From an uncultured Acidobacteriota bacterium (GTDB taxonomy: Bacteria > Acidobacteriota > Polarisedimenticolia > Gp22-AA2), in the NCBI GenBank assembly GCA_964384905.1, contig CAYLND010000001.1, positions 9,915 to 73,914 of the forward strand: a stretch of DNA of 64,000 bases, written 5' to 3'. Within the stretch, counting starts at the first letter, position 1. Every line of letters starts with the position of its first letter. The notes under the pieces are model-generated. The model was not told where the DNA came from and did not search any database. It saw only the letters and a program-made list of their open reading frames with translations. The translations under genes were made by a program, and so were the position numbers. Of this stretch, positions 1-64,000 are shown one piece after another.

Positions 1-1200
<1,200 letters not shown>

Positions 1201-1212
1201 CGATCCTCCGGT

Positions 1213-1641
1213 TCAGCCTCCGTCGGAAACGGTCAGCCGCCGCTCGCTGCCGCCCCGGTCCTCGAGGCGCACTTCGACGAAGCGCCGCGGCCGATAGGGT
1301 CCCAGCCGCTCCGCCCACTCCACCACGGTGACGCCGTCACTCTCCAGGATCTCGTCGAGACCGAGCTCGTCCAGGTCCTCCGTCCGCTCGATCCGGTACA
1401 GATCGATGTGGTAGACGGACATGCGTCCCGCGTAGCGGTTGACCAGGGTAAAGCTCGGAGAGCGCACCTGCTCCGGATCGACACCGAGCCCGATCGCCAG
1501 ACCCCTTGCGAGCACCGTCTTCCCCATGCCGAGGTCTCCGACCAGAAGAACCGCATCGCCCGGGCGCAGGGTCCCGGCCAGCGCCTGACCGAAAGCGCGC
1601 GTCTCGTCCTCGGAGCGTGTGACGATGGTCCGCGACGCCAT
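1213..1641 (-). CDS. tsaE: tRNA threonylcarbamoyladenosine biosynthesis protein TsaE (P-loop GDLGMGKT)
   Basis: 142-aa product with TsaE/YjeE Walker A and overall fold; sits downstream of nnr as in many genomes. Confidence 0.8.
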   Translation of the reverse strand: MASRTIVTRSEDETRAFGQALAGTLRPGDAVLLVGDLGMGKTVLARGLAIGLGVDPEQVRSPSFTLVNRYAGRMSVYHIDLYRIERTEDLDELGLDEILESDGVTVVEWAERLGPYRPRRFVEVRLEDRGGSERRLTVSDGG

Positions 1642-1649
1642 GGCGGGGT

Positions 1650-2336
1650 TCAGACGAGAGGGAGTTCCATCAGCACCGGCTGGGGCATCAGGTCGCGGTG
1701 CTGCCGGAACAGACGGGGCAGGGTGCGCACGACCTGGAAGCCGACGCGCTCGTGCAGCGGACGGGATCGGCCGTTGGCGATCAGCCGCACCTGCTTCAGG
1801 TGGCGCCGGCGACCCACCTCGATCGCCTCCTGCACCAGACGCAGGCCGATGCCGCGTCCCCGAAGGCTCGGCTCCACTCCGAGGGACACGAGGTACAGCA
1901 CGTCACCGCGCGGATTGTGCGAGGCCGACGGCAGGGCGCGCTCGTAGTCGAGATACGACCGGGGAAAATCGCGCGTCCAGAGCAACCCGTTGGTGAGGCC
2001 GACGATGCGCGGTGAGTGCGCCGGCCGCTGGAGCTCGGCGAGGAGGAACGCCTCGGGCAGCGCGAACAAGCGTCGCTGGAGCTCGTTCAGAGAGGCGCCC
2101 AGCCGGCCCCAGACCTGGCGCTCGACGAGGGTGGCCTCCTCGAGATCGTCCGGGCGCGCGGGGCGGATCAACACCCGCAGCACCGCCGGTCGCGTCACGG
2201 TCGCGCCGGCGGTGCGCGCCGGCGACTGCGCGTAGGTCCGGGCGGACGCTGCCGGAGCCTGCGACCCCTGCAGCATGGCGGGCGATCGGGCCGGAGGCCG
2301 CCGGCCGCCCGTCGACGTCCCCTGTCCGGTCTTCAT
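1650..2336 (-). CDS. GNAT N-acetyltransferase, RimI-like by context (low-complexity N-terminus; the real start may be the internal Met near 2276)
   Basis: GNAT acetyl-CoA motif (RGRGIG), ATGA overlap with nnr stop; position between nnr and tsaE. Confidence 0.55.
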   Translation of the reverse strand: MKTGQGTSTGGRRPPARSPAMLQGSQAPAASARTYAQSPARTAGATVTRPAVLRVLIRPARPDDLEEATLVERQVWGRLGASLNELQRRLFALPEAFLLAELQRPAHSPRIVGLTNGLLWTRDFPRSYLDYERALPSASHNPRGDVLYLVSLGVEPSLRGRGIGLRLVQEAIEVGRRRHLKQVRLIANGRSRPLHERVGFQVVRTLPRLFRQHRDLMPQPVLMELPLV

Positions 2337-3958
2337 CCGGTTCTCCGGGCGCCGCGCGCGTCGTGCCGTTCGTGGGCCCGCGGCGGCTTCAGCCGCATGA
2401 GGGCGGCGGGGAAGTGGGCCAGGATGTCGCGCGCGATGAGGGGCGCCTCCCCCATCTCCTGAGCCGCCAGATCGCCGGCCAGACCGTGGAGATAGACGGC
2501 GAGCTCGGTCGCCGCGGTCGTCTCGAGACCCTGCGCGAGCAGGCCCGCCAGAAGGCCGGTCAGCACGTCACCGGCCCCTCCGGTGGCCATCCCGGGGTTG
2601 CCCGTGGGATTGACATGGACGACGCCCGAAGGCGTGGCGACTAGGCTGAGGTGTCCCTTCAGGACGAGGTGGCAGACATGACGGCGGGCGAAGTCGCGCG
2701 CTAGGTGCACGCGCCGCGACTGCACGATCCGGCTCCTCACGCCGAGCAGCCGGCCCATCTCGCCGGGATGCGGCGTCAGAACGAGCGGCCTCTTCCTGCC
2801 GGACAGTCGGTCGTCCGAACCCGCGAAGGCGTTCAGGCCGTCGGCATCGAGCACCATCGGCACGCGCGCTCTCGACACCACCTCCCGGACCAGGCTTCTG
2901 GTTTCAGGATGCGTCGTCAACCCCGGTCCGATCGCGACCGCCTGCTTGCCCTCGAGGAGCTGCAAGAGACGCGTCCGGCCCGACGCGGCCAGGGTTCCCT
3001 GGGGGGTCTCCGGCAGCCCCTCGGTCATGACCTCCATCGCCCTGGAAACGAAGCCCGCCTGCAGGCCGGCCGGCACGGCGGCGGTCACCAGCCCACAGCC
3101 CGCCCGCAGGGCTCCCAGGGACGCCAGACGCGCCGCCCCTCCCTTGCCACGGGAGCCGGCGATCACCAGCGCGTGGCCATAGTCTCCCTTGTGGCTCTCG
3201 GGGCGTCGTCTCGGGAGCAGGAGAGCCAGCTCGCGCGCGTCCATGAGGTGAAGATCCGCGCGCTCGGCCGCCACCGCCTCGGACGGGATCCCGATATCGA
3301 CGACGTGCAGCCGCCCGCACATCGACGCGGCGGGGGGGAAGATGTGCGGCAGCTTCGGTCGGGCGAAGGTGACCGTATGATCGGCCCGGAGGCACGGCCC
3401 GATCAGCTCCGGGCTGTCCGCCGACAGTCCCGACGGGATATCGACCGCAACCACCTCGGCGCGCGCCGCGTTGACGTCCGCGAGCACCCGGGCCAAGAGA
3501 CCGGTCACGCGCCGTGACAGTCCCGTACCGAGGATCCCGTCCACGATCAGATCGCTCGACGCCAGGCGTCTCCAGGCGGTCTTCCAGTCCGAGACGCCTT
3601 CCACCTCGAGGGGGACCACGCCGACCCGTTCCAGCGCCTTCAGGTTCGAGGCCGCTCCGCCACGCAGATCGCCGCGCCGACCGAACAGCAGGATCGCGAA
3701 GGGGACGCCGCGATTGCGCAGGTGCCGCGCCAGGACGAAGGTGTCGCCGCCGTTGTTGCCCCGGCCGCACAGTAGCAGGATGCACCGCGCCGTCAGGTCG
3801 GGCTCGATCTCCTGCAGGGTCTGGAGCAGGCGCAGCCCGGCGTTTTCCATCAGGACGATTTCGGGAAGACCGAATCGAGCGGTGGCGCGCCGATCGACGC
3901 TCCGCATCTGTTGCGATGTCAGGATTTCCAAGCTCGTCGCTCCCGGGGAGTCGCCCAC
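2333..3958 (-). CDS. nnr: Bifunctional NAD(P)H-hydrate repair enzyme Nnr (YjeF-N epimerase + YjeF-C dehydratase)
   Basis: YjeF_N (LMENAGL) and YjeF_C (GGAGDVLTG) motifs; start placed at GTG 3958 (ATG 3907 is an alternative), because the ORF-maximal start at 4108 would abut aroC. Confidence 0.75.
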   Translation of the reverse strand: MGDSPGATSLEILTSQQMRSVDRRATARFGLPEIVLMENAGLRLLQTLQEIEPDLTARCILLLCGRGNNGGDTFVLARHLRNRGVPFAILLFGRRGDLRGGAASNLKALERVGVVPLEVEGVSDWKTAWRRLASSDLIVDGILGTGLSRRVTGLLARVLADVNAARAEVVAVDIPSGLSADSPELIGPCLRADHTVTFARPKLPHIFPPAASMCGRLHVVDIGIPSEAVAAERADLHLMDARELALLLPRRRPESHKGDYGHALVIAGSRGKGGAARLASLGALRAGCGLVTAAVPAGLQAGFVSRAMEVMTEGLPETPQGTLAASGRTRLLQLLEGKQAVAIGPGLTTHPETRSLVREVVSRARVPMVLDADGLNAFAGSDDRLSGRKRPLVLTPHPGEMGRLLGVRSRIVQSRRVHLARDFARRHVCHLVLKGHLSLVATPSGVVHVNPTGNPGMATGGAGDVLTGLLAGLLAQGLETTAATELAVYLHGLAGDLAAQEMGEAPLIARDILAHFPAALMRLKPPRAHERHDARGARRTG

Positions 3959-4140
3959 TTTACACAGGTACCGGGGCGGAATCAAGCGACGATTCGCCGC
4001 CACGGGGGCCGGGCGCCGGGGTCGAATCGCCGGGCCCGAACCCGGGCGCCACCCGCGTTGACAGTCCGCCGAAGGGTCAAGGATAATCAGTTCCCACCTC
4101 GAACTCATCCAGCATGAGCCGCGGGGAAAGGTTCTCGAGC

Positions 4141-5310
4141 ATGCTGCGTTTCCTGACGGCGGGCGAGTCGCACGGCCAGGCCCTCGTCGCCATCCTGGAC
4201 GGGATGCCGGCCGGGCTGCCGCTCCTGGCCGCGGATATCGACGCGGAATTGAGGCGCCGCCAGCAGGGGTACGGACGGGGCGGACGGATGGCGATCGAGC
4301 AGGATCGCGTCCAGATCCTCTCCGGGGTCCGTCACGGACGCACCCTCGGCAGCCCGATCGCCCTGACCATCGCCAATCGCGATTGGACGAACTGGCAGAA
4401 GGCGATGGCGATCGAGCCGCTCGATCTGAGCGAATCCGAACGCAAGAGAGTCACCCGCCCGCGGCCCGGCCACGCCGACCTCGCCGGGGCGCTGAAGCAC
4501 GACCTCGAGGACGCGCGGGACATCCTGGAGCGGGCGTCGGCCCGCGAGACGACAGCCCGGGTCGCTGTCGGGGCGGTGTGCAAGAGATTCCTGGCGCAGC
4601 TCGATATCGCCGTCGCCAGCCACACGGTGGCGCTCGGCTCCGCCGTCCTGGAGCCGGGACGGGAGATGTCCTGGGACGAGATCGTGGGGGCCGAAGGATC
4701 CGCCTTGCGCTGCGCGGACCAGGAGGTCGAGCAGAGGATGATCCAGGAGATCGACCGGGCGATGCGCGGGCGGGATTCCGTCGGCGGAGCGTTCCAGGTC
4801 GTGGCGCGGGGCGTGCCGCCCGGTCTGGGGAGCCATCGTCACTGGGACCTGCGGCTGAATGCCCGGCTGGCCGCCGCGATATGCTCCATCCAGTCGATCA
4901 AGGCGATCGCGGTGGGCGACGGCGTCGAGGCGGCGGGGCGGATGGGCTCGGAATTCCATGACGAAATCCACTACGACGCCCGCAGGCGCCGGTTCCACCG
5001 CGCCACGAATCACGCCGGCGGCATCGAAGGCGGCATCACCAACGGCGAGGAGATCCGCGTGCGCGTCTACGTGAAGCCGCTGTCGACGCTTCCGAAGGCT
5101 CTGCACAGCGTCGACCTGAAATCGAAGGAGGAGTTCGCGGCGCAGGTCGAGAGGACCGATGTCTCGGCGATTGCGGCCGCCGGCGTGGTCGGCGAGGCGA
5201 TGATGGCGTTCGTCCTGGCGGAGTCCGCCCTGGAGAAATTCGGCGGAGACTCGCTGAAGGAGATCACCCGCAACCATCGCGGCTACATGAAGCAGCTCGA
5301 AGAGTACTGA
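4141..5310 (+). CDS. aroC: Chorismate synthase
   Basis: N-terminus MLRFLTAGESHG matches the AroC signature; full-length ~390 aa. Confidence 0.9.
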   Translation: MLRFLTAGESHGQALVAILDGMPAGLPLLAADIDAELRRRQQGYGRGGRMAIEQDRVQILSGVRHGRTLGSPIALTIANRDWTNWQKAMAIEPLDLSESERKRVTRPRPGHADLAGALKHDLEDARDILERASARETTARVAVGAVCKRFLAQLDIAVASHTVALGSAVLEPGREMSWDEIVGAEGSALRCADQEVEQRMIQEIDRAMRGRDSVGGAFQVVARGVPPGLGSHRHWDLRLNARLAAAICSIQSIKAIAVGDGVEAAGRMGSEFHDEIHYDARRRRFHRATNHAGGIEGGITNGEEIRVRVYVKPLSTLPKALHSVDLKSKEEFAAQVERTDVSAIAAAGVVGEAMMAFVLAESALEKFGGDSLKEITRNHRGYMKQLEEY

Positions 5311-5325
5311 GGCGCGACCGGCTTC

Positions 5326-6336
5326 TCAATCCGGGTCCAGGTCGCCGGCCGCCGGCAGGCCGGGAAGGCCGCGCGCGCGCGTGGCGGCCCGGAGAATGGC
5401 GGTCTGCATCACCTCGATCGCCAGCATCCCCACGACCAGGGAATCCGCCCGCACCGTCCCTCGGGACAGGCAGAAGATGACGTCGCCGTCGTAGCGCGTG
5501 CCGACGGGCGAGATACAGCGGGCGTACGCCGCGCGCGCCAGCCGCGCGACGGCGCAGGTCTCGACCTTCGTCAGACGCGCGTTGGTCGCGATCACCCCGA
5601 GGGTCGTCGAGGTCGGGACACGACCGGATCCCTTCGGTCGGGTCTCCGGGCTGTCGCGCAACGAGGCGGCGGTTCCGATCCGGCGCCGGCCGCGCGGCGA
5701 GTCGCGCAGCCCGGCGACGACCCGGCCGGTGCCCGGATCGACCACGTCTCCCCAGGCGTTCACGACCACCAGGGCGCCGGCGACGAGATCGCCGCGTCGT
5801 GTCGAGGCCGATCCGAGCCCCGACTTCATGGCCCGGGCGATGCCGCGCATCTTGCCGACGGTCGCGCCAGTGCCGGCGCCGACGTTGCCCTGGCGGACGG
5901 TTTTCGGCGACGCCGCCCGACAGGCCCGGCGCGCCATGGACGGTCCCGGCCGGGCGCGGCGATCGCCGACCGACAGATCGAAGAGGATCGCCGCGGGGAC
6001 GATGGGAACGACGGCCTCGCGCAGGCGGAAGCCGACGCGGCGCTCCTCGAGGTACGACATCACGCCCGCGGTCGCATCCAGTCCGTAGGCGCTGCCGCCG
6101 GAGAGGAACAGGGCGTGGATCGCCGGCACGAGGTGATCCGGCTCGCAGGGCCCCGGATCGCGAAGACCCGTCGCCCGGCCGATCACATCGCAACCGGGGA
6201 CCGCGCCGTCTCCGCACAGGATGACGGTGCAGCCCGTCAAGCCGCGCGCATCGGTCGCGTGACCGACACGGAATCCGGGAACGTCGGTGAGACTGTCGCC
6301 CGCGCGCCGGTCCGTCATGGCGGCGTATGCTAGCAC
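5326..6336 (-). CDS. DmpA/S58 family peptidase (L-aminopeptidase/D-Ala-esterase-amidase type)
   Basis: VPGFRVGHATD N-terminal motif and size typical of the P1/DmpA family. Confidence 0.6.
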   Translation of the reverse strand: MLAYAAMTDRRAGDSLTDVPGFRVGHATDARGLTGCTVILCGDGAVPGCDVIGRATGLRDPGPCEPDHLVPAIHALFLSGGSAYGLDATAGVMSYLEERRVGFRLREAVVPIVPAAILFDLSVGDRRARPGPSMARRACRAASPKTVRQGNVGAGTGATVGKMRGIARAMKSGLGSASTRRGDLVAGALVVVNAWGDVVDPGTGRVVAGLRDSPRGRRRIGTAASLRDSPETRPKGSGRVPTSTTLGVIATNARLTKVETCAVARLARAAYARCISPVGTRYDGDVIFCLSRGTVRADSLVVGMLAIEVMQTAILRAATRARGLPGLPAAGDLDPD

Positions 6337-6377
6337 GCGGCCCGGAGGCTCCGCGGAGCGTGGGAGGCTCCTCGATC

Positions 6378-6725
6378 ATGGCGGACGAGCCGATTTTCCT
6401 GAAGATCTGGCGCACGGTGACGCGCGTGCCGCGGGGCCGCGTGGCGACCTACGGCCAGATCGCCGTCATGACCGGGCTGCCGCGCGGCGCGCGGACGGTT
6501 GGCTGGGCGCTGCGGGCGCTTCCCGACGACGGTCGCGTCGACGGAGTCCGGGTGCCCTGGCACCGCGTGATCAACGCGCGCGGGACGATCAGCGACCGCG
6601 GCCCGGGCGACGGCGGCGTCCGCCGCCAGACGGCCGCGCTCCGGCGCGAGGGGATCGCCGTCTCCGGCGACGGCCGGGTCAGCCTAGGTCGCTACCTCTG
6701 GCGAGGCCAGCGTCGGCCGTCCTGA
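6378..6725 (+). CDS. atl: Alkyltransferase-like protein (ATL / YbaZ family): MGMT DNA-binding domain with PWHRV in place of catalytic PCHRV
   Basis: Helix-turn-helix of the O6-alkylguanine transferase C-domain plus Trp replacing the acceptor Cys. Confidence 0.6.
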   Translation: MADEPIFLKIWRTVTRVPRGRVATYGQIAVMTGLPRGARTVGWALRALPDDGRVDGVRVPWHRVINARGTISDRGPGDGGVRRQTAALRREGIAVSGDGRVSLGRYLWRGQRRPS

Positions 6726-8510
6726 ATCGGGCGATGCGAGCCCGAATTGCAGCTGATACAGCCGGTGATAGATGCCCCCCTGCCGGAGCAGGGCGCGGTG
6801 GGTGCCCTGCTCGACGATCCGGCCGTGGTGCATGACGAGGATCCTGTCGGCCCCCACGGTCGTCGACAGGCGATGGGCGATGACCAGCGACGTCCGCCCC
6901 GCGAGCAGCCGCTCGAGCGCCTTCTGGATGAGGAGCTCCGTCTCGCTGTCGACGCTGCTGGTCGCCTCGTCGAGCACCAGGACGGCGGGGTCGTAAGCCA
7001 GGGCGCGGGCGAACGACAGAAGCTGTTTCTGACCCACCGAGACGTTGCCGCCGCGTTCGCGCACCACGGCGGACAGCCCGCCGGGCAGTCTCTGGATGAA
7101 CTCGGCCGCATGGACGGCACGCGCCGCGTCCTCGATCCGCTCCGAAGCCAGGGCCGGGTTGCCGAAGGCGATGTTCGAAGCGATGCTTCCCGCGAACAGG
7201 AAGTGATCCTGGAGCACGACCCCGACCTGACGCCGCAGGTAGGGAAGGGGGAGTGCGCGGACGTCGCGGCCGTCGACTCGAATCGCGCCGGAAGTGACGT
7301 CGTAGAGACGGACGAGCAGCTTGATCAGGGTCGTCTTGCCCGAGCCGGTGGCGCCGACGATCGCCACCCGCTCGCCCGGCTCGGCGCGCAGGCTGACGTC
7401 GCGCACGACCTCGTCGTTGCGGCGGTAGGCGAATCGTACCGCGTCGAATTCGATCCGCCCGCGCGCCCGGGGCGGCAGGGAGACGGCGACCGACGGCGAC
7501 AGGATGGACGGCCGCTCGTCCAGGAGAGCGAAGATCCGTTCCAGGGAGGCCATGGCGGCCTGCAGGACGGCGTAGAATCCGGAGAGATCGCGGATCGGCC
7601 CGAAGAAGCGCGACGTGTACTCGAGGAACGCCACCAGGGTCCCGAGGGTCAGCGCGCCCCGGAGGATCTGCCCGCCACCATACCAGAGCATCAGCGCGAT
7701 GGCGACGTTCCCGACGAGCTCGATGATCGCCGAGAAGCTCGATTCGTAGACGATGGAACGCAGCTCGGCGTCGCGATGATCCGAGTTGAGGGCGTCGAAC
7801 TCCCGGGTGCTGACCTCCTCGTGGCGGAACAGCTGCAGGAGCAGCATGCCGGAGATCGACTCCTGCAGGGAGGCGTTGATGCGCGCGATGCGCCGCCGGA
7901 CGTCGCGATACGCCTGGCGAATACGGCCGCGCAGCAGGGTCGACAGCAGGAACAGGAGCGGCGTCAGGGCGAACGCGACGCAGGCCAGGCGCCAGTCGAG
8001 CCACAGGAGGATCGCCACGATGGCGAGCAGCTTCACGCTGTCGCCCAGGAGCGACACCACCCCCGAGGTGAACAGGTCGGCGAGCGACTCGATGTCCGTG
8101 GTCACGCGGGTCATCAGCCGTCCCACCGGGTGACGATCGAAGAACGACGAGTCGAGGGAGAGCAGGTGCCGGTAGGTCCGATCGCGCAGACGCAGGATGA
8201 CGTTCTGACCGGTCCGCTCCATGGTGTAGAGCTGGGCGTAGCGGGCGACCAGCTCGACGGCCAACGCGGCGATGTACGCCAGGGCCAGCAGCGCGACGCC
8301 GCGGCGATCGCCGCGCGGGATCGGCCCGTCGATGAGCAGCTTGAAGAGATAGGGTTGCAGGAGCTGCGCGCCCATGACCACGAACATCACCACCACCGAC
8401 AGAGCGATGAGCACTCTTTCGGGCGCGACGTCGACGAGGATTCGTCTCACCAGACGGGCGTCGTACGCCTTTCCGAGGACCACCTCGTCCTGCTCGTCCG
8501 GCGCGCTCAC
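6684..8510 (-). CDS. ABC exporter permease/ATPase subunit (canonical Walker B LDEAT, degenerate signature VSVGQ)
   Basis: 6-TM exporter domain + NBD with GATGSGKTT, LVLDEATSSVD, H-loop. Confidence 0.8.
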   Translation of the reverse strand: MSAPDEQDEVVLGKAYDARLVRRILVDVAPERVLIALSVVVMFVVMGAQLLQPYLFKLLIDGPIPRGDRRGVALLALAYIAALAVELVARYAQLYTMERTGQNVILRLRDRTYRHLLSLDSSFFDRHPVGRLMTRVTTDIESLADLFTSGVVSLLGDSVKLLAIVAILLWLDWRLACVAFALTPLLFLLSTLLRGRIRQAYRDVRRRIARINASLQESISGMLLLQLFRHEEVSTREFDALNSDHRDAELRSIVYESSFSAIIELVGNVAIALMLWYGGGQILRGALTLGTLVAFLEYTSRFFGPIRDLSGFYAVLQAAMASLERIFALLDERPSILSPSVAVSLPPRARGRIEFDAVRFAYRRNDEVVRDVSLRAEPGERVAIVGATGSGKTTLIKLLVRLYDVTSGAIRVDGRDVRALPLPYLRRQVGVVLQDHFLFAGSIASNIAFGNPALASERIEDAARAVHAAEFIQRLPGGLSAVVRERGGNVSVGQKQLLSFARALAYDPAVLVLDEATSSVDSETELLIQKALERLLAGRTSLVIAHRLSTTVGADRILVMHHGRIVEQGTHRALLRQGGIYHRLYQLQFGLASPDSGRPTLASPEVAT

Positions 8511-10273
8511 AGGGTCTCCATCTCCTTCTCGAGCTGCTGCTGGCGGCGCATGCGCGCGAACGGGCCGTTGCGCGCGAGGAGCTCGGGCACGGTGCCCGAT
8601 TCCGCGACGCGACCGTCCTCGAGGACGACGATGCGGTCGGCCCCCAGGACGGTGGAGACCCGGTGCGAGACCAGGAGGGTCGTGCGCCGGCGCATGACGT
8701 CGCGCAGACCGGTCAGGATGGCCTCTTCGGTGTCGGCGTCGATGCTGCTCAGGGCGTCGTCGAGGATCAGGATGCGTGGATCGAGGAGCAGGGCGCGCGC
8801 CAACGCCACCCTCTGGCGCTGTCCGCCCGACAGCGTGACACCGCGCTCACCGACCGGCGTGTCGAGCCCCTGCGGCAGGTCGGGCAGGTCGCGCGGGAGC
8901 TGAGCGATGCGGGCCACCTCCTCGATCCGCTCGCGGGCGGCCGCGGGAGCGCCGAGGGCGATGTTCTCGGCGATCGTCTTCGAGAACAGAAAGGTCTCCT
9001 GCGGCACGACCGCGACCTGCCGGCGCAGGCATCCGGTCGGCAGGTCGTTGAGATCGTGCCCGTCGATCGCGATCGTGCCGTCGGGGACGGGGTAGACGGC
9101 CGCCACGAGCTGCAGGAGAGTGCTCTTTCCAGAACCGACCCGTCCGACCACGCCGAGGGTCGTCCCCGCCGGAGCGTCCAGCGTGACGTCGCTGAGGGCG
9201 GGACGCGTCCCCGGGTCGGCCCCCGGGTAGGTGAAGTCGAGAGATCGGAAGGCGATCGCGCCACGCAGATCCAGCCCCGGCGTCGGCGCGCGATCGCCCG
9301 GGAGATCGCTCTCGATCGCCCGGATCTCCTCCAGCCGCCGGATCGCGCCCAGACCGCGCTGGAAGACCCCGAGCACCCACCCCATCATGACGGTCGGATC
9401 GGCGAGCAGGGCCAGATACGAGAGGAAGGCCACCAGCCCTCCCTTGGTCAGAGTCCCGGCGATCACGTGGCGGCCACCGAGCCCGATCGCCGCGAGGGTG
9501 CTCAGTCCTCCCAGACCGCGCATGAGGCTCACGATGAGACCGCGACTGCGCGCGAGGCGGAGCGAGCAGCGGCGATACGCGCGACTTCTTTCGCCGAACC
9601 GGCCGGCCTCGCCCGCCTCCCGCACGAACGCCTTCACCAGGTTGATGCCGCTCAGCGTCTCGTGCGCCGTGTTGCTGAGCTCGCCGAGCTGCTCCTGCGC
9701 GGCGTTGCTCTGCTGGTGGATGTGTCGGCTGACGTGGAACACCCCCGCCAGAAGGAGCGGGTAGGGAAGGAGCGCGATCAGGGTGAGCCCCGGGTCGAGG
9801 CGCGCGAGCAGCGGCAGACCGGCCGCATAGACGAGAGTGATGTTCATGACGCTCAGCAGGCCCGGCCCGAACAGCGAGCGGACCAGCAGGAGATCGTTGA
9901 CGGCCCGCGACATGATGTCGCCGGTTCGCCGCCGCGCATAGAACGAGGCGGGGAGCGTCAGGAGGTGCGCGTACAGATCGTTGCGGATGTCGTAGACGAT
10001 GCGTCGTGACGCGCCCAGGATGAAAAGTCGGGAGCGGGTGCGGATGACGGCCAGGATGGCCGACGTGAGCAGGATGGCCAGCGCGATGGACGCGACGCGC
10101 CGGAGCGGAGCGCCCCGCTCCAGGGCGTCGATCGCCTCTTTGAGCAGCCAGGGGATGCACAGGGTCAGAGCGCTGGTCGCGACCAGGCAGAGAAACCCGA
10201 AGATGAAGTCCCGGCGGTAGAGCCGGAGGTAGCGCAGGATCAGGGGCACGCGCTCAGGTCCGGGTCGGCGCAC
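8507..10273 (-). CDS. ABC exporter permease/ATPase subunit (canonical signature LSGGQ, degenerate Walker B ILDDAL)
   Basis: NBD with GRVGSGKST, LSGGQRQRV, LILDDALSSID; ATGA overlap with downstream partner. Confidence 0.8.
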   Translation of the reverse strand: MRRPGPERVPLILRYLRLYRRDFIFGFLCLVATSALTLCIPWLLKEAIDALERGAPLRRVASIALAILLTSAILAVIRTRSRLFILGASRRIVYDIRNDLYAHLLTLPASFYARRRTGDIMSRAVNDLLLVRSLFGPGLLSVMNITLVYAAGLPLLARLDPGLTLIALLPYPLLLAGVFHVSRHIHQQSNAAQEQLGELSNTAHETLSGINLVKAFVREAGEAGRFGERSRAYRRCSLRLARSRGLIVSLMRGLGGLSTLAAIGLGGRHVIAGTLTKGGLVAFLSYLALLADPTVMMGWVLGVFQRGLGAIRRLEEIRAIESDLPGDRAPTPGLDLRGAIAFRSLDFTYPGADPGTRPALSDVTLDAPAGTTLGVVGRVGSGKSTLLQLVAAVYPVPDGTIAIDGHDLNDLPTGCLRRQVAVVPQETFLFSKTIAENIALGAPAAARERIEEVARIAQLPRDLPDLPQGLDTPVGERGVTLSGGQRQRVALARALLLDPRILILDDALSSIDADTEEAILTGLRDVMRRRTTLLVSHRVSTVLGADRIVVLEDGRVAESGTVPELLARNGPFARMRRQQQLEKEMETL

Positions 10274-11387
10274 CCGGAGCGGGACGAGCGGCGCCCGGCA
10301 GGAGTCCGATCAGGAAGTTCTCGAGCAGGAGCTGGCGATTTCCCTTGTGACGGATCGACTCGAGGGTGGCCTCCAGCTCCTCCAGGGCGGCCCCGGACCG
10401 GTCGCCGATGCGGGCGGCCAGCTCGCGCAGGCGCGGGGCGATGTCCACGTTGATGAGACGGGCCTCGTCGGCCGGAGCGGCGTGCAGGATCAGCGCGTCG
10501 CGCAGCAGCGTCATCAGGAGGTCGAGGTCGCCCTCGAGCGGCTCGCCGGACTGCAGGACCGCCTCGGCCCGCGCCACCGCCAGACCGGGGTCGCCGCGTC
10601 GTTCGAGATCCTCGAGCAGGGCGACGAGACGCTCGCGGCGGCGCCGGAACTCGTCCAGGTCGAGATCGAGTGCGCGGCCGATGCGACCACCGGAAAGACC
10701 GGCCCGCAGGACCGCCTCCTCGGCCTGGAGCTCGCGCGTCTCGACGAGAAAATTGACGATCGCGTGTCGCGGGACGAGCTGGAACGGCACCGCCTGGCAG
10801 CGCGAGCGGATGGTGGGCAGAAGGGCGTGCCACGACGGAGTGATGAGGATCAGCACGGCATGGGGCGGCGGCTCCTCGAGGGTCTTCAGCAGGGCGTTGG
10901 CGGCCGCGGCCTCCATGCGATGCGCCTGATCCACGATCAGGATCGAACGCTCGGATTCGGACGGCCGTCGCTGCAGGAAGGCGATCCCCTGTCGCACGCG
11001 GTCGATGAGAACCGACCAGACGGGATGGGCGATCGCGTCCGCCTGCTGCTCCTGGGGCGCGGGTCCGGCCGGACCGCCGTCCGCCTCGCTCGCGTCGAAA
11101 TCGGCCTTCCTCTCGGGCAGCACCAGGCGCACGTCGGGGTGGACGAGGATCCGATCGCCGACGCGGCGACACGAGCGGCAGGCGCCGCAGGGTCGGCCCT
11201 CGGGGGCCGTGCACAGCAACGCCCGGCTCACCAGAAGGGCCGTCGCCAGCTTTCCGGTGCCGACGGGTCCGTGGAAGATCAGAGATGGAAAGATCCGCCC
11301 GTCTTCGAGCGCCGTCTGGAGAGCCGGGATGGCGCGCGGCTGTCCCAGGATGATCCGGTCGAGAGGAGCGAAGCGGCGTCGGCTCAC
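10254..11387 (-). CDS. holB: DNA polymerase III delta' subunit (GTG start overlapping tmk stop)
   Basis: FHGPVGTGK P-loop, CGxCxxC zinc module, AAA+ clamp-loader fold; the 633-aa track ORF is this gene plus out-of-frame read-through of tmk. Confidence 0.7.
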   Translation of the reverse strand: MSRRRFAPLDRIILGQPRAIPALQTALEDGRIFPSLIFHGPVGTGKLATALLVSRALLCTAPEGRPCGACRSCRRVGDRILVHPDVRLVLPERKADFDASEADGGPAGPAPQEQQADAIAHPVWSVLIDRVRQGIAFLQRRPSESERSILIVDQAHRMEAAAANALLKTLEEPPPHAVLILITPSWHALLPTIRSRCQAVPFQLVPRHAIVNFLVETRELQAEEAVLRAGLSGGRIGRALDLDLDEFRRRRERLVALLEDLERRGDPGLAVARAEAVLQSGEPLEGDLDLLMTLLRDALILHAAPADEARLINVDIAPRLRELAARIGDRSGAALEELEATLESIRHKGNRQLLLENFLIGLLPGAARPAPGAPTRT

Positions 11388-12052
11388 TCGGCGGCGCCCC
11401 GCGTCGCGAGGAAGCGGTCGATCGCCTCGCCCACCCGGCGGTGCACCGCTTCGATGGAGCCGCGCGCGTCGACGATCACGAAGCGCCCGGGCTCCTGCCG
11501 GGCCATCTCGAGGTAGCCGGCGCGCACCCGCTCGTGGAACGCCAGATCCTCCTGCTCGAAGCGCGTGAGCTGCGTCGCGGCGGCCGACTCGCGGCCACGG
11601 GCGCGCTCGAGGGCGACGCCCGCGTCGATGTCGAACAGAAACGTCAGGTCCGGTCGCAGGGAGAGCGTCTCGAGACCGTGCAGGGCATCGATCAGGTCGT
11701 GGCGGATCCCCCGGCCATAACCCTGGTAGGCCATGGTGGCGTCGAGGAACCGATCGCAGAGGACCAGACGGCCCGCCTCGATGGCCGGGCGGATGACCTG
11801 CTCGATGTGCTGCGCCCGCGCCGCCGCGTACAGGAGCAGCTCGCAGGTCGGGGTCATGGCCGTGTTGCGCGCGTCGAGCACCAGGTTGCGGATCTGGTCG
11901 CCGATCGGCGTGCCCCCCGGCTCTCGCGTCAGCAGGTGATCGATGCCCAGCTCCTCGACGCGGTTGGAGAGCAGCTGGATCTGCGTGGTCTTGCCGGACC
12001 CTTCGATTCCCTCGAAGGTGATGAATCGCTTGACGTGCGCTCTCGGGCTCAT
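11384..12052 (-). CDS. tmk: Thymidylate kinase
   Basis: FITFEGIEGSGKTTQ P-loop and DRF/LID motifs; start at internal Met of the longer ORF. Confidence 0.85.
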   Translation of the reverse strand: MSPRAHVKRFITFEGIEGSGKTTQIQLLSNRVEELGIDHLLTREPGGTPIGDQIRNLVLDARNTAMTPTCELLLYAAARAQHIEQVIRPAIEAGRLVLCDRFLDATMAYQGYGRGIRHDLIDALHGLETLSLRPDLTFLFDIDAGVALERARGRESAAATQLTRFEQEDLAFHERVRAGYLEMARQEPGRFVIVDARGSIEAVHRRVGEAIDRFLATRGAAE

Positions 12053-12164
12053 CGATTCCGGGATCGGTGCGGTCCGTCGGTGCGGCCGCGGCACCGGGAA
12101 GGCGTCGCATCTTAGCACACTCGGCGATCGACCCGGCGCTATGGCGCCTGGGCACGAGCGCGAT

Positions 12165-13112
12165 TCACGAGCCCGCGTCGCGCGGGATCCGGGCGGCGAA
12201 GTAGTCCCGGGCCCTGCGGACGTCGCGCCGCACCTGATCCACCAGCGCGGCCGGCGATTCGAACTTGAGCTCCGGACGGAGTCGCGCCAGGAGCCGCACC
12301 TGGAGCGGGCGCTCGTACAGGTCGCCCGGGTTGTCGAGAATGTGCGTCTCGATCGCGTACCGGGCCCCCTCGAAGGTGGGACGCGATCCGATGTTGGTGA
12401 CCGCCGGGCGCGGCGTGTCATCGGTCACCGCTTCGCTGACGTACACGCCGTCCTGCGGCACCAGCTCGTTCTCGGTCGCCAGGTTCGCCGTCGGGAAGCC
12501 CAGGGCCGCGCCGCGCGACTCGCCGTGGATCACGGTCCCCTCGATCATGTAGGGCCGGCCCAGGAGCTCGCGCGCCAGCTCGACCTCTCCCGCCTGGAGA
12601 GCCCGGCGGATGCGGCTGCTGCTGATCGGACTGTTGAGATAGAGCACCTCACCCACCTGCGCGGCGCGAATGCCGAGCTCCCCGCACAGTCGGATGAGCA
12701 GGTCCGCGTTGCCCTCCCGTCCACGCCCGAAGTTGAAGTTCGCGCCGACGTAGACCTCGCTCGCCCCCAGGCCCTCGGCCAGATGCTCCCGGACGAAGCG
12801 CTCCGCGGCCACCTCGGCGAGCTCCATGGTGAACGGGAGGATCAGGAGATATTCGAGCCCCGCCGCCTCGATCAGAGTCAGCTTCTGCTTGCGCGTGGTG
12901 AGCATGCTCGGCGCGCGCTCCGGCGCCAGCACCTTGAGCGGGTGGGGATCGAAGGTGATCATCAGGCTGCTGCCGCCGGTCTCGCGGGCGCGCTCCAGCA
13001 CCGTGCGCACGATCGCCTGGTGGCCCCGGTGCAGCCCGTCGAAATTTCCGACCGTGACGACCGGCGCCCGCAGATGAGCGCGCAGCGTGGCCACGTCGTC
13101 GAAGACCTTCAT
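12165..13112 (-). CDS. ribF: Bifunctional riboflavin kinase / FMN adenylyltransferase
   Basis: GNFDGLHRGH FMNAT motif and C-terminal riboflavin kinase PTAN motif. Confidence 0.85.
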   Translation of the reverse strand: MKVFDDVATLRAHLRAPVVTVGNFDGLHRGHQAIVRTVLERARETGGSSLMITFDPHPLKVLAPERAPSMLTTRKQKLTLIEAAGLEYLLILPFTMELAEVAAERFVREHLAEGLGASEVYVGANFNFGRGREGNADLLIRLCGELGIRAAQVGEVLYLNSPISSSRIRRALQAGEVELARELLGRPYMIEGTVIHGESRGAALGFPTANLATENELVPQDGVYVSEAVTDDTPRPAVTNIGSRPTFEGARYAIETHILDNPGDLYERPLQVRLLARLRPELKFESPAALVDQVRRDVRRARDYFAARIPRDAGS

Positions 13113-13133
13113 GCAAGGCTCCCGGGGACGCCG

Positions 13134-13624
13134 TCAGTTCAGGCGCGAGGACACGGCTCCGAGGAATCGAAGGGCCAGATTGGCGTACACGCCGGCGATC
13201 AGATCGTCCGTCATGATCCCCCAGCCGCCGGGAAGCCGCTCGGCCCAGCGGGCCGGCTGCGGCTTGAGCACGTCCATGACCCGGAACAGGAAAAAGCCGA
13301 GAGCGACGACCCTCCACGCGTGCGCCCACAACGTCGCCGGCAGGAACAGGAGTGTCACGAAGTAGCCGGCCACCTCGTCGATCACGACGACACCCGGGTC
13401 GCGCAGCCCGAGGACATGCGCCGTCACGCCCGACGCCCAGAGGCCGATCAGGGAAATGCCGGCGGTCACCGCGAGGAAGCCCCAGTCGGGAAGAGCGTGC
13501 CGCGCCCAGAGCGCCAGAGGCACCGCCACCAGGGTGCCGGCCGTTCCCGGAGCGAAAGGCGCGCGACCGGAGCCGAACACCGTGGCCACGACGATCGCGC
13601 AGGTCGTCCGGGGATCCCGGCGCG

Positions 13625-13628
<4 letters not shown>
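13134..13628 (-). CDS. pgpA: Phosphatidylglycerophosphatase A
   Basis: 164-aa membrane protein with FGSG.APFAPGT.GT PgpA signature. Confidence 0.7.
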
Positions 13629-14983
<1,355 letters not shown>

Positions 14984-14996
14984 CGCGCGGGGCCCC

Positions 14997-16319
14997 TCAT
15001 GGATAGAGCCGGTTGAGCGTGCGTGGGTAGGGGATCGCTTCGCGGAGATGATGGATACCGGCGACCCAGGCGACGAACCGCTCGATCCCCATGCCGAACC
15101 CGGCGTGCGGCACCGAGCCGTACTTGCGGACGTCGAGGTACCAGCGGAACGCCTCCACGGGAAGCTTGTGCTCCTCGATGCGCCGCAGCAGGAGATCGTG
15201 GTCGTGGATGCGCTGGCTGCCGCCGATGATCTCGCCGTACCCCTCGGGCGCCAGGACGTCGACGCACAGGGCCCGGTCCGGCGCCTGCGGGTCGGGTTGC
15301 ATGTAGAACGCCTTGATCGCCGCCGGATAGTGGGTGATCATCACCGGCCGCTCGAGCGCCTCGGTCAGCACGGTCTCGTCGAACCCTCCGAAGTCGCCGC
15401 CCGGCTCGAACGGCGGCGCGTCCTGCTGACGCGCCCGCGCCCGCACGTCGTCCCGCATCAGGACGGCGGCGGCCTCGTCGTACGTCATGCGCGGGAACGG
15501 CCGGCGGATGGCCTCCAATCGGGTGACGTCCCGCTCGAGCGTCGTGAGCTCCGCGCGGCAGCGCTCGAGCGTCCGGGCGACCAGCGTCACGATGAAGTCC
15601 TCGGCCAGATCGAGAATCTCGGGCAGACCCGCGTAGGCGACCTCGGGCTCCACCATCCAGAACTCCGTGAGATGGCGGCGCGTCTTGGACTTCTCCGCCC
15701 GAAAGGTCGGCCCGAAGCAGTACACCTTGCCGAAGGCCAGGCAGGCGGGCTCGAGGTAAAGCTGACCCGACTGGCTGAGATAGGCCTTCGTCTCGAAATA
15801 GTCGGTCTCGAACAGCGTCGAGGTGCCCTCGCAGGCCGCGGGGGTCAGGATCGGCGAGTCGATCAGCACGAAATCGCGCTCATAGAAGAAGTCGCGAATG
15901 GCCTGACTGATCTCGCTGCGGATGCGCAGGAGAGCGTGCTGTTTCGACGAGCGCAGCCACAGGTGGCGGTGATCCAGAAGGAAGTCGGGCCCATGCTCCT
16001 TCGGACTGATCGGGTAATCCTGGGCCTGCTGGTGCACGGTGATCGAGGCCAGCTTCATCTCGTAGCCCCCGGGCGCCCGGTCGTCCTTGCGGATCGTGCC
16101 CTCGACCTCCAGCGACGACTCCTGGGTGACCTTCTGGCAGGCCTCGAACACGGCGGCGGACACCTCCGGCTGGAACGCCACGGCCTGCAGGTAGCCGGTG
16201 CCGTCGCGCACGATCAGGAACGCCAGCTTCCCCTTTTCGCGCTTGTTGTAGAGCCAGCCGCGGACCCGGACGTCCTGACCCTCGTGCGCGCCGATCCTCT
16301 TGATGGTGGTCGTCTGCAC
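14997..16319 (-). CDS. asnS: Asparagine--tRNA ligase (class IIb aaRS; AspRS-type not fully excluded)
   Basis: OB-fold N-terminus and class II motifs 1-3 ([17 protein letters not shown]). Confidence 0.8.
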
Positions 16320-16479
16320 CCTCTCTCCGCAAGAAGGCGGAATTATAGGAGGCGCCCGAGATCGCGGTCAAGAAACGCTCCGGGCGGGATCGAACGCGGA
16401 CGCGCGGCGGCCCGATGATATAAGGGACCGTCGGCGGGGCCTCGCGCGCAGCGCCGGCGCCCCGAGCGGAGGTGGTCCG

Positions 16480-17409
16480 TTGCCGTCGTCCGTGGGTGGG
16501 GCGCGCGACCGTCCGGTCGAGGCAGGATCGGCGGCCGTCGTCGTGCGCCTCTGCCGTCCGCAGGATCGGAGCGCCCTGCTCCGTCTCGGGCACCCGCCCG
16601 TGGTCGCCCGCATCCTCTGTCCCGCGGCAGGACGCGACCTGCTCTGGCGCCTCCGGGGCACCCGCTCGGTCTCCGTGGTGGCGGAGGAGACGGCGACCGG
16701 GCTGCTCGTCGGCTCCGTGCAGTTCATCCAGACGGCGCGCCGGCCAGGGACCTGGATGTTCGGGCACTGGCGCGTCGCCGCCGGCAGGCGCCGGCAGGGC
16801 CTCGGCCGCCGGCTGCTTCACGAGGGCGCGCTCCTCCTGCCGGCCGCGCGCCGCCTGTACTCGTATGTGGACTGGGGAAACGAGCAATCCATGGCGGCCC
16901 ACGAGCGCTGCGGCTTCGAGCCCGGCCGCTCGCTGTTCGGGAGTGCCCCGCTCGGGCTGCTCTCGACCATCGGACCGGCGACACCGGCGCTGCGTCTCGA
17001 GCCGGCCGGCCGGCGGGATTGGTCGTCGCTGTTCGGCCTCTACGCGCGCGCCATGGGGATCCTGTGGCTGCGTCTCGCTCCGGGGCTTGGTCCGGGGAAT
17101 TTTCTCGGCGGCGCGCTCGCCGGGATCCGGGTCGCCCTGGTCGCCGTCGTGCGCGGCCCGGGCCGGGATGCCCGGGCCTCCGGCTTCGTTCTGTGGGAGG
17201 GTCGGCGCGTCACGTTCTTCGCCGAGCCGGACGTCTGCGACACCGCCCTGCTCGCGCGCGTGGCGCTGCAGATCATCGCCCTCGGGGGTCGGCGGGATTC
17301 GACGCTCGAGGTGCGCGGCCTGCCGGCCGCGCTCCTGGAGAAACCGGGGCCGATCGCCGCGCAGATTCTGATGGGGATGCCGGACGTCCGCACGCAGTGG
17401 ACGGTCTGA
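16480..17409 (+). CDS. GNAT-family acetyltransferase with ~150-aa C-terminal extension of unknown function (TTG start with GGAGG RBS)
   Basis: RRRQGLGRRLL acetyl-CoA motif; start inferred from RBS GGAGGTGG 7 nt upstream of TTG. Confidence 0.45.
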   Translation: MPSSVGGARDRPVEAGSAAVVVRLCRPQDRSALLRLGHPPVVARILCPAAGRDLLWRLRGTRSVSVVAEETATGLLVGSVQFIQTARRPGTWMFGHWRVAAGRRRQGLGRRLLHEGALLLPAARRLYSYVDWGNEQSMAAHERCGFEPGRSLFGSAPLGLLSTIGPATPALRLEPAGRRDWSSLFGLYARAMGILWLRLAPGLGPGNFLGGALAGIRVALVAVVRGPGRDARASGFVLWEGRRVTFFAEPDVCDTALLARVALQIIALGGRRDSTLEVRGLPAALLEKPGPIAAQILMGMPDVRTQWTV

Positions 17410-17429
17410 GCGGGCGCGCGCGCGCCGCC

Positions 17430-19532
17430 TCAATGGGAGGCGGCGGCCGTTCCTTCCTTGGCGGCCTTGTGGGCCGCGACGATCTTCGCCTGCAAGTGGG
17501 AGGGAACCTCCTCGTAGTGCGCGAACGACATCCGGTACGATCCGCGGCCGCCCGTGATCGACTTGAGCGTCGACGCGTAGGTCAGCATCTCGACCATCGG
17601 GACCTGGGCCTTGATCGCCTGCATCGAGCCCTGGGCGTTCATCCCCTGGACCCGGCCGCGCCGGGAGTTCAGATCCCCCATCAGGTCGCCCATGTACTGC
17701 TCGGGGGCGGCGATCTCCACGTTCATGATCGGCTCGAGGAGGGTGGCTCCGGCCTCCTCCATCGCCTTCTTGAAGGCCAGCGAGCCCGCGATCTTGAAGG
17801 CGATGTCCGAGGAGTCGACCGTGTGATACGAGCCGTCGAACAGGATGACGCGGAAATCGACCACGGGATACCCCGCGAGGAAGCCCTGCATCCGGGCGTC
17901 CTGAATGCCCTTCTCCACCGAGGGTATGAAGTTCTTGGGGATGGAGCCGCCGAAGATCTCGTCCTTGAATTCGAATCCCGCGCCGCGCGACAGCGGCTCG
18001 AGCTTGATCCAGCAGTCGCCGAACTGACCGTGGCCGCCGGTCTGCTTCTTATGCCGTCCCTGGGCCTCCGCCTTCTTCTTGATGGTCTCGAAGTAGGGCA
18101 CCTTGGGGGCGTGCAGGATCGCCTCGACGCCGAACTTCTTTTTCATGCGTGCCAGGGCGACCTCGACGTGCAGATCGCTGTTGCCGGCGATGATCAGCTC
18201 GTGCGTCTGGGCGTCGCGGCGGAACTGGATGGTGGGGTCCTCCTCGACCAGACGGTGCAGGACCTGGGAGATCTTCTCCTCGTCGGCCCGCGACTTGGGC
18301 TGCAGGGCGAAGGCGATCGAGGGCTCCGGAAACTCGACCTTCGGGTAGAGGATCGGGTGGGCCTTGTCGGCGAGCGTATCGCCCGTGCTGGTCTCCTTGA
18401 GCTTCGGCACCGCGGCGATGTCACCGCTGCGGACCTCCGGCACCGGCTCCGACTCCTTCCCCTGCAGGGAGAGGATGGCCCCCAGACGCTCCTGCGCGTC
18501 GCGGCTGGCGTTGTAAACGGTCGTGTCCGATTTGATGGAGCCGGAGTAGACGCGGAACAGGGAGATCTTGCCGGAGTAAGGGTCGGCGATCGTCTTGAAG
18601 ACGAACGCCGAATAGGGCTCGCCGGGCGTTCCCAGACGCTCCACCGGCGCGCGGTCCTTGGGGTTCTCGCCCTTGAAGGGGGAGCGCTCGCCCGGATGGG
18701 GCAGGAGCGCGATCAGAACATCGAGGATCGGGTGCGCCCCGATGTTTCCCAGGGCGGAGGCGCACAGGATCGGGAAGATCGTCCGCGCCTTGACTCCCTT
18801 GGACAGACCCGCCGCCAGCTCCTCCTGCGACAGGGCGCCCTTCTCGAAGAAGGTCTCCATCAGGGAGTCGTCCACCTCGGCCACCACCTCCACGAGCTTG
18901 TCGCGCGCCTCCTTCGTCGCGGCCGTGAGCTCGGAGGGAATCTCCGTCACCTTGTTGCGGCCGCTCTCGTCCTTCTCGTACACGTACGCCTTGTTCGCGA
19001 TGAGATCGACCACGCCCGAGAACGCCTTCTCCGCCCCGATCGGAATCTGCACCGGGACCGCCTGCCGCCCGAAGGCCTTGGTGATCGAGTCGACGGCCCG
19101 CGCGAACGAGGCGTTCTCGCGATCCAGCTTGTTGACGACGAACAGCCGCGGCAGGTCGAAACCGGCGGCGTATCCCCAGGCCTCTTCGGTCTGCACCTCG
19201 ACGCCCGCCACGCCGTCGATGACCAGGAGGGCCCCGTCCACGACACGCAGGACCGCCTTGGCGTCGGCGATGAACGCGCCGTAGCCCGGGGTGTCCAGGA
19301 CGTTCAGCTTGACCTTCTTCCACTCCAGATGACACAGGGCGGAGGAGATGGAGACTTTGCGGGCGATCTCCTCCTCGTCGAAGTCGGAGACCGTGTTGCC
19401 CTGGTCGACGCGACCCAGGCGGTTGACAGTGCCGGAGGAGAACAGGAGAGATGATGTGAGGGAGGTCTTGCCGGAGGAGCCGTGACCGATGATCCCGACG
19501 TTGCGGATCTCGGACATCTCAAAGACCTTCAT
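17430..19532 (-). CDS. Elongation factor G paralog (EF-G-like translational GTPase, divergent G motifs)
   Basis: Five-domain EF-G architecture; G1 GHGSSGKT, G3 DTPGYGAF (no catalytic His), G4 NKLD, G5 SAL. Confidence 0.8.
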   Translation of the reverse strand: MKVFEMSEIRNVGIIGHGSSGKTSLTSSLLFSSGTVNRLGRVDQGNTVSDFDEEEIARKVSISSALCHLEWKKVKLNVLDTPGYGAFIADAKAVLRVVDGALLVIDGVAGVEVQTEEAWGYAAGFDLPRLFVVNKLDRENASFARAVDSITKAFGRQAVPVQIPIGAEKAFSGVVDLIANKAYVYEKDESGRNKVTEIPSELTAATKEARDKLVEVVAEVDDSLMETFFEKGALSQEELAAGLSKGVKARTIFPILCASALGNIGAHPILDVLIALLPHPGERSPFKGENPKDRAPVERLGTPGEPYSAFVFKTIADPYSGKISLFRVYSGSIKSDTTVYNASRDAQERLGAILSLQGKESEPVPEVRSGDIAAVPKLKETSTGDTLADKAHPILYPKVEFPEPSIAFALQPKSRADEEKISQVLHRLVEEDPTIQFRRDAQTHELIIAGNSDLHVEVALARMKKKFGVEAILHAPKVPYFETIKKKAEAQGRHKKQTGGHGQFGDCWIKLEPLSRGAGFEFKDEIFGGSIPKNFIPSVEKGIQDARMQGFLAGYPVVDFRVILFDGSYHTVDSSDIAFKIAGSLAFKKAMEEAGATLLEPIMNVEIAAPEQYMGDLMGDLNSRRGRVQGMNAQGSMQAIKAQVPMVEMLTYASTLKSITGGRGSYRMSFAHYEEVPSHLQAKIVAAHKAAKEGTAAASH

Positions 19533-19559
19533 GCGAGGGTTCCCTCACCCCCGCGCACG

Positions 19560-20129
19560 TCACTTCCCGGACTTCACCTCGTCGTAGACCTTCTGCACCA
19601 CGGACTTCACGACGGGGCAGCGCGGATCGTTGACGTAGCAGCGGGCCAGCGTATCGTTCTTGCAGCCGCAGGAGCACATCTCGCTGTTCACGCGCTGGAG
19701 AAATTTCTCCTTCCGCCCGGGCTTCAGCCCCGCGACGTCGATGCCCGGCAGCTCGGTGAAATAGTTGGCGACCGCGACGATCGGAATCGTGTTGGTCGCG
19801 GCCGGAACCCCTTTGACGGCGCCGGTGGCGTTCTCCGGCTGCAGCTCCGGCGCGTCGAGTGGAGTGTTGTCGGTGTCGGCCGCAGGATTGGCCTTCGCCT
19901 CCTGCGCCGCGGGGGGGGCCGGCGTGGCCTGAGCGTCCGGGGCTTTGGCCGGAGTCGAGCCGGCTTCGGGGCCGCCCGACCGGGAGCAGGCGACCGGGAG
20001 GAACAGCAGAGCAAGCAGCGCTGCCAGGAGCGTCGTACGTCCGCGGGCGACCGGCACTGGATCTCTCCTTCCAAGCCTGGAATGCTTGACAGAGTGCGGG
20101 AGTGTACCGCCGGGCAGGGGCCAAGTCAA
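19560..20129 (-). CDS. Predicted secreted/lipoprotein with Pro/Ala-rich linker and C-terminal Cys-rich motif (CSCGC...C...C)
   Basis: Basic n-region + hydrophobic stretch ending ...PVAC; five Cys within the last 45 residues; immediately upstream of the EF-G paralog. Confidence 0.4.
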   Translation of the reverse strand: MTWPLPGGTLPHSVKHSRLGRRDPVPVARGRTTLLAALLALLFLPVACSRSGGPEAGSTPAKAPDAQATPAPPAAQEAKANPAADTDNTPLDAPELQPENATGAVKGVPAATNTIPIVAVANYFTELPGIDVAGLKPGRKEKFLQRVNSEMCSCGCKNDTLARCYVNDPRCPVVKSVVQKVYDEVKSGK

Positions 20130-20142
20130 GAAACCGCGGGCC

Positions 20143-20148
20143 TATAAT
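20143..20148 (+). promoter_or_regulatory. Candidate sigma70 -10 element (TATAAT) 51 nt upstream of the 20199 ORF
   Basis: Perfect TATAAT in a divergent intergenic region; -35 is weak (GCCAAG at 17-nt spacing). Confidence 0.3.
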
Positions 20149-20198
20149 GAGCCACGCGCGGCCGGACCTGTGGCCGTGCGGCCGGAGACCGCCACCGC

Positions 20199-21287
20199 GT
20201 GTCCACGCCAGCCGAATCGCCGGACGATCCCCGGCTCGCCGCCGGGATCCTGGGTCTCTTCCAGGGCGAGGCTCCGCGGATCGTCGCGGCCCCCCGGATT
20301 CTGGACGCCTGCCTCGATCGCTACGAGTGCGGAGGTTATCTCCACGCGTCCTGGACGCGGGCCGGCCGTCTCGGCGTCCTGCCGCCCGCCTGGACCCAGG
20401 CGCTGGCCCGGGCCCGTCACAAAACCACGGTCGACACTCTGGCGGCGCTCGCGGAATTCAGGCGGCTGGCCGCCCACCTCCTCGCGGAGCAGGCGCGCTT
20501 CGTCCTGCTCAAGGGGATGGCGTACCTTCTCGATCTCTACCCCGATCCGGGGGAGCGACGGCTGACCGATATCGATCTTCTGATCCGTCCGCAGGACGCG
20601 GGCCGGATCGCCCGGCGTCTGGAGCGCTCCGGTTTCCGAGGGGAGACCGACGGCCACTTCCCCGACAACCGGCGCTTCGAGATGTGGCTGCCGGGACCCT
20701 CCCCCTGCCGCTTCGAGTTCCATTGGTCGCTCGGGCTCCCGCATCGGGCGCGCGTCGACCAGGAGGAGGTCTGGGAGCGTGCCTGCGCGGCGGTCCTGGA
20801 AGAGATCCCCTGCCGCCGCCTGGCCATCGAAGACGCCATCCTTTATCACGCCATGCACGCCGCCGATCATTATTTCGGGCCGTCCCTCAAGTGGGCCATC
20901 GATCTCAGGGAGATGCTCCGCCGGTGGCGACCGGATCGGGACGCTCTCCTGGAGCGCGCGGCCCGTTGGCGCTGTCGCGCTGCGCTCCATCTCGCTCTGC
21001 GGCACGTCGCCAAGGTCTTCCCCGGGGATGTTCCGGACGACCTGATGCGGCGCACCGCACCGGGGCGGCTGCGCGCCGCTCTGCAGCGCCGCTATCTGGC
21101 CCGTGATCCGCTGTCCCTGCTGCGGGTGAGAGGAGACTCGTTCTGGAGATACCCCCTGCGCTGCCTGATGCTGGACCGCGCCGCGGACGCCGTGCGGTTG
21201 ACTCTCGAGGTCCTCGCTCGCCCGGTGACCCGGCCGCTCGCCCGTCTACGAGGCGCGGCGGTGCCGCCGTGGCGGTGGCGTGATTGA
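20199..21287 (+). CDS. Nucleotidyltransferase-family protein (uncharacterised NTP_transf_5-like)
   Basis: GS..D.D-type motif (RLTDIDLLIRPQD) and helical C-terminal domain typical of this family. Confidence 0.4.
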   Translation: MSTPAESPDDPRLAAGILGLFQGEAPRIVAAPRILDACLDRYECGGYLHASWTRAGRLGVLPPAWTQALARARHKTTVDTLAALAEFRRLAAHLLAEQARFVLLKGMAYLLDLYPDPGERRLTDIDLLIRPQDAGRIARRLERSGFRGETDGHFPDNRRFEMWLPGPSPCRFEFHWSLGLPHRARVDQEEVWERACAAVLEEIPCRRLAIEDAILYHAMHAADHYFGPSLKWAIDLREMLRRWRPDRDALLERAARWRCRAALHLALRHVAKVFPGDVPDDLMRRTAPGRLRAALQRRYLARDPLSLLRVRGDSFWRYPLRCLMLDRAADAVRLTLEVLARPVTRPLARLRGAAVPPWRWRD

Positions 21288-21383
21288 CCCTCCCGATCCG
21301 CGGGTGGTAACCTACGATGCGTGCCACACGTCCGGACGCGCAAGGTTTCCTGGACCATCCCGAGACGCCCAATCGGCGCCCAT

Positions 21384-22271
21384 ATGTCGATTGCCGGGGG
21401 CGTCGACCTGGCGATCGAGCGCGGCGCCTCGATCGGCTGCACCGCGATCCAGATGTTCACCAAGAGCAGCAACCAGTGGGCAGCCCGGACGCTTCCCGAC
21501 GAGGAGGTCGCCCGTTTCCGGGCGGCGCGGGCGGCGAGCGGCGTCGCGTCGGTCGTGGCGCACGACTCCTATCTGATCAATCTCTGCTCTCCCGACGATC
21601 GTCTCTGGGAAAAATCGATCGACGCGTGCCATCTCGAGCTGCAGCGCTGTGAGCGGCTCGGCGTGGAGACGCTGGTGGTCCATCCCGGCGGCCACATGGG
21701 ACAGGGGGAGGAGTTCGCCATGCGCCGTCTGGCGGACGCGATCGACGTCCTGCACGACCGGCGGCCCGCGGGCGGCGCGTCGATCGCCCTGGAGACGATG
21801 GCGGGGCAGGGGACCGTGATCGGTCATCGCTTCGCCCAGCTGGCCGGGGTGATCGGCCTGACCAGGGATCCCGATCGCGTCGGCGTCTGTCTCGACACGT
21901 GTCACGTGTTCGCGGCGGGCTACGATCTGAGGACGAGGGCCGCGTACCAGGAGACGATGCGCCGCTTCGAGGGCACGATCGGGCTGGCCCGCCTGCGCGC
22001 CGTGCACGTCAACGATTCCAAGCGTGAGCTGGGGAGCCGCGTCGACCGCCACGAGCATGTGGGGAAGGGTCATCTCGGGCTCGAAGCGTTCCGCCTGCTG
22101 ATGACCGATCCGCGGCTCGAGGGCCTGCCTCTGATCCTGGAGACCCCGAAGGACGAGAAGACCCTGCGGGAGGACGTGGCGAACCTGGACACCCTCATCG
22201 CTCTGGCCTCGACCGCGAAGGGGCGTCGGGTCGCGCCGGCGGCCAGGTTGACGGCCGGGGGCGCCGCATGA
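21384..22271 (+). CDS. nfo: Endonuclease IV (AP endonuclease, TIM-barrel, Zn-binding H/D/E residues)
   Basis: MSIAGG start, HDSYLINL, HPG, CLDTCH, HVNDS motifs. Confidence 0.85.
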   Translation: MSIAGGVDLAIERGASIGCTAIQMFTKSSNQWAARTLPDEEVARFRAARAASGVASVVAHDSYLINLCSPDDRLWEKSIDACHLELQRCERLGVETLVVHPGGHMGQGEEFAMRRLADAIDVLHDRRPAGGASIALETMAGQGTVIGHRFAQLAGVIGLTRDPDRVGVCLDTCHVFAAGYDLRTRAAYQETMRRFEGTIGLARLRAVHVNDSKRELGSRVDRHEHVGKGHLGLEAFRLLMTDPRLEGLPLILETPKDEKTLREDVANLDTLIALASTAKGRRVAPAARLTAGGAA

Positions 22272-22945
22272 ATGCCACGGCCGCCGTGCGCGATCGCGCC
22301 TCGACCGTCCTCAAGGTGAACGAGATCTTCCATTCCATCCAGGGCGAGTCGCGTCACGCGGGAAGACCGTGCGTGTTCGTGCGGCTGACCGGCTGCAATC
22401 TGCGCTGCGTCTGGTGCGACACCGCCTACGCCTTCGAGGAGGGGATCGATCTCAGCGTCGGCTCGATCCTGGATCGGGTGGCGTCGTACGCGACGCGCTA
22501 TGCGCTCGTGACAGGAGGCGAGCCGCTCGCTCAGGAAGGGGCCGCCGACCTGGTCGCCGAGCTGTGCGATCGCGGTTACGAGGTCGCCGTGGAGACCGGC
22601 GGGAGTCTGGACATCTCGCGGCTGGATCGGCGGGCGATGGTTGTGATGGATCTCAAATGCCCGGGGAGCGGCATGAGCCAGAAGAACCACTGGGAGAACA
22701 TCCCCCGGCTGAAGCCCGGTGACGAGGTGAAATTCGTCGTGGCCGACCGCGCGGACTACGAGTGGGCGCGCGATGTCATCGCCAGGCACCGGCTCGGCGA
22801 GCGCTGCCGCCTGCTGCTCTCCCCGGTTCACGGCGCGCTCGCGCCCCGGCCTCTGGCGGAGTGGATCCTGGAGGATCGTCTGCCGGTCCGTCTGCAGCTG
22901 CAAATCCACAAGTACATCTGGCCTCCCGACCTGCGGGGGGTGTGA
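22268..22945 (+). CDS. queE: 7-carboxy-7-deazaguanine synthase (radical SAM)
   Basis: IQGES...TGCNLRCVWCDT cluster motif; ATGA overlap with nfo. Confidence 0.8.
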   Translation: MNATAAVRDRASTVLKVNEIFHSIQGESRHAGRPCVFVRLTGCNLRCVWCDTAYAFEEGIDLSVGSILDRVASYATRYALVTGGEPLAQEGAADLVAELCDRGYEVAVETGGSLDISRLDRRAMVVMDLKCPGSGMSQKNHWENIPRLKPGDEVKFVVADRADYEWARDVIARHRLGERCRLLLSPVHGALAPRPLAEWILEDRLPVRLQLQIHKYIWPPDLRGV

Positions 22946-22960
22946 CAGCCGGGGCCGGGC

Positions 22961-23650
22961 ATGTCGTCCCCCGCTCCCCGAGAGACTCTCGCGGTGGTCC
23001 TGCTGAGCGGCGGCATGGATTCGTGCGTCACCGCCGCCCTGGCGCGCGAGACGTGCGAGCTGGCGCTCTTGCACGTCTCCTACGGCCAGCGCACGGAGGA
23101 GCGCGAGCGGCGCTCCTTTCATGACATCGCGCGGCACTATGCCGTGACGCGCCGCCTGGCGGCGCGGCTCGATCATCTCAGGATGATCGGCGGCTCGGCC
23201 CTGACCGATGCGTCGCGCGACGCCGTCTCCGCCCGCCGCGCGGACTCGTCCATCCCCGACACCTACGTGCCGTTCCGCAACACGCAGCTCCTGGCGCTGG
23301 CGGTGTCCTGGGCGGAGGTGATCGGGGCGCGACGCGTCTACATCGGCGCGGTGCAGGAGGACAGCAGCGGCTACCCCGACTGTCGCGAGGAGTACTACGA
23401 CGCCTTCAACCGCTTGCTGCGGGTCGGCACGCGCCCGGAGACCCGCATGGAAGTCCTCACGCCGCTCATCCATCGGAGCAAGGAGCAGATCGTCCGGGAA
23501 GGACTGCGTCTTGGCGCGCCTTTCCATCTCACCTGGTCGTGCTACATCGACGAGGAGGCGGCCTGCGGTCGCTGCGAGTCCTGCCTGCTGCGGCTGAAGG
23601 GGTTCCGTGCGGCGGGGGTCGCCGACCCGATTCCGTACCGGGCGACATGA
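22961..23650 (+). CDS. queC: 7-cyano-7-deazaguanine synthase
   Basis: LLSGGMDS PP-loop and C-terminal CxxCxxC zinc site. Confidence 0.85.
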   Translation: MSSPAPRETLAVVLLSGGMDSCVTAALARETCELALLHVSYGQRTEERERRSFHDIARHYAVTRRLAARLDHLRMIGGSALTDASRDAVSARRADSSIPDTYVPFRNTQLLALAVSWAEVIGARRVYIGAVQEDSSGYPDCREEYYDAFNRLLRVGTRPETRMEVLTPLIHRSKEQIVREGLRLGAPFHLTWSCYIDEEAACGRCESCLLRLKGFRAAGVADPIPYRAT

Positions 23651-24696
23651 GGACCGATCAGTTCGACTATCGTCTGCCGGCCGGGCGTGTCGCGCAGGAG
23701 CCCTGCGCGAGGCGGGACGGCTCACGCCTGATGGTCCTCGACCGGCGGGGCGGGGGAGCCACCGACACGACCTTCGCCGCCATCGGCCGGCACCTGCGCC
23801 CGGGGGATCTGCTCGTCCTGAACGACACGCGGGTGATCCCGGCGCGCCTGCGGGCCCGAAAACCGACGGGCGGCCTCGTCGAGTTTCTGCTCGTGACCCG
23901 CGAGGGTGCCGAGGCGGACGGGACGTGGCGCTGCCTGGCGTCGACCGCGCGCGGAATGAGGCCGGGAGTCCGCCTGGGCGTGGCGCCGGGCCTCGACATC
24001 GAGTTTCTGGGCGAGACCGGGGACGGGCGCGTCCGCGCGCGCCTGCACGCGGAGGATGGGAACCCGGACGAGGCGCTGCGGCGGCACGGCCGAGTGCCTT
24101 TGCCGCCGTACATCCATCGCGAGGATCGGGACGACCGCGACGTCATCGATCGCGAGCGCTACCAGACGGTGTACGCGCGCCGGGACGGGGCGATCGCGGC
24201 GCCGACGGCGGGGCTCCATTTCACGGAAGAGCTGCTCGCGGGGCTGCGCGCCGGCGGGATCGAGACCGCCGCGCTGACGCTCCACGTGGGCCCCGCGACG
24301 TTCCAGCCGGTCCGCGCGCCCCGCGTCGAGGATCACCGCCTCGAGGCCGAGGCGTTCCGACTGCCCGACGAGACCGCGGCGGCGATCGCGGCCTGCCGGG
24401 CGCGCGGCGGTCGCGTCGTGGCCGTCGGCACGACGGTGGTGCGCGTTCTCGAGGAGCGCGCGCGGAACGACGGACAGGTCGAACCGGGCGAGGGGTGGTG
24501 CGGGACCATCATCATGCCGGGGCACCGCTTTCGCTCCGTCGACGCGCTGCTGACCAATTTCCACCTGCCGCGCACCTCCCTGCTCGTCCTGGTCGCCGCC
24601 TTTGCCGGGCGGGAGCGTGTCCTGGCCGCCTACGAACAGGCGATCGCCCTCGGCTTCCGCTTCTACTCCTACGGCGACGCGATGCTGATCCTGTGA
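23647..24696 (+). CDS. queA: S-adenosylmethionine:tRNA ribosyltransferase-isomerase
   Basis: MRTDQFDYRLP N-terminus, PLPPYI motif; ATGA overlap with queC. Confidence 0.85.
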   Translation: MRTDQFDYRLPAGRVAQEPCARRDGSRLMVLDRRGGGATDTTFAAIGRHLRPGDLLVLNDTRVIPARLRARKPTGGLVEFLLVTREGAEADGTWRCLASTARGMRPGVRLGVAPGLDIEFLGETGDGRVRARLHAEDGNPDEALRRHGRVPLPPYIHREDRDDRDVIDRERYQTVYARRDGAIAAPTAGLHFTEELLAGLRAGGIETAALTLHVGPATFQPVRAPRVEDHRLEAEAFRLPDETAAAIAACRARGGRVVAVGTTVVRVLEERARNDGQVEPGEGWCGTIIMPGHRFRSVDALLTNFHLPRTSLLVLVAAFAGRERVLAAYEQAIALGFRFYSYGDAMLIL

Positions 24697-25913
24697 GCGG
24701 CCCGTTCTCGTTCCGCGTCCTGGAGCGCGACCCCGCGACCGCGGCGCGACGCGGCCGGATCACGACCGCCCACGGTTCCATCGAGACGCCCGCCTTCATG
24801 CCGGTCGGGACCGCGGGCACGGTGAAGGGCATGACTCCCGAGGAGCTCGAATCGCTCGATTTCGAGATGCTCCTCGCCAACACCTACCACCTCGCCCTGC
24901 GACCCGGCGAAGAGGTGGTGCGCCGCCTCGGCGGCCTGCACCGTTTCATGGGCTGGGGGCGCGCCCTTCTGACCGACAGCGGCGGATTCCAGGTGCTCAG
25001 TCTGGCGGCCCTGCGGACCGTCACCGACGACGGGGTGACCTTCCGCTCGCACCTCGACGGATCGCTCCTGTCCATGACGCCGGAGCGCAGCATGCAGATC
25101 CAGTCGTCCCTGGGAGCGGACATCGTCATGGCCTTCGACGACTGCCCCGCCCTGCCGTCGCCCCGCCCGCGCATCGTCGAGGCGGTCCGCCGGACGTCGC
25201 TGTGGGCGCGGCGCAGCCGTGCGGCCCTCGCGGGGTCCGGGCAGGCCTTGTTCGGGATCGTCCAGGGCGGTGACGACCCGGAGCTGCGCGAGACCAGCGC
25301 GCGTGAGATCACCGACATCGGGTTCGACGGATACGCCATCGGTGGCGTCTCCGTCGGGGAATCGGCCGAACGCAGCCGCGCCGTCGTCGCGCGGACCGCT
25401 CCGCTTCTGCCGCAGGAGCGCCCGCGCTACCTGATGGGGATGGGGACGCCCGCCGACCTGGTCGAGATGGTGGCGCTCGGCTGCGACCTGTTCGACTGCG
25501 TCCTGCCGACCCGCAACGCCCGCAACGGGACCCTGTTCACCCCCGAGGGGCGCCTGTCGATCAAGAGGAAGGAGTTCGCCGACGACCCGCGGCCGATCGA
25601 TCCCGGCTGTGCTTGCCCCGTCTGCGGGCGTTTCTCGCGCGCCTACCTCAGGCATCTCTACCTGGCCGGCGAGATCCTGTCGATGCGGCTGAACACGCTG
25701 CACAACCTGCATCACTATGCCGCGCTGATGCGGAGGGCGCGCGCCGCGATCGACGCGGGGCGCTACGCCGATTTTCTGTCGGCGTTCCGTTCCCGCTGGA
25801 CCGACGCGCGCCCATCGCCCGGCGACCTGGTCGACGGCCCGATCGCCGAGGGCGCGGAGGCCCTGCGTGGCGGCAGGGCTCGGCGCACGTTTGCGGGGGA
25901 GAGGAGCGAATGA
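24693..25913 (+). CDS. tgt: Queuine tRNA-ribosyltransferase (GTG start overlapping queA stop; ~25-aa C-terminal extension)
   Basis: TDSGGFQ, GVSVGE, CxCxxC...H zinc motif. Confidence 0.85.
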   Translation: MSGPFSFRVLERDPATAARRGRITTAHGSIETPAFMPVGTAGTVKGMTPEELESLDFEMLLANTYHLALRPGEEVVRRLGGLHRFMGWGRALLTDSGGFQVLSLAALRTVTDDGVTFRSHLDGSLLSMTPERSMQIQSSLGADIVMAFDDCPALPSPRPRIVEAVRRTSLWARRSRAALAGSGQALFGIVQGGDDPELRETSAREITDIGFDGYAIGGVSVGESAERSRAVVARTAPLLPQERPRYLMGMGTPADLVEMVALGCDLFDCVLPTRNARNGTLFTPEGRLSIKRKEFADDPRPIDPGCACPVCGRFSRAYLRHLYLAGEILSMRLNTLHNLHHYAALMRRARAAIDAGRYADFLSAFRSRWTDARPSPGDLVDGPIAEGAEALRGGRARRTFAGERSE

Positions 25914-27031
25914 TACCATCGCGGTCCATGTCCGGCGCTTCGTCGCGACGAAGAGTCGCCCGCCGTTCTCCCCTTGGCCGCGTGGTTCCGGTTCTCGCTC
26001 TGGCGCTCGTCTGCGGCGCGTGCTCGAAGGAGAGTCTGGCGCGGCGCACCGCCGGACAGGGCATGGTCCTCTACAACGAGGGGAAGTATGCCGAGGCCCT
26101 GCCGATCCTCCAGAAAGCGAGCGAAGGAGGACTCCAGGACGGGGTTCTCCTCTATCAGCTGGGCTACTGCCGCGATGTCGTGGAACAGAAGCCGGACGCC
26201 CGCCGGGAGCTCTGGAAGCAGGCCGAGCCCGTGCTGATCCAGGAGGTGTCGCGCCCGGGCGGCGCGACCCTCGAGAGGCTGTATTACCTGACCGTCATCA
26301 GCTCCGACCAGGGGGCGTACGACCGCATGGCGCAGCACGCGCGACAGGCGGTGGAGCAGTTCGAGAAGGGACCCGACCCGAACGCGCTGAGCGGCGAGGA
26401 CTGGTTCCGGCTCGGGCGACTGCACGACTTCCTGCAGGAGGCGTCGGAGGCCGAGGCCGCCTACCGGCGATCGGCGTCGGTCTTCTCGAAAGCCAAGGAG
26501 GGAAACGCATCGTATCGCTCCCTGGCGCTCGCCAAGGTCGGGGACTTCGACATGAGCGCCGGTCACTATCCCACCGCCGCCGAGGAGTTCGACGAGGCGC
26601 TGCGGGCGCTCCCGTCCAACCCGCAGGTGCGGCCGTTCACGCACGCCCTGGCGCTCCTGGCCGTCCACCGCTTCGACGACGCCATCGCGCGCTTTGGAGC
26701 GGACCGCGGAGAGACCGCCGACGAGTCCCAGTACGGCGCCGACCTGGCGCGCAAGATGAAGGAGGTCGCACCGCTGGAGGCCAAGGATGTCGACGGCATG
26801 GCCTTCGCCGGCATTTCGGTCGAGGTCCTTCCTGCGCGCGTGACGGATGCCGCCAAGGCCTACCGGGCGGCGCGCGAGAAGAACAAGTACCGTCCGGGCG
26901 ACCCGCTGCCGGCGGAAGTCGCGCTGTACCAGAAACGTTTCGTCACGCTGCTGGGCGAGTACTTCGTCCGGACGAAGTCGCTCCAGGAGTTCTGCCTGAA
27001 GGAGCACATCGCCGACCTGGTGCGGCGGTGA
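25910..27031 (+). CDS. Predicted lipoprotein with helical repeat (TPR-like) body, function unknown
   Basis: Signal peptide with LVCGAC lipobox; ATGA overlap with tgt stop. Confidence 0.45.
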   Translation: MIPSRSMSGASSRRRVARRSPLGRVVPVLALALVCGACSKESLARRTAGQGMVLYNEGKYAEALPILQKASEGGLQDGVLLYQLGYCRDVVEQKPDARRELWKQAEPVLIQEVSRPGGATLERLYYLTVISSDQGAYDRMAQHARQAVEQFEKGPDPNALSGEDWFRLGRLHDFLQEASEAEAAYRRSASVFSKAKEGNASYRSLALAKVGDFDMSAGHYPTAAEEFDEALRALPSNPQVRPFTHALALLAVHRFDDAIARFGADRGETADESQYGADLARKMKEVAPLEAKDVDGMAFAGISVEVLPARVTDAAKAYRAAREKNKYRPGDPLPAEVALYQKRFVTLLGEYFVRTKSLQEFCLKEHIADLVRR

Positions 27032-27047
27032 GCGGCGTGCCGCGCGC

Positions 27048-27791
27048 TTGGTGAGCCGCCCGGTTCCCGAGGGGCCGGTCGCCCTGCTGGGCGACGCCCA
27101 CCTGCGCGAGGAGGACACCGAGGTCGGCGCCTTCATCGGCTTTCTGGACTCCCTGCCCTCCGACATCCGGACGCTCGCCATCCTCGGGGACCTGTTCTCG
27201 GTCTGGATCGGCGCGCCCGTCCTGCAGCGCCCGCATCACCGGGCGGTCGCGGATGCGTTGCGCCGCTTCCGCGAACGCGGGCGCGTCCTGCTGTACGTCG
27301 AGGGGAATCACGACTTCTTCCTGGAGAGACTCGCGGGCGGCCGGCTCTTCGACCGATGCGTGCCGGAGTCAATCGATCTGGGGCTGGCCGGCTGGCGTGC
27401 GCATCTCGCGCACGGCGATCTGGTCAACGCGCGCGACCGCCAGTACCGCGCCTGGCGGACCCTCTCCAAGAGCCGGCTGTTCTTCTCGGCCTTCAGCCTG
27501 CTGCCGGCAGGCGTCCGCCTGTCGATCGCCGATCGCCTGGAGAAGAATCTGGCGGCGACCAATCGGAAGTTCAAGAGCAGTTTCCCGCTGGCCGAGTGCG
27601 AGGCCTACGCGCGTCGCCGCATCGCCGACGGGGCGGACCTTCTGGTGTTCGGCCACTTTCACGAGGAACGGCGGCTCGACTACCAGGTCCGGGAGCGGAG
27701 GGGAACGGTGTTCGTGCTGCCCGCCTGGCGGGCCGGTCATCGCTACCTGAGGATCGACCCGGGAGCCGAGCCGGTCTTCGTCACGGCCTGA
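27048..27791 (+). CDS. lpxH: UDP-2,3-diacylglucosamine diphosphatase-like metallophosphoesterase
   Basis: GDAHL, GDLF.WIG, GNHDF, HGD, GHFH calcineurin-like motifs in LpxH order. Confidence 0.6.
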   Translation: MVSRPVPEGPVALLGDAHLREEDTEVGAFIGFLDSLPSDIRTLAILGDLFSVWIGAPVLQRPHHRAVADALRRFRERGRVLLYVEGNHDFFLERLAGGRLFDRCVPESIDLGLAGWRAHLAHGDLVNARDRQYRAWRTLSKSRLFFSAFSLLPAGVRLSIADRLEKNLAATNRKFKSSFPLAECEAYARRRIADGADLLVFGHFHEERRLDYQVRERRGTVFVLPAWRAGHRYLRIDPGAEPVFVTA

Positions 27792-28639
27792 ACCCTTTGC
27801 TCGAACGACGCCAGGACCCGGCGGGTGATCGGGCCGGGCCGACCATGCCGGATCGGCCATCCGTCGCAGCGGCGTATCGGGAGGACCCCCTTGAGGGTGC
27901 TGGTCAGGAAGGCCTCGTCGGCGTGACGCAGATCGTCCGCCTGGAGCGTCTCCTCGGAGGTCTCGATGCCGTCGCTCCTCGCCAGATCGAGCACCAGACC
28001 GCGGGTGATCCCCTCCAGGAGCCCTTCGGACAGGGGTGGCGTGAGCAGCCGGTTGGCGCGCACCAGGAAGAGATTGCTCGACGCTCCCTCGGCGAGACGC
28101 TCGCGGTCGTTCAGCAGGATCGGCTCGTAGGCCGCCAGGCCGTGAGCCTCCCGCCAGGCGAGGAAGTTATTGAGCAGGTTGCTCGATTTGATGGCGGGGT
28201 CGAGAGCGCTCCGGGCGTTGCGCGTCACCCGCACGATCGCGACATCCACGCCTTCCCGGAGCCAGGTCTCGGGGATGACGGGGCAGGGGCGGACGTAGAC
28301 CACGACCGTGGGCGGACCGCACCCTTCCGGGTCGTAGCCGATGGGGCCGGCGCCGCGCGACAGCACGACGCGCACGGCCGCCTCGGGGAGGGACGCGTCG
28401 GAGAGCGTGCGCTCGACCTCGCGATCGATCTCCACGGTGGCCAGGTCGTAGGGGATCCCCAGCTGCGTGGCGGAGCGCCGCAGGCGGTCGAGATGCTCGC
28501 GCAGCAGAAAGGGGCGGCCGCCGTACGTCCGGAGCGTCTCGTAGACGCTGTCGCCGTACAGGAAACCGCGATCGATCGGCGAGATGGTCGCGGTCTCCGG
28601 CGGGCTCAGGATCCCGTTGACGTTGATGCGCTCGGGCAC
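27743..28639 (-). CDS. Class IV (fold type IV) PLP aminotransferase: branched-chain / D-amino-acid aminotransferase or aminodeoxychorismate lyase family
   Basis: Size and EGASSNLF / catalytic-Lys region typical of IlvE/PabC family. Confidence 0.65.
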   Translation of the reverse strand: MPERINVNGILSPPETATISPIDRGFLYGDSVYETLRTYGGRPFLLREHLDRLRRSATQLGIPYDLATVEIDREVERTLSDASLPEAAVRVVLSRGAGPIGYDPEGCGPPTVVVYVRPCPVIPETWLREGVDVAIVRVTRNARSALDPAIKSSNLLNNFLAWREAHGLAAYEPILLNDRERLAEGASSNLFLVRANRLLTPPLSEGLLEGITRGLVLDLARSDGIETSEETLQADDLRHADEAFLTSTLKGVLPIRRCDGWPIRHGRPGPITRRVLASFEQRVQAVTKTGSAPGSILR

Positions 28640-28686
28640 GGTGGTATCATAACGTCACTCCTCATGGCCCAGGACCCGAAGCTCCC

Positions 28687-29583
28687 ATGAGCGCAGAATC
28701 CGCGACGCGCGAGGCGCGTGTCGTCCAGAAGCGCCAGCTCCAGAACGTGATCGCGCTGTCCGCCGCGATCCTCGTGATCGAGGCGGTCGGCGGGCTGCTG
28801 TCGGGCAGTCTCGCGCTGCTGTCGGACGCCGGGCACGTCCTGACCGACGTCCTGGCTCTGGTGCTCAGCCTGATGGCGGTGCGTTTCTCCTCGCTGCCCG
28901 CGACGCCGGAAAAGAGCTACGGCTACCACCGGATCGAGATCCTGACCGCGCTGCTGAACGGCGCCCTTCTCATCTTGATCTCCGCCGGCATCGTGTACAA
29001 GGCTTTCGGGCGTTTTTTCGAGCCCGTGCCGATCCATAGCGGCGTCATGATGGGCGTGGCGTGCGTCGGGCTGGTCGCCAACCTCGCGGGTGTCGCTCTG
29101 CTCTCCGGCGCGCCCCAGAGCCTGAACCTGAAGGGAGCGCGCATGCATGTCGTCAGCGACGCTTACTCTTCGGTCGGCGTGCTCGCTGCGGGATTCATCA
29201 TCGCGCTGACCGGATGGCCATGGCTCGATCCCCTGGTCGGCGGGGCGATCGCGCTCGTGATCGCCGTCGGCGCGCTGCGTCTCGTGCGCGAGGCGGTGGA
29301 CGTCCTGCTGGAGGCGACGCCGGTCGGCATCGATCTGGACGATGTGAGCCGGGCCATCGCGACGGTCCCCGGGGTCGTCGAGGTCCACGATCTGCACGTC
29401 TGGAGCATCACGACCGGTCTGGCGGCGCTCAGCGGGCACGTGCGTCTCGAGGGCCTGGAGGGCCGCAGCAGCGACGAGATGCTCAACCGCATCAAGCAGA
29501 CGGTGCGCGACCGTTTCGGCATCGTCCACACCACGATCCAGATCGAATCGCTCGGCTATCACGAGCTGGGTGACGTGCACTGA
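28687..29583 (+). CDS. Cation diffusion facilitator family metal efflux transporter (CzcD/ZitB-like)
   Basis: 6 TM with HxxxD metal site (LSDAGHVLTD, HVVSDAYSS) and C-terminal cytoplasmic domain. Confidence 0.85.
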   Translation: MSAESATREARVVQKRQLQNVIALSAAILVIEAVGGLLSGSLALLSDAGHVLTDVLALVLSLMAVRFSSLPATPEKSYGYHRIEILTALLNGALLILISAGIVYKAFGRFFEPVPIHSGVMMGVACVGLVANLAGVALLSGAPQSLNLKGARMHVVSDAYSSVGVLAAGFIIALTGWPWLDPLVGGAIALVIAVGALRLVREAVDVLLEATPVGIDLDDVSRAIATVPGVVEVHDLHVWSITTGLAALSGHVRLEGLEGRSSDEMLNRIKQTVRDRFGIVHTTIQIESLGYHELGDVH

Positions 29584-29599
29584 AGGTGGCGGAGGGATC

Positions 29600-30325
29600 C
29601 TAGGGTCGATCGTGCGGCGGACCGAACAGGCAATCGTACCCGCGGTCGCAGGGCACTCCGGTCTTCAGGCCGAAGCGGTTACCGGCGTTGAGACCGAGTC
29701 CTCCGAACAGGGAGGGCGACGACGTGTCGGTCCCGTACCCCAGAAAATACAAGTGGTCCGGATACTTGTAAGGACCGACGAGACCGCCGTAGCCCAGAAC
29801 GGGATAGTAGGATGAGGGGCCCGGCGCGCTCGCCGGTGGAGGGTTGACGTTGACGATCACGGTGGTGCCACCGCTTTCCTGCGTGGCGACCTCGACTCCC
29901 TGATCCACCGGCCCCTCGCCATCACCCCGGTTCACGAGGACGCGGACCCTTCCGCCGTCGGGTTGTTTCGGCACAGTCGTGTCCTCGGCGCTTTGTCCGG
30001 AAGGCGCCGCGCGCCTGCACGACTCTTCTCCGATCCAAGACGCGGCGGAGCCCGCGGGCGCCGTCTCGACCGCGCCTGCGTCCCGCGATCCGGCGAGAAC
30101 GTTCCCTTCATCGTCCAGATTGGTCAGGACGATCACGGGAGCGCCGCGTCGATCGACCGTGCGATAGATGACGAGCTCGCTCGAATGATAGAGAACCTGG
30201 TCGGCGGGCGGCGCGGCCGACGAATCGCAGCGGCAGGGCACGGTCCCGGTGATCGACCAGACAGCCGCGGTCACGGCGCCGATTGTCGCCCATCGTCTAG
30301 CCCGACACTCCGAAGAGAATCGCAT
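29600..30325 (-). CDS. Hypothetical secreted protein with Gly/Tyr-rich C-terminus (likely starts at internal Met ~30292)
   Basis: Signal-peptide-like N-terminus; no recognisable family. Confidence 0.3.
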   Translation of the reverse strand: MRFSSECRARRWATIGAVTAAVWSITGTVPCRCDSSAAPPADQVLYHSSELVIYRTVDRRGAPVIVLTNLDDEGNVLAGSRDAGAVETAPAGSAASWIGEESCRRAAPSGQSAEDTTVPKQPDGGRVRVLVNRGDGEGPVDQGVEVATQESGGTTVIVNVNPPPASAPGPSSYYPVLGYGGLVGPYKYPDHLYFLGYGTDTSSPSLFGGLGLNAGNRFGLKTGVPCDRGYDCLFGPPHDRP

Positions 30326-30402
30326 GACGACATTGTAGCACCGGACGAGCGTCGAAGCCGGTGTGCTATCCTGCGCCGGCTGCCACAGCGGAGCGGACGA
30401 GC

Positions 30403-31533
30403 GTGCGGAACGAGGTGCGAGCTCCTCGGCGCGGTGAAGTCAGGGGAAGGCTGGTCCTGGAGGACGGCGCCGTCTTTCCCGGTGTCTCCTTCGGCGCACA
30501 TCAGCCCGCGGCCGGCGAGGTGGTGTTCACCACCGGCATGGTCGGCTATCCCGAAGCGCTCACCGATCCTTCCTACCGGGGGCAGATTCTGGCCTTCACC
30601 TATCCGTCGCTGGGGAACTATGGAGTGCCGTTCCAGGAGCCGCCCAGAGCGGCGGGCCGTGGCGCGTCGGGGGCGCCTACCCAGCGCCCCTTCGAGTCGG
30701 ACCGCATCCATCTCGCCGGCGTCGTCTGCGCCTCGTACTCGCGGATGTACTCCCACCGCACGGCCGCCGGGAGCCTGGGGGAGTGGCTGGCTTCGCGTGG
30801 GGTCCCCGGGCTGACCGGGATCGACACGCGCGCCCTGACGAAGAGGATTCGCGTCCACGGCGCTCTCCTCGGGCGCATCGAGATCGAACGCCGGCCCGTC
30901 CCCGAGTTCGTCGACCCGAACCAGCGGAACCTGGTCGACGAGGTGTCGGCCCGAGGCATTGCTCGCTACGGCGGCAAGGGCGTCCCGGTCGTGCTGATCG
31001 ACTGCGGGCGGAAAGACAACCAGGTGCGGTTTCTCGTCAGGATGGGCGCGCAGGTGACTGTCGTGCCGTGGGACCACGATCTGCGCGGGCTGGCGCGCCA
31101 GTGCGCGGGGGTCGTCATCAGCAACGGGCCCGGCGATCCCCGGCTCGCGTCGCGTGCCGTCGAGACCGCCCGTTTTCTGATGCGCCGGCGCGTGCCGATC
31201 CTAGGGATCTGCCTCGGACACCAGATCCTGGCGCTGGCCGCCGGGGCGCGCACCTACAAGATGAAGTTCGGACATCGGGCCCACAATCAGCCGTGCGTCG
31301 ACACCACCAGCGGGCGCTGCTACCAGACGAGCCAGAATCACGGCTACGCCGTGGACGGGGCGAGCCTGCCGCGCGGCTGGTCCGCCTGGTTCACCAACGC
31401 CAACGACGGAACGAACGAGGGCATCCGACACCAGACCGGCCCATGGCGCTCGGTGCAGTTCCACCCCGAGGCGGCACCCGGACCCACGGGGACAGAGTGG
31501 ATCCTGGAGGAGTTCCTGGGGGCGATCGGATGA
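30403..31533 (+). CDS. carA: Carbamoyl-phosphate synthase small (glutaminase) subunit
   Basis: LVLEDG...GEVVFTTGMVGYPEALTDPSY N-domain and GATase ICLGHQ motif. Confidence 0.85.
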   Translation: MRNEVRAPRRGEVRGRLVLEDGAVFPGVSFGAHQPAAGEVVFTTGMVGYPEALTDPSYRGQILAFTYPSLGNYGVPFQEPPRAAGRGASGAPTQRPFESDRIHLAGVVCASYSRMYSHRTAAGSLGEWLASRGVPGLTGIDTRALTKRIRVHGALLGRIEIERRPVPEFVDPNQRNLVDEVSARGIARYGGKGVPVVLIDCGRKDNQVRFLVRMGAQVTVVPWDHDLRGLARQCAGVVISNGPGDPRLASRAVETARFLMRRRVPILGICLGHQILALAAGARTYKMKFGHRAHNQPCVDTTSGRCYQTSQNHGYAVDGASLPRGWSAWFTNANDGTNEGIRHQTGPWRSVQFHPEAAPGPTGTEWILEEFLGAIG

Positions 31534-31595
31534 CGGGGGGAAGGCGCCCGCGCAGGACCCGCGGAGCCCGGCGGAGCCGGCGTTCGCACGGCCCA

Positions 31596-34500
31596 ATGCG
31601 GATCCTCGTCCTGGGCTCCGGGGCGCTCAAGATCGGCGAAGCGGGGGAGTTCGACTATTCCGGATCCCAGGCGATCAAGGCCCTGAAGGAGGAGGGTGTC
31701 GAAGTGTGGCTGATCAATCCGAACATCGCCACGATCCAGACCTCACCCGGGCTCGCGGATCGCATCTTCCTGCTGCCGGTGACCCCGCGTTTCGTGACCC
31801 AGGTGATCCGGCTCGGGAGGCCCGACGGCATCCTGTTGTCGTTCGGCGGACAGACGGCGCTGAACTGCGGGCTGGCGCTGCACCGGCAGGGTGTCCTGCG
31901 CCGGCATGGCGTCCGGGTTCTCGGCACGCCGATCGCCGCCGTCGAGGCGACCGAGGACCGGGAGCTGTTCGCGCGCCGCCTGAGGGCCATCAAGGTCCGG
32001 GTGCCGCGCAGCGGGGCGGCGCACGACGTCTCCGGGGCGCTCCGTCAGGCCGAGCGCATCGGCTATCCGGTCATGATGCGGACCGCATTCACTCTCGGGG
32101 GTCGCGGCTCGGGCATCGCCCGGAACGAGGCGGAGCTGCGCCGCATGGCGACCGAGGCCTTCACCACCTCGCCCCAGGTGCTCATCGAGGAGGACCTGAC
32201 GGGCTGGAAGGAGATCGAGTACGAGGTGGTGCGCGACTCCGCGGACAACTGCATCACCGTGTGCAACATGGAGAACGTCGACCCGCTCGGCGTCCACACG
32301 GGCGAGTCGATCGTGGTCGCCCCTTCCCAGACGCTCACCGACGAGGAGTACTTTCTCCTCCGGGCGCTTTCCTTCAAGGTCATCCGACACTTCGGGATCG
32401 TCGGGGAGTGCAACATCCAGTTCGCCCTCGATCCGCGCTCGGACGACTACCGCGTCATCGAGGTGAACGCCCGTCTGTCGCGCTCCTCGGCCCTGGCCAG
32501 CAAGGCGACCGGCTACCCGCTCGCCCGTATCGCCGCCAAGCTGGCGCTGGGTCATCGGCTGCCGGACTTGAAGAACTCGATGAACGACACGACGACCGCC
32601 TGCTTCGAGCCGGCTCTCGATTACCTCGTGGTGAAGATGCCCAAGTGGGACCTCGAGAAGTTCCGCGGGGCCTCGCACTTCATCGGCAGCGAGATGAAAT
32701 CGGTCGGCGAGGTGATGGCGGTCGGCCGCAGCTTCGAGGAGGCGCTGCAGAAAGGCTGCCGAATGCTGGGGGACGGGGTGCGCGGTCTGGTCGGGAACGA
32801 TTTCAACATCCGCCAGTCGCTGCAGGACGTCTCGCGGCCGACGCCGCGGCGGGTGTTCGCACTGGCCCAGGCGCTGGCCGTCGGAGGGACGGTCGCCGAG
32901 CTGTCCGGTCGAACCGGGATCGACCCCTGGTTCCTCGAGAAGATGAATCGCATCTGCGCCGTGCGCGAGCGTGTCCTCGCCGCCCGACGATCATCGGGCG
33001 GGCGGCTTCCCATCGACCTGCTGCGCGAGGCCAAGGAGGCGGGATTCTCCGACGAGCAGATCGCCCACGACGCTGGTGGCAGCGCCGAGGACGTGGCGCG
33101 CCGCCGCAGGGCCGAGGGCCTCGTACCGGTGGTGAAGCAGATCGACACCCTGGCCGCGGAGTGGCCGGTGCGGACGAACTACCTGTACCTGACGTACCAC
33201 GGCACGGAGGACGACCTGATGCCCGGCGAGTCGGAACGCAAGGTGCTGGTCCTCGGCTCGGGTGCCTACCGCATCGGCTCCTCCGTCGAGTTCGACTGGT
33301 GCTGCGTGTCCGCCACGGCGGCGCTGCGCCGGCTCGGATACTCGCCCGTCGTGATCAATTGCAACCCGGAGACGGTATCGACCGATTACGACACGGGCCA
33401 CACGCTCTACTTCGAGGAGCTGACCTTCGAGCGTCTGCACGACGTCTGGACGAAGGAGAGGCCGCTCGGCATCCTGCTCGCCTTCGGGGGACAGATTCCG
33501 AACAATCACGCCCTGGCGTGCGCCGCCGCCGGCATCCCGGTGTTCGGAACGCAGCCGCGCGACATCGATCGGGCGGAGGATCGCCACAAGTTCTCCAGCC
33601 TTCTCGATCGCCTGGGCGTGCCGCAGCCCGAATGGGCCGAGGTGACGTCGCGACGCGAAGCGGCGCGGTTCGCGCGACGCGTCGGCTACCCGGTGCTCGT
33701 CAGACCATCCTATGTCCTTTCCGGCGCCGCCATGCGGATCGCCTCCGACGCGACCGCCCTGGCCGCCGCGCTCGAGGGCGCGGCGGAGGTGTCGCGGAAA
33801 CATCCGGTCGTGATCTCGAAATTCATCGAGGGGGCCAAGGAGCTGGAGGCGGACGCGGTGGCCCTGCGCGGCCGAATGCTCGCGGTGGCGGTGACCGAGC
33901 ACGTCGAGAACGCCGGGGTGCATTCGGGCGACGCCACGGTGGTCCTGCCGCCGCAGAAGATCTATCTGGAGACCGTGCGGCGGGTCCGCGGGATCACCGC
34001 CCAGCTGGCACGGGCGCTAAGCATCAGCGGGCCGTTCAACGTGCAGTTCCTGGCGGTCGACAACGAAGTCATGGTCATCGAGTGCAACCTGCGCGCCTCG
34101 CGATCCTTCCCGTTCATCTCGAAGGTCTGCGGCGTCGATTTCGTGGACCTGGCGACGCGCGCCATGATGGGGGCCGAGGTCCGCCCGGTTCCTGCCTCGC
34201 TGCTCGACCTCGACTACGTCGCAGTCAAGGCGCCGCAATTCTCCTTCTCGCGGATCAAGGGGGCCGACCCGGCGCTGCGCGTCGAGATGGCGTCGACGGG
34301 GGAAGTCGCCTGCCTCGGAGAGGATCTCCCCGAGGCGTTCCTCAAAGCGATCCTGGCCGCGGGCTTCAGGCTGCCGGAGCGTCGTCAGGCTCTTCTCACG
34401 ATCGGATCGCTGCGCGACAAGGCGAGATTCCTGCCGTCGGCGCGCGCCCTGCACGACATGGGCTTCACGCTCTATGCCACGCGCCACACCTCGCGCTTCC

Positions 34501-34976
34501 TCGAGGACAACCTCGTCCCCAACATCCGCCTCTACAAGATCCACGAGCGGCGCAAGCCGTCACTGCTCGATTACATCACCCCGGACCGCCTCGATCTGAT
34601 CATCAACGTGCCGGCCGGGTACGATCGGCAGGAGCTCACGGATGGATACATCATCCGCCGGCGGGCGACCGACGTGGGAATCCCCTTGATCACGAATATC
34701 CAGCTGGCGGAGCTGTTCGTGAAATCGATCGCGATCAAGGGTTGGGACGATCTGAAGGCCGAGCCGTACGATCGCTACGTGGGCGCAGTCTCCGCGGTCG
34801 AGCGCGCGGGCCCGGCGATCCTGGGTGGCATGCCGATCCGGTCGAAGGGTCGTTCGATCGTCCGTCGCGAGGGCAGCGACGCTCCGGCCGGGAGCGAAGC
34901 CGATGACGCGGGAACCGAAGGGAAACCGCGGCGTCAGGCGACGCCCCGGTCCCCCCGTCAGGCCGTCTTCGCCTGA
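31596..34976 (+). CDS. carB: Carbamoyl-phosphate synthase large subunit (with ~50-aa charged C-terminal extension)
   Basis: Two ATP-grasp repeats, oligomerisation and MGS-like domains; start MRILVLGSGALKIGEAGEFDYSG. Confidence 0.9.
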   Translation: MRILVLGSGALKIGEAGEFDYSGSQAIKALKEEGVEVWLINPNIATIQTSPGLADRIFLLPVTPRFVTQVIRLGRPDGILLSFGGQTALNCGLALHRQGVLRRHGVRVLGTPIAAVEATEDRELFARRLRAIKVRVPRSGAAHDVSGALRQAERIGYPVMMRTAFTLGGRGSGIARNEAELRRMATEAFTTSPQVLIEEDLTGWKEIEYEVVRDSADNCITVCNMENVDPLGVHTGESIVVAPSQTLTDEEYFLLRALSFKVIRHFGIVGECNIQFALDPRSDDYRVIEVNARLSRSSALASKATGYPLARIAAKLALGHRLPDLKNSMNDTTTACFEPALDYLVVKMPKWDLEKFRGASHFIGSEMKSVGEVMAVGRSFEEALQKGCRMLGDGVRGLVGNDFNIRQSLQDVSRPTPRRVFALAQALAVGGTVAELSGRTGIDPWFLEKMNRICAVRERVLAARRSSGGRLPIDLLREAKEAGFSDEQIAHDAGGSAEDVARRRRAEGLVPVVKQIDTLAAEWPVRTNYLYLTYHGTEDDLMPGESERKVLVLGSGAYRIGSSVEFDWCCVSATAALRRLGYSPVVINCNPETVSTDYDTGHTLYFEELTFERLHDVWTKERPLGILLAFGGQIPNNHALACAAAGIPVFGTQPRDIDRAEDRHKFSSLLDRLGVPQPEWAEVTSRREAARFARRVGYPVLVRPSYVLSGAAMRIASDATALAAALEGAAEVSRKHPVVISKFIEGAKELEADAVALRGRMLAVAVTEHVENAGVHSGDATVVLPPQKIYLETVRRVRGITAQLARALSISGPFNVQFLAVDNEVMVIECNLRASRSFPFISKVCGVDFVDLATRAMMGAEVRPVPASLLDLDYVAVKAPQFSFSRIKGADPALRVEMASTGEVACLGEDLPEAFLKAILAAGFRLPERRQALLTIGSLRDKARFLPSARALHDMGFTLYATRHTSRFLEDNLVPNIRLYKIHERRKPSLLDYITPDRLDLIINVPAGYDRQELTDGYIIRRRATDVGIPLITNIQLAELFVKSIAIKGWDDLKAEPYDRYVGAVSAVERAGPAILGGMPIRSKGRSIVRREGSDAPAGSEADDAGTEGKPRRQATPRSPRQAVFA

Positions 34977-36100
34977 CCCTCGACCAGATCGATGACGCCC
35001 CGCTCGCGCAGCTTCTTGAAGGCGCGCAGCGCGTCCACTTCGCGCAGCGGGCTGATGCTGATGATCGAGCGCAGATCCCAGGAGCCGTTGACGCGGCTCA
35101 CGAGGAAGCCCTCCGCGGGGCTCAGATCCAGGCTCGTCAGGGCCTCGAGAGGCTTCTTCAGGACCGGGATCTTCTTGGGCGGCAGGTAGTGCCTGTAGGC
35201 CTTGTCGATGAAATGCTCTTCCGCCACCTGGAGGAGGGCGTTCATCTCCGGATTCTTCCCCGCGCTCCGCCGCGCCTTCTCCAGGATCGTCAGGGCTCCT
35301 TCCGAGTCGCCGCTCTTGATCAGCTCCTTGGCCGCCTCCATCAGCGCCTGCGGACTGTCCGCCGGGGGGCGCGCCGCCACCGGGGTGTCGCCGCGGGTGA
35401 CTTCGAGGTAGCCCTTTTGCACCATGACATAGAGAACCTGACACACGTTGTATTCGGACGCATGTGCCTCGAGGATGATGTCCGCGAGCGTGCGGCGTCC
35501 GTCCACCAGGTCGTACATTCTCTTGGGGAAAGTCCTGGAAGCGATGTCGCGGGGCAGGGCGCTGGCCGTGCGTCGCAGCAGGACGCCATTGTGAGGGAGG
35601 ACCTGGCGGATCCGCTTCGACGTGTCGTAACGTCGCAATCCCTCCATCAGGACATCCTCGACCCGGATGGAAATCAGGACCTGGTCGCCCGGGGGCAGCT
35701 CGTTCTCGTGGAATTCGAACTCGGCCTCCGTCCACAGGAAAAGGGAATAGATCGTCTCTTCCGCCTTCATCCGCAGGATCTCGCCGACCTTTGCCTCGGA
35801 CACGAGGCCTTTCTTGACCAGGATGCGTCCGAGCATCACCTTGGTCTGCGCCTGCAGGTCGAACGCGTCCTTGAGCTGCTGCTCGGTGATGATCCCCTCG
35901 CTCAGCATGAACTGGCCCAGGTATTCGCGCGTGTCGTTGCTGGAGGAGCCGATGATCGCGCCGTCCTTGAAATGGATTTTCTTGCGGAGAGGGTTGTTAT
36001 GGAGCGAGAGGATGCCGGTCTTCTTCCCCCCTCCGGCCCATTGCAGAAGGTCGGGGAGGGACATCGTCTTGAGATTGCCGGTCAGCCCCGTGCCGGGCAT
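34958..36100 (-). CDS. DUF4388 domain protein (N-terminal LPDLLQ receiver-like module) of unknown function
   Basis: MSLPDLLQW...GILSL motif characteristic of DUF4388; start at Met giving 381 aa. Confidence 0.45.
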   Translation of the reverse strand: MPGTGLTGNLKTMSLPDLLQWAGGGKKTGILSLHNNPLRKKIHFKDGAIIGSSSNDTREYLGQFMLSEGIITEQQLKDAFDLQAQTKVMLGRILVKKGLVSEAKVGEILRMKAEETIYSLFLWTEAEFEFHENELPPGDQVLISIRVEDVLMEGLRRYDTSKRIRQVLPHNGVLLRRTASALPRDIASRTFPKRMYDLVDGRRTLADIILEAHASEYNVCQVLYVMVQKGYLEVTRGDTPVAARPPADSPQALMEAAKELIKSGDSEGALTILEKARRSAGKNPEMNALLQVAEEHFIDKAYRHYLPPKKIPVLKKPLEALTSLDLSPAEGFLVSRVNGSWDLRSIISISPLREVDALRAFKKLRERGVIDLVEGQAKTA

Positions 36101-36213
36101 CGGTCCTCGCTGGGTACGCCCCGGAGTGTTTGACGAAACGAACCTTCTGCCCCGCCGAAGTGTCATACTTCTGACGGCCCGCCGGCGGGAGCCCCGGAGA
36201 CCCTCGTGAATAT

Positions 36214-37089
36214 ATGGACCGGTCTCGGCGGATTCAACCGCAGCGATCGACGACACCGATCGCCTCGCCGTGGCGGCAGGACAGCCGGCGCGCCCTCGCG
36301 TTTCTGAAGCATACGCGTCATGAGACACCCGAACGAGGGCGCGAGATCATGGTAAGAGGCGACCCGTCTTCCGATCGCCGGCGGCTTCTCGAGACGTATC
36401 GTGATCCCCTGTTCGTAAGGAGGCATGACCCCGACAGACGGGGCAACAGGTATCTCACCGACAGAAGGTGGCGCGTCATCCGCGCGGCCCTCGGCCGCCT
36501 GGCGGTGGGGAGGGGTGGTGGTCGGTATCTCGAAATCGGATGCGGGGACGGAACCGGGCTCGACCAGGTGGCGAGCGCCGGCCTCGGCTTCGCGGAAATC
36601 GTCGGCGTCGACATCCTGATGGAGCGCAGCGACCGGGCCTCCGCGCGCCGACCCGACGTCCACGTGATCTGCGCCGATGCGACCTGTCTTCCGTTCTCTT
36701 CAGGATCGTTCGACTATCTGGTCCAGTGCATGCTCCTGACCTCGGTCCTCTCGAGCCGGTCCCGGGTGCAGGTGGCTCGCGAGATCGTGCGGGTGATCCG
36801 CCCGGGCGGACACTTTCTCTCCCTCGACCTGCGGTATCCGGCTCTGCCGCGCCGGGGGCGAATCGGTCTGGGACTGGGCCGTCTGAGGCGCCTCTTCTCC
36901 GGAATGTCCCTGGTGACTTCGGACACGCACGTGATCCTGCCTCCGCTGGCCAGACTGCTCGCGGGCAGGGCGCCTATCTGCGATCGGCTGGCTGCCATCG
37001 CCGTGCTGCGGGCCTACAGGCTTGCGGTCTTCGTCCGGCCTGACGTCGATCACCCTCTCAGAGACGGCGAGGCGCGCAGCGGTTCTTGA
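36214..37089 (+). CDS. Class I SAM-dependent methyltransferase (start may be internal Met at 36349)
   Basis: LEIGCGDG motif I and downstream motifs II/III. Confidence 0.5.
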   Translation: MDRSRRIQPQRSTTPIASPWRQDSRRALAFLKHTRHETPERGREIMVRGDPSSDRRRLLETYRDPLFVRRHDPDRRGNRYLTDRRWRVIRAALGRLAVGRGGGRYLEIGCGDGTGLDQVASAGLGFAEIVGVDILMERSDRASARRPDVHVICADATCLPFSSGSFDYLVQCMLLTSVLSSRSRVQVAREIVRVIRPGGHFLSLDLRYPALPRRGRIGLGLGRLRRLFSGMSLVTSDTHVILPPLARLLAGRAPICDRLAAIAVLRAYRLAVFVRPDVDHPLRDGEARSGS

Positions 37090-38041
37090 GGTGCGCCAGG
37101 GCGTGCACGACGACAGCGGGCGCGAGCGAGACCGCCATCAGCCCGAGCCACTCCCATCCGCGCAGGAGGCCTCGATAGTGCCACAGGAGACGGCGCGTCG
37201 CGCGGCCGTGGCCGGAGACCAGGACGCCCCGCGCCGCTCGCAGCATGCTCCGGCGTCCGTAACGCCGCGCCGCGATGGCCATCGCCGGCCGCGCGGCCTG
37301 CCGGCAGGTGGCCTCCACCTTCGCGAGCGCGGCGGCCATGCTGGGGATCATCCTCGCGGCCTGATTCGTCATGTTGCCGGTGTGCCGCCGGAGACGGACG
37401 AGCGCCTGATCGATGTAGCCGATCGGCCGGCGCACGTAGAGGCGGCTGAAGTATTCGAAGTCTTCGGCACCCCAGAGCGCCTCGTCGAAGTATCCAGCCT
37501 CGTCCAGCACCTCGCGCCGGGCGCAGAGACCGGAGGGAGCGATGGAATAGCCGGGGAGAAGGATCTGACCGAGGGGATCGTCGAGGATGACCTCCTCGGC
37601 TCCGAAGATCCCCCGAGGGATGAAGGGAGGACCGGCGCCACGGCCGGTGAAGTAGCGCAGGTTGGCGAGGACGAACGCCAGGTCGGGTCGACGCTCGTGG
37701 AACCGCACGGCGCGCTCCACCAGCTGCGGCTCGAGAAGGTCGTCCGCGTCGAGCAACACGATCCATCGTCCACGCGCCGCTCGCAGTCCGCGATTGCGGG
37801 TCGCCGCCAGACCGCCGTGCACCACCCGCAGGAGTCGCACCGGAGCGCTGAACGTCTCGACCCGGGCCGTGGTGTCGTCCTCCGAGCCGTCATCGACGAC
37901 GAGGACTTCCAGGTCCCGGAACGTCTGGTCCAGGGCGCTTCGGATCGAATCGGAAATGAACTGGGCGGCGTTGTAGGCGGGAATGAGCACCGTGACAGCG
38001 GGAGCGGTCGCGGCGACGGAGCCCCAGGACGGAGGCGTCAC
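37058..38041 (-). CDS. Glycosyltransferase family 2 (GT-A, DxD)
   Basis: VTVLIPAYNAAQFI...VVDDGSEDDT...LLDADD; GTG start with GGAGAG RBS, GTGA overlap with Wzx stop. Confidence 0.75.
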   Translation of the reverse strand: MTPPSWGSVAATAPAVTVLIPAYNAAQFISDSIRSALDQTFRDLEVLVVDDGSEDDTTARVETFSAPVRLLRVVHGGLAATRNRGLRAARGRWIVLLDADDLLEPQLVERAVRFHERRPDLAFVLANLRYFTGRGAGPPFIPRGIFGAEEVILDDPLGQILLPGYSIAPSGLCARREVLDEAGYFDEALWGAEDFEYFSRLYVRRPIGYIDQALVRLRRHTGNMTNQAARMIPSMAAALAKVEATCRQAARPAMAIAARRYGRRSMLRAARGVLVSGHGRATRRLLWHYRGLLRGWEWLGLMAVSLAPAVVVHALAHLKNRCAPRRL

Positions 38042-39369
38042 GGGAACTCTCCGCCGGCCAGGCGGTCGCGCGAGCGACCACCGCTCGCCAACCCGCGCAG
38101 CGTGCCGATGACCAGCGCGCGGTCGGCCGCCCGAGGCACGAGCAGCTCCGATGCGGTGGTTCCCGTGAGACGGCGATAGAAGCGAATCGCAACGACGGTG
38201 CTGAGCGCGTAAGCGATGGTGCTCGCGATCGCGGCGCCGCTTGCCCCGTACGGCGGGATCAGCAGGACGTCGAGGACCACCGTGGCGGAGAGGGAGATCC
38301 AGGAGACCATGCTGACCACTCCGGGACGGTTCCGAGCGCCGAAGTCGGCGCTCAGTATCTTGGCCACGGACAGCGCGACGACGCCCGGGAGCAGGAGAAG
38401 GAGCGGGCGCAGTGACGGCCCGAACGGCGCGCCGTACAGCAGTGTCAGGAGGGGGCTGCCGCCGCCGGCCAAAACCAACGCTCCGAGAAGCGACAGTGGG
38501 AACGCCACCCGCGACACGACGCGCGTCGTCTCGCTCGTCCCCCCCCGGGAGCTCGCGAGACGGGGCATCATGACCACCGAAATGCAGGTCGACAGAATCC
38601 ATACGGTCTCGGCGAGGCTGACGGCGGCCGAATACAGGCCCAGCGAGGCAGCCCCGGCGAGCCCGTTGACGAACAGCATGTCCAGGCGATAGTTCAGAAG
38701 CTCCGCCAGCCAGCCAATATGGGCCCGCAGGCCGTAATGCAGAGCGAGACGCGGGTACGTCGGGTCGAAGGTCAATCGGCGGCCGATGGAAGGCCATCCG
38801 AGAACGAATCCTCCCAGGACGCTGCAGTACGAGGCTCCGACGAACAGCGCGCAGAACAGGCGGACGTCCCCGCCCGCGATCAACCCACCCGCGGCGAGCA
38901 GGACGAGGATCGAGCCGCGCTCGATCAGGTTCAGGATGTTGTAGAGACCGTAATTCTGAAGACCCAGCAACGTGTGGCGCAGCATCGAAAGAGCGAGAGC
39001 GGGCGGAATGCTCCAGGCCGCGAGGGCGACGTAGGACGAGGTGCGAGAATCCCAGGCGCCGGAGAAGTACAGGAGCTCGAACAGCAGCGTCGAGGCCAGG
39101 CCCAGGGGAAGGAGCATCGCGAGCGAGGTTCCGAGCGCTGTGGCGGCGTCCCGCTCGCGCCGCGCGACATAGAAGGCGTTCGCGGGTCCGACGCCCAGGG
39201 TGAGTACGTTGACCGCGAGCGTGGGCACGAGCAGCGCCATGACGTACACGCCCTTCCCTTCGGGACCCAGAAGACGCGCCGTCAGAATCCCGGTGAGAAG
39301 GAGAATCGCATTCCCAAGGACCGTGGTTCCGATGTTCCCCAGGATGGCACGGGCGAGGCTCACGTTCAC
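38038..39369 (-). CDS. wzx: Wzx-type oligosaccharide flippase (MOP/polysaccharide biosynthesis protein family)
   Basis: ~12 TM, 443 aa, characteristic N- and C-terminal PST-family helices. Confidence 0.75.
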   Translation of the reverse strand: MNVSLARAILGNIGTTVLGNAILLLTGILTARLLGPEGKGVYVMALLVPTLAVNVLTLGVGPANAFYVARRERDAATALGTSLAMLLPLGLASTLLFELLYFSGAWDSRTSSYVALAAWSIPPALALSMLRHTLLGLQNYGLYNILNLIERGSILVLLAAGGLIAGGDVRLFCALFVGASYCSVLGGFVLGWPSIGRRLTFDPTYPRLALHYGLRAHIGWLAELLNYRLDMLFVNGLAGAASLGLYSAAVSLAETVWILSTCISVVMMPRLASSRGGTSETTRVVSRVAFPLSLLGALVLAGGGSPLLTLLYGAPFGPSLRPLLLLLPGVVALSVAKILSADFGARNRPGVVSMVSWISLSATVVLDVLLIPPYGASGAAIASTIAYALSTVVAIRFYRRLTGTTASELLVPRAADRALVIGTLRGLASGGRSRDRLAGGEFP

Positions 39370-40538
39370 GAAAACGCGGAGTGACCCGTCAGGGCCTCGC
39401 CGAGAATGAGGGTGTGGATGTCGTGGGTTCCTTCGTAGGTGTAAACCGCCTCCAGGTTACAGAAGTGGCGGCCCACCTGATACTCATCCGTGATGCCGTT
39501 GGCCCCCAGGATGTCCCGGGCCAGGCGGGCGCACTCGCGCGCCATCCAGACGTTGTTTCTCTTGCCCATCGAGATCTGCGCCGGCGTGGCTTTGCCCTCG
39601 TCCTTCATCCTTCCAAGACGCAGCGCGAGGAGCTGTGCCTTGGTGATCTCGCTGGCCATCCAGACGAGCTTTTCCTGCTGCAGCTGGAAGGCCGCGATCG
39701 GTTTCTGGAACACGACGCGGGAGCCGGCGTAGGACAGGGCCTCGTCGAAGACCGCCAGGGCCGAGCCGATCCCGCCCCACGCGATCCCATAGCGGGCCTG
39801 ATTGAGACACATCAATGCACATTTCAGCCCCGAAGCCTTCGGCAGGAGACTCGCCGAGGAGACCGCGCAATCCTGAAGAGTGATCTCCGAGGTAACCGAG
39901 GCGCGCAGGGAGAACTTGCCAGCGTGATCGCGGGTGGTGAATCCGGGGGTCCCGCGCTCCACAAGGAATCCGCGGATGATCCCGTCCTCGCACCTGGCCC
40001 AGATCAGGGCGACGTCGGCGATCGAGCCCGAGGTGATCCAGGCCTTGGAGCCGTTCAGGACGTAATGATCGCCCCGGCGGCTCGCGCGCGTGCGCATGGA
40101 GCCGGGGTCGCTGCCGGCGTCGGCCTCCGTCAGACCGAAACAGCCGATGATCTCGCCACGCGCCATCGCCGGCAGCCAGCGCTCCTTCTGCGCGTCCGAG
40201 CCAAACGTCAGGATCGGGTACATGCAGAGGGCCCCCTGGACCGAGACGAAGGATCGGAGCCCGCTGTCACCGCGCTCCAGCTCCTGCATGACGAGACCGT
40301 ACGCGACATGGTTCAGCCCGGCGCACCCGAATCCGTGGAGATTGGCGCCCAGGAGTCCCAGACGCGCCATCTCGGCCACCAGATCGCTCGGAAAGCTGCC
40401 CTCCCGGAAATGACGCTCGATGATCGGCAGGACGCGGTCATCGACAAAACGTCGGACCATGTCGCGCGTCAGACGCTCCTCCTCGTTCAGCAGGGCGTCG
40501 ACGCTCAGGAAATCGAGAGCCTGGAAGGGTCGCGTCAT
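39366..40538 (-). CDS. Acyl-CoA dehydrogenase (glutaryl-CoA dehydrogenase-like)
   Basis: ACAD N/M/C domains, catalytic-base region YEGT.DIH; ATGA overlap with wzx start. Confidence 0.8.
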   Translation of the reverse strand: MTRPFQALDFLSVDALLNEEERLTRDMVRRFVDDRVLPIIERHFREGSFPSDLVAEMARLGLLGANLHGFGCAGLNHVAYGLVMQELERGDSGLRSFVSVQGALCMYPILTFGSDAQKERWLPAMARGEIIGCFGLTEADAGSDPGSMRTRASRRGDHYVLNGSKAWITSGSIADVALIWARCEDGIIRGFLVERGTPGFTTRDHAGKFSLRASVTSEITLQDCAVSSASLLPKASGLKCALMCLNQARYGIAWGGIGSALAVFDEALSYAGSRVVFQKPIAAFQLQQEKLVWMASEITKAQLLALRLGRMKDEGKATPAQISMGKRNNVWMARECARLARDILGANGITDEYQVGRHFCNLEAVYTYEGTHDIHTLILGEALTGHSAFS

Positions 40539-40539
40539 T

Positions 40540-41742
40540 TCAGGAAGTCGGCGCTTCGAGAAGGAGGGCGATCCCTTGCCCCCCGCTGATGCAGAGGGTG
40601 GACAGCCCCCGCCGCGCGCGCCGCCGCCGCATCTCGTGGAGGAGGGTCACGGTGATGCGGGCGCCGGTGGCGCCGAGCGGATGACCGAGGGCGATGGCGC
40701 CGCCGTTCACGTTGAGCCGCGCACGGTCGAATCCGAGCTCGCGGTCGCAGGCCAGGACCTGCGCCGCAAAGGCCTCGTTCAGCTCGATCAAGTCGATCTC
40801 GTCCAGCCGGAGACGCGTGCGCTCGAGGAGCCGGCGAATCGCGGGCACGGGTCCAAGGCCCATCACGGCAGGGTCGACTCCGGATGAGGTCGCCGCCACG
40901 ATACGGGCCTGGGGTTGGATCGCGAGTCGCCGCGCGGCCGCCCCGGAAAGGACGATCATGGCGGCGGCTCCGTCCACCAGCCCGCTCGACGATCCGGCGT
41001 GAACCGTTCCATCCTTCTTGAAGACGGGGGGAAGCTTCGCGAGCGATTCGGGTGTGACCCCATCGCGTGGGTGCTCGTCCTCGGCCACGAGAACGGGCCC
41101 CTTGGGTCCGGGGATCTCCACGGGAACGATTTCGTCCTGGAACGCCCCGGCTTTGCGCGCGCGCTCGCAGCGCTGCTGGGACTCGGCCGCGAAGGCGTCC
41201 TGCTCGGCGCGGCTGATGCGATAGCGCTCCGCCAGGGTCTCGGCGGTGTCTCCCATGACCTGGCCGCAGAGCGGGCAGAGAAAACCGTCGCGATACATCG
41301 CGTCCGTCAGACGCTGATGCCCGAGGCGGTAACCGAACCGCGCTCCCTCGAGAAGGTACGGGACGCGACTCATGGACTCGGCCCCGCCGACCAGGACGAC
41401 CTCCCGTTCACCCGCCAGGACGCTCTGATGGGCGGACAAGATCGCGCGCAGGCTGGACCCGCAGGCCATATTGATCGTGTAGGCGGGCGATGCGTCCGGG
41501 ACGCCGGCCCCGTGGGCGATCTGACGTGCCGGGTTGGGCCCGACTCCGGCGGGCCGCGCATGGCCCATGATGGTCTCTTCGACGTCCGAAGGCCGGACGT
41601 GCGCGCGCGTCATGGCGCCGCGCGCCGCGATCACACCCAGCTCGGGGGCGGTGAGCGCGCTGAGCGCCCCCCCGAACTTGCCCAGCGGGGTGCGCACGGC
41701 TCCCGCGATGAACACGTCCTGGAACTCTGCCATGGGCCCCAA
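40540..41742 (-). CDS. Acetyl-CoA C-acyltransferase (thiolase II)
   Basis: NMACGSSL active Cys, [16 protein letters not shown]-terminal CISGGQG. Confidence 0.85.
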
Positions 41743-41966
41743 CTCCTTGCGCGGCGCGCGCTGCGTCTCGTTATACCACAGGCACGCAGGAGGCTCAACG
41801 CGCCCGGGAGGCGGCGCCGCGCAGCGCGCCCCTGGCCGGGGCGGTCACATCGGCCTTCCCTCGGATGTCGGTCTGTGCCAAGATCAGCGGTGGCTGGCGC
41901 GGCTTTCAGTGAATCGGAACGCCGGGCGCGCTGCTCCGCGGGCCCCTTCGCCCCGCCCCATAGCGC

Positions 41967-43217
41967 ATGCGCATTCTCTACCTGACGCAGTACTTCCCGC
42001 CGGAGATGGGAGCGCCCCAGGCGCGCATCCCCGAGCTGATGGTGCAGATGGTCCGGCTCGGGCACCGGGTCACCATCCTCACGGCGATGCCGAATTATCC
42101 GCACGGACGGATCTTCCGGGGCTACCGCTGGCGGCCCGTCATGCGCGAGACGTTCCAGGGGATGCGCGTCGTGCGCACCTGGATCTATCCGACCATCGCC
42201 CTGGGCTTTCTCAGGCGCACCGCCAGCGCGCTGTCGTTCGCCGTGTCGAGCGCGGTCCTGGGGGCGGGGCTCGTGGGGGCCCAGGACGTGCTTCTGGTGG
42301 AATCGCCCCCGTTGTTCCTGGCGCTCACCGCGGTTCTTCTCAAGCGCCTGCTGCGGTGCCCGTACGTCGCGGTGGTCGCCGATCTGTGGCCGGAGGTGGC
42401 GATCGAGACCGGCATGCTCACCAACCCGCGCGCGATCCGCGTCGCCCGTTGGCTCGAGAGGCTCCTCTACGAGCGGTCTCTCGTCGTGGTGACCCAGACC
42501 CCGGGCCAGGTCGCGGACATCCGTTCGCGCTTTCCCGGCGTGAGGGTGGAGATGGTCAGTGGAGGCGTGGACAGCTCCAGGTTCTCCCCCGAACGGCGCA
42601 ACGAGGCCGTGCGCCGCGAGTTCGACGTGGCGGGGAGAGTCGGGGTCCTGTTTTCGGGGCTGCACGGGTTCGCGCAGGGATTGGATGCGGTCCTCGACGC
42701 GGCCGATCGACTTCGCGGGCGCGCGGACATCCGCTTCGTGCTGATCGGAAACGGGGCGGTCAAGCAGCACCTGGTCGGCCGGGCGGCGCAGCTGAAGCTT
42801 CCCAATCTGGACTTCCATGATCCGGTTCCGCGCGAGCGCATGCCCGCCATCGCGGCCTCGATGGATATCGCTCTCGCGCCGCTGCGTCGCGGAGTGCCCC
42901 GTGCGACGATCCCGACCAAGATTTACGAGGCGATGGCCTCGGGGCTGCCGATCGTCGTCGCCGGGGACGGCGAGGCGCACGATCTGGTGCGGGACCAGCG
43001 GATCGGCCTGGCGGTCCCCGCGGAAGCGGGACGCGAGATGGCCGCCGCCATCGCCCGCCTGGCGGACGAGGGCGTGCTGCGCTCCGAGTGTGCGTCGAAC
43101 GCTCTTCGGCTGGCGCGCGCCCGGTACGATCGGAGCGCCATCGCGCTCGTCCTCAATCGGCTCCTCAACGAGATCCGTCCGAGCTCACACCCACGCGATG
43201 CCGCCCCGCATCGGTAG
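41967..43217 (+). CDS. Glycosyltransferase family 4 (WcaI-like)
   Basis: MRILYLTQYFPPE N-terminus typical of WcaI-type GT4; GT-B C-domain with E..7..E region. Confidence 0.75.
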   Translation: MRILYLTQYFPPEMGAPQARIPELMVQMVRLGHRVTILTAMPNYPHGRIFRGYRWRPVMRETFQGMRVVRTWIYPTIALGFLRRTASALSFAVSSAVLGAGLVGAQDVLLVESPPLFLALTAVLLKRLLRCPYVAVVADLWPEVAIETGMLTNPRAIRVARWLERLLYERSLVVVTQTPGQVADIRSRFPGVRVEMVSGGVDSSRFSPERRNEAVRREFDVAGRVGVLFSGLHGFAQGLDAVLDAADRLRGRADIRFVLIGNGAVKQHLVGRAAQLKLPNLDFHDPVPRERMPAIAASMDIALAPLRRGVPRATIPTKIYEAMASGLPIVVAGDGEAHDLVRDQRIGLAVPAEAGREMAAAIARLADEGVLRSECASNALRLARARYDRSAIALVLNRLLNEIRPSSHPRDAAPHR

Positions 43218-45399
43218 GCTGCGTCTTGCTTATGAGCTGTGGTCGCAGTACGGAGCGGCCAATGTCGGATATCGCGTCCTGCACGAGGCTCTGCGCCGCT
43301 CCGGCTGGCTGAGGCGGCGGTTTCCGGCGGTCGGCTGGGAGGCGCGCCCGCCGCACACCTTCTGCGCGCCACACGTGCCCACCGCTCCCGGCGAGTATCG
43401 TGATTTTCGCGAGCGGTCCCCTGGTCGATTCTTCTTCGCTCCGGGCCGGCTGCCGGTCCTGCCGTCCGATTGGGCCGAGGACGCCGTCCGCGCCGGCGGC
43501 GCCGTTTTGTCCGGAAGGCCCCGCCTGGCTGGGCATCGGGCCGCCGATCTCGGGTTCCCGTTCGATTGGCTCGTGAATCCGCACACCGGCGTGCGAGCGG
43601 ACTCGCGGGCGCACTGGAGCGACCTCGACGGCTTCGAGAACACGCCGGGGGACGTCCGTGTCCTGTGGGAGCCGGCGCGGTTCGGCTGGGTCTACGCGCT
43701 CGGCAGGGCCTGCGCCGCGGTCCGCGGCGGCCGGTACGGCGAAGCCTTCTGGACTCTCTTGGAGTCCTGGCGAGCCGCGAATCCGCCGAACCTCGGTCCC
43801 CACTGGCAGGACGGGCAGGAGTGCGCCCTGCGCCTGCAGGCCCTCTGTTTCGGGCTGTACGCCTTCTGGAGCGATCCCTCGACGTCTCCCGAGCGGGTCC
43901 AGAGACTGGCGCAGACCGTCGCGCTGCACGCGGAACGGATCGAGGGGAATCTCGGTTTCGCGCGCACCCAGATGGGGAACCACGCGGTGAGCGAAGCCGC
44001 GGCGTTGTACACCGCGGCGGTCCTGTTCCCCGAGTTCTCGCGCGCCTCGCCCTGGAGACGTTTGGGGCTGCGGGTGCTCGATGACGAGGCCCGCCTGCAC
44101 AACCGGAGCGATGGCACGTACGCGCAGCACTCGATGAACTACCATCGCCTCATGCTCCACGAGTACCTGTGGGTCCTGCGCCTCGCGGAGCTGAACGGCG
44201 ATCGACTGGCTCCCGAGACCGTCGAGAAGCTGGATCGCGCCACGGAGTTCCTGTACCTGCTCCAGGACGAGCGGAGCGGCCGGCTCCCGAACTACGGTCC
44301 GAACGACGGGTCCCTCGTCCTGCCGCTCGACGGCTGCGACTTCCTGGACTACCGTCCGGTCATCGGAGCCATGCATCACCAGATTCACCGCGAGAGGCTG
44401 TACGCCCCCGGACCGTGGGACGAGGACCTCCTCTGGCTGTTCGGTCCCGCGTCTCACGAGGCGCCGCGCGTGGCACGACCGCGGCCGAGCGCGCGGCTGG
44501 ATCAAGGCGGCTATTACACGCTGCGCGGCCTGGAGACCTGGGGCATGGTGCGCTGTCACACCTTCCGCAACAGGCCGAATCAGTCCGACTTGCTGCACCT
44601 GGACCTGTGGTGGCGCGGCCAGAATGTCCTGCGTGATTCGGGGTCGTACCTGTACAACGCCCCCGAGCCTTGGCGCGACTGGTTCACTTCGACCGCGGCG
44701 CACAACACGGTCCAGATCGCCGGTCAGGACCAGATGGTGAAGGTGCGTCGCTTCAGTTGGGCGTACCTCGCGCGGGCCCGCGTGCGCGTGGTCCGTTGCG
44801 CGGGCGTCGACGGGTTCGACTATTTCGAAGGTGAGCACGAAGGATATCAGCGGCTTCCTGGTCGCATCACGCACCGGAGGGCGGTCGCGCGGATCGGTGA
44901 CCGCGCCTGGCTGGTGGTGGACGACGTGCTCGGGACGGGTCGATCGACGATTCGCGCGTTCTGGCACCTCCTCGACGCCCCCTGGACATCCGAGACGCAC
45001 CGCCTGTGCCTCGACACCGCGTCGGGGCCGGTGGCGTTGAGTTTTCTGACCCCGGGCGCCTCCTCCACGCTGCACGTGGCGCGCGGCGAGGAGGGGCGCC
45101 AGCCGCTGGGATGGGAATCGCAGCGCTACGGCGAGCGCGTGCCGGCCCCGGCCGCGTGTCTCGAGCTGATCGAGGCGCTCCTGCCTCAGCGCCTCGTGAG
45201 CCTCGTCTGCCTCGGTCGCGGCGGGGCGATCGAATCCGATCCCGCTGGCCGAATCCTGCGCTGGACGGACACGCCGGCCTTCTCGACCACCGTGACACTG
45301 TCGCCCACGGGAGGGGACGACAGCCCGGTGGTCAGGGAGATTCTGGCCGGGGAACGACGATGGATCGTGGAGCGGCGACCCCAGGAGCACAGCGCGTGA
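43198..45399 (+). CDS. Heparinase II/III-like protein (alginate-lyase-like N-domain + Hepar_II_III C-domain)
   Basis: 733-aa product, toroid N-domain and C-terminal HLDLWW...GSY region typical of the family. Confidence 0.55.
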   Translation: MPPRIGRLRLAYELWSQYGAANVGYRVLHEALRRSGWLRRRFPAVGWEARPPHTFCAPHVPTAPGEYRDFRERSPGRFFFAPGRLPVLPSDWAEDAVRAGGAVLSGRPRLAGHRAADLGFPFDWLVNPHTGVRADSRAHWSDLDGFENTPGDVRVLWEPARFGWVYALGRACAAVRGGRYGEAFWTLLESWRAANPPNLGPHWQDGQECALRLQALCFGLYAFWSDPSTSPERVQRLAQTVALHAERIEGNLGFARTQMGNHAVSEAAALYTAAVLFPEFSRASPWRRLGLRVLDDEARLHNRSDGTYAQHSMNYHRLMLHEYLWVLRLAELNGDRLAPETVEKLDRATEFLYLLQDERSGRLPNYGPNDGSLVLPLDGCDFLDYRPVIGAMHHQIHRERLYAPGPWDEDLLWLFGPASHEAPRVARPRPSARLDQGGYYTLRGLETWGMVRCHTFRNRPNQSDLLHLDLWWRGQNVLRDSGSYLYNAPEPWRDWFTSTAAHNTVQIAGQDQMVKVRRFSWAYLARARVRVVRCAGVDGFDYFEGEHEGYQRLPGRITHRRAVARIGDRAWLVVDDVLGTGRSTIRAFWHLLDAPWTSETHRLCLDTASGPVALSFLTPGASSTLHVARGEEGRQPLGWESQRYGERVPAPAACLELIEALLPQRLVSLVCLGRGGAIESDPAGRILRWTDTPAFSTTVTLSPTGGDDSPVVREILAGERRWIVERRPQEHSA

Positions 45400-46088
45400 G
45401 CGTCCGCGAGCAGTTTGACGTCGAGCTTCTCGGTCCGCGGCACGTGGATGAGGTCGCGACTCTGCACCTGCAGGCGATGCGGGGCTACTTCCTGTCCGAG
45501 CTCGGGGAACGTGTGCTGCGCCGGTTCTACGCGGAGTTCTGCCGGCATCCTTACGATTACGGCGTCGTGGCCATTGGTCGCACCACGGGGCGGCTGGCGG
45601 CGTTCGTCGTGGGCACCAGTGACTCCGCCGCCCACTTCAGGTCGTTCTATCGGCGCAACGCGCTGCTGCTCGCCGGTGAGGTGGCGATCGCCGCGGTCCG
45701 TCGGGCGGCGGTCCGGCGGGGACTGCTCCGTCGCCTGCGCCACCTCCTGTTCGCCGGTCTCGCGGTGGTGCGATGGCATCGACCCGTCGCGAGCGCGCCG
45801 GGGCCCCCGCGCGGTCCGGACCGGGTCTGTCCGGTTCGGCTCCTGTCGATCGCCGTGGCGCCGGACTGCCAGGGCACGGGCGTATCCGGACTGGTCGCGC
45901 TGCGTTTCGAAGAGGTGCTGCGGCAGGCCGGGTTCACGCGCGTCGGATTGTCGGTGCACGGGGACAACGACCGGGCGATCGCCTTCTATCGGAAATCGGG
46001 CTGGCAGGAGACCTATCGATCCGAGGCGGGGCTCTGGTTCGAGAAGTCTATCGGAGCGCCGCGCGCGACCGTCCCGCGCTCGATGTAG
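45396..46088 (+). CDS. GNAT family N-acetyltransferase (GTG start overlapping upstream stop)
   Basis: CQGTGVSGLV acetyl-CoA P-loop-like motif, GWQE C-terminal motif. Confidence 0.5.
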   Translation: MSVREQFDVELLGPRHVDEVATLHLQAMRGYFLSELGERVLRRFYAEFCRHPYDYGVVAIGRTTGRLAAFVVGTSDSAAHFRSFYRRNALLLAGEVAIAAVRRAAVRRGLLRRLRHLLFAGLAVVRWHRPVASAPGPPRGPDRVCPVRLLSIAVAPDCQGTGVSGLVALRFEEVLRQAGFTRVGLSVHGDNDRAIAFYRKSGWQETYRSEAGLWFEKSIGAPRATVPRSM

Positions 46089-47486
46089 TCGATCTCGGAC
46101 AGTCGTCCCTTCAGGATCCGGTCGCTGCCCATCCGCGCGTACAAGAGCATCTCGCGCCAGCGCCGCATCCACGTGGTCGCGAAACGGGCGGTCAGCATGG
46201 AGCGGACGGGCAGGTAATCGTACTCGTAGAGGTTGAAGAGAAGGTTTAGCAGGGCCATGGTCCGGCGGGTGCGCGCCGTCACGCGGTAGCGCACCCGCTT
46301 GCTGATCGCGAGGTGCGAGAAGAGATCGAGCGCCATGCACTGGCGGAACACGAAGGTCGTCGTGTGGATCTCCAGCGGATGCTCTGCCGGTGGCGCTGTC
46401 GGCGGGATCTCGCTGACCGCCCGCCGGTACACGTCGATCTCGAAAACCTGCGCGTCGTCGCCCGCGCTCACGACGAAGCGCGCGGGGCGCCCCTTGAACC
46501 GCCGGCGGACGAGCCGGGGGACGGCCGCGAGGAACTTCGAGAAATACGCACGGACCTCCTGCTCGCGGACGCGCGAACGGGCCTCTGTCGCGTAGAACCG
46601 CTCCAGGACGGACGTCTTCTCGTCACGATAGCGCTCGAGATGCACGTCGCGTCGGTCGAAGAAGTCCATGGCGGTCGGAGAGAGCTGGAAACCGCGATCG
46701 GTGGACCAGGAATCACCCGCCAGCATGATCACGATCTGTGGTGAGGCGAGGCCGCGCTCCCGGAAATGGGTCTCCACCATGCGGGGGGTCTGAATGGTGC
46801 CATTGAGAGAGTAAACGTCCTTGTGAAGGTAGCAGTGATTGCTGGCGAACGGGATGGCGTGGCGCGCGCCCGTGGCGCGCGCGAAGGCCGCGAAGCTCTC
46901 GATGTAGCGCTCCAGATCGTCCACGGGTGCGGTCGGATCGTCGATCACATCATAGGAGAGCCGGCTGTTGGCCGAGCTGTGGCTCCGGAACAGGAAATCG
47001 ATGGACGGGTGCCGCTTCAGGATCTGACGCAGCGGGCCCCCCATGAACTTGGCGTCGTTCGCATCCAGCAGGGTGATCCCGGCGCACTCCACGACCAGCG
47101 CGCTGTCCAGGAACGGGCTGAACTGGTAGGAGGTGATCCGGAAGTCGTCCCCCAGCGGGACCGATCCGGCATGGGGGATCTCGCGCACGTTGCGGAAGCC
47201 GAGGCGGTGCAGATCACGCGGGATGCGGTCGTGATGCCCCCGGGGTACCAGGATCGGAGTCTCGCGCGGAAACCGTCGCAGGGACACTCCGTGGAAATGG
47301 TCCCAGTGGATGTGCGTGAGATAGATGGCGTCGGGACGCAGGCTTCGCAGGAGGTCGTCGGGGACGGGCGGGTAGTTCCACCAGGAGCGCCAGTAGCAGC
47401 TGCCGACGATCCACGGATCGATGAGAAGCGACACGCCGGCACCCCTCACCAGGAGACCGGCGTGGGACACGATGGTGAATTCCACG
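46013..47486 (-). CDS. MBL-fold metallo-hydrolase with ~240-aa C-terminal extension
   Basis: THIHWDHFHG (HxHxDH) and downstream His/Asp ligands; GTG start preceded by GAGG. Confidence 0.55.
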
Positions 47487-47535
47487 TTGACGACGCCTCG
47501 ACCCGGGTGCCTTTCGCGCGCGAACGCTCCGCCAG

Positions 47536-48921
47536 TCACAGGGGCGACAGTCGCCCCTCCGTGACCTCGGAGACCACGAAACGCAGCTTGCCGCTCGGTG
47601 ATCGGGGAAGGCGATCGACGTACTGGAACTCGACCGCCGCGAGATCGCCGACCCGTTTTCGGAACTCCTCGCGCAACCGGCTCTCGTCCCGCTCCTGATA
47701 CCGCGCGTGCCGCACGATCCGGACGGTGAGGCGTCCGGGCTCGCGCTGGACGATCTGTGCCTCTCGAATCGCCATCATGTCCTTGAAGATGTGATCCATG
47801 CGCCCCAGGAGCGCCCCGTTCTTCAGGATCACATAGTCCTCCTTGCGACCGTCCACGCCGGCCACGCGGCGCCCGGGAAGCCCGCAGACGCAGGGGTCGG
47901 TCGCCGCCTCGACGCGATCCCCGACATCGTAGCGGAGAAGCGGAGCGGCCGGGTTGGAAAGATTCGTGCCCACGACGCGGTGATCGCGCTCGCCCTCGCC
48001 GGGGAGGAACTCGACGGCCGCGAAGTCCTCGTCCACGTGCATCCCGCCCCTCGGACACTGAAAGCAATTGGCCACGGCCTCCGCCATCCCGTAGTGCTGG
48101 ATCGGCGCCTGACCGAGTGCCTCCTGGATCACGACCGCCTGATGGTGCATCAGGTTCTCGGCGCCGGTCGTCACCCAGGCCGGGACGTAGCCGAGGGTCT
48201 CGCCCTGCTCCAGAAGGAGCGAGGCGAACAGAGACATCAGGGAGGGGTAGCCGTGCAGCCAGGGTGGCCTGGTCCGTCGGAGCAGGGCGACATAGTGTCT
48301 GAACGTATCGGGTGAGAGGTGGTAGGCGCTGAACAGGATCTGTCGGCCCGGCCGGTTGAATCTCCAGAACGGCGGCGTCGTCTGTCGCAGCGGCACGACC
48401 GAGCGTCCGCCGAAATATCCGCACCATGTGCCCATCTGCAGTCCATGGAGCCGGTAATAGCGCCACCAGATGGCGTATTGCTCCTGCAGCGCGAGGCGGG
48501 TGGTGACCAGGCGCAGCCCCGCGCCCGTGGTGCCGCTGGTGTGGATCGGCACCCGCAGCCCGGGAGGCACGCGCTCGGAGATCAGCTCGGTCGAGCGCTC
48601 CTGGACGGTCGCCTTGTCGAGAACAGGGAGAGTCCGCAGATCCTCCAGCGTGCGGATCGCGGCCGGGTCGATCCCATGGTCGCGAAACATCCCGCGATAG
48701 TAAGGCACCGACTCGGCGCAGTGTCGGACAAAGGCGCGAAGCCTGGCATCACGAAACGCCTGCAGGCGATCCGGCCCCCAGGTGAGCCTCTGCTCCGCCT
48801 CGCGCAGGAGCGCCGGGAACCTCCCTCCGAAGCGGTCCCGCTGGATTCTCCAGCCTTGCAGACTGCACGCCAGATTCTGGAGGGCGATCGGAAGACCCAG
48901 GTAGAGCGATTCGGCCTCCAC
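47536..48921 (-). CDS. Phenylacetate-CoA ligase-like adenylate-forming enzyme (CapK / F390-synthetase-related family)
   Basis: TSGTTG adenylation motif, PaaK-like C-domain; start either GTG 48921 (TAGTG overlap) or ATG 49017. Confidence 0.6.
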   Translation of the reverse strand: MEAESLYLGLPIALQNLACSLQGWRIQRDRFGGRFPALLREAEQRLTWGPDRLQAFRDARLRAFVRHCAESVPYYRGMFRDHGIDPAAIRTLEDLRTLPVLDKATVQERSTELISERVPPGLRVPIHTSGTTGAGLRLVTTRLALQEQYAIWWRYYRLHGLQMGTWCGYFGGRSVVPLRQTTPPFWRFNRPGRQILFSAYHLSPDTFRHYVALLRRTRPPWLHGYPSLMSLFASLLLEQGETLGYVPAWVTTGAENLMHHQAVVIQEALGQAPIQHYGMAEAVANCFQCPRGGMHVDEDFAAVEFLPGEGERDHRVVGTNLSNPAAPLLRYDVGDRVEAATDPCVCGLPGRRVAGVDGRKEDYVILKNGALLGRMDHIFKDMMAIREAQIVQREPGRLTVRIVRHARYQERDESRLREEFRKRVGDLAAVEFQYVDRLPRSPSGKLRFVVSEVTEGRLSPL

Positions 48922-50399
48922 TAGCGGCCGCTCTCGATCCGTCCGATCCAGCCGAAGTGGGGGCGCAAGCGGAAGCGATCGTCGCAGGTCCTGAGATGCT
49001 CCAGATCTCCGTTCCATGGGGCGTGATTGCTGACGCAGACGGCGGCCCGAGACGGTGCCGAGGCGATCGGGAAGGCGCGCGCCGAAAACGCATGGGACGT
49101 GATCGGGATGCGCTCCGGGTCGAATCCCATCACCACGGCGGCGACCGTGTCCACCAGGGCCGGATCCCGGCCCAAGAGAAGCGTTCCGGCTGGATACGGA
49201 TCGGGGTCGACCGGACCGTCGCCGTGTCCGGCGATAAGACCGTCGACGAATGAAAGGCAGGTCTTCCGGCTGGCGGACTCGGGGGAGCGGAACGTCCCGT
49301 CAGGGTTGCCGTAAAGCACGATCTTGTTCAGGTCGAGACACATGCGCCATACCGTGTCGTTGCCGTGCCAGTTGCCGCTGCGCACGACCTTGCTGGTATC
49401 GCCGAAGACCGTCGCACCGGCACGGCGCGCCTTGCGCAGCAGCCAGGTCCCCAGCGAGGGCGAGCGCAGCGCCGCATGACGGAGAAGCCGTGAGGAGTGG
49501 TGCTCGATGCGACGGCGGATGGTCGCAGCAGGGTACTGATCGCCGCCGCATTCGGGGTACCCGACGGTGTGATGCGGCAGCCAGTTCTTGTCGCCGTTCA
49601 CGCCGACCAGGTTCTTCAGGCTCACCGTGATGCCCGCCTTCTTGTGCGTTTTCAGCTTGGGCAGGTTGATGAACAGATCGCAGCGGATCACCGATCCGGA
49701 AATCAGGTACTCGTGCTTTCCCCCGTGATGATGGCGGTTGACCTCCCCTTCGTCGTAGTCGGCTCCGTAGTAGCGCCCTTCACCGCGGTGACCGACGAAC
49801 TCGCTGTCCGCCCCGAGATCGAAGGCGACGTAGCCGGACGGATCGCCCGGTCGGGCTCCGCGCTCGACGATGACCCCCTCGCGGCTGAGCCACTCTTCGC
49901 GCCGCAGGTCGACCAGCTCCAGCGGGAGTCCGTGCGCCGCGTAAAACGCCCTGAGGGAGTCCAGACCCAGGATGCGAACCATGCGCTGGAACGAGGAGTC
50001 GGTCTGCGGCGCGTCGGCGATCATGACGCGCCCGCGGCCATCGAGCGCTTTCCAGACGTAATCGGTCACGGCGCGGATGATGCTCCCGTGCGTGAGGGTG
50101 TAGATCCATCCCGACGGATCCCTTGGATGCTCCTCTTTGATGAGATTGGGCTTGAGGACCACGAACTGGCCGGGGCCGACCAGATCGCGCAGCGGGTTCC
50201 ACGCCGGAGTTCCCCTGTGCGCCTCGTCGAGCCCCGCGAGCATGAGCGCGCCGCGGACCGCTTCGTAGGCGGGGTTTCCCTCGCGGCCGATCGCTCCCGG
50301 AAAAGGGGATTCGGGGTACGCCTCTGCGGGGTGGTACGGGGCTGTCGACGGGTAACCGGCGTGCGTGGAGCGATGCAGAACGACGGTGGTCTCGTCCAT
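48921..50399 (-). CDS. DUF362 domain protein (unknown function)
   Basis: VVLKPNL, LKTHKKAGITVSLKNLVGV, DGLIAGHGDGP motifs characteristic of DUF362. Confidence 0.45.
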   Translation of the reverse strand: MDETTVVLHRSTHAGYPSTAPYHPAEAYPESPFPGAIGREGNPAYEAVRGALMLAGLDEAHRGTPAWNPLRDLVGPGQFVVLKPNLIKEEHPRDPSGWIYTLTHGSIIRAVTDYVWKALDGRGRVMIADAPQTDSSFQRMVRILGLDSLRAFYAAHGLPLELVDLRREEWLSREGVIVERGARPGDPSGYVAFDLGADSEFVGHRGEGRYYGADYDEGEVNRHHHGGKHEYLISGSVIRCDLFINLPKLKTHKKAGITVSLKNLVGVNGDKNWLPHHTVGYPECGGDQYPAATIRRRIEHHSSRLLRHAALRSPSLGTWLLRKARRAGATVFGDTSKVVRSGNWHGNDTVWRMCLDLNKIVLYGNPDGTFRSPESASRKTCLSFVDGLIAGHGDGPVDPDPYPAGTLLLGRDPALVDTVAAVVMGFDPERIPITSHAFSARAFPIASAPSRAAVCVSNHAPWNGDLEHLRTCDDRFRLRPHFGWIGRIESGR

Positions 50400-50400
50400 C

Positions 50401-51260
50401 CTACTTGACGGCGACGATCATGAGCCACAATCCGTGCCGGCGGAACAGCGTCCTGATCAGCCAGCGCGGCCACAGCGCCCTGGCGAGGGTCAGGATGGGG
50501 CCCCGGTGGTTCAGGCCGACTTCCCCCAGAAGCAGATCGCTCGAGGTCAGGAGGGTGTGGACATCCCGTACCTCCGAAAACTCCGAGAACAGCCGCCGCG
50601 CCTCGTCTGGCGTGTACGCCTTGGTGCCGGGGTTCTCCAGATGATGAGCGTAGATGTCCGCCAGCGAGCGGGAGGGTCGCCCCGCCAGGAGGGCATACCG
50701 CAGCCACAGCATGTATCCGACCATGGAATAGGTATGGTAGACCATCACGCGGGCGACACCTCCCGGTCGAAGCACGCGACGGACTTCTCGAATCGCCGTC
50801 GGCGTGTCCGGCGTGGCATGCAGCACCCCCCAGGAATAGACGAGGTCGAAGGAGTCGTCGTCGAACGGCAGATGCTCGGCGTCGGTCACCATCAGATTCG
50901 AGGACAAGCCGTGCATTCTCAGCCGCTCCCGCGTGAATCCAATGGCCCGGGGCGTCAGGTCGACACCCGTGAGGGTCCGAGGGTTTGCTTTGGCCCACTC
51001 GAGATGATCGGCGCCCATCCCCACGCCGATCTCCAGGACATCGCGTTCCGCCCCATCGTGGAACCGGGCGAATTCGAAAATGTAACTTTCGAACGCATAG
51101 CGCGCCGAGCGCTGGGCCTCGAGCCTCTCCTGGAGCGAGTCGCCGCGCGCGTAGACCTCCCCGCAGGAGTGTTTCTGAAAATACTCGCGCGTGGCGCGTT
51201 TGAGGGCCGTGTCCGTGTCCTCGACGTGTCGGTCCACCGCGCGGTCGCCAGACGTCATCA
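50401..51260 (-). CDS. Class I SAM-dependent methyltransferase (Methyltransf_11-like)
   Basis: VLEIGVGMG motif I; GGAGAG RBS 6 nt upstream of ATGATG. Confidence 0.6.
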
Positions 51261-51475
51261 TGATGACCTGCTCTCCATTCCTCGCTGCCGAGCCACCAAT
51301 GTACCGCAGCGGACCGCCGTGATCTACAACGTTTTTAGTGCGCGGCATGGACGCTCGATGTCCCGCAGGGGTCCGAAGACCGCGCCCGGCCGGGGTCCTC
51401 GGGCCGGCGCTTCTCAGCGGCGGCGCTTCTATGCGATCATGAATTGTCCGTGTCGTTCGGCCGGGAGGTTCCCAT

Positions 51476-52597
51476 TTGAAGGTCGCGATCCTGATCGATG
51501 CGCTCAACCGAGGCGGGGCCGAGCGTCAGGTGCTGAACACGACCTGGGCGCTGTCCCGAGAGGGCTGCCCGGTCGAACTGATCCATTATTACGCGATCGA
51601 CGGCCGCTCCGGGTATGACCATCCGGCTTTCCACGAGGCCCGCGTCGTCTGCATTCCGAAACGCGGCCGGCCGCTCGGATTCGTCTGGCGGCTGGCCGGA
51701 TATCTCCGGCGCGGCCGGTTCGACGTCGTGCATGCCTTCAAGTCGGTGCCGACGCTGTACGGCTGTCTGGCGGGGAAGCTGGCGGGGGTGCCCGTCATTC
51801 TCGGCGGATGCCAGGGGGAATACGAGGATCGGGGCCTCGCCCGGCTGGGGCATCGCATCGCGAAGCCGTTCCTGGCGGGCTGGATCACCAACACCCGCTC
51901 GATCGTCGAGTCCCTGGTGAGAGAAATCGGCGTTGCCCGGGAGGACTGTCACGTCGTCTACAACGGGATCGATCCCCGCTCCTTCGCATCGTCGCTGTCA
52001 CCGTCCGGAGCGAGGACCAGGCTGGGCCTGCCGCCCGACGCGCAGACGGTGGTCATCGTCGCAGGGCTCCGGCCGGTCAAGAACCACCGCCTGTTCCTGG
52101 ACATGGCGCGCCTCGTCCTGGCCCGGCTCCCGGAGACCCGTTTCCTTCTCGCGGGGGACGGCGAGGAGCGGCGCGCGCTGGAACGTTACGCGCGCGAAAT
52201 CCAGGTGGCCGACCGCGTCCTCTTCCTGGGGAGCCGCTCCGACATACCGGACGTGCTGGCGGCAACCGACGTCTCCGTCCTGACCTCCCATTCGGAAGGC
52301 CTCCCGAACGCGCTGATCGAATCGATGGCCGTCGGTGTTCCGGTCGTCACCACCGATTACGCGGGCGCCGCGGAATTCATGACGGACGGAGAGGAAGGGT
52401 TCATCGTGCCGCGCGGCGACGCCCGCGCGATGGCCGACCGGGTGTGTCACCTCCTCGAGGACCCCTCGCGAAGGAAGACGATGGGCGAGAAAGGGACGCG
52501 AACGATCGGCGGGCGGTTCAGCATGGAGATCATGGCCGCGGGATTCCTGGAGGTCTACCGCAGGTGCCTGGAGAGGGTCGCCCCGGTGACCGCGTGA
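51476..52597 (+). CDS. Glycosyltransferase family 4 (TTG start, GGGAGG RBS)
   Basis: MKVAILIDALNRGGAERQV N-terminus and GT-B C-domain EGLPNALIESMA. Confidence 0.75.
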   Translation: MKVAILIDALNRGGAERQVLNTTWALSREGCPVELIHYYAIDGRSGYDHPAFHEARVVCIPKRGRPLGFVWRLAGYLRRGRFDVVHAFKSVPTLYGCLAGKLAGVPVILGGCQGEYEDRGLARLGHRIAKPFLAGWITNTRSIVESLVREIGVAREDCHVVYNGIDPRSFASSLSPSGARTRLGLPPDAQTVVIVAGLRPVKNHRLFLDMARLVLARLPETRFLLAGDGEERRALERYAREIQVADRVLFLGSRSDIPDVLAATDVSVLTSHSEGLPNALIESMAVGVPVVTTDYAGAAEFMTDGEEGFIVPRGDARAMADRVCHLLEDPSRRKTMGEKGTRTIGGRFSMEIMAAGFLEVYRRCLERVAPVTA

Positions 52598-53721
52598 TCA
52601 GGAAGCCCGCCGCGCTGGCCATCGTCGCCGGCTACCCGCCGCCCTACGGCGGAGTCACGGTCGAGGTGCAGCGGCTGCGATCGCTGCTGGACAGGCGGGG
52701 CGTGGACTACGTGATTTACAACGCGGTATCGGCCAGCGAAGACGGCGACCGGGTCCGATCGGTCTTTCGCCGCAGGACGCTCTGGACGCTGCGCTATCTC
52801 CTGGGGGGACGTGAGCCGGCCGTCTATCTGATGTCGGGGAGGCTCATGGCCTGGCTTCTGGGGGCCTTCGCCGCGCGCTGGCGGGGCAAGCGCGTGCTCG
52901 TGCAGCTGCGCAACTCCTTCCTGGCGGATTGGATCGCTCGTTCGCCGTGGCGGCGTTTCTGGGCGGGTCTCGCCCTGCGCCATGTGACGGGCGTGGTCTG
53001 CGTCAGCAGGCTGCTGATGGACTGCGCGGTCACGGTGGGAGTCGATCCGCAGCGGCTCCTGTGGTCTCCGGCCTTCCTGCCTCCCGAGCTGGCGCCGGAG
53101 GACCGGCGGAATGTCGCTCCCGAAGTCTGGTCGTTCACCTCGGCCCACCGGCCCCTCATCGCGGCCAACGGCAAGGTGCTCTGGTACGAGGGGCAGGATC
53201 TCTATGGTCTTGATCAACTGGTGGAGCTGGCAGCCCGCCTGAAGCCGGACCTTCCCGAGGTCGGCATCGTCGTGTGCTTCTGGGACCACGTTCCCGAGGA
53301 TGAGGCTTACCTGGCACGCCTCACGCGCCGCGCCGAGACGCTCGGGGTATCGGGGCACGTGCTTTTCAACACGAAGAAAGGGGCCTTCGTGCCGGTGCTC
53401 GAAGTGTCGGACGTCTTCGTCCGCCCCACCAATACCGATGGCGACGCGGTCTCGATCCGCGAGGCCCTCTATCTGGGCGTTCCGACCGTTGCCAGCGACG
53501 CCGTGGAGAGGCCGCCAGGGACGACGCTCTTTCGCACCCGGGATCTCGATGATTTGGAGGCCAAGGTGCGCAGCCTGCTCCGTGGCGGCCCGCGTCCTGA
53601 GCCACGCGTGCGGGGCCGGCTGAGCGAGCCGGATCGGACGCGTATCGAGGCCTACGTGTCCCTGCTCTCGTCCGTCGCCGCGGGTGGGGGTGCAAGGACG
53701 CGAGCGGCGCGCGCCGACTGA
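52594..53721 (+). CDS. Glycosyltransferase family 4-like (GTG start, GTGA overlap)
   Basis: GT-B fold C-domain (EALYLGVPTVASD); N-domain divergent. Confidence 0.65.
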   Translation: MIRKPAALAIVAGYPPPYGGVTVEVQRLRSLLDRRGVDYVIYNAVSASEDGDRVRSVFRRRTLWTLRYLLGGREPAVYLMSGRLMAWLLGAFAARWRGKRVLVQLRNSFLADWIARSPWRRFWAGLALRHVTGVVCVSRLLMDCAVTVGVDPQRLLWSPAFLPPELAPEDRRNVAPEVWSFTSAHRPLIAANGKVLWYEGQDLYGLDQLVELAARLKPDLPEVGIVVCFWDHVPEDEAYLARLTRRAETLGVSGHVLFNTKKGAFVPVLEVSDVFVRPTNTDGDAVSIREALYLGVPTVASDAVERPPGTTLFRTRDLDDLEAKVRSLLRGGPRPEPRVRGRLSEPDRTRIEAYVSLLSSVAAGGGARTRAARAD

Positions 53722-53740
53722 CCCGCCTGCGGGGGCCGAC

Positions 53741-55894
53741 TTGAAACAGGTCCTACAGAATCTCAGGACAGGAGAGATCGAGGTCGCCGAGGTTCCGTGT
53801 CCTGCCCTGCTCCCGGGCCATCTGCTGGTCCAGACGCGGGCGTCCCTCATCTCGTCCGGCAGCGAGCGAACGCTCCTGACGTTCGGGCAGTCCTCCTGGC
53901 TGAACAGGGCGCGCAGTCAGCCTGACAAGGTGCGGCGTGTCGTGGAGAAGATCCGCGTGGACGGCCTCGTGCCGACCCTCGAAGCCGTTTTCGCGCGGCT
54001 GGACGAGCCGCTCCCGCTCGGGTACTGCAATGCGGGCGTCGTCGTGGAGACGGGCGCAGGCGTGGAGCGATTCCGCCCGGGCGACCGGGTCGCGAGCAAC
54101 GGACCCCATGCGGAGATGGTCTCGGTGCCGACCAACCTCTGCGCGCGCGTTCCCGACACAGTCCCGGACGAGCGCGCGGCCTTTGCGGTCCTGGGGTCCA
54201 TCGCGCTGCACGGAACGCGTCTGCTCGAGCCGACGCTGGGCGAGTCGGTGGTCGTGTTCGGGCTGGGTCTCGTCGGGCTCCTCGCGGTCCAGGTGCTCCG
54301 AGCGCACGGCTGCAGAGTCCTGGGGATCGATCCGAACCCCGCGCGGCGCGATCGGGCGACCGTCCTCGGAGCGGACTCGACGCAGGATCTGGCGCCAGGC
54401 GGCGACCCCATGGCCGCGGCCTCGGCGTTCTCGTCACGACGTGGCGTGGACGGAGTCCTGATCGCGGCTTCCGCTCCCGGTAACGAGATCATCCGTCAGG
54501 CCGCCAGGATGTGTCGCAAGCGCGGTCGGATCGTTCTCATCGGTGTGGTGGGGCTCGATCTCGACCGGACCGATTTCTACGAGAGGGAGCTCTCCTTCCG
54601 CGTGTCCTGCTCCTACGGCCCGGGTCGCTATGATCCGGAGTACGAATCCGGCGGCCGGGACTACCCGCTGGCCTACGTGCGCTGGACCGAGCAGCGCAAC
54701 CTGGAGGCGGTGCTCTCCCTGATGGCGGACGGCCGCCTCGACGTCGGTCCCTTGATCACCACCCGGGTGCCGCATGGGGAGGCGTCGCGAGCCTATCAGT
54801 CCCTGACCACGGACGCTGACGCCCTCGGCATCGTCCTCGAGTATCCCAGGAAGCCCGCGCCGTTGCAGCGAGTCGTCCAGTCGTCGGCGAGCGTCCCCCG
54901 CCAGGAGGCCTCCGGCGTTTCGGTCGGCGTGATCGGCGCCGGCGATTTCGCGAGCTCGATCCTGCTGCCGGCCCTGCGTCGGTCGGGAGTCCATCTGGAA
55001 TCGATCGCGGCGCGTCACGGTGTCTCCGCGGCGCGCGCGGGGCGCACCTTCGGATTCCGTCAGGTCAGCAGCGATCATCGCGTCGTTCTCGAGAATCCCG
55101 TCGTGAACACGGTCTTCATCGTGACGCGTCACGACAGCCATGCCCGACTCGCGATCGAGGCGCTCGAGGCCGGGAAGAACGTGTTCGTGGAGAAGCCCCT
55201 GGCGCTCGACCGCGACGAGCTGCAGGCCGTGGCGCGCGTGCATGCGTCAGCGGGCCGGCAGCTGGTGGTTGGATTCAATCGCCGCTTCTCGCCGCACGCG
55301 CGGGCCCTGAAGCGGCTCCTGATGGCGCGGCGGACGCCGGCCACCCTCATCATGACCGTGAACGCCGGCTCTCTTCCTCCCGGTCACTGGCTGCAGGATC
55401 CGCGACAGGGGGGCGGCCGCCTCGTCGGCGAGGCCGTGCATTGGATCGATCTGCTGCTGTTCCTCGTGGATCATCCGATCGTCTCGGTCGCGTGCGCGCG
55501 CCTGGGAGCGGGCCCACCAGATCCCCCGGGGGATTCCGTGACCCTGACCCTCGCCTTCGCGGACGGATCGATCGGCACGATCCACTACCTCACGGAGGGG
55601 AGCCGGCGCTTCCCGAAGGAGCGGCTCGAGATCGTGTTCGAAGGGCGCATCCTGCAGCTCGATAATTTCCGCACGCTGACGGGCTTCGGGGTCCCCGGGT
55701 TCTCCCGGCTGCGCACGTGGCGCCAGGACAAGGGGCATCGCGCCGAGCTGGCCGCGTTCATCGACTCGGTCCGACGGGGAGGCGAGCCGACGATTCCCTT
55801 CGCCGACCTCGAGCACGTCACGCTCGCCAGCTTTGCCGCCCTCGAATCGGCCCGCATGGGGAGCGTGGTCCGGCTGGCACCGGTCCATTCCTAG
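53741..55894 (+). CDS. Bi-domain oxidoreductase: N-terminal zinc-type MDR alcohol dehydrogenase fused to C-terminal Gfo/Idh/MocA NAD(P)-oxidoreductase
   Basis: GLGLVGLLAVQ Rossmann motif of the MDR domain and a second Rossmann (VGVIGAGDFASS) plus GFNRRF of the GFO family; alternative ATG at 53684. Confidence 0.65.
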   Translation: MKQVLQNLRTGEIEVAEVPCPALLPGHLLVQTRASLISSGSERTLLTFGQSSWLNRARSQPDKVRRVVEKIRVDGLVPTLEAVFARLDEPLPLGYCNAGVVVETGAGVERFRPGDRVASNGPHAEMVSVPTNLCARVPDTVPDERAAFAVLGSIALHGTRLLEPTLGESVVVFGLGLVGLLAVQVLRAHGCRVLGIDPNPARRDRATVLGADSTQDLAPGGDPMAAASAFSSRRGVDGVLIAASAPGNEIIRQAARMCRKRGRIVLIGVVGLDLDRTDFYERELSFRVSCSYGPGRYDPEYESGGRDYPLAYVRWTEQRNLEAVLSLMADGRLDVGPLITTRVPHGEASRAYQSLTTDADALGIVLEYPRKPAPLQRVVQSSASVPRQEASGVSVGVIGAGDFASSILLPALRRSGVHLESIAARHGVSAARAGRTFGFRQVSSDHRVVLENPVVNTVFIVTRHDSHARLAIEALEAGKNVFVEKPLALDRDELQAVARVHASAGRQLVVGFNRRFSPHARALKRLLMARRTPATLIMTVNAGSLPPGHWLQDPRQGGGRLVGEAVHWIDLLLFLVDHPIVSVACARLGAGPPDPPGDSVTLTLAFADGSIGTIHYLTEGSRRFPKERLEIVFEGRILQLDNFRTLTGFGVPGFSRLRTWRQDKGHRAELAAFIDSVRRGGEPTIPFADLEHVTLASFAALESARMGSVVRLAPVHS

Positions 55895-55898
55895 CGAC

Positions 55899-57380
55899 AT
55901 GGCCCATCCTCTCCCGCCGTTCGTTCAGGTTCCGTGCCGCTCGGGCTCACGTGACCTCAGGATCGTCGTGCTCACGTCGACGGCGGTCCGGATCGCCTTC
56001 ATCCTGTGGGGCTTGTCGGGGGATTACATCAAGCCCTTTCACGGCATGTCGGACGTTGACTTCACGGGCGGGTATGCGATCGCGGCGGGATACGGCTATG
56101 TGACCGGTGCTCCCTGGGTGTCGGCCCGGCTCACCGACATGTACCAGCGGGTGACCGAGGGAACGCTGATGGCCGCGCCCGGGACGGTGGAGCCGATCGA
56201 CCGGGGCGATCTCGTTCCCAGGACCATCCACCCGCCGGGATTGGCACTCCTCGTGGCCGGCCTGCATCGTCTGCTCGGGACGAGCGCCTCTCTCCCCGTG
56301 GAGATCCTGGGAGCGGTCCTGGACACCGTCTCGGCGGCACTGGTGTGGCGGATCAGCGCGTCGTGGCTCGGCGCGCGCGTGGCGTTTGCCGCGGGTCTAT
56401 GCCATGCCCTGTTCCCTCCGTTCGGCTACTGGTCGACAGTCGCGAAGTCGTCGGACGGGCTGCTGGGCTTCTTCATCATCGCGAGCCTCGCCTGCGGCCT
56501 GCGGGCGACCCAGGCGGTCGGGCCGGCGGCCGCGGGATGGGTCGTGGCCGCCGGAGCCCTTCTCGGGGTCGGCTGCTACCTGCGGCCGGACTACCTCATG
56601 CTCCCGCCGGTCGTGGGAGCGGCGGCCGGACTGGCCACCCGCCGATGGCGGAGAGCGGCGATTGGTGTCGTGCTGGCCCAGGGGGTGGCCATTCTGTGCC
56701 TCGTTCCATGGGCCTATCGCAATGAGAGGGAGACGGGCTGGTGGATCTTCACGAGCAGCAGCGTGGGGGGCACGCTGGTGAGCGGGCTGGGGGAGTTCAG
56801 CAACTCCTGGGGCATCGGAAGCACGGACGACGATCGTGAGAGGGAGGCTCACGCGCTCGGATTCTCCGACCCGTTCCAGCCGGAAGCGGATGCCTATTTC
56901 CGCCATGTCTTCGCGCAGAAAATCAGGGAGCGGCCCGGGGCCTTTCTCCTCGCCATCGTCCGGCGCCTGCCCCTCTCCCTGGCGACGCCTTACACGTGGG
57001 GATTGATCAATCCCTGGAAGACGGAGACCTTCACCGAGGCGCGTCAGACCGGTCTCGATCAGTACGACGTGGTCCTGAAGCGTCCGCGATACGTGCTGGC
57101 GGCGTACTGGGACCGTCTGGCCATGGCGCTCGTGACCTTGGCGTGCACGATGGGAACGGCCGCCATGCTCGTCCTCGAACGACACCGCGCCGCCGATCTC
57201 CTCCTGCTCATCAGTCCTCACGTCTACTCGATGGCCGTGCATCTGCTGACCCACATGGAGCCGCGCTACCTGCTCCCGAGCATGTCCCTCTGGCTGATCG
57301 GGCTGGCCTACGTCATCGCGCAGGGATGGGAGTCGAAGCGAGTCGATGCGGGGCGCGTGAGTCGGGGCCTCGGCGCGTGA
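55899..57380 (+). CDS. GT-C superfamily membrane glycosyltransferase (ArnT/PMT/GT39-83-like, ~11-12 TM)
   Basis: Multi-TM protein with periplasmic-loop acidic motif region and size typical of undecaprenyl-/dolichyl-phosphate-sugar-dependent transferases. Confidence 0.5.
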   Translation: MAHPLPPFVQVPCRSGSRDLRIVVLTSTAVRIAFILWGLSGDYIKPFHGMSDVDFTGGYAIAAGYGYVTGAPWVSARLTDMYQRVTEGTLMAAPGTVEPIDRGDLVPRTIHPPGLALLVAGLHRLLGTSASLPVEILGAVLDTVSAALVWRISASWLGARVAFAAGLCHALFPPFGYWSTVAKSSDGLLGFFIIASLACGLRATQAVGPAAAGWVVAAGALLGVGCYLRPDYLMLPPVVGAAAGLATRRWRRAAIGVVLAQGVAILCLVPWAYRNERETGWWIFTSSSVGGTLVSGLGEFSNSWGIGSTDDDREREAHALGFSDPFQPEADAYFRHVFAQKIRERPGAFLLAIVRRLPLSLATPYTWGLINPWKTETFTEARQTGLDQYDVVLKRPRYVLAAYWDRLAMALVTLACTMGTAAMLVLERHRAADLLLLISPHVYSMAVHLLTHMEPRYLLPSMSLWLIGLAYVIAQGWESKRVDAGRVSRGLGA

Positions 57381-57422
57381 ACGTTTGACTGGCGCGCGTG
57401 GGTCTGCTACCGTGCGGCGCTC

Positions 57423-60400
57423 ATGACCGCGGGGTCCTTCAACCGCCCGTTCTTCCTCGTGCTGCTTCTTCTCGTCGGCACCGCCGATCCCAGGGCGGCC
57501 GCGGACAATCGTCCCAAGTCGCCGATCCTCGGTCTCGGTCACGAGTACGATCTCGGAGGCGACCGTGAAGAGTTCCTGCTTCCGGATCCCCTCGTCGATC
57601 CCTCGATCGCGCCGGACCATCCTTTGTACGTGAGAATCCGCGCCCCCTGGTCCCTGCTCGAGCCACAGCCGGGAACGTACGATTGGAGCGAGGTCGACCG
57701 GATCGTCGCGCCTTATCGCGACGCGCGCTACGTCGTCACGCTCTGCGTGTACGGCGTGAATCGTTCGGTGGACGCCCTGGGTCTCCCGCCGTCGGCCGCT
57801 CATCCACAGATCATGAAAGCCTGGCTCGAGCTCTTGCGCGCGACCGCGACCCATTTCAAGGGACAGGTTCGCACCTACGAGATCTGGGACGCTCCCAATC
57901 GCGAGAGCGGTTGGGCCTCGGGAGGCGCGGCGGACTTCGCCTACGTCCTCAAGTCGTCCTCCGTGACCATCCGCTCGGCGGATCCCGGCGCGCTGATCGC
58001 TCAGGGTGCGCTTGCGGTCGCGGCGGACACCATCGACAGCGATCTCGGGTGGCAGGAGGCGCTGTACGCGCGGGACGTGGCGACCTACGTGGATGTTCTG
58101 CCCCTCCTCCCCGCGTCGGGGGCGCCCTTCGCCACGATCCTGTCACGCGCCGACGAGATCCTCCTCCAGAGCGATCCGTCCGCCCAGCTTTGGGCGGTCG
58201 GGGTGGCGCTCGAAGGAGACACCGATCGCGATCGGGCGTCCGACCTCCTCGCGAAGTTCATCGTGGGCCAGGGCGAGGGCGCCGCCGTCGTCAGCTTCGA
58301 TCTGGAGGCCGACGTCGAAGGTCGGCCGGAGTTTCCCGGCGTGCTTCTCGACATCCACAAGCTGTTTCTCCCCACTTACGGTCGCGTGACCGGCGCACCG
58401 GTCGAGCTCGAGACTTCGACGGGAGAGGGACCCAAGCCACTCCAGGGCGTTACGGTCTACCGATTCTTCGACGCGGCATCCTTCCAGGGATTGATCGGCT
58501 TCTTCGCCCACTCGGTCGTGACCGAGCCGGAGGTCCGTCTCCTGATTCCGACCGCGGCGGTCCGCGGCGTCGTCACCTACGACATCATCGGGGGAGCCGC
58601 CGGTCCCCCGGGAGGGGTCGAGACCGACCAGAAGAGCAACACCACGCGGGTGCCGGTGGCGGTGCTGCGACGGCCTCTCGTGGTGCAGTACGCCCGCGTC
58701 CCGATCAAGGGATTCGAAGCGGAAAAGCAGGAGGTCCGCGTCCACGGAACCTCGCTCATCACCGCGGAGGAGATCATCGCCGCGCACCAGGCTTTCATGG
58801 CGGACCAAAAATTCCGGCTGAAGAATTATCGCGCCGATGCCCTGCTCACCTACCATGCGAAAATCGCCGGGAGCAACACGATCGACATCAGCTTCGACAA
58901 CGCCTTCTTCTGGGACACCGGCACGGGCGCCGAATGGCAGCAACGCGCGTTCTACTACAACGGGGTGCTCTGGAGAGGGAAGAAGCTTCCGGAGCTGCCG
59001 ATCCCGCAGCCCGAAAAGGTGTTCACCCTTCCGCTCGATATCAATCTCAACAAGGATTACACGTACCAATACGTAGGCCAGGACAAGGTCGGGGAATTCG
59101 ACTGCTACGTCCTGGACTTCAAGCCTGTCGATCGCATGAAGATCCTGTACGAAGGCCGGGCGTGGATTGAATCGAGGACCTTCGCTCCGATCAAGACGTC
59201 CACCGTGGAGACTCACCTGTCGGCGCCGGTGACCTCCAACCAGGAACAGGACGTCTACGCGCCGCAGACGGGGCCCGACGGCTCGACGTTTTGGATCCTG
59301 TCGAGGGTCGAAGGGCAGCAGATTCTCTCGGTGGCGGGGGAAAACCTTGTCCTCTTGCGCGAGATCGACTTCAAGAATCTACTGATCAACGATGCCAATT
59401 TCGCTCGGGGCCGGGACGAGGCGTATCGCTCGGATCGTCCGATGCTGCGCGACACCGACCAGGGGCTTAAATACCTGGAGCGCACGCCGGGCGGTGATCG
59501 GATCGTCAGGGACAGGACGCGCAAGTCCGCACTCCTCGGCCTGGCGGGCCTCTACCGGCAGCCCGGGATCGAATACCCGGTCCTCCCGCTCGCGGGCGTG
59601 GGGTATTTCAACTTCGATGTGGGCGGACGCAACGTGCAGACCAACGCGCTCATCGGCGGTGTCATCAACCTGTTCTCGATGACCGACCCGCACGTGTTCG
59701 GCAAAAAGCTCGATGCGACGGTGCAAGTGGTGGGCCTGGCGGTGAACATCACGGACCAGCTGTACGTGGAAGGCCGGAAGATTCCGGAGAGCAACGTGGA
59801 TGTCCGGACCCAGAGCCTGTCGGGGGGGCTCGGGACGCCGCTGGGGAACTTCATGCGGGTCAAGCTGACCTACAACTTGAAGTACGCCAACTACAGCCGC
59901 GATCGCGACACCGAAGGGTTCATCGTTCCTTCCGACACGTTGATCCAGTCACCCGGACTCGAGTGGGAATTCAATCGTGCCGCCTGGACCGTGACGGCGG
60001 CGGGCGAGAAGAGCTTTCGCAACCACTGGAAGCCCTGGGGCGACTCGGACGCGGTCTGCCCCTCGCTGGGGTCGTGTCTGGCGGACTTCGACCCCGACCA
60101 GAAGGATTACCTGACCTACGAGTTCACGGCGGCGAAACAGGTGTTCCTGCCCCTGTTCCAGAAGCTCCGATTCGAGGCCATCTGGCAGACCGGCTCCCAT
60201 CTGGATCGCTTCAGCGAACATCAGTTTACCTTTTTCGGGAACAGACTCCGGGGGTTCTCGGGCTCCGGCGTGCGCTACGATCGCGGTGCGATCGCTCGGG
60301 CGGAGTACTCGTTCAACATCGCGGACGTCATTCGATTCGAGGCGGATGTGGATCGGGCTTACGTCAAGGACACGCTGACCTCACAGGATTTCCATTCGTT

Positions 60401-60542
60401 CACGGGGTTCGGGATCTCGGGCAACACCGCCGGACCCTGGGAGACCGTCCTGCAGTTCGATATCGGAGTCGCCGTGCAATCGGACATCAGCCGGCTGACC
60501 GGCGACACCGAGTTCCAGATCGGGATCCTCAAGTACTTTTGA
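57423..60542 (+). CDS. Large exported fusion protein: signal peptide, GH-like TIM-barrel domain with degenerate acid/base motif, LolA-like middle domain, C-terminal outer-membrane beta-barrel ending ...GILKYF
   Basis: N-terminal signal peptide; LEPQPGTYDW...YEIWDAPNRE glycoside-hydrolase-like region; YVLDFKPVD...LYEGRAWIESRTF LolA-like motif; amphipathic beta-strands and terminal Phe. Confidence 0.5.
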   Translation: MTAGSFNRPFFLVLLLLVGTADPRAAADNRPKSPILGLGHEYDLGGDREEFLLPDPLVDPSIAPDHPLYVRIRAPWSLLEPQPGTYDWSEVDRIVAPYRDARYVVTLCVYGVNRSVDALGLPPSAAHPQIMKAWLELLRATATHFKGQVRTYEIWDAPNRESGWASGGAADFAYVLKSSSVTIRSADPGALIAQGALAVAADTIDSDLGWQEALYARDVATYVDVLPLLPASGAPFATILSRADEILLQSDPSAQLWAVGVALEGDTDRDRASDLLAKFIVGQGEGAAVVSFDLEADVEGRPEFPGVLLDIHKLFLPTYGRVTGAPVELETSTGEGPKPLQGVTVYRFFDAASFQGLIGFFAHSVVTEPEVRLLIPTAAVRGVVTYDIIGGAAGPPGGVETDQKSNTTRVPVAVLRRPLVVQYARVPIKGFEAEKQEVRVHGTSLITAEEIIAAHQAFMADQKFRLKNYRADALLTYHAKIAGSNTIDISFDNAFFWDTGTGAEWQQRAFYYNGVLWRGKKLPELPIPQPEKVFTLPLDINLNKDYTYQYVGQDKVGEFDCYVLDFKPVDRMKILYEGRAWIESRTFAPIKTSTVETHLSAPVTSNQEQDVYAPQTGPDGSTFWILSRVEGQQILSVAGENLVLLREIDFKNLLINDANFARGRDEAYRSDRPMLRDTDQGLKYLERTPGGDRIVRDRTRKSALLGLAGLYRQPGIEYPVLPLAGVGYFNFDVGGRNVQTNALIGGVINLFSMTDPHVFGKKLDATVQVVGLAVNITDQLYVEGRKIPESNVDVRTQSLSGGLGTPLGNFMRVKLTYNLKYANYSRDRDTEGFIVPSDTLIQSPGLEWEFNRAAWTVTAAGEKSFRNHWKPWGDSDAVCPSLGSCLADFDPDQKDYLTYEFTAAKQVFLPLFQKLRFEAIWQTGSHLDRFSEHQFTFFGNRLRGFSGSGVRYDRGAIARAEYSFNIADVIRFEADVDRAYVKDTLTSQDFHSFTGFGISGNTAGPWETVLQFDIGVAVQSDISRLTGDTEFQIGILKYF

Positions 60543-61245
60543 GAGGGGCGTCCGCCGAAACGTCGGCGGAGATCCGCTGTCGCACCGCTTCGATCAGAGT
60601 ATCGCGCGTCTCCATCGTATAGGCACTCGTCGGGATCGGCGCGCCGAACACGACCTCGATCGTGCCCGGCCTGGCCTTCAGGCTTCCCTTGGGCATCAGG
60701 GCGTGCCCTCCGCGGATGGAGACCGGCACGATCGGCACGTGCGCCTGGAGCGCGAGGACGAACGCGCCCTTCTTGAAGGGCAGGAGCCGTCCGTCGGGGC
60801 TGCGGGTTCCTTCGACGAACACCACGATCGATGTGCCGCTCTGGATGCGGCGGGCCGCCTTGTCCAGGCTCCGGATGGCGCGCTCTCGATCCCGTCGGTC
60901 GATGAAGATGAAACCGGCAAGCCACAGAGCCCAGCCGAAGATCGGGATATAAAACAACTCGCGTTTGGCCACCATGCGGAAATCGACTGGCATCGCCAGA
61001 ACCAAGGCCGGGATGTCCAGCTGGCTCTGATGGTTGGCCACATAGACGCAGGGCCGGTGCGGGTCGACTCCCTCGTCGTAGTGGGCGACAAAACGGACCC
61101 CGAGCGTCTTCAAGGTGAGTCGCGACCAAAGCCTTGCCAGAGTCATGAAGACGCCGCTCCACGGGAGCAGCAGGGAACCCACAATGGCGACGGAGCCGAG
61201 AAGCGAGGTATAGACGACCACGAGAAGGGCTTGCAGAACCGGCAT
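60529..61245 (-). CDS. plsC: 1-acyl-sn-glycerol-3-phosphate acyltransferase
   Basis: NHQSQLD (HX4D) and FVEGTRS motifs, N-terminal TM. Confidence 0.8.
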   Translation of the reverse strand: MPVLQALLVVVYTSLLGSVAIVGSLLLPWSGVFMTLARLWSRLTLKTLGVRFVAHYDEGVDPHRPCVYVANHQSQLDIPALVLAMPVDFRMVAKRELFYIPIFGWALWLAGFIFIDRRDRERAIRSLDKAARRIQSGTSIVVFVEGTRSPDGRLLPFKKGAFVLALQAHVPIVPVSIRGGHALMPKGSLKARPGTIEVVFGAPIPTSAYTMETRDTLIEAVRQRISADVSADAPLKST

Positions 61246-61295
61246 GGGGCGCTCCGAACCCCGGTGGAGTAAGCCGAGTATAGAGCCGGGTTTTC

Positions 61296-61324
61296 TTGAC
61301 TGTCAATCACCTATTCGCTAGAAT
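61296..61324 (+). promoter_or_regulatory. Sigma70-type promoter (TTGACT-17 nt-TAGAAT) upstream of mlaE
   Basis: Near-consensus -35/-10 with 17-nt spacer in a locally AT-richer intergenic region. Confidence 0.45.
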
Positions 61325-61390
61325 CACGGGGACTTAGCGCGTTTCCGCGATCTCAGGGGATACCCTTCCTCTAATCATGAGCGACGCTGG

Positions 61391-62146
61391 ATGAACGGAC
61401 CCGTCGACATTGCGCTCGGTCAGGCTGGAAGCATCGCCATCCTGTTCGCCCGGACGGTCCGACAGGGGCTCGGACGGAAGCCGGAGTGGTCGGTGGTCCT
61501 GGATCAGATGCACCACCTCGGCGTCCGATCCCTGGCGATCGCCACGGTCACCGCGCTCTTCACCGGCATGGTGCTCGCGCTCCAGACGTCGTATTCGCTG
61601 GCGGCCTACGGTGCCAAGCTGTTCGTCGGAGACATCGTGGCCCTGTCGCTCGTGCGCGAGCTCGGTCCGGTTCTCACTGCTTTGATGGTTGGAGGTCGCG
61701 TGGGAGCCGGGATCACGGCCGAGATCGGCAGCATGAAGGTCACGGAACAGATCGACGCCATTCGCGCCATGGCCGCCAACCCGGTTCGCAAGCTGGTGGT
61801 CCCCAAGGTCCTGGCGATTGTCATCATGCTGCCGATTCTGGTCGTGTTCGCGGACTTCGTGGGCACGATGGGGGGGCTCATCATGGCCGTGACCACCCTG
61901 AATCAGCCTGCGGCTTTCTACATGCAGCATGTCGTCCAGGCGCTCAGCGTGCACGATGTGTTCAGCGGCGTGGGAAAATCAATCTTCTTCGCCCTGTTCA
62001 TCTCCCTGATCGCCTGTCACAGCGGTCTGACCGCTGAGGGCGGCGCGGATGGCGTCGGTCGCGCGACCACCCAGACGGTCGTGGCCTCGTCGCTGGCGGT
62101 CCTGGTGTCCGATTTCTTTCTCACCAAGTTCTTCCTGGCGTTCTGA
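61391..62146 (+). CDS. mlaE: MlaE-family ABC transporter permease
   Basis: ~250 aa, 5-6 TM, conserved EIGSMKVTEQIDA region. Confidence 0.85.
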   Translation: MNGPVDIALGQAGSIAILFARTVRQGLGRKPEWSVVLDQMHHLGVRSLAIATVTALFTGMVLALQTSYSLAAYGAKLFVGDIVALSLVRELGPVLTALMVGGRVGAGITAEIGSMKVTEQIDAIRAMAANPVRKLVVPKVLAIVIMLPILVVFADFVGTMGGLIMAVTTLNQPAAFYMQHVVQALSVHDVFSGVGKSIFFALFISLIACHSGLTAEGGADGVGRATTQTVVASSLAVLVSDFFLTKFFLAF

Positions 62147-62154
62147 GAGCGGAC

Positions 62155-62956
62155 GTGGACGACGCCTTCGTCAGGTTCGACGACGTGCACAAGGCGTTTG
62201 GAGAGAAAAAAGTGCTCGATGGCGTCAGCTTCGAGATCCGCCGCGGCGAGACGATGGTGGTTCTGGGCGGCAGCGGCAGCGGCAAGTCGGTGCTGATTCG
62301 GCATATCATCGGCCTGCACCGCCCGGACCGGGGTCACGTCCTGGTGGATGGCGAGGATGTGGTCGCGTATGACGAGGAGGATCTGATCCCCGTCCGCAAG
62401 AAGGTCGCGATGCTGTTCCAGGGGGGCGCCCTGTTCGATTCGATGAGCGTCCTGGACAACGTTGCGTACGGTCTCCGGGAGCACACGGAAATGGAGGAGC
62501 GCAGGATCCGCGAGGTCGTTCGCGAGAAACTGGGGCTGGTGGGCCTGGAGGGGGTCGAAGGACTGATGCCCGCCGAGCTCTCAGGGGGCATGAAGAAGCG
62601 CGTGGCGCTCGCCCGATCGATCGCGATGGATCCACGGTGTATCCTCTACGATGAGCCGACGACGGGTCTCGACCCGGTGACCGCGAACACCATCAACGGG
62701 CTGATTCGTGATCTGCAACGCGGTCTTCAAGTGACGTCGGTCGTGGTGACCCACGACATCGCGAGCGCCTTTTTCGTCGGTGATCGGATCTCCTATCTGT
62801 ACGAGGGCAAGATGGATTTCGTCGGCACGGTCGAGGACGCCCGGCTCTCCAGGGAGCCGCGTCTGCGTCCGTTTCTGACCGGCGGCAGGGAAGGCTACCG
62901 TGCCACCTTCCAGGGCGACGAAGGAGGTCACCGGTGGGGCCTTCGTCTCGATCGGC
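62155..62956 (+). CDS. mlaF: MlaF-family ABC transporter ATP-binding protein. Its 3' end is undetermined: there is no in-frame stop until 63489.
   Basis: Walker A GGSGSGKS, signature LSGGMKKRV, Walker B ILYDEPTTGLD, H-loop; C-terminal PRLRPFLTGG motif reached near 62880 but frame stays open. Confidence 0.7.
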
Positions 62957-64000
62957 ATGATCCTGTTCGCCGTCGGGGTGATGGCCATCAGCAAGGAGCA
63001 GAGGCTGTTCGCGCGGAAGGTGAAGTACTGGACGCGCTTCGACAACACGAGCGGTCTGGCGGAAGGCTCCCCGGTTCGCCTCGTGGGAGTGCAGATCGGC
63101 ACCGTGTCCGAGATCGCGTTTCCCGACGACGTGCGAGAGACGAAGATCAAGGTCGTGTTCTCGGTCGACCGGGCCTATGCCGGCCGCATCCGGGCCGGCA
63201 CGCAGGCGCTGTTGAAGTCCATGACCTATCTGTCGCAGGACAAGTACATCGAGTTGACACCCGGGGATCCCGACCAGCCGGTCCTGCCGGCCAGCGGCTT
63301 CATCGAGCCGGGCGTGTCGGTCTGGGAGGAGACCATTCAGCAGAGCCAGGGGATCGCGGACGACGTCAAGGAGATCACGGCTTCCTTGCGGGACCTGCTC
63401 ATCGCCATCAATCGCGGCGGCGGCATCATGCAGGAGATGATCCACAACCCGGAGTTCGGCCGGCAGGGGGTGGCCAACCTCGAGGGTAGTCTGGCCTCGT
63501 TGCGCCGAACTCTCGAGGGCGTCGAGAAGGGCAAGGGTCTGGCGGGGTCGCTTCTAACCGACGAGCGATTCGCCAAGAAGGAGGCCGACAACATCGACGC
63601 CGCTCTCACGCACCTGCGCGCCATGATGGAGAAGCTGGACAGCGATCAGGGTTTCGTGTCGGCCCTGAGCTCGCCGGACGGTAAGGCGTCCCAGGCGATG
63701 GACGATTTCCGGGCGACGGCGGCTTCGCTGCGGAAATCCACCGAGAAGCTCAGGGAAGGGAAGGGGCTGATGGGCCGGCTCATGAACGACGAAGTCTATG
63801 CGGACGGCCTTCTGAAGAAGCTCGACAGCGCGGTGGGACATGCCGATTCGATCCTTCGCAAGGTGGATACGGGCAAGGGCACGCTGGGAGGGATCGTCAA
63901 CGATCCCGCGGTCTACCAGGGCCTGAAGGACGTCGTCGCCGGTATCGGGAAGAGTCGTATGGGGAAAGGGATCATCCGGCATTACGGAAAGAAAGGGGCG
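62900..64000 (+). CDS. mlaD: MlaD/MCE-family protein, 3'-truncated by window edge (GTG start, N-terminal TM, MCE domain, coiled-coil tail)
   Basis: Frame +1 relative to mlaF: TM helix AFVSIGMILFAVGVMAI, MCE motif RFDNTSGLAEGSPVRLVGVQIG; AGGGAAGG RBS before GTG. Confidence 0.7.
   Translation, partial: MPPSRATKEVTGGAFVSIGMILFAVGVMAISKEQRLFARKVKYWTRFDNTSGLAEGSPVRLVGVQIGTVSEIAFPDDVRETKIKVVFSVDRAYAGRIRAGTQALLKSMTYLSQDKYIELTPGDPDQPVLPASGFIEPGVSVWEETIQQSQGIADDVKEITASLRDLLIAINRGGGIMQEMIHNPEFGRQGVANLEGSLASLRRTLEGVEKGKGLAGSLLTDERFAKKEADNIDAALTHLRAMMEKLDSDQGFVSALSSPDGKASQAMDDFRATAASLRKSTEKLREGKGLMGRLMNDEVYADGLLKKLDSAVGHADSILRKVDTGKGTLGGIVNDPAVYQGLKDVVAGIGKSRMGKGIIRHYGKKGA

Follow-up and report, generated by a model that had tools for sequence, protein, structure and literature searches.

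A probable EFG II / EF-G2-type paralog of elongation factor G downstream of a probable five-cysteine lipoprotein gene in an acidobacterial contig

Introduction

What is an elongation factor G homolog that carries a tyrosine where the canonical factor has its catalytic histidine, and does it have anything to do with the Cys-rich, probably exported protein that is encoded directly upstream of it? We examined both questions within the whole 64-kb stretch of DNA analysed here (the window) and among related loci. We conclude that the 700-aa gene product is very probably an EFG II / EF-G2-type paralog, that is, an auxiliary ribosome-binding translational GTPase that would work beside a canonical EF-G of the str operon. 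The subfamily was described by Margus, Remm & Tenson (2011; PMC3150367) and has solved structures (1WDT/2DY1, 9K0Z/9K10 and 7UVP/8DMF). In this already known family, to which the gene adds another member, the catalytic histidine is normally lost. A preliminary description of the locus had correctly reported an EF-G paralog without this histidine, but did not recognise in it the hallmark pattern of EFG II / EF-G2.

Results

An intact EF-G body with an altered catalytic centre

The Pfam domains of EF-G follow one another along the 700 residues of the protein (GTP_EFTU, 8-278; EF-G_D2/GTP_EFTU_D2, 307-388; EFG_III, 401-474; EFG_IV, 476-594; EFG_C, 598-682). A gap-free phmmer alignment with Thermus thermophilus EF-G (1DAR) sets GHGSSGKT opposite AHIDAGKT and Tyr84, encoded at 19281-19283 on the minus strand, opposite the histidine of DTPGHVDF, which makes this codon the catalytic-His position. 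Four changes fall in the catalytic centre: Ala to Gly16 in the P-loop (where His17 is kept), Thr to Leu25, RGITI to RKVSI, and His to Tyr84. The nucleotide-binding motifs are otherwise retained (G1 GxxxxGKT, G3 DxxG, G4 NKxD, G5 SAL), the domain IV tip loops HKKQTGGHGQF and SYHxVDSS are present and invariant, and the EF-G body as a whole is intact. The coordinates of these and the neighbouring features are collected in Table 1.

These results bear out what the preliminary description had read from the locus, namely a five-domain EF-G homolog of 700 aa with NKLD and SAL motifs, a P-loop of GHGSSGKT in place of AHIDAGKT, and a tyrosine in place of the catalytic histidine in DTPGYGAF. On re-alignment the tyrosine stays at the catalytic position and no histidine is placed there. 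The change in switch I (RKVSI for RGITI) was absent from that description.

Table 1. Positions of the EF-G2-type gene, the upstream lipoprotein gene and associated signals within the window
Feature	Position	Strand	Basis
Sigma-70-type promoter-like element TTGACT-17 nt-TACACT, 5' of the lipoprotein gene	20101..20129	-	7 aligned loci
Ribosome-binding site GGAAGGAGAG, 5 nt 5' of GTG 20057	20063..20072	-	Sequence, aligned loci
Probable lipoprotein, 165 aa, from GTG 20057	19560..20057	-	Sequence, homolog alignment
C-terminal five-Cys module CxCGC-x7-C-x6-C, ~60 aa, in predicted three-helix domain	19563..19793	-	Invariant Cys, AF2
Spacer from lipoprotein stop to EF-G2 ATG, 27 nt	19533..19559	-	Sequence scan
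Probable EFG II / EF-G2-type EF-G paralog, 700 aa, five domains	17430..19532	-	Pfam, NCBIfam, signature residues
G1 / P-loop GHGSSGKT, residues 16-23	19464..19487	-	Sequence and 1DAR alignment
G2 / switch I RKVSI, residues 58-62 (RGITI in trGTPases)	19347..19361	-	1DAR alignment
G3 / switch II DTPGYGAF, residues 80-87	19272..19295	-	1DAR alignment
G4 NKLD, residues 134-137	19122..19133	-	Translation
G5 SAL, residues 259-261	18750..18758	-	Translation

Placement in the EFG II / EF-G2 subfamily

The best NCBIfam model for the protein is NF009381 (958.8 bits, cut-off 583), which is also the top model for T. thermophilus EF-G-2 (1WDT, 809.6 bits; the sequence used was checked as identical to the PDB chain). 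Margus et al. (PMC3150367) list Gly16, Leu25, Ser61, Thr291, Gly333 and Lys352 (1WDT numbering) as type-I residues of EFG II, at which EFG I has Ala, Thr, Thr, Ile, Ala and Gly. Mapped through the 1DAR alignment, our protein has G16, L25, S61, T314, G358 and K377 against A19, T28, T64, I316, A360 and G379 in 1DAR, so that all six sites are in the EFG II state. The type-II residues listed by the same authors (D216, V250, L264, K471, K472, E513 and G603, 1WDT numbering) are matched exactly at five of the seven sites (D221, K495, K496, E540 and G630) and conservatively at the others, with I255 for Val and I269 for Leu. The G2 consensus of EFG II is given there as relaxed from RGITI to xxxSx, and RKVSI fits this loss of RGITI. 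The Pfam domains, together with GHGSSGKT, DTPG, NKLD and SAL, match the family description, and canonical EFG I features are missing, with DTPGY, GHGSSGKT and RKVSI standing where EFG I has DTPGH, AHIDAGKT and RGITI.

Overall similarity gives a different picture. In bit scores the protein is closer to canonical T. thermophilus EF-G (626) than to 1WDT (498), 9K0Z (492) or 7UVP (489), and it passes the cut-off of the TIGR00484 'EF-G' equivalog (739.3 against 659.4 bits), whereas 1WDT falls below it (489.7 bits). TIGR00484 does not split the acidobacterial EFG II clade from EFG I. Three-taxon scores of 626 for the window protein with 1DAR, 498 for the window protein with 1WDT and 435 for 1WDT with 1DAR resolve no topology. 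Because overall similarity to canonical EF-G is the higher and TIGR00484 is passed, we base the predicted placement on the signature residues and the shared best NCBIfam model rather than on a phylogenetic tree.

Conservation among acidobacterial relatives

The altered centre is a stable feature of a widespread acidobacterial clade, for which a genome scan returned 410 related stretches. Among 198 acidobacterial homologs the catalytic-His position holds Tyr in 185 and Phe in 10, and DTPG[YF] is found in all 79 genome loci, each of which gives a full-length match free of stops. G16, H17 and G18 are each present in 193-194 of the 198; in switch I the counts are R in 194, K in 168, V in 116 or I in 73, S in 143 or T in 52, and I in 173. 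Across this set the EFG II signature residues show little or no variation, the domain IV loops are invariant, and the 198 sequences contain no internal stops. Many positions are invariant in a family whose members are 54-92% identical, and for an EFG II group the clade shows unusually strong conservation. With Tyr or Phe fixed in about 195 of the 198 homologs and all of them intact, the gene is not a pseudogene; no relative carries one, and the observation of a His-less paralog therefore stands. Since both are conserved and intact in relatives, neither the EF-G2 nor the lipoprotein reading frame is a chance ORF.

With these data in hand, other identities for the protein can be weighed. If it were the main or only EF-G of the organism, the lineage would translocate with a His-less factor. 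The TIGR00484 score, its standing as the EF-G2 nearest to canonical EF-G in our comparisons and the public records, which label the protein plain 'elongation factor G', would all suit such a role, as would the result that no second EF-G or EF-Tu-like match occurs within the 64-kb window. However, the gene lies outside the str operon (rpsL-rpsG-fusA-tuf), flanked instead by the lipoprotein and NTP_transf_5 genes on one side and GNAT and AsnRS genes on the other, and it has the full set of EFG II signature residues. Moreover, Margus et al. (2011; PMC3150367) report from a survey of 305 genomes that EFG II is always accompanied by another EF-G, usually EFG I, and that single copies are always EFG I. 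We therefore consider a role as sole EF-G very improbable. A ribosomal protection protein of the Tet(M)/Tet(O) kind, or some other factor of antibiotic resistance, would share the fold and show the distant similarity to tetracycline ribosomal protection proteins that is seen here, and the Bacteroides thetaiotaomicron EF-G2 structure was itself deposited as 'TetQ'. Against this, the protein scores 329.9 bits with NF012153 tet_protect (cut-off 775) and 174-241 bits with the specific Tet models (cut-offs 900-1425), its domain IV loops are of the EF-G type, and its gene sits among housekeeping genes with no mobile element; a resistance function is thus hardly to be expected. The loss of the catalytic histidine and of RGITI might also be taken as signs of a decaying, non-functional fusA duplicate, but the 79 of 79 full-length loci and the many invariant positions refute this reading and leave it a negligible probability. 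The assignment to EFG II / EF-G2 accordingly remains the one that we prefer.

The upstream gene and its five-cysteine module

The ORF listed upstream of the EF-G2 gene (19560..20129, minus strand, 189 aa) opens with a TTG at 20129 that is part of the -35 hexamer of the conserved promoter-like element. Translation most likely begins at the GTG at 20057, which is preceded by GGAAGGAGAG. From there the product reads MPVARGRTTLLAALLALLFLPVAC at its N-terminus, where a putative signal peptide contains a nearly invariant Cys; a linker rich in Pro and Ala then leads to the five-Cys module at the C-terminus. The lipobox sought was [LVI][ASTVI][GAS]C; the window protein has Pro at -3, the Cys is conserved in at least 90% of homologs, and many of these read LAAC, LAGC or VAGC. 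The product is probably exported and lipid-anchored. The preliminary description had the protein ending in CSCGCKNDTLARCYVNDPRCP; this motif does lie near the C-terminus, but 17 residues follow it.

The Cys residues of the module are invariant, and it is found in 454 representative clusters, in some cases fused to ResA/TlpA-like thiol-disulfide oxidoreductases. AlphaFold2 modelled the five-Cys domain alone at a pLDDT of 86.7 (the model of the full 189-aa ORF, at 56.8, was not used). Foldseek of the domain model against the PDB gave no match (best E = 8.8), a profile search of the module against PDB sequences gave nothing better than E = 0.33, and the module has no Pfam or NCBIfam match. It is an unnamed, fairly widespread extracytoplasmic domain that may merit its own family description.

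Transcription and gene order of the pair

Both hexamers of the promoter-like element are invariant in the seven aligned loci, and the sequence farther upstream is unconserved. The 27-nt spacer between the two genes holds a purine-rich, Shine-Dalgarno-like GTGAGGGA, gave no terminator-like site by scan, and is nearly identical in four loci (L001, L002, L004 and L005). Rfam at gathering thresholds and ARAGORN returned nothing anywhere in the window, and thus neither a tRNA gene nor a known Rfam family is present close to the pair. As the preliminary description had proposed, the EF-G2 gene is immediately downstream on the same strand and likely co-transcribed with the lipoprotein gene; from these signals we predict that the two are probably transcribed together in the window from the one conserved promoter. 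Across loci, however, the spacer varies in length between 7 and 204 nt, and where it is long (L007, L009, L011 and L023) a conserved extended -10-like TGTGCTATAGT stands directly before the EF-G2 gene.

In all 14 testable loci whose EF-G2 is at least 73% identical to that of the window, the two genes lie side by side on one strand; their adjacency also holds in the more divergent L082 (67% identical), in L084 and in the contig carrying P0175. The same loci share a wider syntenic block, QueA-QueC-QueE-Nfo-(NTP_transf_5)-lipoprotein-EF-G2-(GNAT)-AsnRS-RimO. In other Acidobacteria, with EFG II of at most 61% identity, the neighbouring genes are unrelated. Neighbours were compared by ORF clustering; a GC3-based gene filter is unsuited to the lower-GC loci. 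Adjacency is a trait of a Polarisedimenticolia-like lineage, found in every testable relative of this kind. Two apparent joins at the EF-G2 N-terminus, one to the Cys module on a 528-bp contig (P0227) and one running into unrelated sequence (L085), are probable assembly artefacts and were given no weight as evidence of a link.

The preliminary description had treated the pairing with a Cys-rich lipoprotein as odd for a translation factor. The pairing is real, but it is weak evidence of a functional link, because it is limited to one acidobacterial class, lies in a syntenic block and has separate promoter-like elements in some relatives. One could suppose a functional two-gene module, for example a stress operon in which a thiol or metal signal at the envelope would slow translation. 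The consistent same-strand adjacency and the conserved promoter-like element in front of the pair would agree with this, as would the observations that the two genes stay contiguous while the flanking NTP_transf_5 and GNAT genes come and go, and that the five-Cys module is elsewhere fused to thiol-disulfide oxidoreductases. On the other hand, the entire block is syntenic in the same loci, so that inherited gene order explains the adjacency; the variable spacer, the -10-like element in the loci where it is long, and the unrelated EFG II neighbours elsewhere in the Acidobacteria also speak against a module, and the two products act in different compartments. A functional module is therefore unlikely, and we regard the adjacency as a lineage trait.

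Discussion

The preliminary description predicted altered or no ribosome-stimulated GTPase activity. The first part holds: with the catalytic centre rebuilt as it is in the sequence, the GTPase chemistry must differ from that of canonical EF-G. The stronger form is unsafe, since T. thermophilus EF-G-2, which also has Tyr, reportedly hydrolyses GTP and sustains the synthesis of poly(Phe) (Connell 2007, cited in PMC3150367). In Mycobacterium smegmatis EF-G2, by the account of a recent preprint (10.64898/2026.05.25.727771), the histidine is replaced by Tyr98, which points away from the gamma-phosphate, and the protein is GTPase-deficient and traps post-translocation ribosomes under stress; EF-G1 with the mutation H88Y loses its GTPase activity. 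B. thetaiotaomicron EF-G2 has Ser in place of the catalytic histidine (7UVP/8DMF sequence) and is described as GTPase-deficient, promoting translocation without GTP hydrolysis (Han 2023, cited in PMC12775393). The traits of the GTPase-dead type, namely loss of the P-loop His and of SRL-contacting residues and degenerate G4 and G5 motifs, are absent from the window protein. Because His17, Arg58, NKLD and SAL are retained, it is, as far as its motifs tell, more like the GTPase-competent EF-G-2 of T. thermophilus than like the degenerate forms of mycobacteria and Bacteroides.

GTPase activity differs among the EF-G2 proteins that have been characterised, and we infer the mechanism by analogy with them. 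The protein would bind GTP and the ribosomal A site, and would then either promote slow translocation or hold ribosomes in the post-translocation state. GTP hydrolysis would do without the canonical His-activated water and would be weak, absent or differently catalysed, and such a factor would most likely be useful in starvation or stress.

The main value of the result lies in annotation, in that the label 'elongation factor G' and the TIGR00484 pass hide an EF-G2-type paralog whose catalytic centre is rebuilt, and which it would be wrong to regard as the translocase of the organism. Since the acidobacterial clade keeps the P-loop His, NKLD and SAL and yet has Tyr at the catalytic position, it is also a handy natural system in which to ask why T. 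thermophilus EF-G-2 hydrolyses GTP and mycobacterial EF-G2 does not. A bolder reading would make the clade a minimally diverged, near-canonical EF-G2 with a natural His-to-Tyr exchange and a non-His, ribosome-stimulated GTPase, joined in Polarisedimenticolia, within a conserved operon, to an exported protein with the five-Cys (redox or metal) module. Were this so, the operon would link envelope stress to a translocase switch, but we think this combination quite unlikely.

Comparison with known systems

T. thermophilus EF-G-2 (1WDT/2DY1) shares with the window protein its best model NF009381, the five-domain body, the EFG II signature residues and the domain IV loop KKQTGGHGQ[FY]GD. It reads GHAGSGKT and DAPGYGDF, and thus agrees in GH..SGKT, with His, and in D.PGYG.F, with Tyr. 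It differs in having only 38% identity over 688 columns, a length of 665 aa with deletions, and TKLD and HRTTV where the window protein has NKLD and RKVSI. M. smegmatis EF-G2 (9K0Z/9K10; 492 bits) likewise has Tyr for the catalytic histidine and is described in the preprint as a non-essential second EF-G outside the str operon (10.64898/2026.05.25.727771); unlike the window protein, it has lost the His, Ile and Asp of the P-loop (GPSGG), reads TKLD and has a degenerate or absent G5. B. thetaiotaomicron EF-G2 (7UVP/8DMF; NCBIfam NF058620) is also an EFG II without the catalytic histidine, but reads GSSGSGKT, YGYSV, DCPGS (with Ser instead of Tyr) and NQLD at the motifs; at 618 bits against a cut-off of 1000 for NF058620, the window protein is outside this subgroup.

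Canonical EF-G (EFG I, fusA; 1DAR) is collinear with the window protein over about 683 residues, almost without gaps (626 bits). It is set apart by its AHIDAGKT, RGITI and DTPGH motifs, by the six discriminating residues that are switched between the two, and by its location in the str operon. For the upstream gene, the closest known systems are extracytoplasmic thioredoxins of the ResA/TlpA type (e.g. P0256 and P0296), which have this five-Cys module, some 60 aa long (LPGxDL...CTCGC...TLA.C..NDP.C), at their C-terminus. In those proteins the module accompanies a thioredoxin fold, whereas the lipoprotein consists of signal peptide, linker and module alone.

The EF-G homolog and its catalytic centre

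The window, with a G+C content of about 70%, encodes an EF-G homolog of complete architecture, in which Pfam and the motif positions confirm the five domains and the NKLD and SAL sequences reported in the preliminary description. Aligned by phmmer to the canonical Thermus thermophilus EF-G (1DAR; 626 bits, G domain gap-free), the protein places Tyr84, and no His, opposite the His of DTPGHVDF; the P-loop, the switch II and the loss of the catalytic His to Tyr also stand as first read. The alignment adds a third catalytic-centre change, absent from that description: switch I reads RKVSI, against the universal trGTPase RGITI. Public records name this EFG II protein plain 'elongation factor G'.

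Features of the EF-G homolog and its neighbours (nucleotides of the window, or residues where marked)
Feature	Position	Strand	Remarks
AsnRS gene	14997-16319	-	
GNAT-family ORF	16300-17409	+	Downstream of EF-G2
EF-G homolog	17430-19532	-	ORF, 700 aa
Pfam domains, EF-G homolog	GTP_EFTU 8-278, EF-G_D2 307-388, EFG_III 401-474, EFG_IV 476-594, EFG_C 598-682 (residues)		
Motifs, EF-G homolog	GHGSSGKT 16-23, DTPGYGAF 80-87, NKLD 134-137, SAL 259-261 (residues)		
Upstream ORF	19560-20129	-	As listed, TTG start at 20129
Five-Cys module	19563-19793	-	~60 aa, LPGxDLxxL...N.E.CTCGC...TLA.C..NDP.C
GGAAGGAGAG then GTG start 20057	20055-20072	-	Preferred start of lipoprotein gene
Promoter-like element, TTGACT-17-TACACT	20101-20129	-	Listed TTG start 20129 coincides with its -35 hexamer

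Assignment to EFG II

The EFG II (EF-G2) subfamily was defined by Margus, Remm and Tenson (PLoS One 2011, PMC3150367). It keeps G1 (GhxxxGKT), G3 (DxPG, the His not written), G4 and G5, relaxes RGITI to xxxSx, is discriminated from canonical EFG I at six positions (16 Ala/Gly, 25 Thr/Leu, 61 Thr/Ser, 291 Ile/Thr, 333 Ala/Gly and 352 Gly/Lys), conserves seven more in EFG II only, and is encoded outside the str operon (PMC3150367). Read from the phmmer alignment, the window protein has the EFG II state at all six positions (G16, L25, S61, T314, G358, K377) and matches five of the seven type-II residues exactly (D221, K495, K496, E540, G630), the other two being conservative Ile. Among NCBIfam models the protein scores highest against NF009381 (PRK12740.1-5; 958.8 bits, cut-off 583), and so does T. 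thermophilus EF-G-2 (1WDT; 809.6 bits, lower models ranking alike), whose full sequence we confirmed to match the PDB chain exactly. TIGR00484 'EF-G' scores above its equivalog cut-off (739.3 bits against 659) and below NF009381; NF009377 'EF-G-like protein EF-G2' (635.9 bits) and NF058620 'EFG2_Bacteroid' (618 bits) fall under their cut-offs, and the tetracycline-protection NCBIfam models far under theirs. The gene adjoins a probable lipoprotein gene and the GNAT and AsnRS genes, not rpsG and tuf, and no second EF-G or EF-Tu-like sequence was found within the 64-kb window.

On the basis of the signature residues, the shared NF009381 and the non-str location, we place the window protein in EFG II, an assignment made from signature residues and the NCBIfam model rather than from a tree. 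Its raw similarity to EFG I exceeds that to the three EF-G2 proteins with solved structures (38% identity to 1WDT), and the acidobacterial clade seems to be an EFG II lineage that evolves slowly. Automated annotation fails to separate this clade from the canonical translocase.

Relatives of the window protein number thousands in the protein database, and the best 120 (60-100% identity), mostly from Acidobacteriota and 'Candidatus Polarisedimenticolia' MAGs, all read DTPGY. A genome scan gave 410 related stretches, of which we examined the best 80 (Polarisedimenticolia-like, Terriglobia, Bryobacterales, Vicinamibacteria and Aminicenantes MAGs); the 79 with an N-terminus carry DTPG(Y/F), with one DAPGY. 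Among 198 aligned sequences, 185 have Tyr at position 84 and 10 have Phe, which indicates that selection acts on an aromatic residue at the catalytic position. The possibility that the paralog is a pseudogene in relatives, raised beforehand, was rejected, since none of these 198 homologs has an internal stop, and variation is wholly or nearly absent at the EFG II signature residues and in the two tip loops of domain IV.

The upstream gene, a probable lipoprotein

The upstream ORF is real and includes the Cys-rich sequence already described, but near the C-terminus rather than at the end. When seven relatives are aligned, the two hexamers of the promoter-like element prove invariant, the DNA farther upstream is unconserved, and a conserved GAAGGAGA and GTG follow the element. 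Because the listed TTG is part of the -35 hexamer and the conserved GAAGGAGA-GTG lies downstream, the gene most likely starts at GTG 20057, giving a predicted product of 165 aa. The signal peptide of its homologs ends in a near-invariant Cys (LAAC, LAGC or VAGC; LPVAC in the window copy), followed by a Pro/Ala-rich linker and a ~75-aa C-terminal domain with five invariant Cys.

This five-Cys domain has no match in Pfam, NCBIfam or PDB sequences. Its domain-only AlphaFold (AF2) model, a confident one (pLDDT 86.7), places three helices around the Cys cluster, and Foldseek found no neighbour for it in the PDB. When 1.84 billion representative proteins were searched with a profile, the module turned up in 454 clusters, with two or three tandem copies in some proteins and fusions to ComEA-like HHH_3 (29/150), ResA/TlpA-like thioredoxin folds (11/150), SEC-C (6/150) and also caspase-like domains. 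The module is unnamed, extracytoplasmic and unrelated to translation, and plausibly redox-active or metal-binding; we regard it as a candidate undescribed extracytoplasmic domain family.

Adjacency of the two genes

The pairing that the preliminary description found odd, and likely co-transcribed, is real. In 14/14 testable genome loci (EF-G2 at least 73% identical) EF-G2 is immediately preceded, on the same strand, by the lipoprotein gene, and so it is in more divergent metagenomic relatives (loci L082, with EF-G2 67% identical, and L084, and the contig encoding protein P0175). Co-transcription in the window is likely, since the 27-nt spacer lacks a terminator-like site and a single conserved promoter-like element stands in front of both genes. 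Among relatives the spacer varies from 7 to 204 nt, and in loci L007, L009, L011 and L023 (130-204 nt) an extended -10-like element, TGTGCTATAGT (CGCTGTG(C/T)TATAGT), is conserved before EF-G2, suggesting that in long-spacer lineages EF-G2 may be independently transcribed from its own promoter.

The pairing is, however, confined to one class and lies within a block, QueA-QueC-QueE-Nfo-(NTP_transf_5)-lipoprotein-EF-G2-(GNAT)-AsnRS-RimO, over the whole of which the same loci are syntenic. None of these neighbours accompanies the EFG II genes of other Acidobacteria (at most 61% identity). At about 6.3-13.8 kb in L016 and L019 (Terriglobia / Acidobacteriota MAGs), EFG II lies between an upstream topA and a downstream lgt (prolipoprotein diacylglyceryl transferase) and RluD-like (pseudouridine synthase) gene, and in 40 mostly Bryobacterales loci a ~600-aa MltD-like lipoprotein gene lies downstream on the same strand. 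Inherited, lineage-specific adjacency fits the evidence better than functional partnership, and the pairing is weak evidence for a link between the lipoprotein and translation.

The GNAT ORF is missing in syntenic relatives L007, L008, L010, L011 and L023; as listed it shares 20 nt with the start of the AsnRS gene, and its actual start is probably farther downstream. Two other contigs are anomalous: protein P0227 (locus L081, 528 bp) has a Cys module copy attached to the first ~35 residues of an EF-G2 (GHGDAGKT), and in L085:632-925 an EF-G2-like N-terminus follows a module protein and gives way to unrelated Gly-rich sequence. Both contigs are very short, and chimeric assembly or rearrangement is the probable cause.

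Comparison with characterised EF-G2 proteins

The original interpretation was partly right, in that this is a His-less EF-G paralog, but the pattern it singled out is the usual one in a family known since 2005-2011, three members of which have been characterised structurally; the window protein is an acidobacterial addition to that family. Judged by its motifs, the nucleotide pocket is nearest the T. thermophilus type: 1WDT/2DY1 (PDB 'elongation factor G homolog', EF-G-2) reads GHAGSGKT, DAPGYGDF and TKLD, and has the P-loop type and His-to-Tyr change in common with the window protein. P-loop His17, Arg58, NKLD and SAL are all kept. We infer that the protein would bind GTP and engage the A site via its intact domain IV, and that any GTP hydrolysis would be non-canonical and probably reduced; it would best be viewed as an auxiliary translocase or a ribosome-holding factor.

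The catalytic His is absent from all characterised EF-G2 proteins, yet their behaviours differ. T. thermophilus EF-G-2 is reported to be an active GTPase that sustains poly(Phe) synthesis (Connell 2007, as cited in PMC3150367). [quoted passage not shown] In EF-G1, the H88Y change leaves almost no GTPase activity (preprint 10.64898/2026.05.25.727771). The Bacteroides thetaiotaomicron EF-G2 (7UVP/8DMF), with the motifs GSSGSGKT, YGYSV, DCPGS and NQLD, is described as translocating without GTP hydrolysis (Han 2023, as cited in PMC12775393).

Follow-up and report, generated by a model that had tools for sequence, protein, structure and literature searches.

The closest described counterparts of the locus analysed here are the Wzx/Wzy-dependent O-antigen and EPS/CPS clusters, in which a Wzx flippase and several GT2 and GT4 glycosyltransferases are encoded together with sugar-modifying enzymes in one fixed hot spot flanked by conserved genes, the contents differing among relatives. 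The priming transferase (PGT) need not sit inside such a cluster; this arrangement is textbook, Escherichia coli O-antigen clusters using wecA elsewhere in the genome. A PCP (Wzc/Wzz) and OPX (Wza) pair is needed for CPS/EPS and not for O-antigen. Three further groups of proteins are relevant: (i) PslG, the endoglycosidase of family GH39 encoded in the Psl locus of Pseudomonas aeruginosa (PDB 5bx9, 4zn2), (ii) the Omp85/TpsB barrels BamA, TamA, FhaC and CdiB, known members of which transport or insert proteins, and (iii) the PgaA/PgaB, PelB/PelA and AlgE/AlgL pairs of synthase-dependent systems, each a porin with a periplasmic modifying enzyme, in which an outer-membrane barrel is joined to a module that binds or trims glycan in the periplasm.

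We analysed a 64-kb stretch of DNA (hereafter the window) from an uncultured, Polarisedimenticolia-like acidobacterium. Genes were called from codon statistics, giving about 50 across the window, and were annotated by Pfam and NCBIfam; related loci are denoted by L numbers. The region from 36214 to 60542 varies between strains and encodes the synthesis of a decorated surface sugar polymer. Combining the gene families with synteny, conservation of the gene block and the PGT and Wzy_C genes present in relatives, we suggest that it is probably an ordinary Wzx-dependent, undecaprenyl-linked heteropolysaccharide locus of the O-antigen or EPS type that occupies a variable hot spot within a conserved envelope backbone. 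The locus resembles Wzx/Wzy clusters in its combination of Wzx, several GT2/GT4 enzymes and sugar-modifying enzymes, and in its position between conserved genes. It differs from them in that the window contains no Wzy, Wzz or WaaL, in that genes of lipid metabolism and the envelope, namely acyl-CoA dehydrogenase (ACAD)/thiolase, PlsC and MlaEFD, interrupt the island and alternate with its genes, and in the presence of an ArnT-like GT-C. Base composition has no sharp break at the locus borders, and searches turned up neither tRNA genes nor meaningful repeats at the flanks.

The backbone runs in the order carB, DUF4388, ACAD, thiolase, a variable slot, OM1039 (a 1039-aa outer-membrane protein), PlsC, MlaEFD, UGDH/epimerases and again variable genes. 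The DUF4388/PatA_N protein (34958-36328, − strand; PF14332, 108 bits; NF053729, 52 bits against a cut-off of 38) carries an MshE-like c-di-GMP-binding motif and is 68-88% identical in L005, L018, L020 and L026; this backbone neighbour is possibly a regulator. ACAD (39366-40538, −; Pfam) is 77-81% identical and accompanied by the thiolase, an acetyl-CoA C-acyltransferase (40540-41742, −; TIGR01930, 452 bits against a cut-off of 241), in L005, L009, L017, L018, L019, L020 and L026, irrespective of the glycan genes. An earlier note on this DNA had listed the two genes in the glycan set and had suggested an acylated or methylated product. Because the pair stays in the same position in L005, L009, L017 and L018, all of which are without the window's glycan genes, it is not a glycan-acylation module; it belongs to a conserved backbone operon (68-80% identity), and from this conservation we take the two genes to be housekeeping neighbours outside the pathway.

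ACAD, thiolase, OM1039 (45-82% identity), PlsC and MlaE/D are syntenic in L005, L009, L017, L018, L020 and L026. In the window the PlsC-type acyltransferase gene (60529-61245, −; PF01553, 130 bits), likewise syntenic in relatives, is followed by mlaE, mlaF and mlaD (61391-64000, +), the window ending at base 64000 inside mlaD. The variable slot holds a GINT1_N-like gene in L005, GT4 genes in L017, a Kelch protein gene in L026, polysaccharide deacetylase pairs, GT2 and GNAT in L009, and a GT4 gene with a 226-aa ORF in L020; glycan genes (deacetylase pairs, asparagine synthase, GT4) also flank OM1039 in L006, L013, L015 and L019. UGDH and epimerase genes lie directly after mlaEFD in six related loci and are followed by GT2-ManC-Wzy_C in L006 and L021 and by a whole glycan block in L026+L024.

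Profile-HMM annotation located every element of the earlier note's inventory at its coordinates. For SAM methyltransferase 1 (36214-37089, +; class I, Methyltransf_11/25), L026 has a 36% identical counterpart at the equivalent place, likewise flanked by DUF4388 and ACAD. The GT2 glycosyltransferase (37058-37990, −; about 310 aa; PF00535, 101 bits) has one C-terminal hydrophobic segment by hydropathy, and its orthologues in L020 and L026 (57-59% identity) also adjoin Wzx. The Wzx-type MOP flippase (38038-39369, −; PF01943 (Polysacc_synt), 41.2 bits against a cut-off of 28.2; also PF13440 and MurJ) is 57% identical in L020 and has about 10 hydrophobic segments; apart from it and the GT-C, hydropathy marks no protein of the locus as a polytopic membrane protein.

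Beyond ACAD and thiolase lie a WcaI-like GT4 gene, GT4a (41967-43217, +; NF007640, 171 bits, below its cut-off), a heparinase II/III-like (PL12-like) gene (43198-45399, +; PF07940, 120 bits, and PF16889, 77 bits, both above cut-offs) and a GNAT acetyltransferase gene (45396-46088, +; PF00583, 37.5 bits). GT4a is 74% identical in L022, and its counterparts in the cassettes that L001 and L003 carry in other phyla are 34-36% identical; GNAT is 55% identical in L022. The heparinase-like protein, 65% identical in L022 and 44% in L003, has heparinase III as its nearest solved relatives (4fnv, E 4e-18), scores 64-72 bits against the NCBIfam HepC equivalogs, far under their cut-offs of 600-700, and shows no evident signal peptide or hydrophobic N-terminal segment by hydropathy; it is probably cytoplasmic and may modify or epimerise a uronic acid.

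On the opposite strand follow a protein with an N-terminal metallo-beta-lactamase (MBL) fold (46013-47539, −; PF12706, 28.6 bits against a cut-off of 27), whose 330-aa C-terminal region matched no family, a CapK/PaaK-like adenylate-forming ligase (47536-48921, −), a DUF362 protein (48921-50399, −; PF04015, 90 bits) and SAM methyltransferase 2 (50401-51507, −; start uncertain, 51237 or 51507). The ligase matches the NCBIfam FlxY, PaaK and F390-synthetase-related models below threshold, reaching no NCBIfam equivalog cut-off, and has 2879 homologues, about 58% identical across phyla. Like Staphylococcus aureus CapK (COG1541) it is encoded in a polysaccharide locus and has a CapK_C domain (PF27533), annotated on the identical database protein P0058; unlike CapK it always occurs with DUF362 and is usually accompanied by a bi-domain oxidoreductase and a heparinase-like protein as well. 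DUF362, for which no solved relative was found by sequence, is in turn always paired with the ligase, and adjoins it in L001 and L003 (57-58% identity); it is 74% identical in L022. The remaining glycan genes form a run on the + strand: GT4b (51476-52597; PF00534, 127 bits), the divergent GT4c (52594-53721; PF00534, 33 bits against a cut-off of 26.4), a bi-domain oxidoreductase of Zn-ADH/MDR and Gfo/Idh/MocA parts (53684-55894; Pfam/NCBIfam), presumably a sugar or nucleotide-sugar dehydrogenase, which is 53% identical in L011 and 42% in L001, and a GT-C fold glycosyltransferase (55968-57380; PMT_2, ArnT-like; PF13231, 44.8 bits against a cut-off of 26.1). Its start is placed at 55968, in agreement with the 470 aa of the database protein P0178, which is identical to it; the GT-C has several hydrophobic segments by hydropathy, no solved relative by sequence and a 45% identical counterpart in L025, there between PlsC and MlaE. 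The proposal that the glycan is decorated is borne out by the two SAM methyltransferases, the GNAT and the CapK-like ligase.

Ten of the 14 glycan genes lie together, at 49-69% identity, in one relative, L026+L024, two loci that abut on a single JGI contig; there the genes are found across MlaEFD from their place in the window: the MBL-fold protein (69%), GT2 (59%) and a Wzx tail (49% over the C-terminal 86 aa) in L026, the CapK-like ligase (62%), and DUF362 (66%), GT4b (65%), GT4c (62%), the oxidoreductase (59%) and GT-C (51%) in L024; a heparinase-like paralogue is also present. ACAD/thiolase and OM1039, by contrast, are backbone with differing glycan genes between them. In L022, GT4a and the heparinase-like, GNAT, CapK and DUF362 genes adjoin OM1039 (55-74% identity). 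The DUF362, CapK-like, oxidoreductase, GT4 and heparinase-like genes recur together in other phyla: this core cassette lies beside Wzx and aminosugar genes in L001 (Pirellulales) and, in L003 of another lineage, beside Wzy (a weak Pfam hit) and a GT4-Bac_transf fusion (PGT). For the function of the DUF362/CapK/oxidoreductase/heparinase-like cassette we found no experimental precedent in the literature searched.

The earlier note had seen no Wzy, Wza/Wzc or priming transferase and had proposed an assembly and export route outside the textbook schemes. The absence holds across the whole 64-kb window by family search and tblastn, and within the locus hydropathy agrees: none of the about 50 genes matched Wzy, Wzy_C, Wza/Poly_export, Wzz/Wzc, GNVR, Bac_transf or Glycos_transf_4 (PF02397, PF00953), and six-frame tblastn of the window with PGT, Wzy and Wzy_C proteins from related loci gave no match. 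Of the components of a Wzx/Wzy pathway the window thus encodes the MOP-family flippase and neither PGT, Wzy/Wzy_C nor PCP/OPX. The proposed route, however, rests on absence in a window that ends inside mlaD, and PGT and Wzy_C each occur in some of the relatives. In L026+L024 the orthologous block is followed by GT4, an epimerase and, as block end, a WecA-family priming transferase (Glycos_transf_4, PF00953) with the sequence NLYNFMDGSDG, an NxxNxxDGxDG-type motif. In L006 and L021 a Wzy_C gene lies about 9-10 kb downstream of OM1039, in a region that corresponds to sequence past the window end; in L008 the distance is about 0.6 kb. Since the sequence in hand stops at base 64000, PGT and Wzy_C in this genome are extrapolated from these relatives. 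No clear Wzy polymerase, as opposed to a Wzy_C ligase-type protein, was seen in the sampled loci of the lineage, and the Pfam lists of the sampled relatives (L005, L006, L020, L021, L024, L025 and L026; about 20 kb each) contain no Wza/OPX or Wzc/PCP. The export step could be of the WaaL/Lpt type, which has no need of OPX, or another.

Two other assembly schemes were rejected. An ABC-transporter-dependent pathway has no ABC genes (Wzm/Wzt) in 36214-60542, the two ABC_membrane/ABC_tran half-transporters at 6684-10273 lying 26 kb off among housekeeping genes. A synthase-dependent pathway is at odds with a sole GT2 of about 310 aa with one hydrophobic segment and with an OM1039 that has no TPR domain; the window differs from synthase-dependent systems in having no TPR domain, OPX partner or synthase-type GT2.

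In the Wzx-dependent model that we favor, whose substrates, step order and final acceptor are inferred, the repeat unit would be begun on undecaprenyl phosphate by a WecA-type priming transferase whose gene lies outside the window, and GT2 and the three GT4 enzymes would lengthen it. A uronic-acid-type sugar would be made or derivatised by the bi-domain oxidoreductase, by the CapK-like ligase paired with DUF362, and by the heparinase-III-like protein, which is probably a uronate-modifying or epimerase-type enzyme of the cytoplasm; GNAT and the two methyltransferases would decorate this sugar. Wzx would flip the completed unit to the periplasmic side, where the ArnT-like GT-C is predicted to add a sugar from a polyprenyl-phosphate donor, and ligation or polymerisation would fall to a Wzy_C-family protein encoded past the window end.

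Because relatives carry the core genes missing from the window, either together with the same gene set or a few kb beyond, what is unusual comes down to the uncharacterised outer-membrane protein at the edge of the cluster. OM1039 (57423-60542, +), a conserved backbone gene product, has by model and fold searches a signal peptide, a GH39/PslG-like (beta/alpha)8 TIM barrel with beta-sandwich (about residues 31-425), a LolA-like domain (about 448-655; PF17131, 24-27 bits, below the cut-off of 30) and a C-terminal 16-stranded Omp85/TpsB-like barrel (about 700-1039). It shares with PslG a periplasmic GH fold encoded in a polysaccharide biosynthesis region; PslG, however, is a stand-alone enzyme with Glu at the acid/base position. 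In a profile alignment its WNEPN aligns with WDxPN of the OM1039 family, the window protein reading WDAPN with Ala157 for the Glu, and the family has E, A, G, R, D or N at this position. Like Omp85/TpsB barrels, OM1039 has an RGF motif (NRLRGFSGSG), in the loop joining predicted strands 11 and 12, the position that the L6 VRGF motif occupies in BamA. It differs from them in having no POTRA domain by Pfam, the LolA-like and GH39-like regions preceding the barrel instead; residues 661-1039 match no Pfam family at E <= 1, including PF01103 (Omp85) and PF03865 (ShlB), and a distant family member, P0285, reaches 18.6 bits for PF01103, below the cut-off of 24. With the PgaA/PgaB-type pairs OM1039 shares the coupling of barrel and periplasmic module, and deacetylase pairs adjoin its gene in relatives; unlike PgaA-, BcsC- and AlgE-type barrels it is Omp85-like by fold search. 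The composite OPX/beta-barrel translocons of Myxococcus follow the same logic of barrel and periplasmic module (PMC9601211, PMC9603273).

This architecture raises the alternative, close to the non-textbook export of the earlier note, that OM1039 takes the place of Wza/OPX as an exporter dedicated to the locus product: the lipid anchor would be bound by the LolA-like domain and the glycan by the catalytically degenerate PslG-like domain, with glycolipid or polymer passed on or inserted by the barrel. The gene lies 42 nt downstream of the GT4b-GT4c-oxidoreductase-GT-C run and is co-oriented with it, variable glycan genes flank it in more than 12 related loci, wherever enough flank was recovered, and no OPX or PCP occurs near it in the sampled relatives; in addition, a distant family member carries an N-terminal PAP2 lipid-phosphatase domain, hinting at lipid-linked substrates. 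However, its constant partners PlsC and MlaEFD are lipid-homeostasis genes, while the neighbouring glycan genes vary, and in L026+L024 about 7 kb of Mla and UGDH genes separate it from the orthologous glycan block. Moreover, the PslG acid/base Glu is Ala here and variable in the family, Omp85 proteins are known for handling proteins and not glycans, and the literature searched holds no supporting experiment. We therefore consider such an exporter rather unlikely.

Alternatively, GT2, Wzx and GT-C could form a Gtr/Arn-like three-component system, a part that would need no PGT or Wzy: GT2 would make a polyprenyl-phosphate monosaccharide, the flippase would move it, and GT-C would transfer it to lipid A/core, protein or an existing polymer. 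The GT-C scores above the PMT_2/ArnT-like Pfam cut-off, its homologues are named ArnT-like in sources, GT2 with its C-terminal hydrophobic segment has the size of GtrB or ArnC, and the lone GT-C orthologue of L025 lies beside lipid genes. Yet the best NCBIfam matches of GT2 are enzymes of Und-PP-linked oligosaccharides (TuaG, EpsD, HfsG, PglI), with weak matches to polyprenyl-P synthases (PpgS, 27 bits; AglJ, 20 bits), and L020 has the GT2-Wzx pair with no GT-C within 10 kb. Given that Gtr-type systems use GtrA and not a Wzx of 10-12 TM segments, and that an oligosaccharide repeat unit is indicated by the three GT4 enzymes and by the PGT of the orthologous block, we regard this system as quite unlikely. 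That the heparinase-like gene, with its PL12-type Pfam domains and heparinase III as nearest solved relative, marks a cluster for polysaccharide degradation or utilisation and not biosynthesis is highly improbable, since the protein has no evident signal peptide, its gene shares an operon with those for GT4 and GNAT and overlaps them, loci of other phyla show it likewise paired with GT4, Wzx, Wzy and PGT genes, and the locus contains no transporters, sulfatases or sugar catabolic genes.

The Wzx-dependent heteropolysaccharide locus thus remains our preferred reading, and the real lead in the region is OM1039, in which a PslG-like GH39 fold lacking the catalytic Glu is joined to a LolA-like domain and a barrel in an uncharacterised family. 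This family might be a new outer-membrane machine that exports or inserts lipid-anchored glycans in Acidobacteriota and allied phyla, a proposal that we hold to be unlikely. If it were true, the OM1039 family would stand in for Wza/OPX, or for LptDE, in handling what the flanking variable glycan genes produce.

Because the window has a G+C content of approximately 69%, gene calling relied on codon statistics instead of raw ORFs, and annotation on Pfam and NCBIfam. Between 36214 and 60542 there are 17 genes, which by gene overlaps form four transcription units plus a SAM methyltransferase gene on its own (36214-37089, +). Beyond the latter lie genes for a GT2 (37058-37990, -), Wzx (38038-39369, -), an acyl-CoA dehydrogenase (ACAD; 39366-40538, -), a thiolase (40540-41742, -), a WcaI-like GT4 (GT4a; 41967-43217, +), a heparinase II/III-like protein (43198-45399, +), a GNAT (45396-46088, +), an MBL-fold protein (46013-47539, -), a CapK/PaaK-like ligase (47536-48921, -), a DUF362 protein (48921-50399, -), a second methyltransferase (50401-51507, -), two further GT4s (GT4b, 51476-52597, +; GT4c, 52594-53721, +), a bi-domain MDR and Gfo/Idh/MocA oxidoreductase (53684-55894, +), a PMT_2-type GT-C (55968-57380, +) and OM1039, a secreted protein of 1039 aa (57423-60542, +). 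A sequence search for solved relatives returned none for GT-C and none for the DUF362 protein.

These calls bear out the inventory of the earlier note. Its statement that Wzy, Wza/Wzc and a priming transferase (PGT) are lacking holds across the entire 64-kb window: Wzy, Wzy_C, Poly_export, Wzz/GNVR, Bac_transf and Glycos_transf_4 have no Pfam or NCBIfam match among approximately 50 window genes, and the PGT, Wzy and Wzy_C proteins of related loci, used as tblastn queries, have no six-frame match in the window. By hydropathy, no protein of the locus other than Wzx and GT-C is a polytopic membrane protein, ruling out a hidden Wzy there. A PEP-CTERM/exosortase-type EPS locus is unlikely as well, as GT4b scores just 171 bits against TIGR03088 (cut-off 409) and exosortase and PEP-CTERM markers are absent from the window.

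The locus is flanked on the left by the housekeeping genes queA, tgt, carA and carB followed by a gene for a DUF4388/PatA_N protein, and on the right by a PlsC acyltransferase gene followed by mlaE, mlaF and mlaD, with the window ending inside mlaD. The window contains no tRNA genes, short repeats between 35.5 and 61.5 kb occur at chance level only, and no sharp break in GC or GC3 was found; thus, the island is not obviously a recent mobile insertion.

Several features of the flanks merit mention in their own right. The DUF4388/PatA_N protein (34958-36328, -) contains a c-di-GMP-binding motif of the MshE type (NF053729, 52 bits; cut-off 38), and its gene is divergent from that of methyltransferase 1, a position kept in relatives; the protein may be a c-di-GMP-responsive regulator of neighboring envelope or glycan genes. 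The mlaF ORF (62155-63489, +) is 86% identical over its first 251 aa to MlaF of the related locus L020, lacks the usual stop near 62910 and extends for approximately 190 codons, out of frame, over the mlaD start (62900), which could reflect a true stop-codon loss or an assembly error. Directly upstream of queA/tgt, a short run of co-oriented genes with no assigned role (20199-23650, +) encodes an NTP_transf_5 nucleotidyltransferase, a xylose-isomerase-like TIM-barrel protein, a short radical-SAM protein (225 aa) and a 218-aa ORF. Finally, two overlapping tandem ABC half-transporter genes (ABC_membrane and ABC_tran; 6684-10273, -) in housekeeping surroundings suggest a heterodimeric exporter, which is not Wzm/Wzt-like.

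OM1039 homologues form 57 clusters (46-82% identity) from metagenome-assembled genomes, most of them labelled Candidatus Polarisedimenticolia or Acidobacteriota. We compared the window by tblastn with 26 loci taken around homologues of OM1039, the CapK-like ligase and GT-C, and found a backbone with the order carB, DUF4388, ACAD, thiolase, a variable slot, OM1039, PlsC, a second variable slot, MlaEFD and UGDH/epimerases. ACAD and thiolase occupy the same position with 68-80% identity in L005, L009, L017, L018, L019, L020 and L026, and the genes between thiolase and OM1039 vary: this slot holds a GINT1_N-like protein in L005, polysaccharide deacetylases, a GT2 and a GNAT in L009, GT4s in L017, a Kelch-repeat protein in L026, and one GT4 and a 226-aa ORF in L020, the closest relative (OM1039 82% identical), and in L006, L013, L015 and L019 deacetylase pairs, asparagine synthase and GT4s adjoin OM1039. 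The persistence of ACAD and thiolase while the glycan genes differ identifies the pair as a housekeeping neighbor, and synteny rules it out as a glycan-acylation module. Judged by gene order, the 24-kb "locus" consists of a variable glycan island in which backbone genes are interspersed.

Among the relatives, a polysaccharide deacetylase gene pair, one member with a DUF3473 domain, precedes the OM1039 homologue in L019 (2563-4274) and L006 (2541-4305); L009 has one confirmed deacetylase beside an ORF of similar size (6792-7778), and in L008, L013 and L015 the homologue follows ORF pairs of matching sizes. The neighborhood of these pairs frequently includes asparagine-synthase-like genes and CapK-like paralogues, a gene set resembling that of PEP-CTERM-type EPS loci. 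In L015 a bifunctional ATP-sulfurylase/APS-kinase gene for PAPS synthesis (6555-8294, +) lies between PlsC and MlaE, a hint that glycans of that lineage may be sulfated.

Much of the glycan gene set recurs in L026 and L024, which are contiguous on one JGI contig with 557 nt between them. Here, the block follows MlaEFD, UGDH, an epimerase and a second UGDH, and its products are 69% (MBL), 59% (GT2), 49% (Wzx, C-terminal 86 aa), 62% (CapK), 66% (DUF362), 65% (GT4b), 62% (GT4c), 59% (oxidoreductase) and 51% (GT-C) identical to those of the window. The block also holds a heparinase-like paralogue and extends into genes for a GT4, an epimerase and a Glycos_transf_4 protein of 326 aa with the WecA/WbpL-type motif NLYNFMDGSDG. 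In L022, GT4a, heparinase-like, GNAT, CapK and DUF362 genes (55-74% identity) directly adjoin the OM1039 gene, as does the bi-domain oxidoreductase gene in L011. As far as gene content in relatives tells, the glycan genes form a genuine unit, elsewhere accompanied by a PGT.

A Wzy_C gene is found downstream of OM1039 in three relatives. L021 and L006 have MlaEFD, UGDH/epimerases, GT2, ManC and Wzy_C in this order, with Wzy_C starting approximately 9-10 kb past OM1039, and the corresponding stretch would fall beyond base 64000, outside the window; in L008, Wzy_C lies approximately 0.6 kb past OM1039 with a single 531-aa ORF between them. Extrapolating from these relatives, the apparent lack of core machinery would reflect the window edge and dispersed genes. 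With a PGT accompanying the orthologous block (L026/L024) and Wzy_C downstream in L006, L021 and L008, the non-textbook route proposed in the earlier note finds no support. Its check for conservation as a block in relatives comes out mixed: a ten-gene core is retained, there with a canonical PGT, and the 24-kb set as delimited is not. Of the decorated glycan, the decoration stands and the acylation by ACAD and thiolase falls.

Combining these data, we consider it reasonably likely that the region is a strain-variable, Wzx-dependent locus for an undecaprenyl-linked heteropolysaccharide of O-antigen or EPS type, situated at a lineage-specific hot spot. In this model, the PGT and a Wzy_C-type partner would be encoded outside the window, the methyltransferases, the GNAT and the CapK/DUF362 pair would decorate the glycan, and the ArnT-like GT-C would perform a periplasmic step. 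No OPX/PCP pair was seen in any of the related loci sampled; a WaaL/Lpt-type end-point requires neither, making such an end-point plausible for the product.

The AlphaFold model of OM1039 (built on 31 homologues; mean pLDDT 81.8) comprises a signal peptide, a (beta/alpha)8 barrel with a beta-sandwich (~31-425), a LolA-like domain (~448-655) and a 16-strand barrel (~700-1039) ending in ...KYF, and fold and profile searches are concordant. The best match of the family profile among PDB sequences is PslG (E 1.5e-7), with the family 'WDxPN' opposite the catalytic 'WNEPN' of PslG. The PslG acid/base Glu position is Ala157 in OM1039 and differs among family members (E, A, G or others), and the expected nucleophile position is likewise unconserved, making it probable that the GH39-like domain either binds glycan or is a degenerate enzyme. 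In the barrel, the loop equivalent to L6 contains an RGF motif. OM1039 lacks a POTRA domain and does not match Omp85 in Pfam; distant members have weak DUF5686 and Omp85 matches. An exhaustive profile search yielded 426 representatives at E <= 1e-30, many of which have just the LolA-like domain and the barrel in common, with different N-termini; in the distant member P0340 (1157 aa), an N-terminal PAP2 lipid-phosphatase domain is fused to these two. The unrelated N-termini indicate that the family is built around a conserved core formed by the LolA-like domain and the Omp85-like barrel. In literature on DUF5686 and on Omp85/LolA-like fusions we found nothing relevant, and the family is undescribed there.

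In the loci sampled from this lineage, the OM1039 gene always lies among glycan and lipid-transport genes. OM1039 may alternatively be a novel exporter of the locus product, for which its domain architecture and the constant presence of glycan genes around it speak. However, the partners constantly found with it are PlsC and Mla, the glycan block of L026/L024 lies approximately 7 kb from OM1039, and such an exporter would be without precedent; we regard this as unlikely. That GT2, Wzx and GT-C form a Gtr/Arn-like subsystem seems quite improbable to us. In L025 an ArnT-like GT-C orthologue (4206-5621, +; 45% identical) stands by itself between PlsC and mlaE, the other genes of the glycan block being absent there, so GT-C may work independently of that block, e.g. 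on lipid A or core. A degradative rather than biosynthetic cluster is hardly credible.

Returning to the heteropolysaccharide locus, five of its genes recur as a portable cassette (DUF362, CapK-like ligase, bi-domain oxidoreductase, GT4 and heparinase-III-like) from Planctomycetota to Acidobacteriota, with approximately 58% identity of the ligase and DUF362 pair across phyla. The ligase has at least 2879 homologues (~55-60% identity) in Anaerolineales, Terriglobales, Pirellulales and others. A Pirellulales MAG (L001) encodes GT4, DUF362, CapK, bi-domain oxidoreductase, GT4 and heparinase-like proteins together with Wzx and aminosugar genes, and a soil contig (L003) has a similar run without the oxidoreductase, with Wzy (weak Pfam match) and a GT4-Bac_transf priming transferase, and thus within an apparently complete Wzx/Wzy locus. 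CapK-type enzymes are carboxylate-activating, the oxidoreductase is similar in its Gfo/Idh/MocA half to dehydrogenases of sugars and nucleotide sugars (NCBIfam), the PL12-like (heparinase-like) protein has no evident signal peptide and its gene overlaps biosynthetic genes, and two UGDH paralogues are encoded nearby in relatives. Together, these traits suggest that the cassette builds or derivatizes a uronic-acid residue, probably a modified one, perhaps amidated or epimerized. A paper on an archaeal C5-epimerase makes no mention of heparinase (PMC12624080) and so lends no support to an epimerase role of heparinase-like proteins. Our search of the literature on a heparinase II/CapK/DUF362 cassette returned nothing relevant and no published function.

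As such, the locus carries little weight: it adds another variable Wzx-type island for a surface glycan, from a lineage of uncultured acidobacteria. Worth keeping from it are a cassette without a described function and a sizeable uncharacterized outer-membrane family. If the OM1039 family handles lipid-linked glycans, it would widen the known range of Omp85-type barrels.

Follow-up and report, generated by a model that had tools for sequence, protein, structure and literature searches.

A glycan-gene cassette probably captured downstream of a housekeeping thiolase–glutaryl-CoA dehydrogenase pair in one Acidobacteriota lineage

Four genes lie on the minus strand between 37058 and 41742 of the window (the whole 64-kb stretch of DNA that was analysed), in the order thiolase, acyl-CoA dehydrogenase (ACAD), Wzx-like flippase and GT2 glycosyltransferase, and their coordinates match the open reading frames. 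The question raised by this locus is why enzymes of acyl-CoA metabolism are joined directly to glycan genes. The initial annotation, whose four gene identities agree with the Pfam domain scores, had proposed that the locus builds or trims an acyl chain destined for a glycan or glycolipid. We consider with good, though not full, confidence that a glycan cassette was instead captured downstream of a housekeeping thiolase–glutaryl-CoA dehydrogenase (GCDH) pair in a single narrow lineage of soil Acidobacteria, with probable read-through and no chemistry shared between the two halves.

The thiolase gene (40540..41733, minus strand), a member of the chromosomal backbone, was assigned to the acetoacetyl-CoA type (class II) from Pfam, TIGR01930 and PDB matches. 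Its start is likely the ATG at 41733 rather than the TTG at 41742; an NCBI source lists exactly this 397-aa product, and a Shine-Dalgarno-like AAGGAG (41743..41748, minus strand), conserved in the related locus L005, is located 9 nt 5' of the ATG. Thiolase_N and Thiolase_C matched at 282 and 162 bits, and the TIGR01930 subfamily at 451.9 bits (cut-off 240.55), whereas every cut-off of the NCBIfam equivalogs (PhaA, BktB, PcaF and FadA) was missed, e.g., PRK05656 with 450 against 688. In the PDB search, the top matches were acetyl-CoA acetyltransferases (428 bits). The class II enzymes of Clostridium and Zoogloea (PDB 4N44 and 1DLU) resemble the window thiolase at 383–428 bits, with both Thiolase_N and Thiolase_C, and their motifs are present, namely the Cys in NMACGSS, the His in GHPLGATG and the Cys in LCISGGQG; the window protein differs from them in having no NCBIfam equivalog assignment. 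Since TIGR01930 was the only subfamily passed, a short-chain, acetoacetyl-CoA preference is predicted from the ranking of the PDB matches.

The ACAD gene (39366..40538, minus strand; 390 aa), also of the backbone, is predicted from structure matches and key residues to encode a GCDH. The three ACAD domains (N, middle and C-terminal) were found at 120, 79 and 112 bits, all above the cut-offs. Full-length matches to solved GCDHs reached 394–446 bits (372–446 over all GCDH structures), compared with 256 bits for ACX4, the next best among all other ACADs and acyl-CoA oxidases, and at most 232 bits for the other ACADs. DSGLRS aligns with human DSGYRS, conserving the Arg for the distal carboxylate of the substrate, and YTYEGTHD aligns with human NTYEGTHD, conserving the catalytic Glu; in human numbering we take these residues to be Arg94 and Glu370. 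The three domains, the Arg and the Glu in YEG are shared with human GCDH (PDB 1SIQ) and with TTHA of Thermus thermophilus (PDB 2EBA), and the Tyr preceding the catalytic Glu is conserved as well. With ∼64–66% identity to GCDHs across phyla and with its key residues kept, the protein bears no apparent sign of specialisation. Nothing notable distinguishes it from known GCDHs; the one unusual thing about it is its genomic setting, with a flippase gene lying directly 3'. GCDH would convert glutaryl-CoA into crotonyl-CoA and CO2, and the thiolase would cleave acetoacetyl-CoA into two acetyl-CoA, two steps of the route by which lysine, tryptophan and aromatic compounds are degraded. The two enzymes are thus predicted to form a catabolic pair of one route and not to build fatty chains, which speaks against the acyl-chain proposal.

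The other half of the unit consists of a Wzx-like oligosaccharide flippase of the MOP family (38038..39369, or ..39363, minus strand; 443 aa from GTG 39369, 441 aa from GTG 39363) and a GT2 (37058..38041, minus strand; 327 aa), both assigned to the cassette. The flippase matched Polysacc_synt at 41.2 bits (cut-off 28.2), Polysacc_synt_3 and MurJ also matched, and about 11 hydrophobic segments, within the ∼10–14 expected of such a polytopic protein, were counted in a crude hydropathy scan. The GT2 matched the GT-A domain Glycos_transf_2 (104 bits), contains a DxD-type motif (LLDADD in the translation) and has a single hydrophobic segment near the C-terminus, at residues 297–319. Wzx and GT2 are the constant unit of the cassette, as GT2 follows Wzx at every orthologous locus examined. 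The pair would act on a lipid-linked oligosaccharide, like its orthologues in canonical Wzx/Wzy clusters, and its chemistry would be unrelated to that of thiolase and GCDH.

No intergenic space was found inside the four-gene unit. Of the junctions first described for it, the 1-nt spacer (TGA-A-ATG) is present between thiolase and ACAD and the GTGA overlap between Wzx and GT2, but the sequence contains no ATGA overlap. The ACAD/Wzx junction reads TCGTGAACGTG, which gives a GTGA overlap if Wzx starts at GTG 39369 and a 2-nt spacer if it starts at GTG 39363; the latter start appears more likely, because 15 orthologues with M/V-S-L-A N-termini fit it. Such spacing is unexceptional, as tight junctions are common elsewhere in the 64 kb: in about 10 of 24 same-strand neighbour pairs, a candidate start lies −20 to +4 nt from the upstream stop. 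The junctions of the unit also remain tight in relatives when linked loci are compared.

A promoter-like element, TTGAGC-17 nt-TATAAC (41770..41798, minus strand), with a TG one base 5' of the −10 hexamer, was read from the sequence ∼36 nt 5' of the thiolase ATG. In the window, L005, L006 and L009, its TGTG[G/A]TATAA core and the TTG of its −35 do not vary, while the remaining intergenic region is barely alignable among the four. When TGTGRTATAA was searched for across the 64 kb, even with one mismatch allowed, the site 5' of the thiolase was the sole match. This conservation suggests promoter function. The consensus scan, which looks for sigma-70-type sites and has no validation in Acidobacteriota, missed the element because its last −10 base is C; with the same scan, no promoter-like site was found on the coding strand inside 37058–41742. 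Few promoter-like or terminator-like sites occur inside the unit, and the number of the latter differs from chance by no more than one SD. Given the conserved element 5' of the thiolase and the junctions kept tight in relatives, the four genes are likely co-transcribed. As no intergenic space belongs to the cassette itself, read-through from the thiolase promoter-like element would be its most likely mode of transcription, and ribosomes may terminate and reinitiate at the junctions of 1 nt, 2 nt (or −4) and −4. The single transcript with coupled translation that had been proposed is in this respect plausible, judged from the spacing, the kept junctions and the promoter-like element.

Comparison with relatives placed the linkage in one monophyletic lineage, always at the same chromosomal site. 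Thiolase-GCDH is linked to Wzx-GT2 directly in the window, L005 and L094, and through an intervening GT4 in L006/L007 and L009; L095 and the P0004 contig, both truncated on the upstream side, are consistent with linkage. The GCDHs of the linked lineage (window, L005, L006 and L009) form one clade of 75–84% identity, whose sister is L016. On the 8.4-kb contig of L016, a LolA-like gene is divergent from thiolase, which is followed by GCDH and DUF4388, and glycan genes are missing from both sides. A Wzx-like ORF within ∼7 kb of GCDH was found at 0 of 80 other GCDH loci (GTDB species representatives, searched with a profile built from 120 Wzx homologues). Conversely, thiolase-GCDH linkage is absent at five other loci with orthologous Wzx-GT2, from more distant relatives: three canonical ManC-Wzx-GT2-WecA-BBP2-Wza-Wzc clusters (L011, L012 and L093), another polysaccharide cluster (L008) and a pair that stands alone (L010). 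The empty site in the sister lineage, together with these two sets of loci, argues against the functional link suggested by the initial annotation, and no acyl-CoA enzyme/glycan gene linkage was found beyond the one inherited locus. Synteny in relatives gave a divided answer: some of them share the linkage, so that the outcome named with the initial annotation as refuting it, absence in every relative, did not occur, yet the linkage is restricted to one lineage and one site. Within this lineage, Wzx identity falls to 53–57% while the association persists, and GT4 has been gained or lost between GCDH and Wzx, the new GCDH/GT4 junction keeping a 4-nt overlap. Such persistence through divergence and GT4 gain or loss could reflect selection for co-expression and is a counter-point to capture.

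The edges of the inserted DNA can be followed from the backbone genes. DUF4388/PatA_N (34958..36100, minus strand; Pfam DUF4388) marks the far edge of the cassette. It stands after Wzx-GT2 in all linked loci that reach far enough downstream, directly after GCDH in L016, and after GCDH-glpX-dcd in Thermoanaerobaculia-type loci; in outgroups it is 1.6–2.4 kb downstream of GCDH, the intervening genes being glpX, as verified in L024 and L040, and dcd, as verified in L018. Between DUF4388 and GT2 lies a variable cassette member, a SAM-dependent methyltransferase of 246 aa (36349..37089, plus strand; Methyltransf_11 and Methyltransf_25), which is convergent with GT2 and overlaps its 3' end by 32 nt. 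A 246-aa gene call on L001 maps to the same coordinates, and L005 and L094 carry the gene, which L006, L009 and L095 lack. On the other side of the thiolase, Pfam scans outlined a variable glycan-gene island of ∼15.4 kb (41967..57380) with GT4, heparinase II/III-like, GNAT (∼45396–46088), MBL-fold, a 493-aa unknown with a faint AMP-binding match (E 0.009), DUF362, a methyltransferase, two GT4/GT1, a fused ADH+GFO oxidoreductase and a PMT_2 GT-C. Its counterpart in L006 measures just ∼3.4 kb, and in L016, which has no upstream island, ∼60 nt separate the LolA-like gene from thiolase. The far edge of the island is a backbone gene for a TP_0789/LolA-like protein of ∼1040 aa (57423..60542, plus strand), with a weak Pfam LolA_like match; over its full length it is homologous (34% identity, E 3e-170) to the L016 gene divergent from thiolase, and a TP_0789-like gene (1039 aa) is also found upstream in L006. 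Glycan genes flank thiolase-GCDH on both sides in the linked lineage, which is a further counter-point to capture. Wzy, Wza, Wzc and an initiating phosphoglycosyl transferase were not found in Pfam scans of the ORFs of the 64-kb window.

The arrangement LolA-like/thiolase/GCDH/DUF4388, with the first gene divergent, would represent an old chromosomal backbone. The Wzx-GT2 cassette, with or without GT4 and methyltransferase, would have been inserted between GCDH and DUF4388 in one Polarisedimenticolia-like Acidobacteriota lineage, and the larger glycan-gene island placed on the opposite side of thiolase. The direction of this change, an insertion, is suggested by parsimony from one sister contig and a few outgroups.

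Other explanations start from the same observations. Co-regulation may have been selected without any shared chemistry, surface-glycan genes being expressed when amino-acid or glutarate catabolism is induced, e.g., by a nutrient shift or starvation; the tight junctions kept across the linked lineage, including the 4-nt GCDH/GT4 overlap, and the position of the sole conserved promoter-like element 5' of the thiolase agree with it. However, the linkage has a single origin and a single site, so that simple inheritance may explain why it persists; tight junctions are usual in the genome of the window, and orthologous cassettes elsewhere have other upstream genes or upstream regions of their own (320–350 nt), so that we hold selected co-regulation to be unlikely. 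The operon itself would be wrongly deduced if promoters inside the GCDH coding sequence drove Wzx-GT2 separately. Bacterial coding regions commonly hold internal promoters, and the scan, unvalidated in Acidobacteriota, was limited to sigma-70-type sites; but it gave no coding-strand site in 37058–41742, the lineage-conserved motif occurs only 5' of the thiolase, and the junctions measure 1 nt, 2 nt (or −4) and −4. Separate expression is accordingly very improbable.

The strongest version of the proposal in the initial annotation is a chemical connection, in which a C4/C5 acyl-CoA (acetoacetyl-, crotonyl-, 3-hydroxybutyryl- or glutaryl-CoA) is fed into an acyl substituent of the Wzx-exported glycan. 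Thiolase and GCDH both make or consume C4 acyl-CoA intermediates, and 3-hydroxybutanoyl-substituted polysaccharides are known from other bacteria. The two genes are linked to glycan genes on both sides in this lineage, and the neighbouring island holds the GNAT, an acyl-CoA-dependent transferase, and the 493-aa protein with its faint AMP-binding match. Against this, GCDH looks unspecialised, at ∼64–66% identity to GCDHs across phyla and with intact key residues, and Pfam scans found no hydratase, 3-hydroxyacyl-CoA dehydrogenase or reductase, carrier protein or O-acyltransferase in the four-gene unit; the only candidate is the GNAT of the neighbouring island, 3.7 kb off and on the other strand. 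Moreover, the sister lineage has the thiolase-GCDH pair without any glycan gene, orthologous Wzx-GT2 pairs sit in clusters without enzymes of the thiolase-GCDH type, none of the 80 other GCDH loci has the link, and no paper tying GCDH to polysaccharide clusters was found in a literature search. An acyl substituent of this origin is accordingly very unlikely. Recruitment of thiolase and GCDH into glycan synthesis, as suppliers of 3-hydroxybutyryl-, crotonyl- or glutaryl-CoA for an unusual acyl decoration of the lipid-linked oligosaccharide flipped by the co-translated Wzx, is if anything more doubtful; if true, a polysaccharide operon would for the first time be seen to contain its own acyl-donor pathway of this type.

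Among known systems, the window Wzx-GT2 is orthologous (42–51% identity) to the pairs in the complete Wzx/Wzy-dependent clusters of L011, L012 and L093, but it is detached from such a cluster and joined to a catabolic operon. It resembles mixed-function operons formed by promoter capture in that the cassette, without a promoter region of its own, stands behind conserved core genes, relatives with an empty site exist, and its make-up differs between loci, with GT4 and methyltransferase each found in some of them only. It differs from them in composition, the GC and GC3 of the cassette being indistinguishable from those of the backbone; with composition as the mobile-element signature considered, an old event or an intragenomic rearrangement is suggested, and not a recent gain of foreign DNA.

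On the minus strand of the window (GC ∼69%), ORF and Pfam analysis confirmed four consecutive genes at the place given in the initial annotation: a thiolase (40540-41733; Thiolase_N and Thiolase_C), an acyl-CoA dehydrogenase (39366-40538; all three ACAD domains), a Wzx flippase of the Polysacc_synt/MurJ type (38038 to 39363 or 39369) and a GT2 glycosyltransferase (37058-38041). The 1-nt spacer between the thiolase and the dehydrogenase (TGA-A-ATG) and the GTGA overlap between Wzx and GT2 were both read directly in the sequence. The ATGA overlap claimed for the dehydrogenase/Wzx junction, however, was not found; this junction is TCGTGAACGTG, which forms a GTGA overlap with GTG 39369 or a 2-nt spacer with GTG 39363. 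Given that the N-termini of the 15 Wzx orthologues read M/V-S-L-A, the start at GTG 39363 was favoured, giving a Wzx protein of 441 amino acid residues. For the thiolase, ATG 41733 is the most likely start, 9 nt past an AAGGAG sequence, and the product of 397 amino acid residues is recorded from an NCBI source. The gene arrangement is real and was located correctly, with one junction mis-read. Start candidates within -20 to +4 nt of an upstream stop were found in ∼10 of the 24 same-strand neighbouring pairs of the window, and tight junctions are ordinary for this genome.

The unit has zero intergenic space inside. When the region 36000-42300 was scanned for sigma-70 and terminator consensus sequences, two promoter-like sites were found, neither of them inside the unit on its coding strand, and the three weak terminator-like hairpins (1.9 ± 1.0 expected) were at about the chance rate. 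Upstream of the thiolase, a promoter-like element (TTGAGC-17-TATAAC) was observed, with a TG one base ahead of the -10 hexamer. The core TGTG[G/A]TATAA was identical in the window and in three loci of relatives (L005, L006 and L009), the remaining region being hardly alignable, and a fixed-motif search revealed a single occurrence of this type of motif in the 64 kb. A single operon with coupled translation is a reasonable prediction: one transcript would start ∼30 nt ahead of the thiolase ATG, near 41763, and ribosomes would reinitiate at each of the three genes that follow.

Over its full length, the dehydrogenase aligned with glutaryl-CoA dehydrogenases (GCDH) of solved structure at 394–446 bits, compared with 256 bits for its closest non-GCDH relative and at most 232 bits for ordinary short-/medium-chain acyl-CoA dehydrogenases. 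The Arg of its DSG-x-RS motif and the Glu of its YEGTHD motif aligned with their human GCDH counterparts, which bind the distal carboxylate and serve as the catalytic base, respectively. The thiolase scored above the TIGR01930 subfamily cut-off, and its closest structural relatives were acetyl-CoA acetyltransferases. These identities point to one short catabolic route common to both enzymes, which would cover the stages from glutaryl-CoA through crotonyl-CoA to acetoacetyl-CoA and acetyl-CoA. Long-chain beta-oxidation and lipid building were ruled out, given the GCDH identity of the dehydrogenase and the short-chain type of the thiolase; judged from sequence, the pair is not a system for building or trimming long acyl chains.

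A search with Wzx yielded an orthologue group of 15 proteins (42–100% identity, at least 323 bits), beyond which the scores fell to 199 bits; one orthologue (P0008) is named at its source as Candidatus Polarisedimenticolia bacterium. This name, together with synteny to a Ca. Polarisedimenticolaceae contig, is the basis for placing the locus as Polarisedimenticolia-like. The contigs of 11 orthologues were inspected for the thiolase-dehydrogenase-Wzx linkage, which proved to be conserved in part of the group. It was present in four loci of the window's own species (L001-L004), in L005 (Wzx 82% identical; thiolase-GCDH-Wzx-GT2 with a divergent GT4-heparinase pair), in L094 (68%; GCDH-Wzx-GT2-MT-DUF4388), and in L006/L007 and L009 (54–57%; thiolase-GCDH-GT4-Wzx-GT2-DUF4388, where GCDH and GT4 overlap by GTGA). 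The upstream end was missing from L095 and from the contig of a further homologue (P0004), which were otherwise consistent with a linked locus. The linkage was absent from L010, a Polarisedimenticolia MAG with a lone Wzx-GT2 pair behind a 320-nt intergenic region (Wzx 58%), from L008, with the pair in a different polysaccharide cluster (51%), and from L011, L012 and L093, with the canonical order ManC-Wzx-GT2-WecA-like-BBP2-Wza-Wzc (42–51%). Wzx and GT2 were neighbours in all loci inspected, and the true conserved unit is Wzx-GT2.

A scan of GTDB species representatives with GCDH gave at least 80 loci of 61–66% identity. No window-like Wzx or GT2 was observed within 4 kb of GCDH in any of the 80 loci listed, and a profile from 120 diverse Wzx homologues detected no Wzx-like ORFs in them up to ∼7 kb on each side. 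The decisive locus was L016, one 8.4-kb contig from a Ca. Polarisedimenticolaceae MAG. It carries a 1029-aa protein, a divergent thiolase (65% identity), GCDH (66%) and DUF4388 (38%), in that order. No glycan genes were found on either side of thiolase-GCDH on this contig, and no recognisable genes in the ∼780-nt gap between the two. Over its full length, the 1029-aa protein is homologous (34% identity, E 3e-170) to the TP_0789/LolA-like protein encoded at 57423-60542 (+) in the window. With this homologue and the backbone free of glycan genes, L016 represents an empty site with respect to the Wzx-GT2 cassette and also to the 15-kb glycan-gene island of the window.

In a neighbour-joining GCDH tree, the linked loci formed one clade (75–84% identity) with L016 as its sister, indicating a single origin of the linkage, at one site, followed by inheritance. 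On grounds of parsimony, cassette insertion is preferred to repeated loss. The four unit genes each showed a GC3 of ∼0.84, and GC and GC3 were alike in cassette and backbone. Recent horizontal transfer of the cassette is thus unsupported, and the linkage event would be old or a rearrangement within the genome. In more distant Acidobacteriota loci, including the named Thermoanaerobaculia L018 and L054, DUF4388 lies 1.6–2.4 kb past GCDH, and the genes between them were glpX and dcd (checked in L024, L040 and L018); retention of this order indicates an old, housekeeping neighbourhood.

The best explanation of the locus is that one Polarisedimenticolia-like lineage captured a portable Wzx-GT2 cassette downstream of a housekeeping thiolase-GCDH pair; the components are ordinary and their combination is mildly unusual. 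The initial annotation had suggested that an acyl chain is built or trimmed as part of a lipid-linked or acylated glycan, or that the Wzx substrate is a glycolipid. An acylated glycan of this kind would be a new glycan decoration, but the findings speak against it: thiolase and GCDH form a specific catabolic pair that stands apart from glycan genes in the sister lineage, the orthologous cassette occurs elsewhere without thiolase-GCDH, the four-gene unit contains no accessory enzyme that could transfer an acyl group onto a sugar, and a literature search for GCDH linked with exopolysaccharide clusters gave incidental co-mentions only. A genuine acyl-donor role is very improbable, and just two facts speak for it: glycan genes flank thiolase-GCDH on both sides in the linked lineage, and a GNAT gene lies in the neighbouring island. 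Selected co-regulation of the cassette with thiolase-GCDH is somewhat less improbable, though still unlikely, and both are weaker readings than cassette capture. The locus serves mainly as a caution: in a compact genome of high GC content, 1-nt spacers and overlapping stop and start codons are not, alone, a sign of a shared pathway. Comparison with the empty-site relative points here to a mobile Wzx-GT2 cassette that came to ride on a catabolic operon. Its positive value is smaller: it provides an example of Wzx-GT2 as a portable unit of two genes among Polarisedimenticolia-like Acidobacteriota, and it reveals a hot spot where glycan genes turn over on either side of the conserved thiolase-GCDH backbone.

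The window is otherwise ordinary chromosome (guaB, aroC, tmk, ribF, fusA, queA/C, carAB, mlaED). The 15.4-kb island (41967-57380), which is upstream of the thiolase and divergent from it, contains GT4, a heparinase II/III-like protein, GNAT, an MBL-fold protein, DUF362, a methyltransferase, two further GT4/GT1 genes, a fused ADH+GFO oxidoreductase and a PMT_2 GT-C. The GNAT acetyltransferase (45396-46088, +) and the MBL-fold protein (46013-47500, −) were masked by longer spurious ORFs (45006-46088 and 46013-48466) and were recovered via the frame-specific GC3 signal and the L005 gene order. A 493-aa ORF (47536-49017, −) with a good coding signal (GC3 0.82) matched no Pfam family above threshold and gave only a faint AMP-binding match (E 0.009); a CapK/phenylacetate-CoA-ligase-like enzyme, a type that occurs in capsule clusters, is a possible identity. 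In the 736-aa fusion (53684-55894, +), a zinc-type alcohol dehydrogenase (ADH_N, ADH_zinc_N) is joined to a GFO/IDH/MocA oxidoreductase. Its gene adjoins the PMT_2 (ArnT-like GT-C) gene across a 4-nt spacer, and the product is probably a bi-domain oxidoreductase that modifies sugars for the glycan island. Pfam scans of ORFs across the window detected no Wzy, Wza, Wzc or initiating transferase.

Past the island comes the gene of the LolA-like protein (∼1040 aa in the window, ∼1030–1050 aa overall; also L016 325-3414, −, and L006 1-1077), whose Pfam match to LolA_like/TP_0789-like is weak and which is syntenic with thiolase across Polarisedimenticolia-like lineages. Downstream of GT2, a convergent methyltransferase is followed by the DUF4388/PatA_N gene (34958-36100, −; L016 7149-8393; L018 9758-10888). 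DUF4388 lies downstream of GCDH in several Acidobacteriota classes, directly or past glpX and dcd, and this neighbourhood is unexpectedly old for a domain of unknown function. The 3' ends of GT2 and the methyltransferase share 32 nt (37058-37089), and those of DUF4388 and carB likewise share 19 nt, so that no terminator space is left and transcription from either side must run antisense into the partner gene.

Four independent Logan assemblies (L001-L004) all end ∼170 nt upstream of the GCDH start (first ∼170–176 nt), at about window 40710, in a highly conserved 17-residue coding stretch at the thiolase 3' end, which suggests an assembly-graph branch from paralogous thiolase genes or strain variants. 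Two thiolase variants, >90% identical, were present on different NCBI contigs (75 and 136 kb). Exact copies of the genes occur in the sequencing runs SRR12313479 to SRR12313484. In clusters holding orthologous Wzx-GT2, a Wzy_C domain is fused to or adjoins long TPR regions (L011 1335-4232, L012 2031-4889 and L008 556-3435), an unusual Wzy architecture in proteins of ∼950–965 aa.

Follow-up and report, generated by a model that had tools for sequence, protein, structure and literature searches.

A DUF362 Protein and a PaaK/CapK-Like Ligase Form a Conserved Gene Pair of Surface-Sugar Clusters with a Possible Role in Glycan Tailoring

The window analysed here is a stretch of 64,000 nucleotides from an uncultured Acidobacteriota bacterium (GCA_964384905.1, CAYLND010000001.1:9915-73914). 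It holds a Wzx-type surface-glycan locus that spans roughly 36.5-60.5 kb (Table 1). Four ORFs of the minus strand, coding for a methyltransferase (MT), a DUF362-family protein, an adenylate-forming ligase, and an MBL-fold metalloprotein, are present where the initial annotation had placed them. Their composition is of the coding type (GC3 of 0.82-0.86) and their family names are borne out by profile matches. The refined coordinates given in Table 1 are identical to those called on a public contig carrying the same proteins. The MT termination codon is separated from the DUF362 initiation codon by one nucleotide (TAG, 1 nt, ATG), not by the two that had been claimed, while the reported overlap of the DUF362 termination codon with the GTG of the ligase is confirmed: the two codons have one base, a G, in common (TAGTG). 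The ligase stop codon lies 50 nt from the GTG of the MBL gene, upstream of which a GAGG is read from the sequence, and the ATG of the MT gene has an upstream GGAG. At one end of the operon the GNAT gene is convergent with the MBL gene and overlaps it by 76 nt; at the other the GT4 and GT1 genes (51476-53721) diverge from the operon across an intergenic region of 214 nt.

Table 1. Genes of the surface-glycan locus (positions in the 64,000-nucleotide window).
Feature	Position	Strand	Length (aa)	Remarks
Methyltransferase fragment, GT2, Wzx/MurJ-like flippase	36568-39249			Left locus part; Pfam
GT4 glycosyltransferase	41967-43217	+	416	Pfam; frequent neighbour, 30/56 loci
Heparinase II/III-like protein	43198-45399	+	733	Hepar_II_III_N, Hepar_II_III_C; public-contig gene call
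GNAT acetyltransferase	45396-46088	+	230	Acetyltransf_1; public-contig gene call
MBL-fold metalloprotein	46013-47485	-	490	Last gene in local operon; HxHxDH
PaaK/CapK/VpsH-like adenylate-forming ligase	47536-48921	-	461	Core pair member 2; GTG start
DUF362-family protein	48921-50399	-	492	Core pair member 1; PF04015
Class I SAM methyltransferase (MT)	50401-51261	-	286	First gene in local operon; Methyltransf_11/25/31
GT4 glycosyltransferase	51476-52597	+	373	Pfam; public-contig gene call
GT1-family glycosyltransferase	52564-53721	+	385	Pfam; public-contig gene call
Two-domain oxidoreductase, MDR/ADH_zinc_N + Gfo/Idh/MocA	53684-55894	+	736	Pfam
PMT_2-type membrane glycosyltransferase-like protein	55968-57380	+	470	Right locus part; precomputed Pfam, identical public contig

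Sequence comparisons assign the ligase to the PaaK/CapK-like branch of the ANL adenylate-forming enzymes. Its match to the Pfam AMP-binding family is weak and its NCBIfam matches, of the FlxY/PaaK/F390 type, are all far below cut-offs; an identical public protein (P0241) carries PF27533 (CapK_C). The motifs TSGTTG (129), YGMAE (277), and a C-terminal SGK (443) are intact. The best solved relatives are PaaK and PaaK-like ANL enzymes (4R1L, 2Y27, 6SIW, 6WUQ), which have the adenylate-forming core and motifs in common with the ligase (E values of 7e-13 to 1e-8 for the PaaK structures 4R1L and 2Y27). Identity with PaaK itself was rejected (48.7 versus 646 bits for TIGR02155 and 77.9 versus 700 for NF041878) and, unlike PaaK, the ligase has no paa genes nearby.

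The DUF362 protein scores well above the Pfam gathering threshold of PF04015 (90.2 bits, cut-off 24, E 2.4e-25), its only Pfam match, and is not a member of Lar_N/DUF2088. Its homologues number more than 5000, with identities of 55-80% across phyla, and no functional characterisation of DUF362 was found in the searchable literature. No PDB entry was matched by its sequence, used singly or as a profile. Its AlphaFold2 model (pLDDT 91.8) predicts a two-domain alpha/beta fold of the LarA type: the top 16 Foldseek matches in the PDB are all LarA-family racemases, 13 with E <= 0.001 and the best with 7.8e-6, at a TM of only ~0.25, and the next match is unrelated (E 0.07). LarA enzymes (5HUQ, 9Q3J, 9Q3K), nickel-pincer-nucleotide 2-hydroxyacid racemases/epimerases, are thus the only solved proteins whose fold matches the model. 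DUF362 and LarA belong to one Pfam clan (PMC11770544). The relation is one of fold and clan only; hhalign of the DUF362 alignment A1 against LarA gave a spurious match, and the protein, which is of PF04015 and not of DUF2088, differs from LarA also by its large insertions, its glycan-locus context, and the fusions to glycosyltransferases.

His252, Lys262, and His276 are invariant and His277 is nearly so. In the best local profile alignment (E 0.079), which matches residues by profile and not by superposition, His252/Lys262/His277 fall on LarA His174 (catalytic), Lys184 (cofactor-tethering), and His200 (nickel ligand), giving a candidate His-x9-Lys-x14/15-His counterpart. Regarding the cofactor site that the initial annotation had proposed to look for by structure prediction, the LarA fold was recovered while the match of His252/Lys262/His276-277 to the LarA site is weak. 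The second catalytic histidine of LarA is apparently absent, as no invariant histidine follows the DUF362 strand (ADAPQTD) that corresponds, by strand order, to the one preceding LarA His108. Some LarA-like enzymes have only one such histidine, among them 9Q3J and 9Q3K, top fold matches of the model. No PurE/LarB-like gene was found in the 64-kb window or in 160 loci, a weak local test. Members of the DUF362 subfamily are independently fused to GT4, TOD1/MUCI70, and PGA_cap domains, and these glycosyltransferase fusions suggest that the protein works on glycan assembly.

The MT is a clear match to Methyltransf_11 (78.7 bits, cut-off 21.2, E 5.5e-22) with no equivalog-level match in NCBIfam. 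The MBL protein barely passes the Lactamase_B_2 cut-off (27.5 bits, cut-off 27), and its HxHxDH motif (THIHWDH, residues 58-63) is intact, H58, H60, D62, and H63 being invariant. A fold search returned 138 PDB matches at E <= 0.001, of which the best 50 are MBL-fold proteins. The MBL part of the name "MBL hydrolase" thus stands, whereas calling it a hydrolase is unsafe: the solved structures closest to it are those of the diiron beta-hydroxylases FrsH (best PDB match both by sequence, 8A90, E 1.9e-4, and by fold) and CmlA, mixed in the fold search at near-equal scores with the hydrolases SaxA, UlaG, and NAPE-PLD. JGI pipelines label homologues "UDP-MurNAc hydroxylase". The alignment to CmlA/FrsH covers the MBL core only, and the C-terminal helical/beta domain of ~200 aa had no match. 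We take the protein to be devoid of the N-terminal domain of CmlA/FrsH and of the Rieske domain found in N-acetyl hydroxylases of the NamH/CMAH type.

Comparison across genomes singled out the DUF362 and ligase genes. A co-occurrence survey, a check that the initial annotation had proposed, covered 56 related loci flanked by 5 kb or more on either side, from more than 10 phyla plus the archaeon Halorubrum. The two genes are direct neighbours in 55 of these loci, and the non-chance part of the arrangement is limited to this one pair. The two genes are on the same strand with a median gap of 68 nt. Adjacency extends to a divergent DUF362 branch (35-57% identical; 30/35 loci), a search starting from the ligase found DUF362 directly upstream in all three cases (3/3), and one locus carries two such pairs. 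DUF362 and ligase identities co-vary (r = 0.71, 114 loci), but the ligase diverges much faster, with a mean identity of 38% versus 50% for DUF362 in the same loci. The best 150 representatives include no DUF362-ligase fusion. DUF362 and the ligase are thus a gene pair conserved in surface-sugar clusters of many bacterial phyla and one archaeon.

The genes found around the pair code for GT4, GT2, heparinase-like, AsnB-like, DegT, WecB, Wzz, and Poly_export proteins. A heparinase-like gene lies beside the cassette in 21/52 loci as judged by ORF clustering (~40%), AsnB-like genes lie upstream of it in 22/52, and DegT aminotransferases occur in 15-18 of ~51. The usual third member is the ADH/Gfo oxidoreductase, present in 39 of the 56 loci, mostly directly after the ligase (37/52 by ORF clustering); in this window it lies apart from the pair, on the opposite strand. 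This oxidoreductase was absent from the gene set of the initial annotation. A UDP-sugar 6-dehydrogenase gene was found within 10 kb of the pair in only 2/51 loci, and a uronic-acid substrate is therefore mostly not encoded locally; the whole 64-kb window has no such dehydrogenase gene. No amine-donor gene is a consistent companion of the pair among the loci, nor, by ORF clustering, is one for an acyltransferase or a carrier protein.

The closest parallel is provided by Vibrio cholerae, where the PaaK/CapK-like VpsH is needed genetically for the glycine amide on GulNAcA in a lipid-linked disaccharide, and where epimerisation must precede or accompany glycine addition (PMC13463779). Compared by description, VpsH resembles the present ligase in being PaaK/CapK-like and encoded within a glycan locus of the Wzx/Wzy type. 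Its action follows that of a distinct enzyme that changes stereochemistry, VpsJ, which is described with epimerase-like and dehydrogenase-like folds and without mention of lactate racemase; VpsJ is therefore probably not a DUF362 protein. The Halorubrum locus (L064), with genes for WecB, UDP-ManNAc dehydrogenase, GT4, a heparinase-like protein, an oxidoreductase, the ligase, and DUF362, parallels the VpsA/B/K plus VpsJ/H logic, WecB and UDP-ManNAc dehydrogenase being as in VPS. The VPS pathway differs from the cassette in having no two-domain oxidoreductase. AsnB-like WbpS and the ATP-grasp amidoligase Cj1438 also form amides on surface-glycan uronic acids at the expense of ATP; they belong to superfamilies unrelated to the ligase, and we know of no DUF362 partner for either.

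The interpretation that we prefer, tentatively and at somewhat less than even confidence, is that the cassette tailors the glycan, a sugar residue being modified by DUF362 and the carboxylate of that residue being amidated by the ligase. Starting from the observed pairing, we infer the chemistry as follows, including the substrate, the formation of an amide, the reaction of DUF362, and a possible cofactor. The ligase would use ATP to adenylate a carboxylate of the glycan repeat unit, most probably that of a uronic acid on a lipid-linked intermediate, and would pass the acyl group to an amine to yield an amide, as the VpsH genetics indicate in V. cholerae; its acceptor is likely an amine rather than CoA. 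DUF362, with its predicted LarA fold and conserved His-Lys-His site, would work on this sugar residue too, either immediately ahead of the ligase or in concert with it; the likeliest reaction is a stereochemical change that is redox-neutral overall (epimerisation). The ADH/Gfo oxidoreductase may supply or adjust the oxidation state of the sugar. In this lineage the MT and the MBL metalloenzyme, an oxygenase or a hydrolase, would have been added as extra tailoring steps. Against this interpretation stand the rarity of a nearby UDP-sugar 6-dehydrogenase gene, the absence of a consistently linked amine-donor gene, the fold-only relation to LarA with its weak motif alignment and apparently missing second histidine, the lack of a LarB-like gene in the weak local test, and the action of LarA enzymes on free 2-hydroxy acids instead of glycosides.

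In view of VpsH and of the DUF362-glycosyltransferase fusions, we favour activation of a free acyl or aryl acid less than that of a carboxylate on the glycan, and we regard the free-acid route as unlikely. DUF362 would then racemise or epimerise a free 2-hydroxy acid, the ligase would convert it to an acyl-AMP or acyl-CoA, the acyl group would be attached to the glycan at an amino sugar or a hydroxyl, and GNAT, MT, and MBL would trim the product further, which is near the idea of the initial annotation. All characterised LarA-family enzymes do act on free 2-hydroxy acids and not on glycosides (PMC11770544), the solved enzymes nearest to the ligase are CoA ligases that use free acids, DegT aminotransferases that make amino sugars recur among the loci as counted above, and the GNAT gene abuts the operon. 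However, the DUF362 fusions are to glycosyltransferases and not to small-molecule enzymes, the consistent acyltransferase or carrier protein is missing, and the one case in which genetics has addressed such a ligase within a glycan locus points to the joining of a glycan carboxylate with an amine (PMC13463779).

The pair could also be one epimerase system, although we consider this improbable. Adenylation of a uronic-acid carboxylate by the ligase would render H-5 acidic, the His/Lys residues of DUF362 would invert C5, and the adenylate would be hydrolysed or captured by an amine. Obligate pairing together with the putative translational coupling at TAGTG and the better conservation of DUF362 agree with such ATP-driven C5 epimerisation, as does the fact that, to our knowledge, few enzymes have been described that epimerise C5 of monomers or of lipid-linked sugars. 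The epimerisation before or alongside glycine addition in V. cholerae (PMC13463779) is in line with it too. Against it, chemical reasoning is its sole basis, its mechanism is without precedent, and the heparinase II/III-like proteins of ~40% of the loci are alternative epimerase candidates.

The initial annotation had proposed MT, DUF362, ligase, and MBL as one dedicated pathway. The tight packing of the genes, all in one direction and uninterrupted by a terminator, speaks for it, and the same four genes are found in a Binatia MAG (L005), the closest relative with a retrieved locus (77% identity). This is the only locus where MT and MBL occur together: each is found in 0 of the 56 well-flanked related loci, so conservation does not extend to the four genes as a unit. 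In another locus (L087) the MBL gene is detached from the DUF362-ligase pair by 4.4 kb and MT is absent, and homologues that share 50-59% identity with the MBL protein are encoded by stand-alone genes with unrelated surroundings (Sorangium, Niastella, Pirellulales). MT and MBL are thus lineage-specific additions to the operon, and the single pathway, already weakened, has a low probability.

Least probable of all, and very doubtful, is that the ligase attaches an adenylated carboxylate-bearing cofactor to DUF362 Lys262 in the manner of lipoate/biotin ligases and leaves the glycan to DUF362 as sole catalyst: one-to-one pairing, the start-stop overlap, co-variation, the alignment (E 0.079) of Lys262 with the lysine that holds the cofactor covalently in L. 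plantarum LarA, and the lack of a lar biosynthesis gene nearby, by a weak local test, are compatible with it, but the much faster divergence of the ligase is more readily reconciled with substrates that vary than with one fixed protein target, CapK/VpsH-like ligases operate in glycan loci without DUF362 (PMC13463779), and no fusion of the two proteins was found among the best 150 representatives.

A further, speculative proposal, to which we give rather low confidence, is that the DUF362 subfamily of ~490 residues is a new, sugar-acting branch of the lactate-racemase fold. It would invert a uronic-acid stereocentre during glycan assembly, possibly with a hydride-carrying cofactor tethered on Lys262, and would be the obligate partner of an adenylating ligase that afterwards amidates the carboxylate. 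If true, a widespread DUF would acquire a function, and there would be a candidate for the monomer-level uronic-acid epimerases that have long been missing.

The initial annotation described four neighbouring minus-strand genes, coding for a methyltransferase, a DUF362 protein, a PaaK/CapK-like ligase and an MBL-fold protein. This observation is confirmed, except for one base at the first junction, by the ORFs, whose GC3 of 0.82–0.86 is of the coding type (46013–51261; overall window G+C is ~69%), by family matches, by gene calls with identical proteins on the public contig, which set the gene coordinates, and by direct reading of the junctions. A single base, and not two as first reported, lies between the methyltransferase stop codon and the ATG of DUF362. 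The G of the DUF362 TAG is the first base of the candidate GTG of the ligase, as had been noticed, while 50 nt separate the ligase stop codon from the GTG of the MBL gene. A promoter and terminator scan gave nothing exceeding chance. The MBL (−) and GNAT (+) genes converge, and their 3′ ends overlap by 76 nt (46013–46088), an arrangement also found in the public contig calls. The surface-glycan locus spans ~36.5–60.5 kb of the window, whose first 36 kb code for housekeeping functions (IMP dehydrogenase, chorismate synthase, EF-G, queuosine genes, carbamoyl-phosphate synthase and others). No UDP-sugar 6-dehydrogenase or lar-type gene was found within the 64-kb window.

Features of the window glycan locus and its surroundings
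Feature	Position	Strand	Characteristics
Methyltransferase	50401–51261	−	286 aa; class I SAM, Methyltransf_11, E 5.5e-22
DUF362 protein	48921–50399	−	492 aa; PF04015, E 2.4e-25
PaaK-like adenylate-forming ligase	47536–48921	−	461 aa; PF27533 CapK_C on identical public protein
MBL-fold protein	46013–47485	−	490 aa; Lactamase_B_2, 27.5 bits (cut-off 27)
Two-domain oxidoreductase	53684–55894	+	736-aa fusion, MDR/ADH_zinc_N + Gfo/Idh/MocA; family matches
GT2 and Wzx/MurJ-like flippase			glycan locus; family matches
Two GT4 and one further GT1-family transferase			glycan locus; family matches
Heparinase II/III-like protein and GNAT			glycan locus; family matches
PMT_2-type membrane protein			glycan locus; annotation of public contig
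Acyl-CoA dehydrogenase and thiolase	39366–41742	−	mid-glycan locus, with the gene for the Wzx-like flippase on one side and the first GT4 gene on the other
1040-aa protein	57423–60542	+	no NCBIfam match; syntenic with 1032–1039-aa proteins beside the same locus in two related loci (L085, L087)
PlsC-like, MlaE and MlaD-like genes	60529–64000		after the 1040-aa protein gene; L087 likewise has a MlaD/MlaE/ABC/acyltransferase set
QueE-, QueC-, QueA- and Tgt-like genes	22268–25913	+	queuosine run; assigned from reading translations only

The DUF362 protein belongs to a large subfamily of ~490–520-residue proteins whose conservation is unusually high: members are 55–80% identical across phyla and form 1,106 clusters at 50% identity (E ≤ 1e-30). 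A scan with one genome per species detected its relatives on at least 590 contig stretches. They are found in Acidobacteriota, Pirellulales, Binatia, Chloroflexota, Frankia, Pseudofrankia, Gemmatimonadota, Zixiibacteriota, Desulfobacteraceae, Gammaproteobacteria, Verrucomicrobiota, Chlamydiota and the archaeon Halorubrum; the nearest species-representative genome is a Candidatus Binatia MAG (DUF362 77% identical). Plasmids of PLSDB encode no relative. The window proteins were compared with 84 loci (80 from the species scan and four context look-ups), and counts were made over the 56 that extend at least 5 kb on either side of DUF362. The ligase is present in 55 of these 56 loci, nearly always directly downstream of DUF362 on the same strand (median gap of 68 nt). 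The ADH/Gfo two-domain oxidoreductase accompanies the pair in 39 loci, mostly right after the ligase, and a GT4 resembling the one at 41967–43217 is found in 30. Neither the methyltransferase nor the MBL protein is encoded in any of the 56; both occur only in the Binatia MAG named above, whose locus has shorter flanks (L005; 77% identity). Locus L087 (DUF362 66% identical) has an MBL gene 4.4 kb away from the pair and no methyltransferase. An unbiased clustering, which took in every ORF up to 8 kb from DUF362 in 52 loci, recovered the ligase (49 loci), the oxidoreductase (37) and GT4 (26), then AsnB-like asparagine synthase (22), heparinase-like protein (21), GT2 (18), carbamoyltransferase and DegT aminotransferase (15 each), and WecB (9). 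Within glycan-assembly loci, evolution has kept DUF362 and the ligase as a unit, to which the two-domain oxidoreductase usually belongs. This lineage has added the methyltransferase and MBL genes; a conserved unit of all four genes is not supported.

The pairing extends to a divergent branch. A metagenome scan seeded with the second, divergent DUF362 (paralogue) of an Acidobacteriota locus retrieved loci whose DUF362 is 35–57% identical to that of the window, and the ligase adjoins it in 30 of the 35 with flanks of 2 kb or more on both sides. Context look-ups starting from the ligase found DUF362 directly upstream in three out of three cases. Identities to the window pair correlate between the two proteins (r = 0.71; 114 loci), with a mean of 50% for DUF362 and 38% for the ligase. 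This stronger conservation of DUF362 suggests that its chemistry is constant and that ligase specificity is variable. The Acidobacteriota locus (L002/L010; 840–2279 and 10001–12899) carries two divergent pairs, the second having a DUF362 35% identical and its own ligase 28% identical. Together with the gene order ligase-DUF362-ligase found in another locus (L077, 2687–6931), it suggests that the pairs are units, each with a specificity of its own. In an Acidobacteriaceae MAG (L039, 769–7074, minus strand) the cassette is preceded by genes for an ATP-grasp L-amino-acid-ligase-like protein and a 712-aa HMGL-like protein, and by a WbpB/WbpE/WbpD-like trio (Gfo oxidoreductase, DegT aminotransferase, hexapeptide acetyltransferase); next come an AsnB-like gene, GT2, DUF362, ligase, ADH/Gfo oxidoreductase and carbamoyltransferase. 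This gene set looks like a pathway for a heavily N-modified amino sugar. A 9.3-kb contig (L171, 1627–8361) encodes a truncated DUF362 of 301 aa, a Gfo protein standing alone, a second DUF362 and a double-length ligase of 786 aa; it may be misassembled or may carry a cassette that was rearranged.

The MBL protein has an intact THIHWDH motif, and its model (pLDDT 87.9) is good in the MBL core. Its nearest solved relatives by sequence and fold are diiron beta-hydroxylases: FrsH is the best PDB sequence match (8A90, E 1.9e-4) and leads the fold search, where CmlA comes second and the hydrolases SaxA, UlaG and NAPE-PLD follow closely. The label of hydrolase in the initial annotation is thus probably wrong, although hydrolases score nearly as high. 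The JGI pipeline names MBL homologues “UDP-MurNAc hydroxylase”. Those of Sorangium, Niastella and Pirellulales (50–59% identity) are solitary genes in unrelated neighbourhoods, and membership of the MBL gene in the conserved system was rejected. The C-terminal ~200 residues (~270–490; 46013–46700, minus strand) are confidently modelled and highly conserved, with invariant W443, R444 and E445. No PDB fold match covers these residues, since the matches align only ~290 columns; the domain that they form is uncharacterised, and its gene is solitary and widely distributed.

The ligase displays the ANL motifs TSGTTG, YGMAE and a C-terminal SGK. Its Pfam AMP-binding match is marginal and its NCBIfam matches (FlxY, PaaK, DVU_1553, F390-synthetase) are all far under cut-offs. 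Among solved structures it is closest to PaaK-type ligases (E 7e-13 to 1e-8), but its score, an order of magnitude under the PaaK equivalog cut-offs, excludes it from PaaK proper, so that it is not a phenylacetate-CoA ligase. A precedent is Vibrio cholerae VpsH, termed PaaK- and CapK-like, which a 2026 study found to be needed for the glycine amide that L-GulNAcA bears in the lipid-linked disaccharide of VPS assembly; VpsH acts after VpsJ, a proposed C5 epimerase (PMC13463779). The Halorubrum locus (WecB, UDP-ManNAc dehydrogenase, GT4, heparinase-like protein, oxidoreductase, ligase, DUF362) follows the VPS logic with two extra enzymes. The literature on the threonine-adding enzyme AglU of M. 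maripaludis yielded no link to the ligase or DUF362 class, and this lead was dropped.

The AlphaFold2 model of DUF362 is confident (pLDDT 91.8, pTM 0.93). Its top 16 PDB fold matches are all enzymes of the LarA (lactate racemase) family, namely racemases of lactate or malate plus two LarA-like enzymes that have only one catalytic histidine; 13 reach E ≤ 0.001, the lowest value being 7.8e-6, and the first unrelated protein comes after the 16 at E 0.07. Global TM-scores to LarA entries are only ~0.25. DUF362 and the LarA N-terminal family DUF2088 share a Pfam clan (PMC11770544). PDB searches with the single sequence and a profile gave nothing useful and no sequence-level LarA match, and an hhalign match between LarA and a low-diversity DUF362 alignment was discarded as spurious. 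With a 135-sequence DUF362 profile and the L. plantarum LarA (identical to the 5HUQ chain over 424 native residues), the best local alignment pairs DUF362 232–278 with LarA 155–202 at an E value of only 0.079. It places His252, Lys262 and His277 opposite the catalytic His174, the cofactor-tethering Lys184 and the nickel ligand His200 of LarA, and thereby offers a candidate His/Lys/His site. His252, Lys262 and His276 are invariant, and the divergent paralogue is no exception. A counterpart of the second catalytic histidine of LarA is not evident, and DUF362, though LarA-like, is not a LarA-family member in the strict sense. That the link to LarA consists of the fold and one weak motif alignment is a weak point of the interpretation. 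No LarB-like gene was seen near the loci or in the window, in a weak test whose query was an E. coli PurE sequence. Metagenomic gene calls, from independent sequences, indicate fusions of this DUF362 subfamily to GT4 glycosyltransferases (P0363, P0399, P0417, P0465), to a TOD1/MUCI70 glycosyltransferase-like domain (P0473) and to PGA_cap/CapA domains (P0369, P0414); a further representative (P0361) has a 355-residue N-terminal part without Pfam match. None of the best 150 representatives is a DUF362-ligase fusion.

Because the ligase class has a precedent in glycan-carboxylate amidation and DUF362-glycosyltransferase fusions recur, we tentatively favour, at somewhat less than even odds, a cassette that tailors a sugar residue of the glycan repeat unit. 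DUF362 would alter the residue, most plausibly its stereochemistry, through the His/Lys/His site of the racemase-type fold, and the ligase would adenylate a carboxylate of the modified residue to form an amide. The gene order in Halorubrum is in keeping with it. A weak point for a uronic-acid substrate is that a uronic-acid-forming dehydrogenase lies within 10 kb of the cassette in only 2 of 51 loci, which led us to reject a usual linkage to uronic-acid synthesis genes; nor is any amine-supply gene consistently linked. Sugar-directed DUF362 activity has a further weak point in that free 2-hydroxy acids are the only known substrates of LarA enzymes (PMC11770544). A route in which DUF362 is a racemase of such acids and the ligase activates them for glycan acylation is less likely. 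That the two proteins act jointly as an ATP-driven C5 epimerase is quite improbable, and we give still less credit to the ligase being a maturase that attaches a cofactor to Lys262. It is a real possibility that DUF362 brings a chemistry new to the LarA fold. Recent work found sugar-directed action of nickel-pincer cofactors in an unrelated scaffold (PMC13524815), a parallel that makes a sugar-directed LarA fold less exotic but is no test of it.

The interpretation in the initial annotation is supported in part: it was right about the pair and, in agreement with it, no characterised pathway for this gene combination was found in the searchable literature. That literature does not describe the cassette as a whole, with its obligate DUF362 partner, its two-domain oxidoreductase and its wide phylogenetic spread, and it gave nothing relevant on the oxidoreductase. 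One big subfamily of DUF362, a large family without assigned function, is now tied to a fixed partner, a CapK/VpsH-like ligase, and to a fixed process, surface-glycan assembly, and it offers a testable candidate active site in its three invariant residues. The question is directly testable because the cassette is present in cultured hosts (Halorubrum sp. CBA1125, Pseudofrankia sp. BMG5.36 and Frankia). Should the pair prove to epimerise and amidate uronic acids, this would explain the origin of amide-decorated acidic glycans in many soil and sediment bacteria and in at least one haloarchaeon, and would extend LarA-fold chemistry to carbohydrates.
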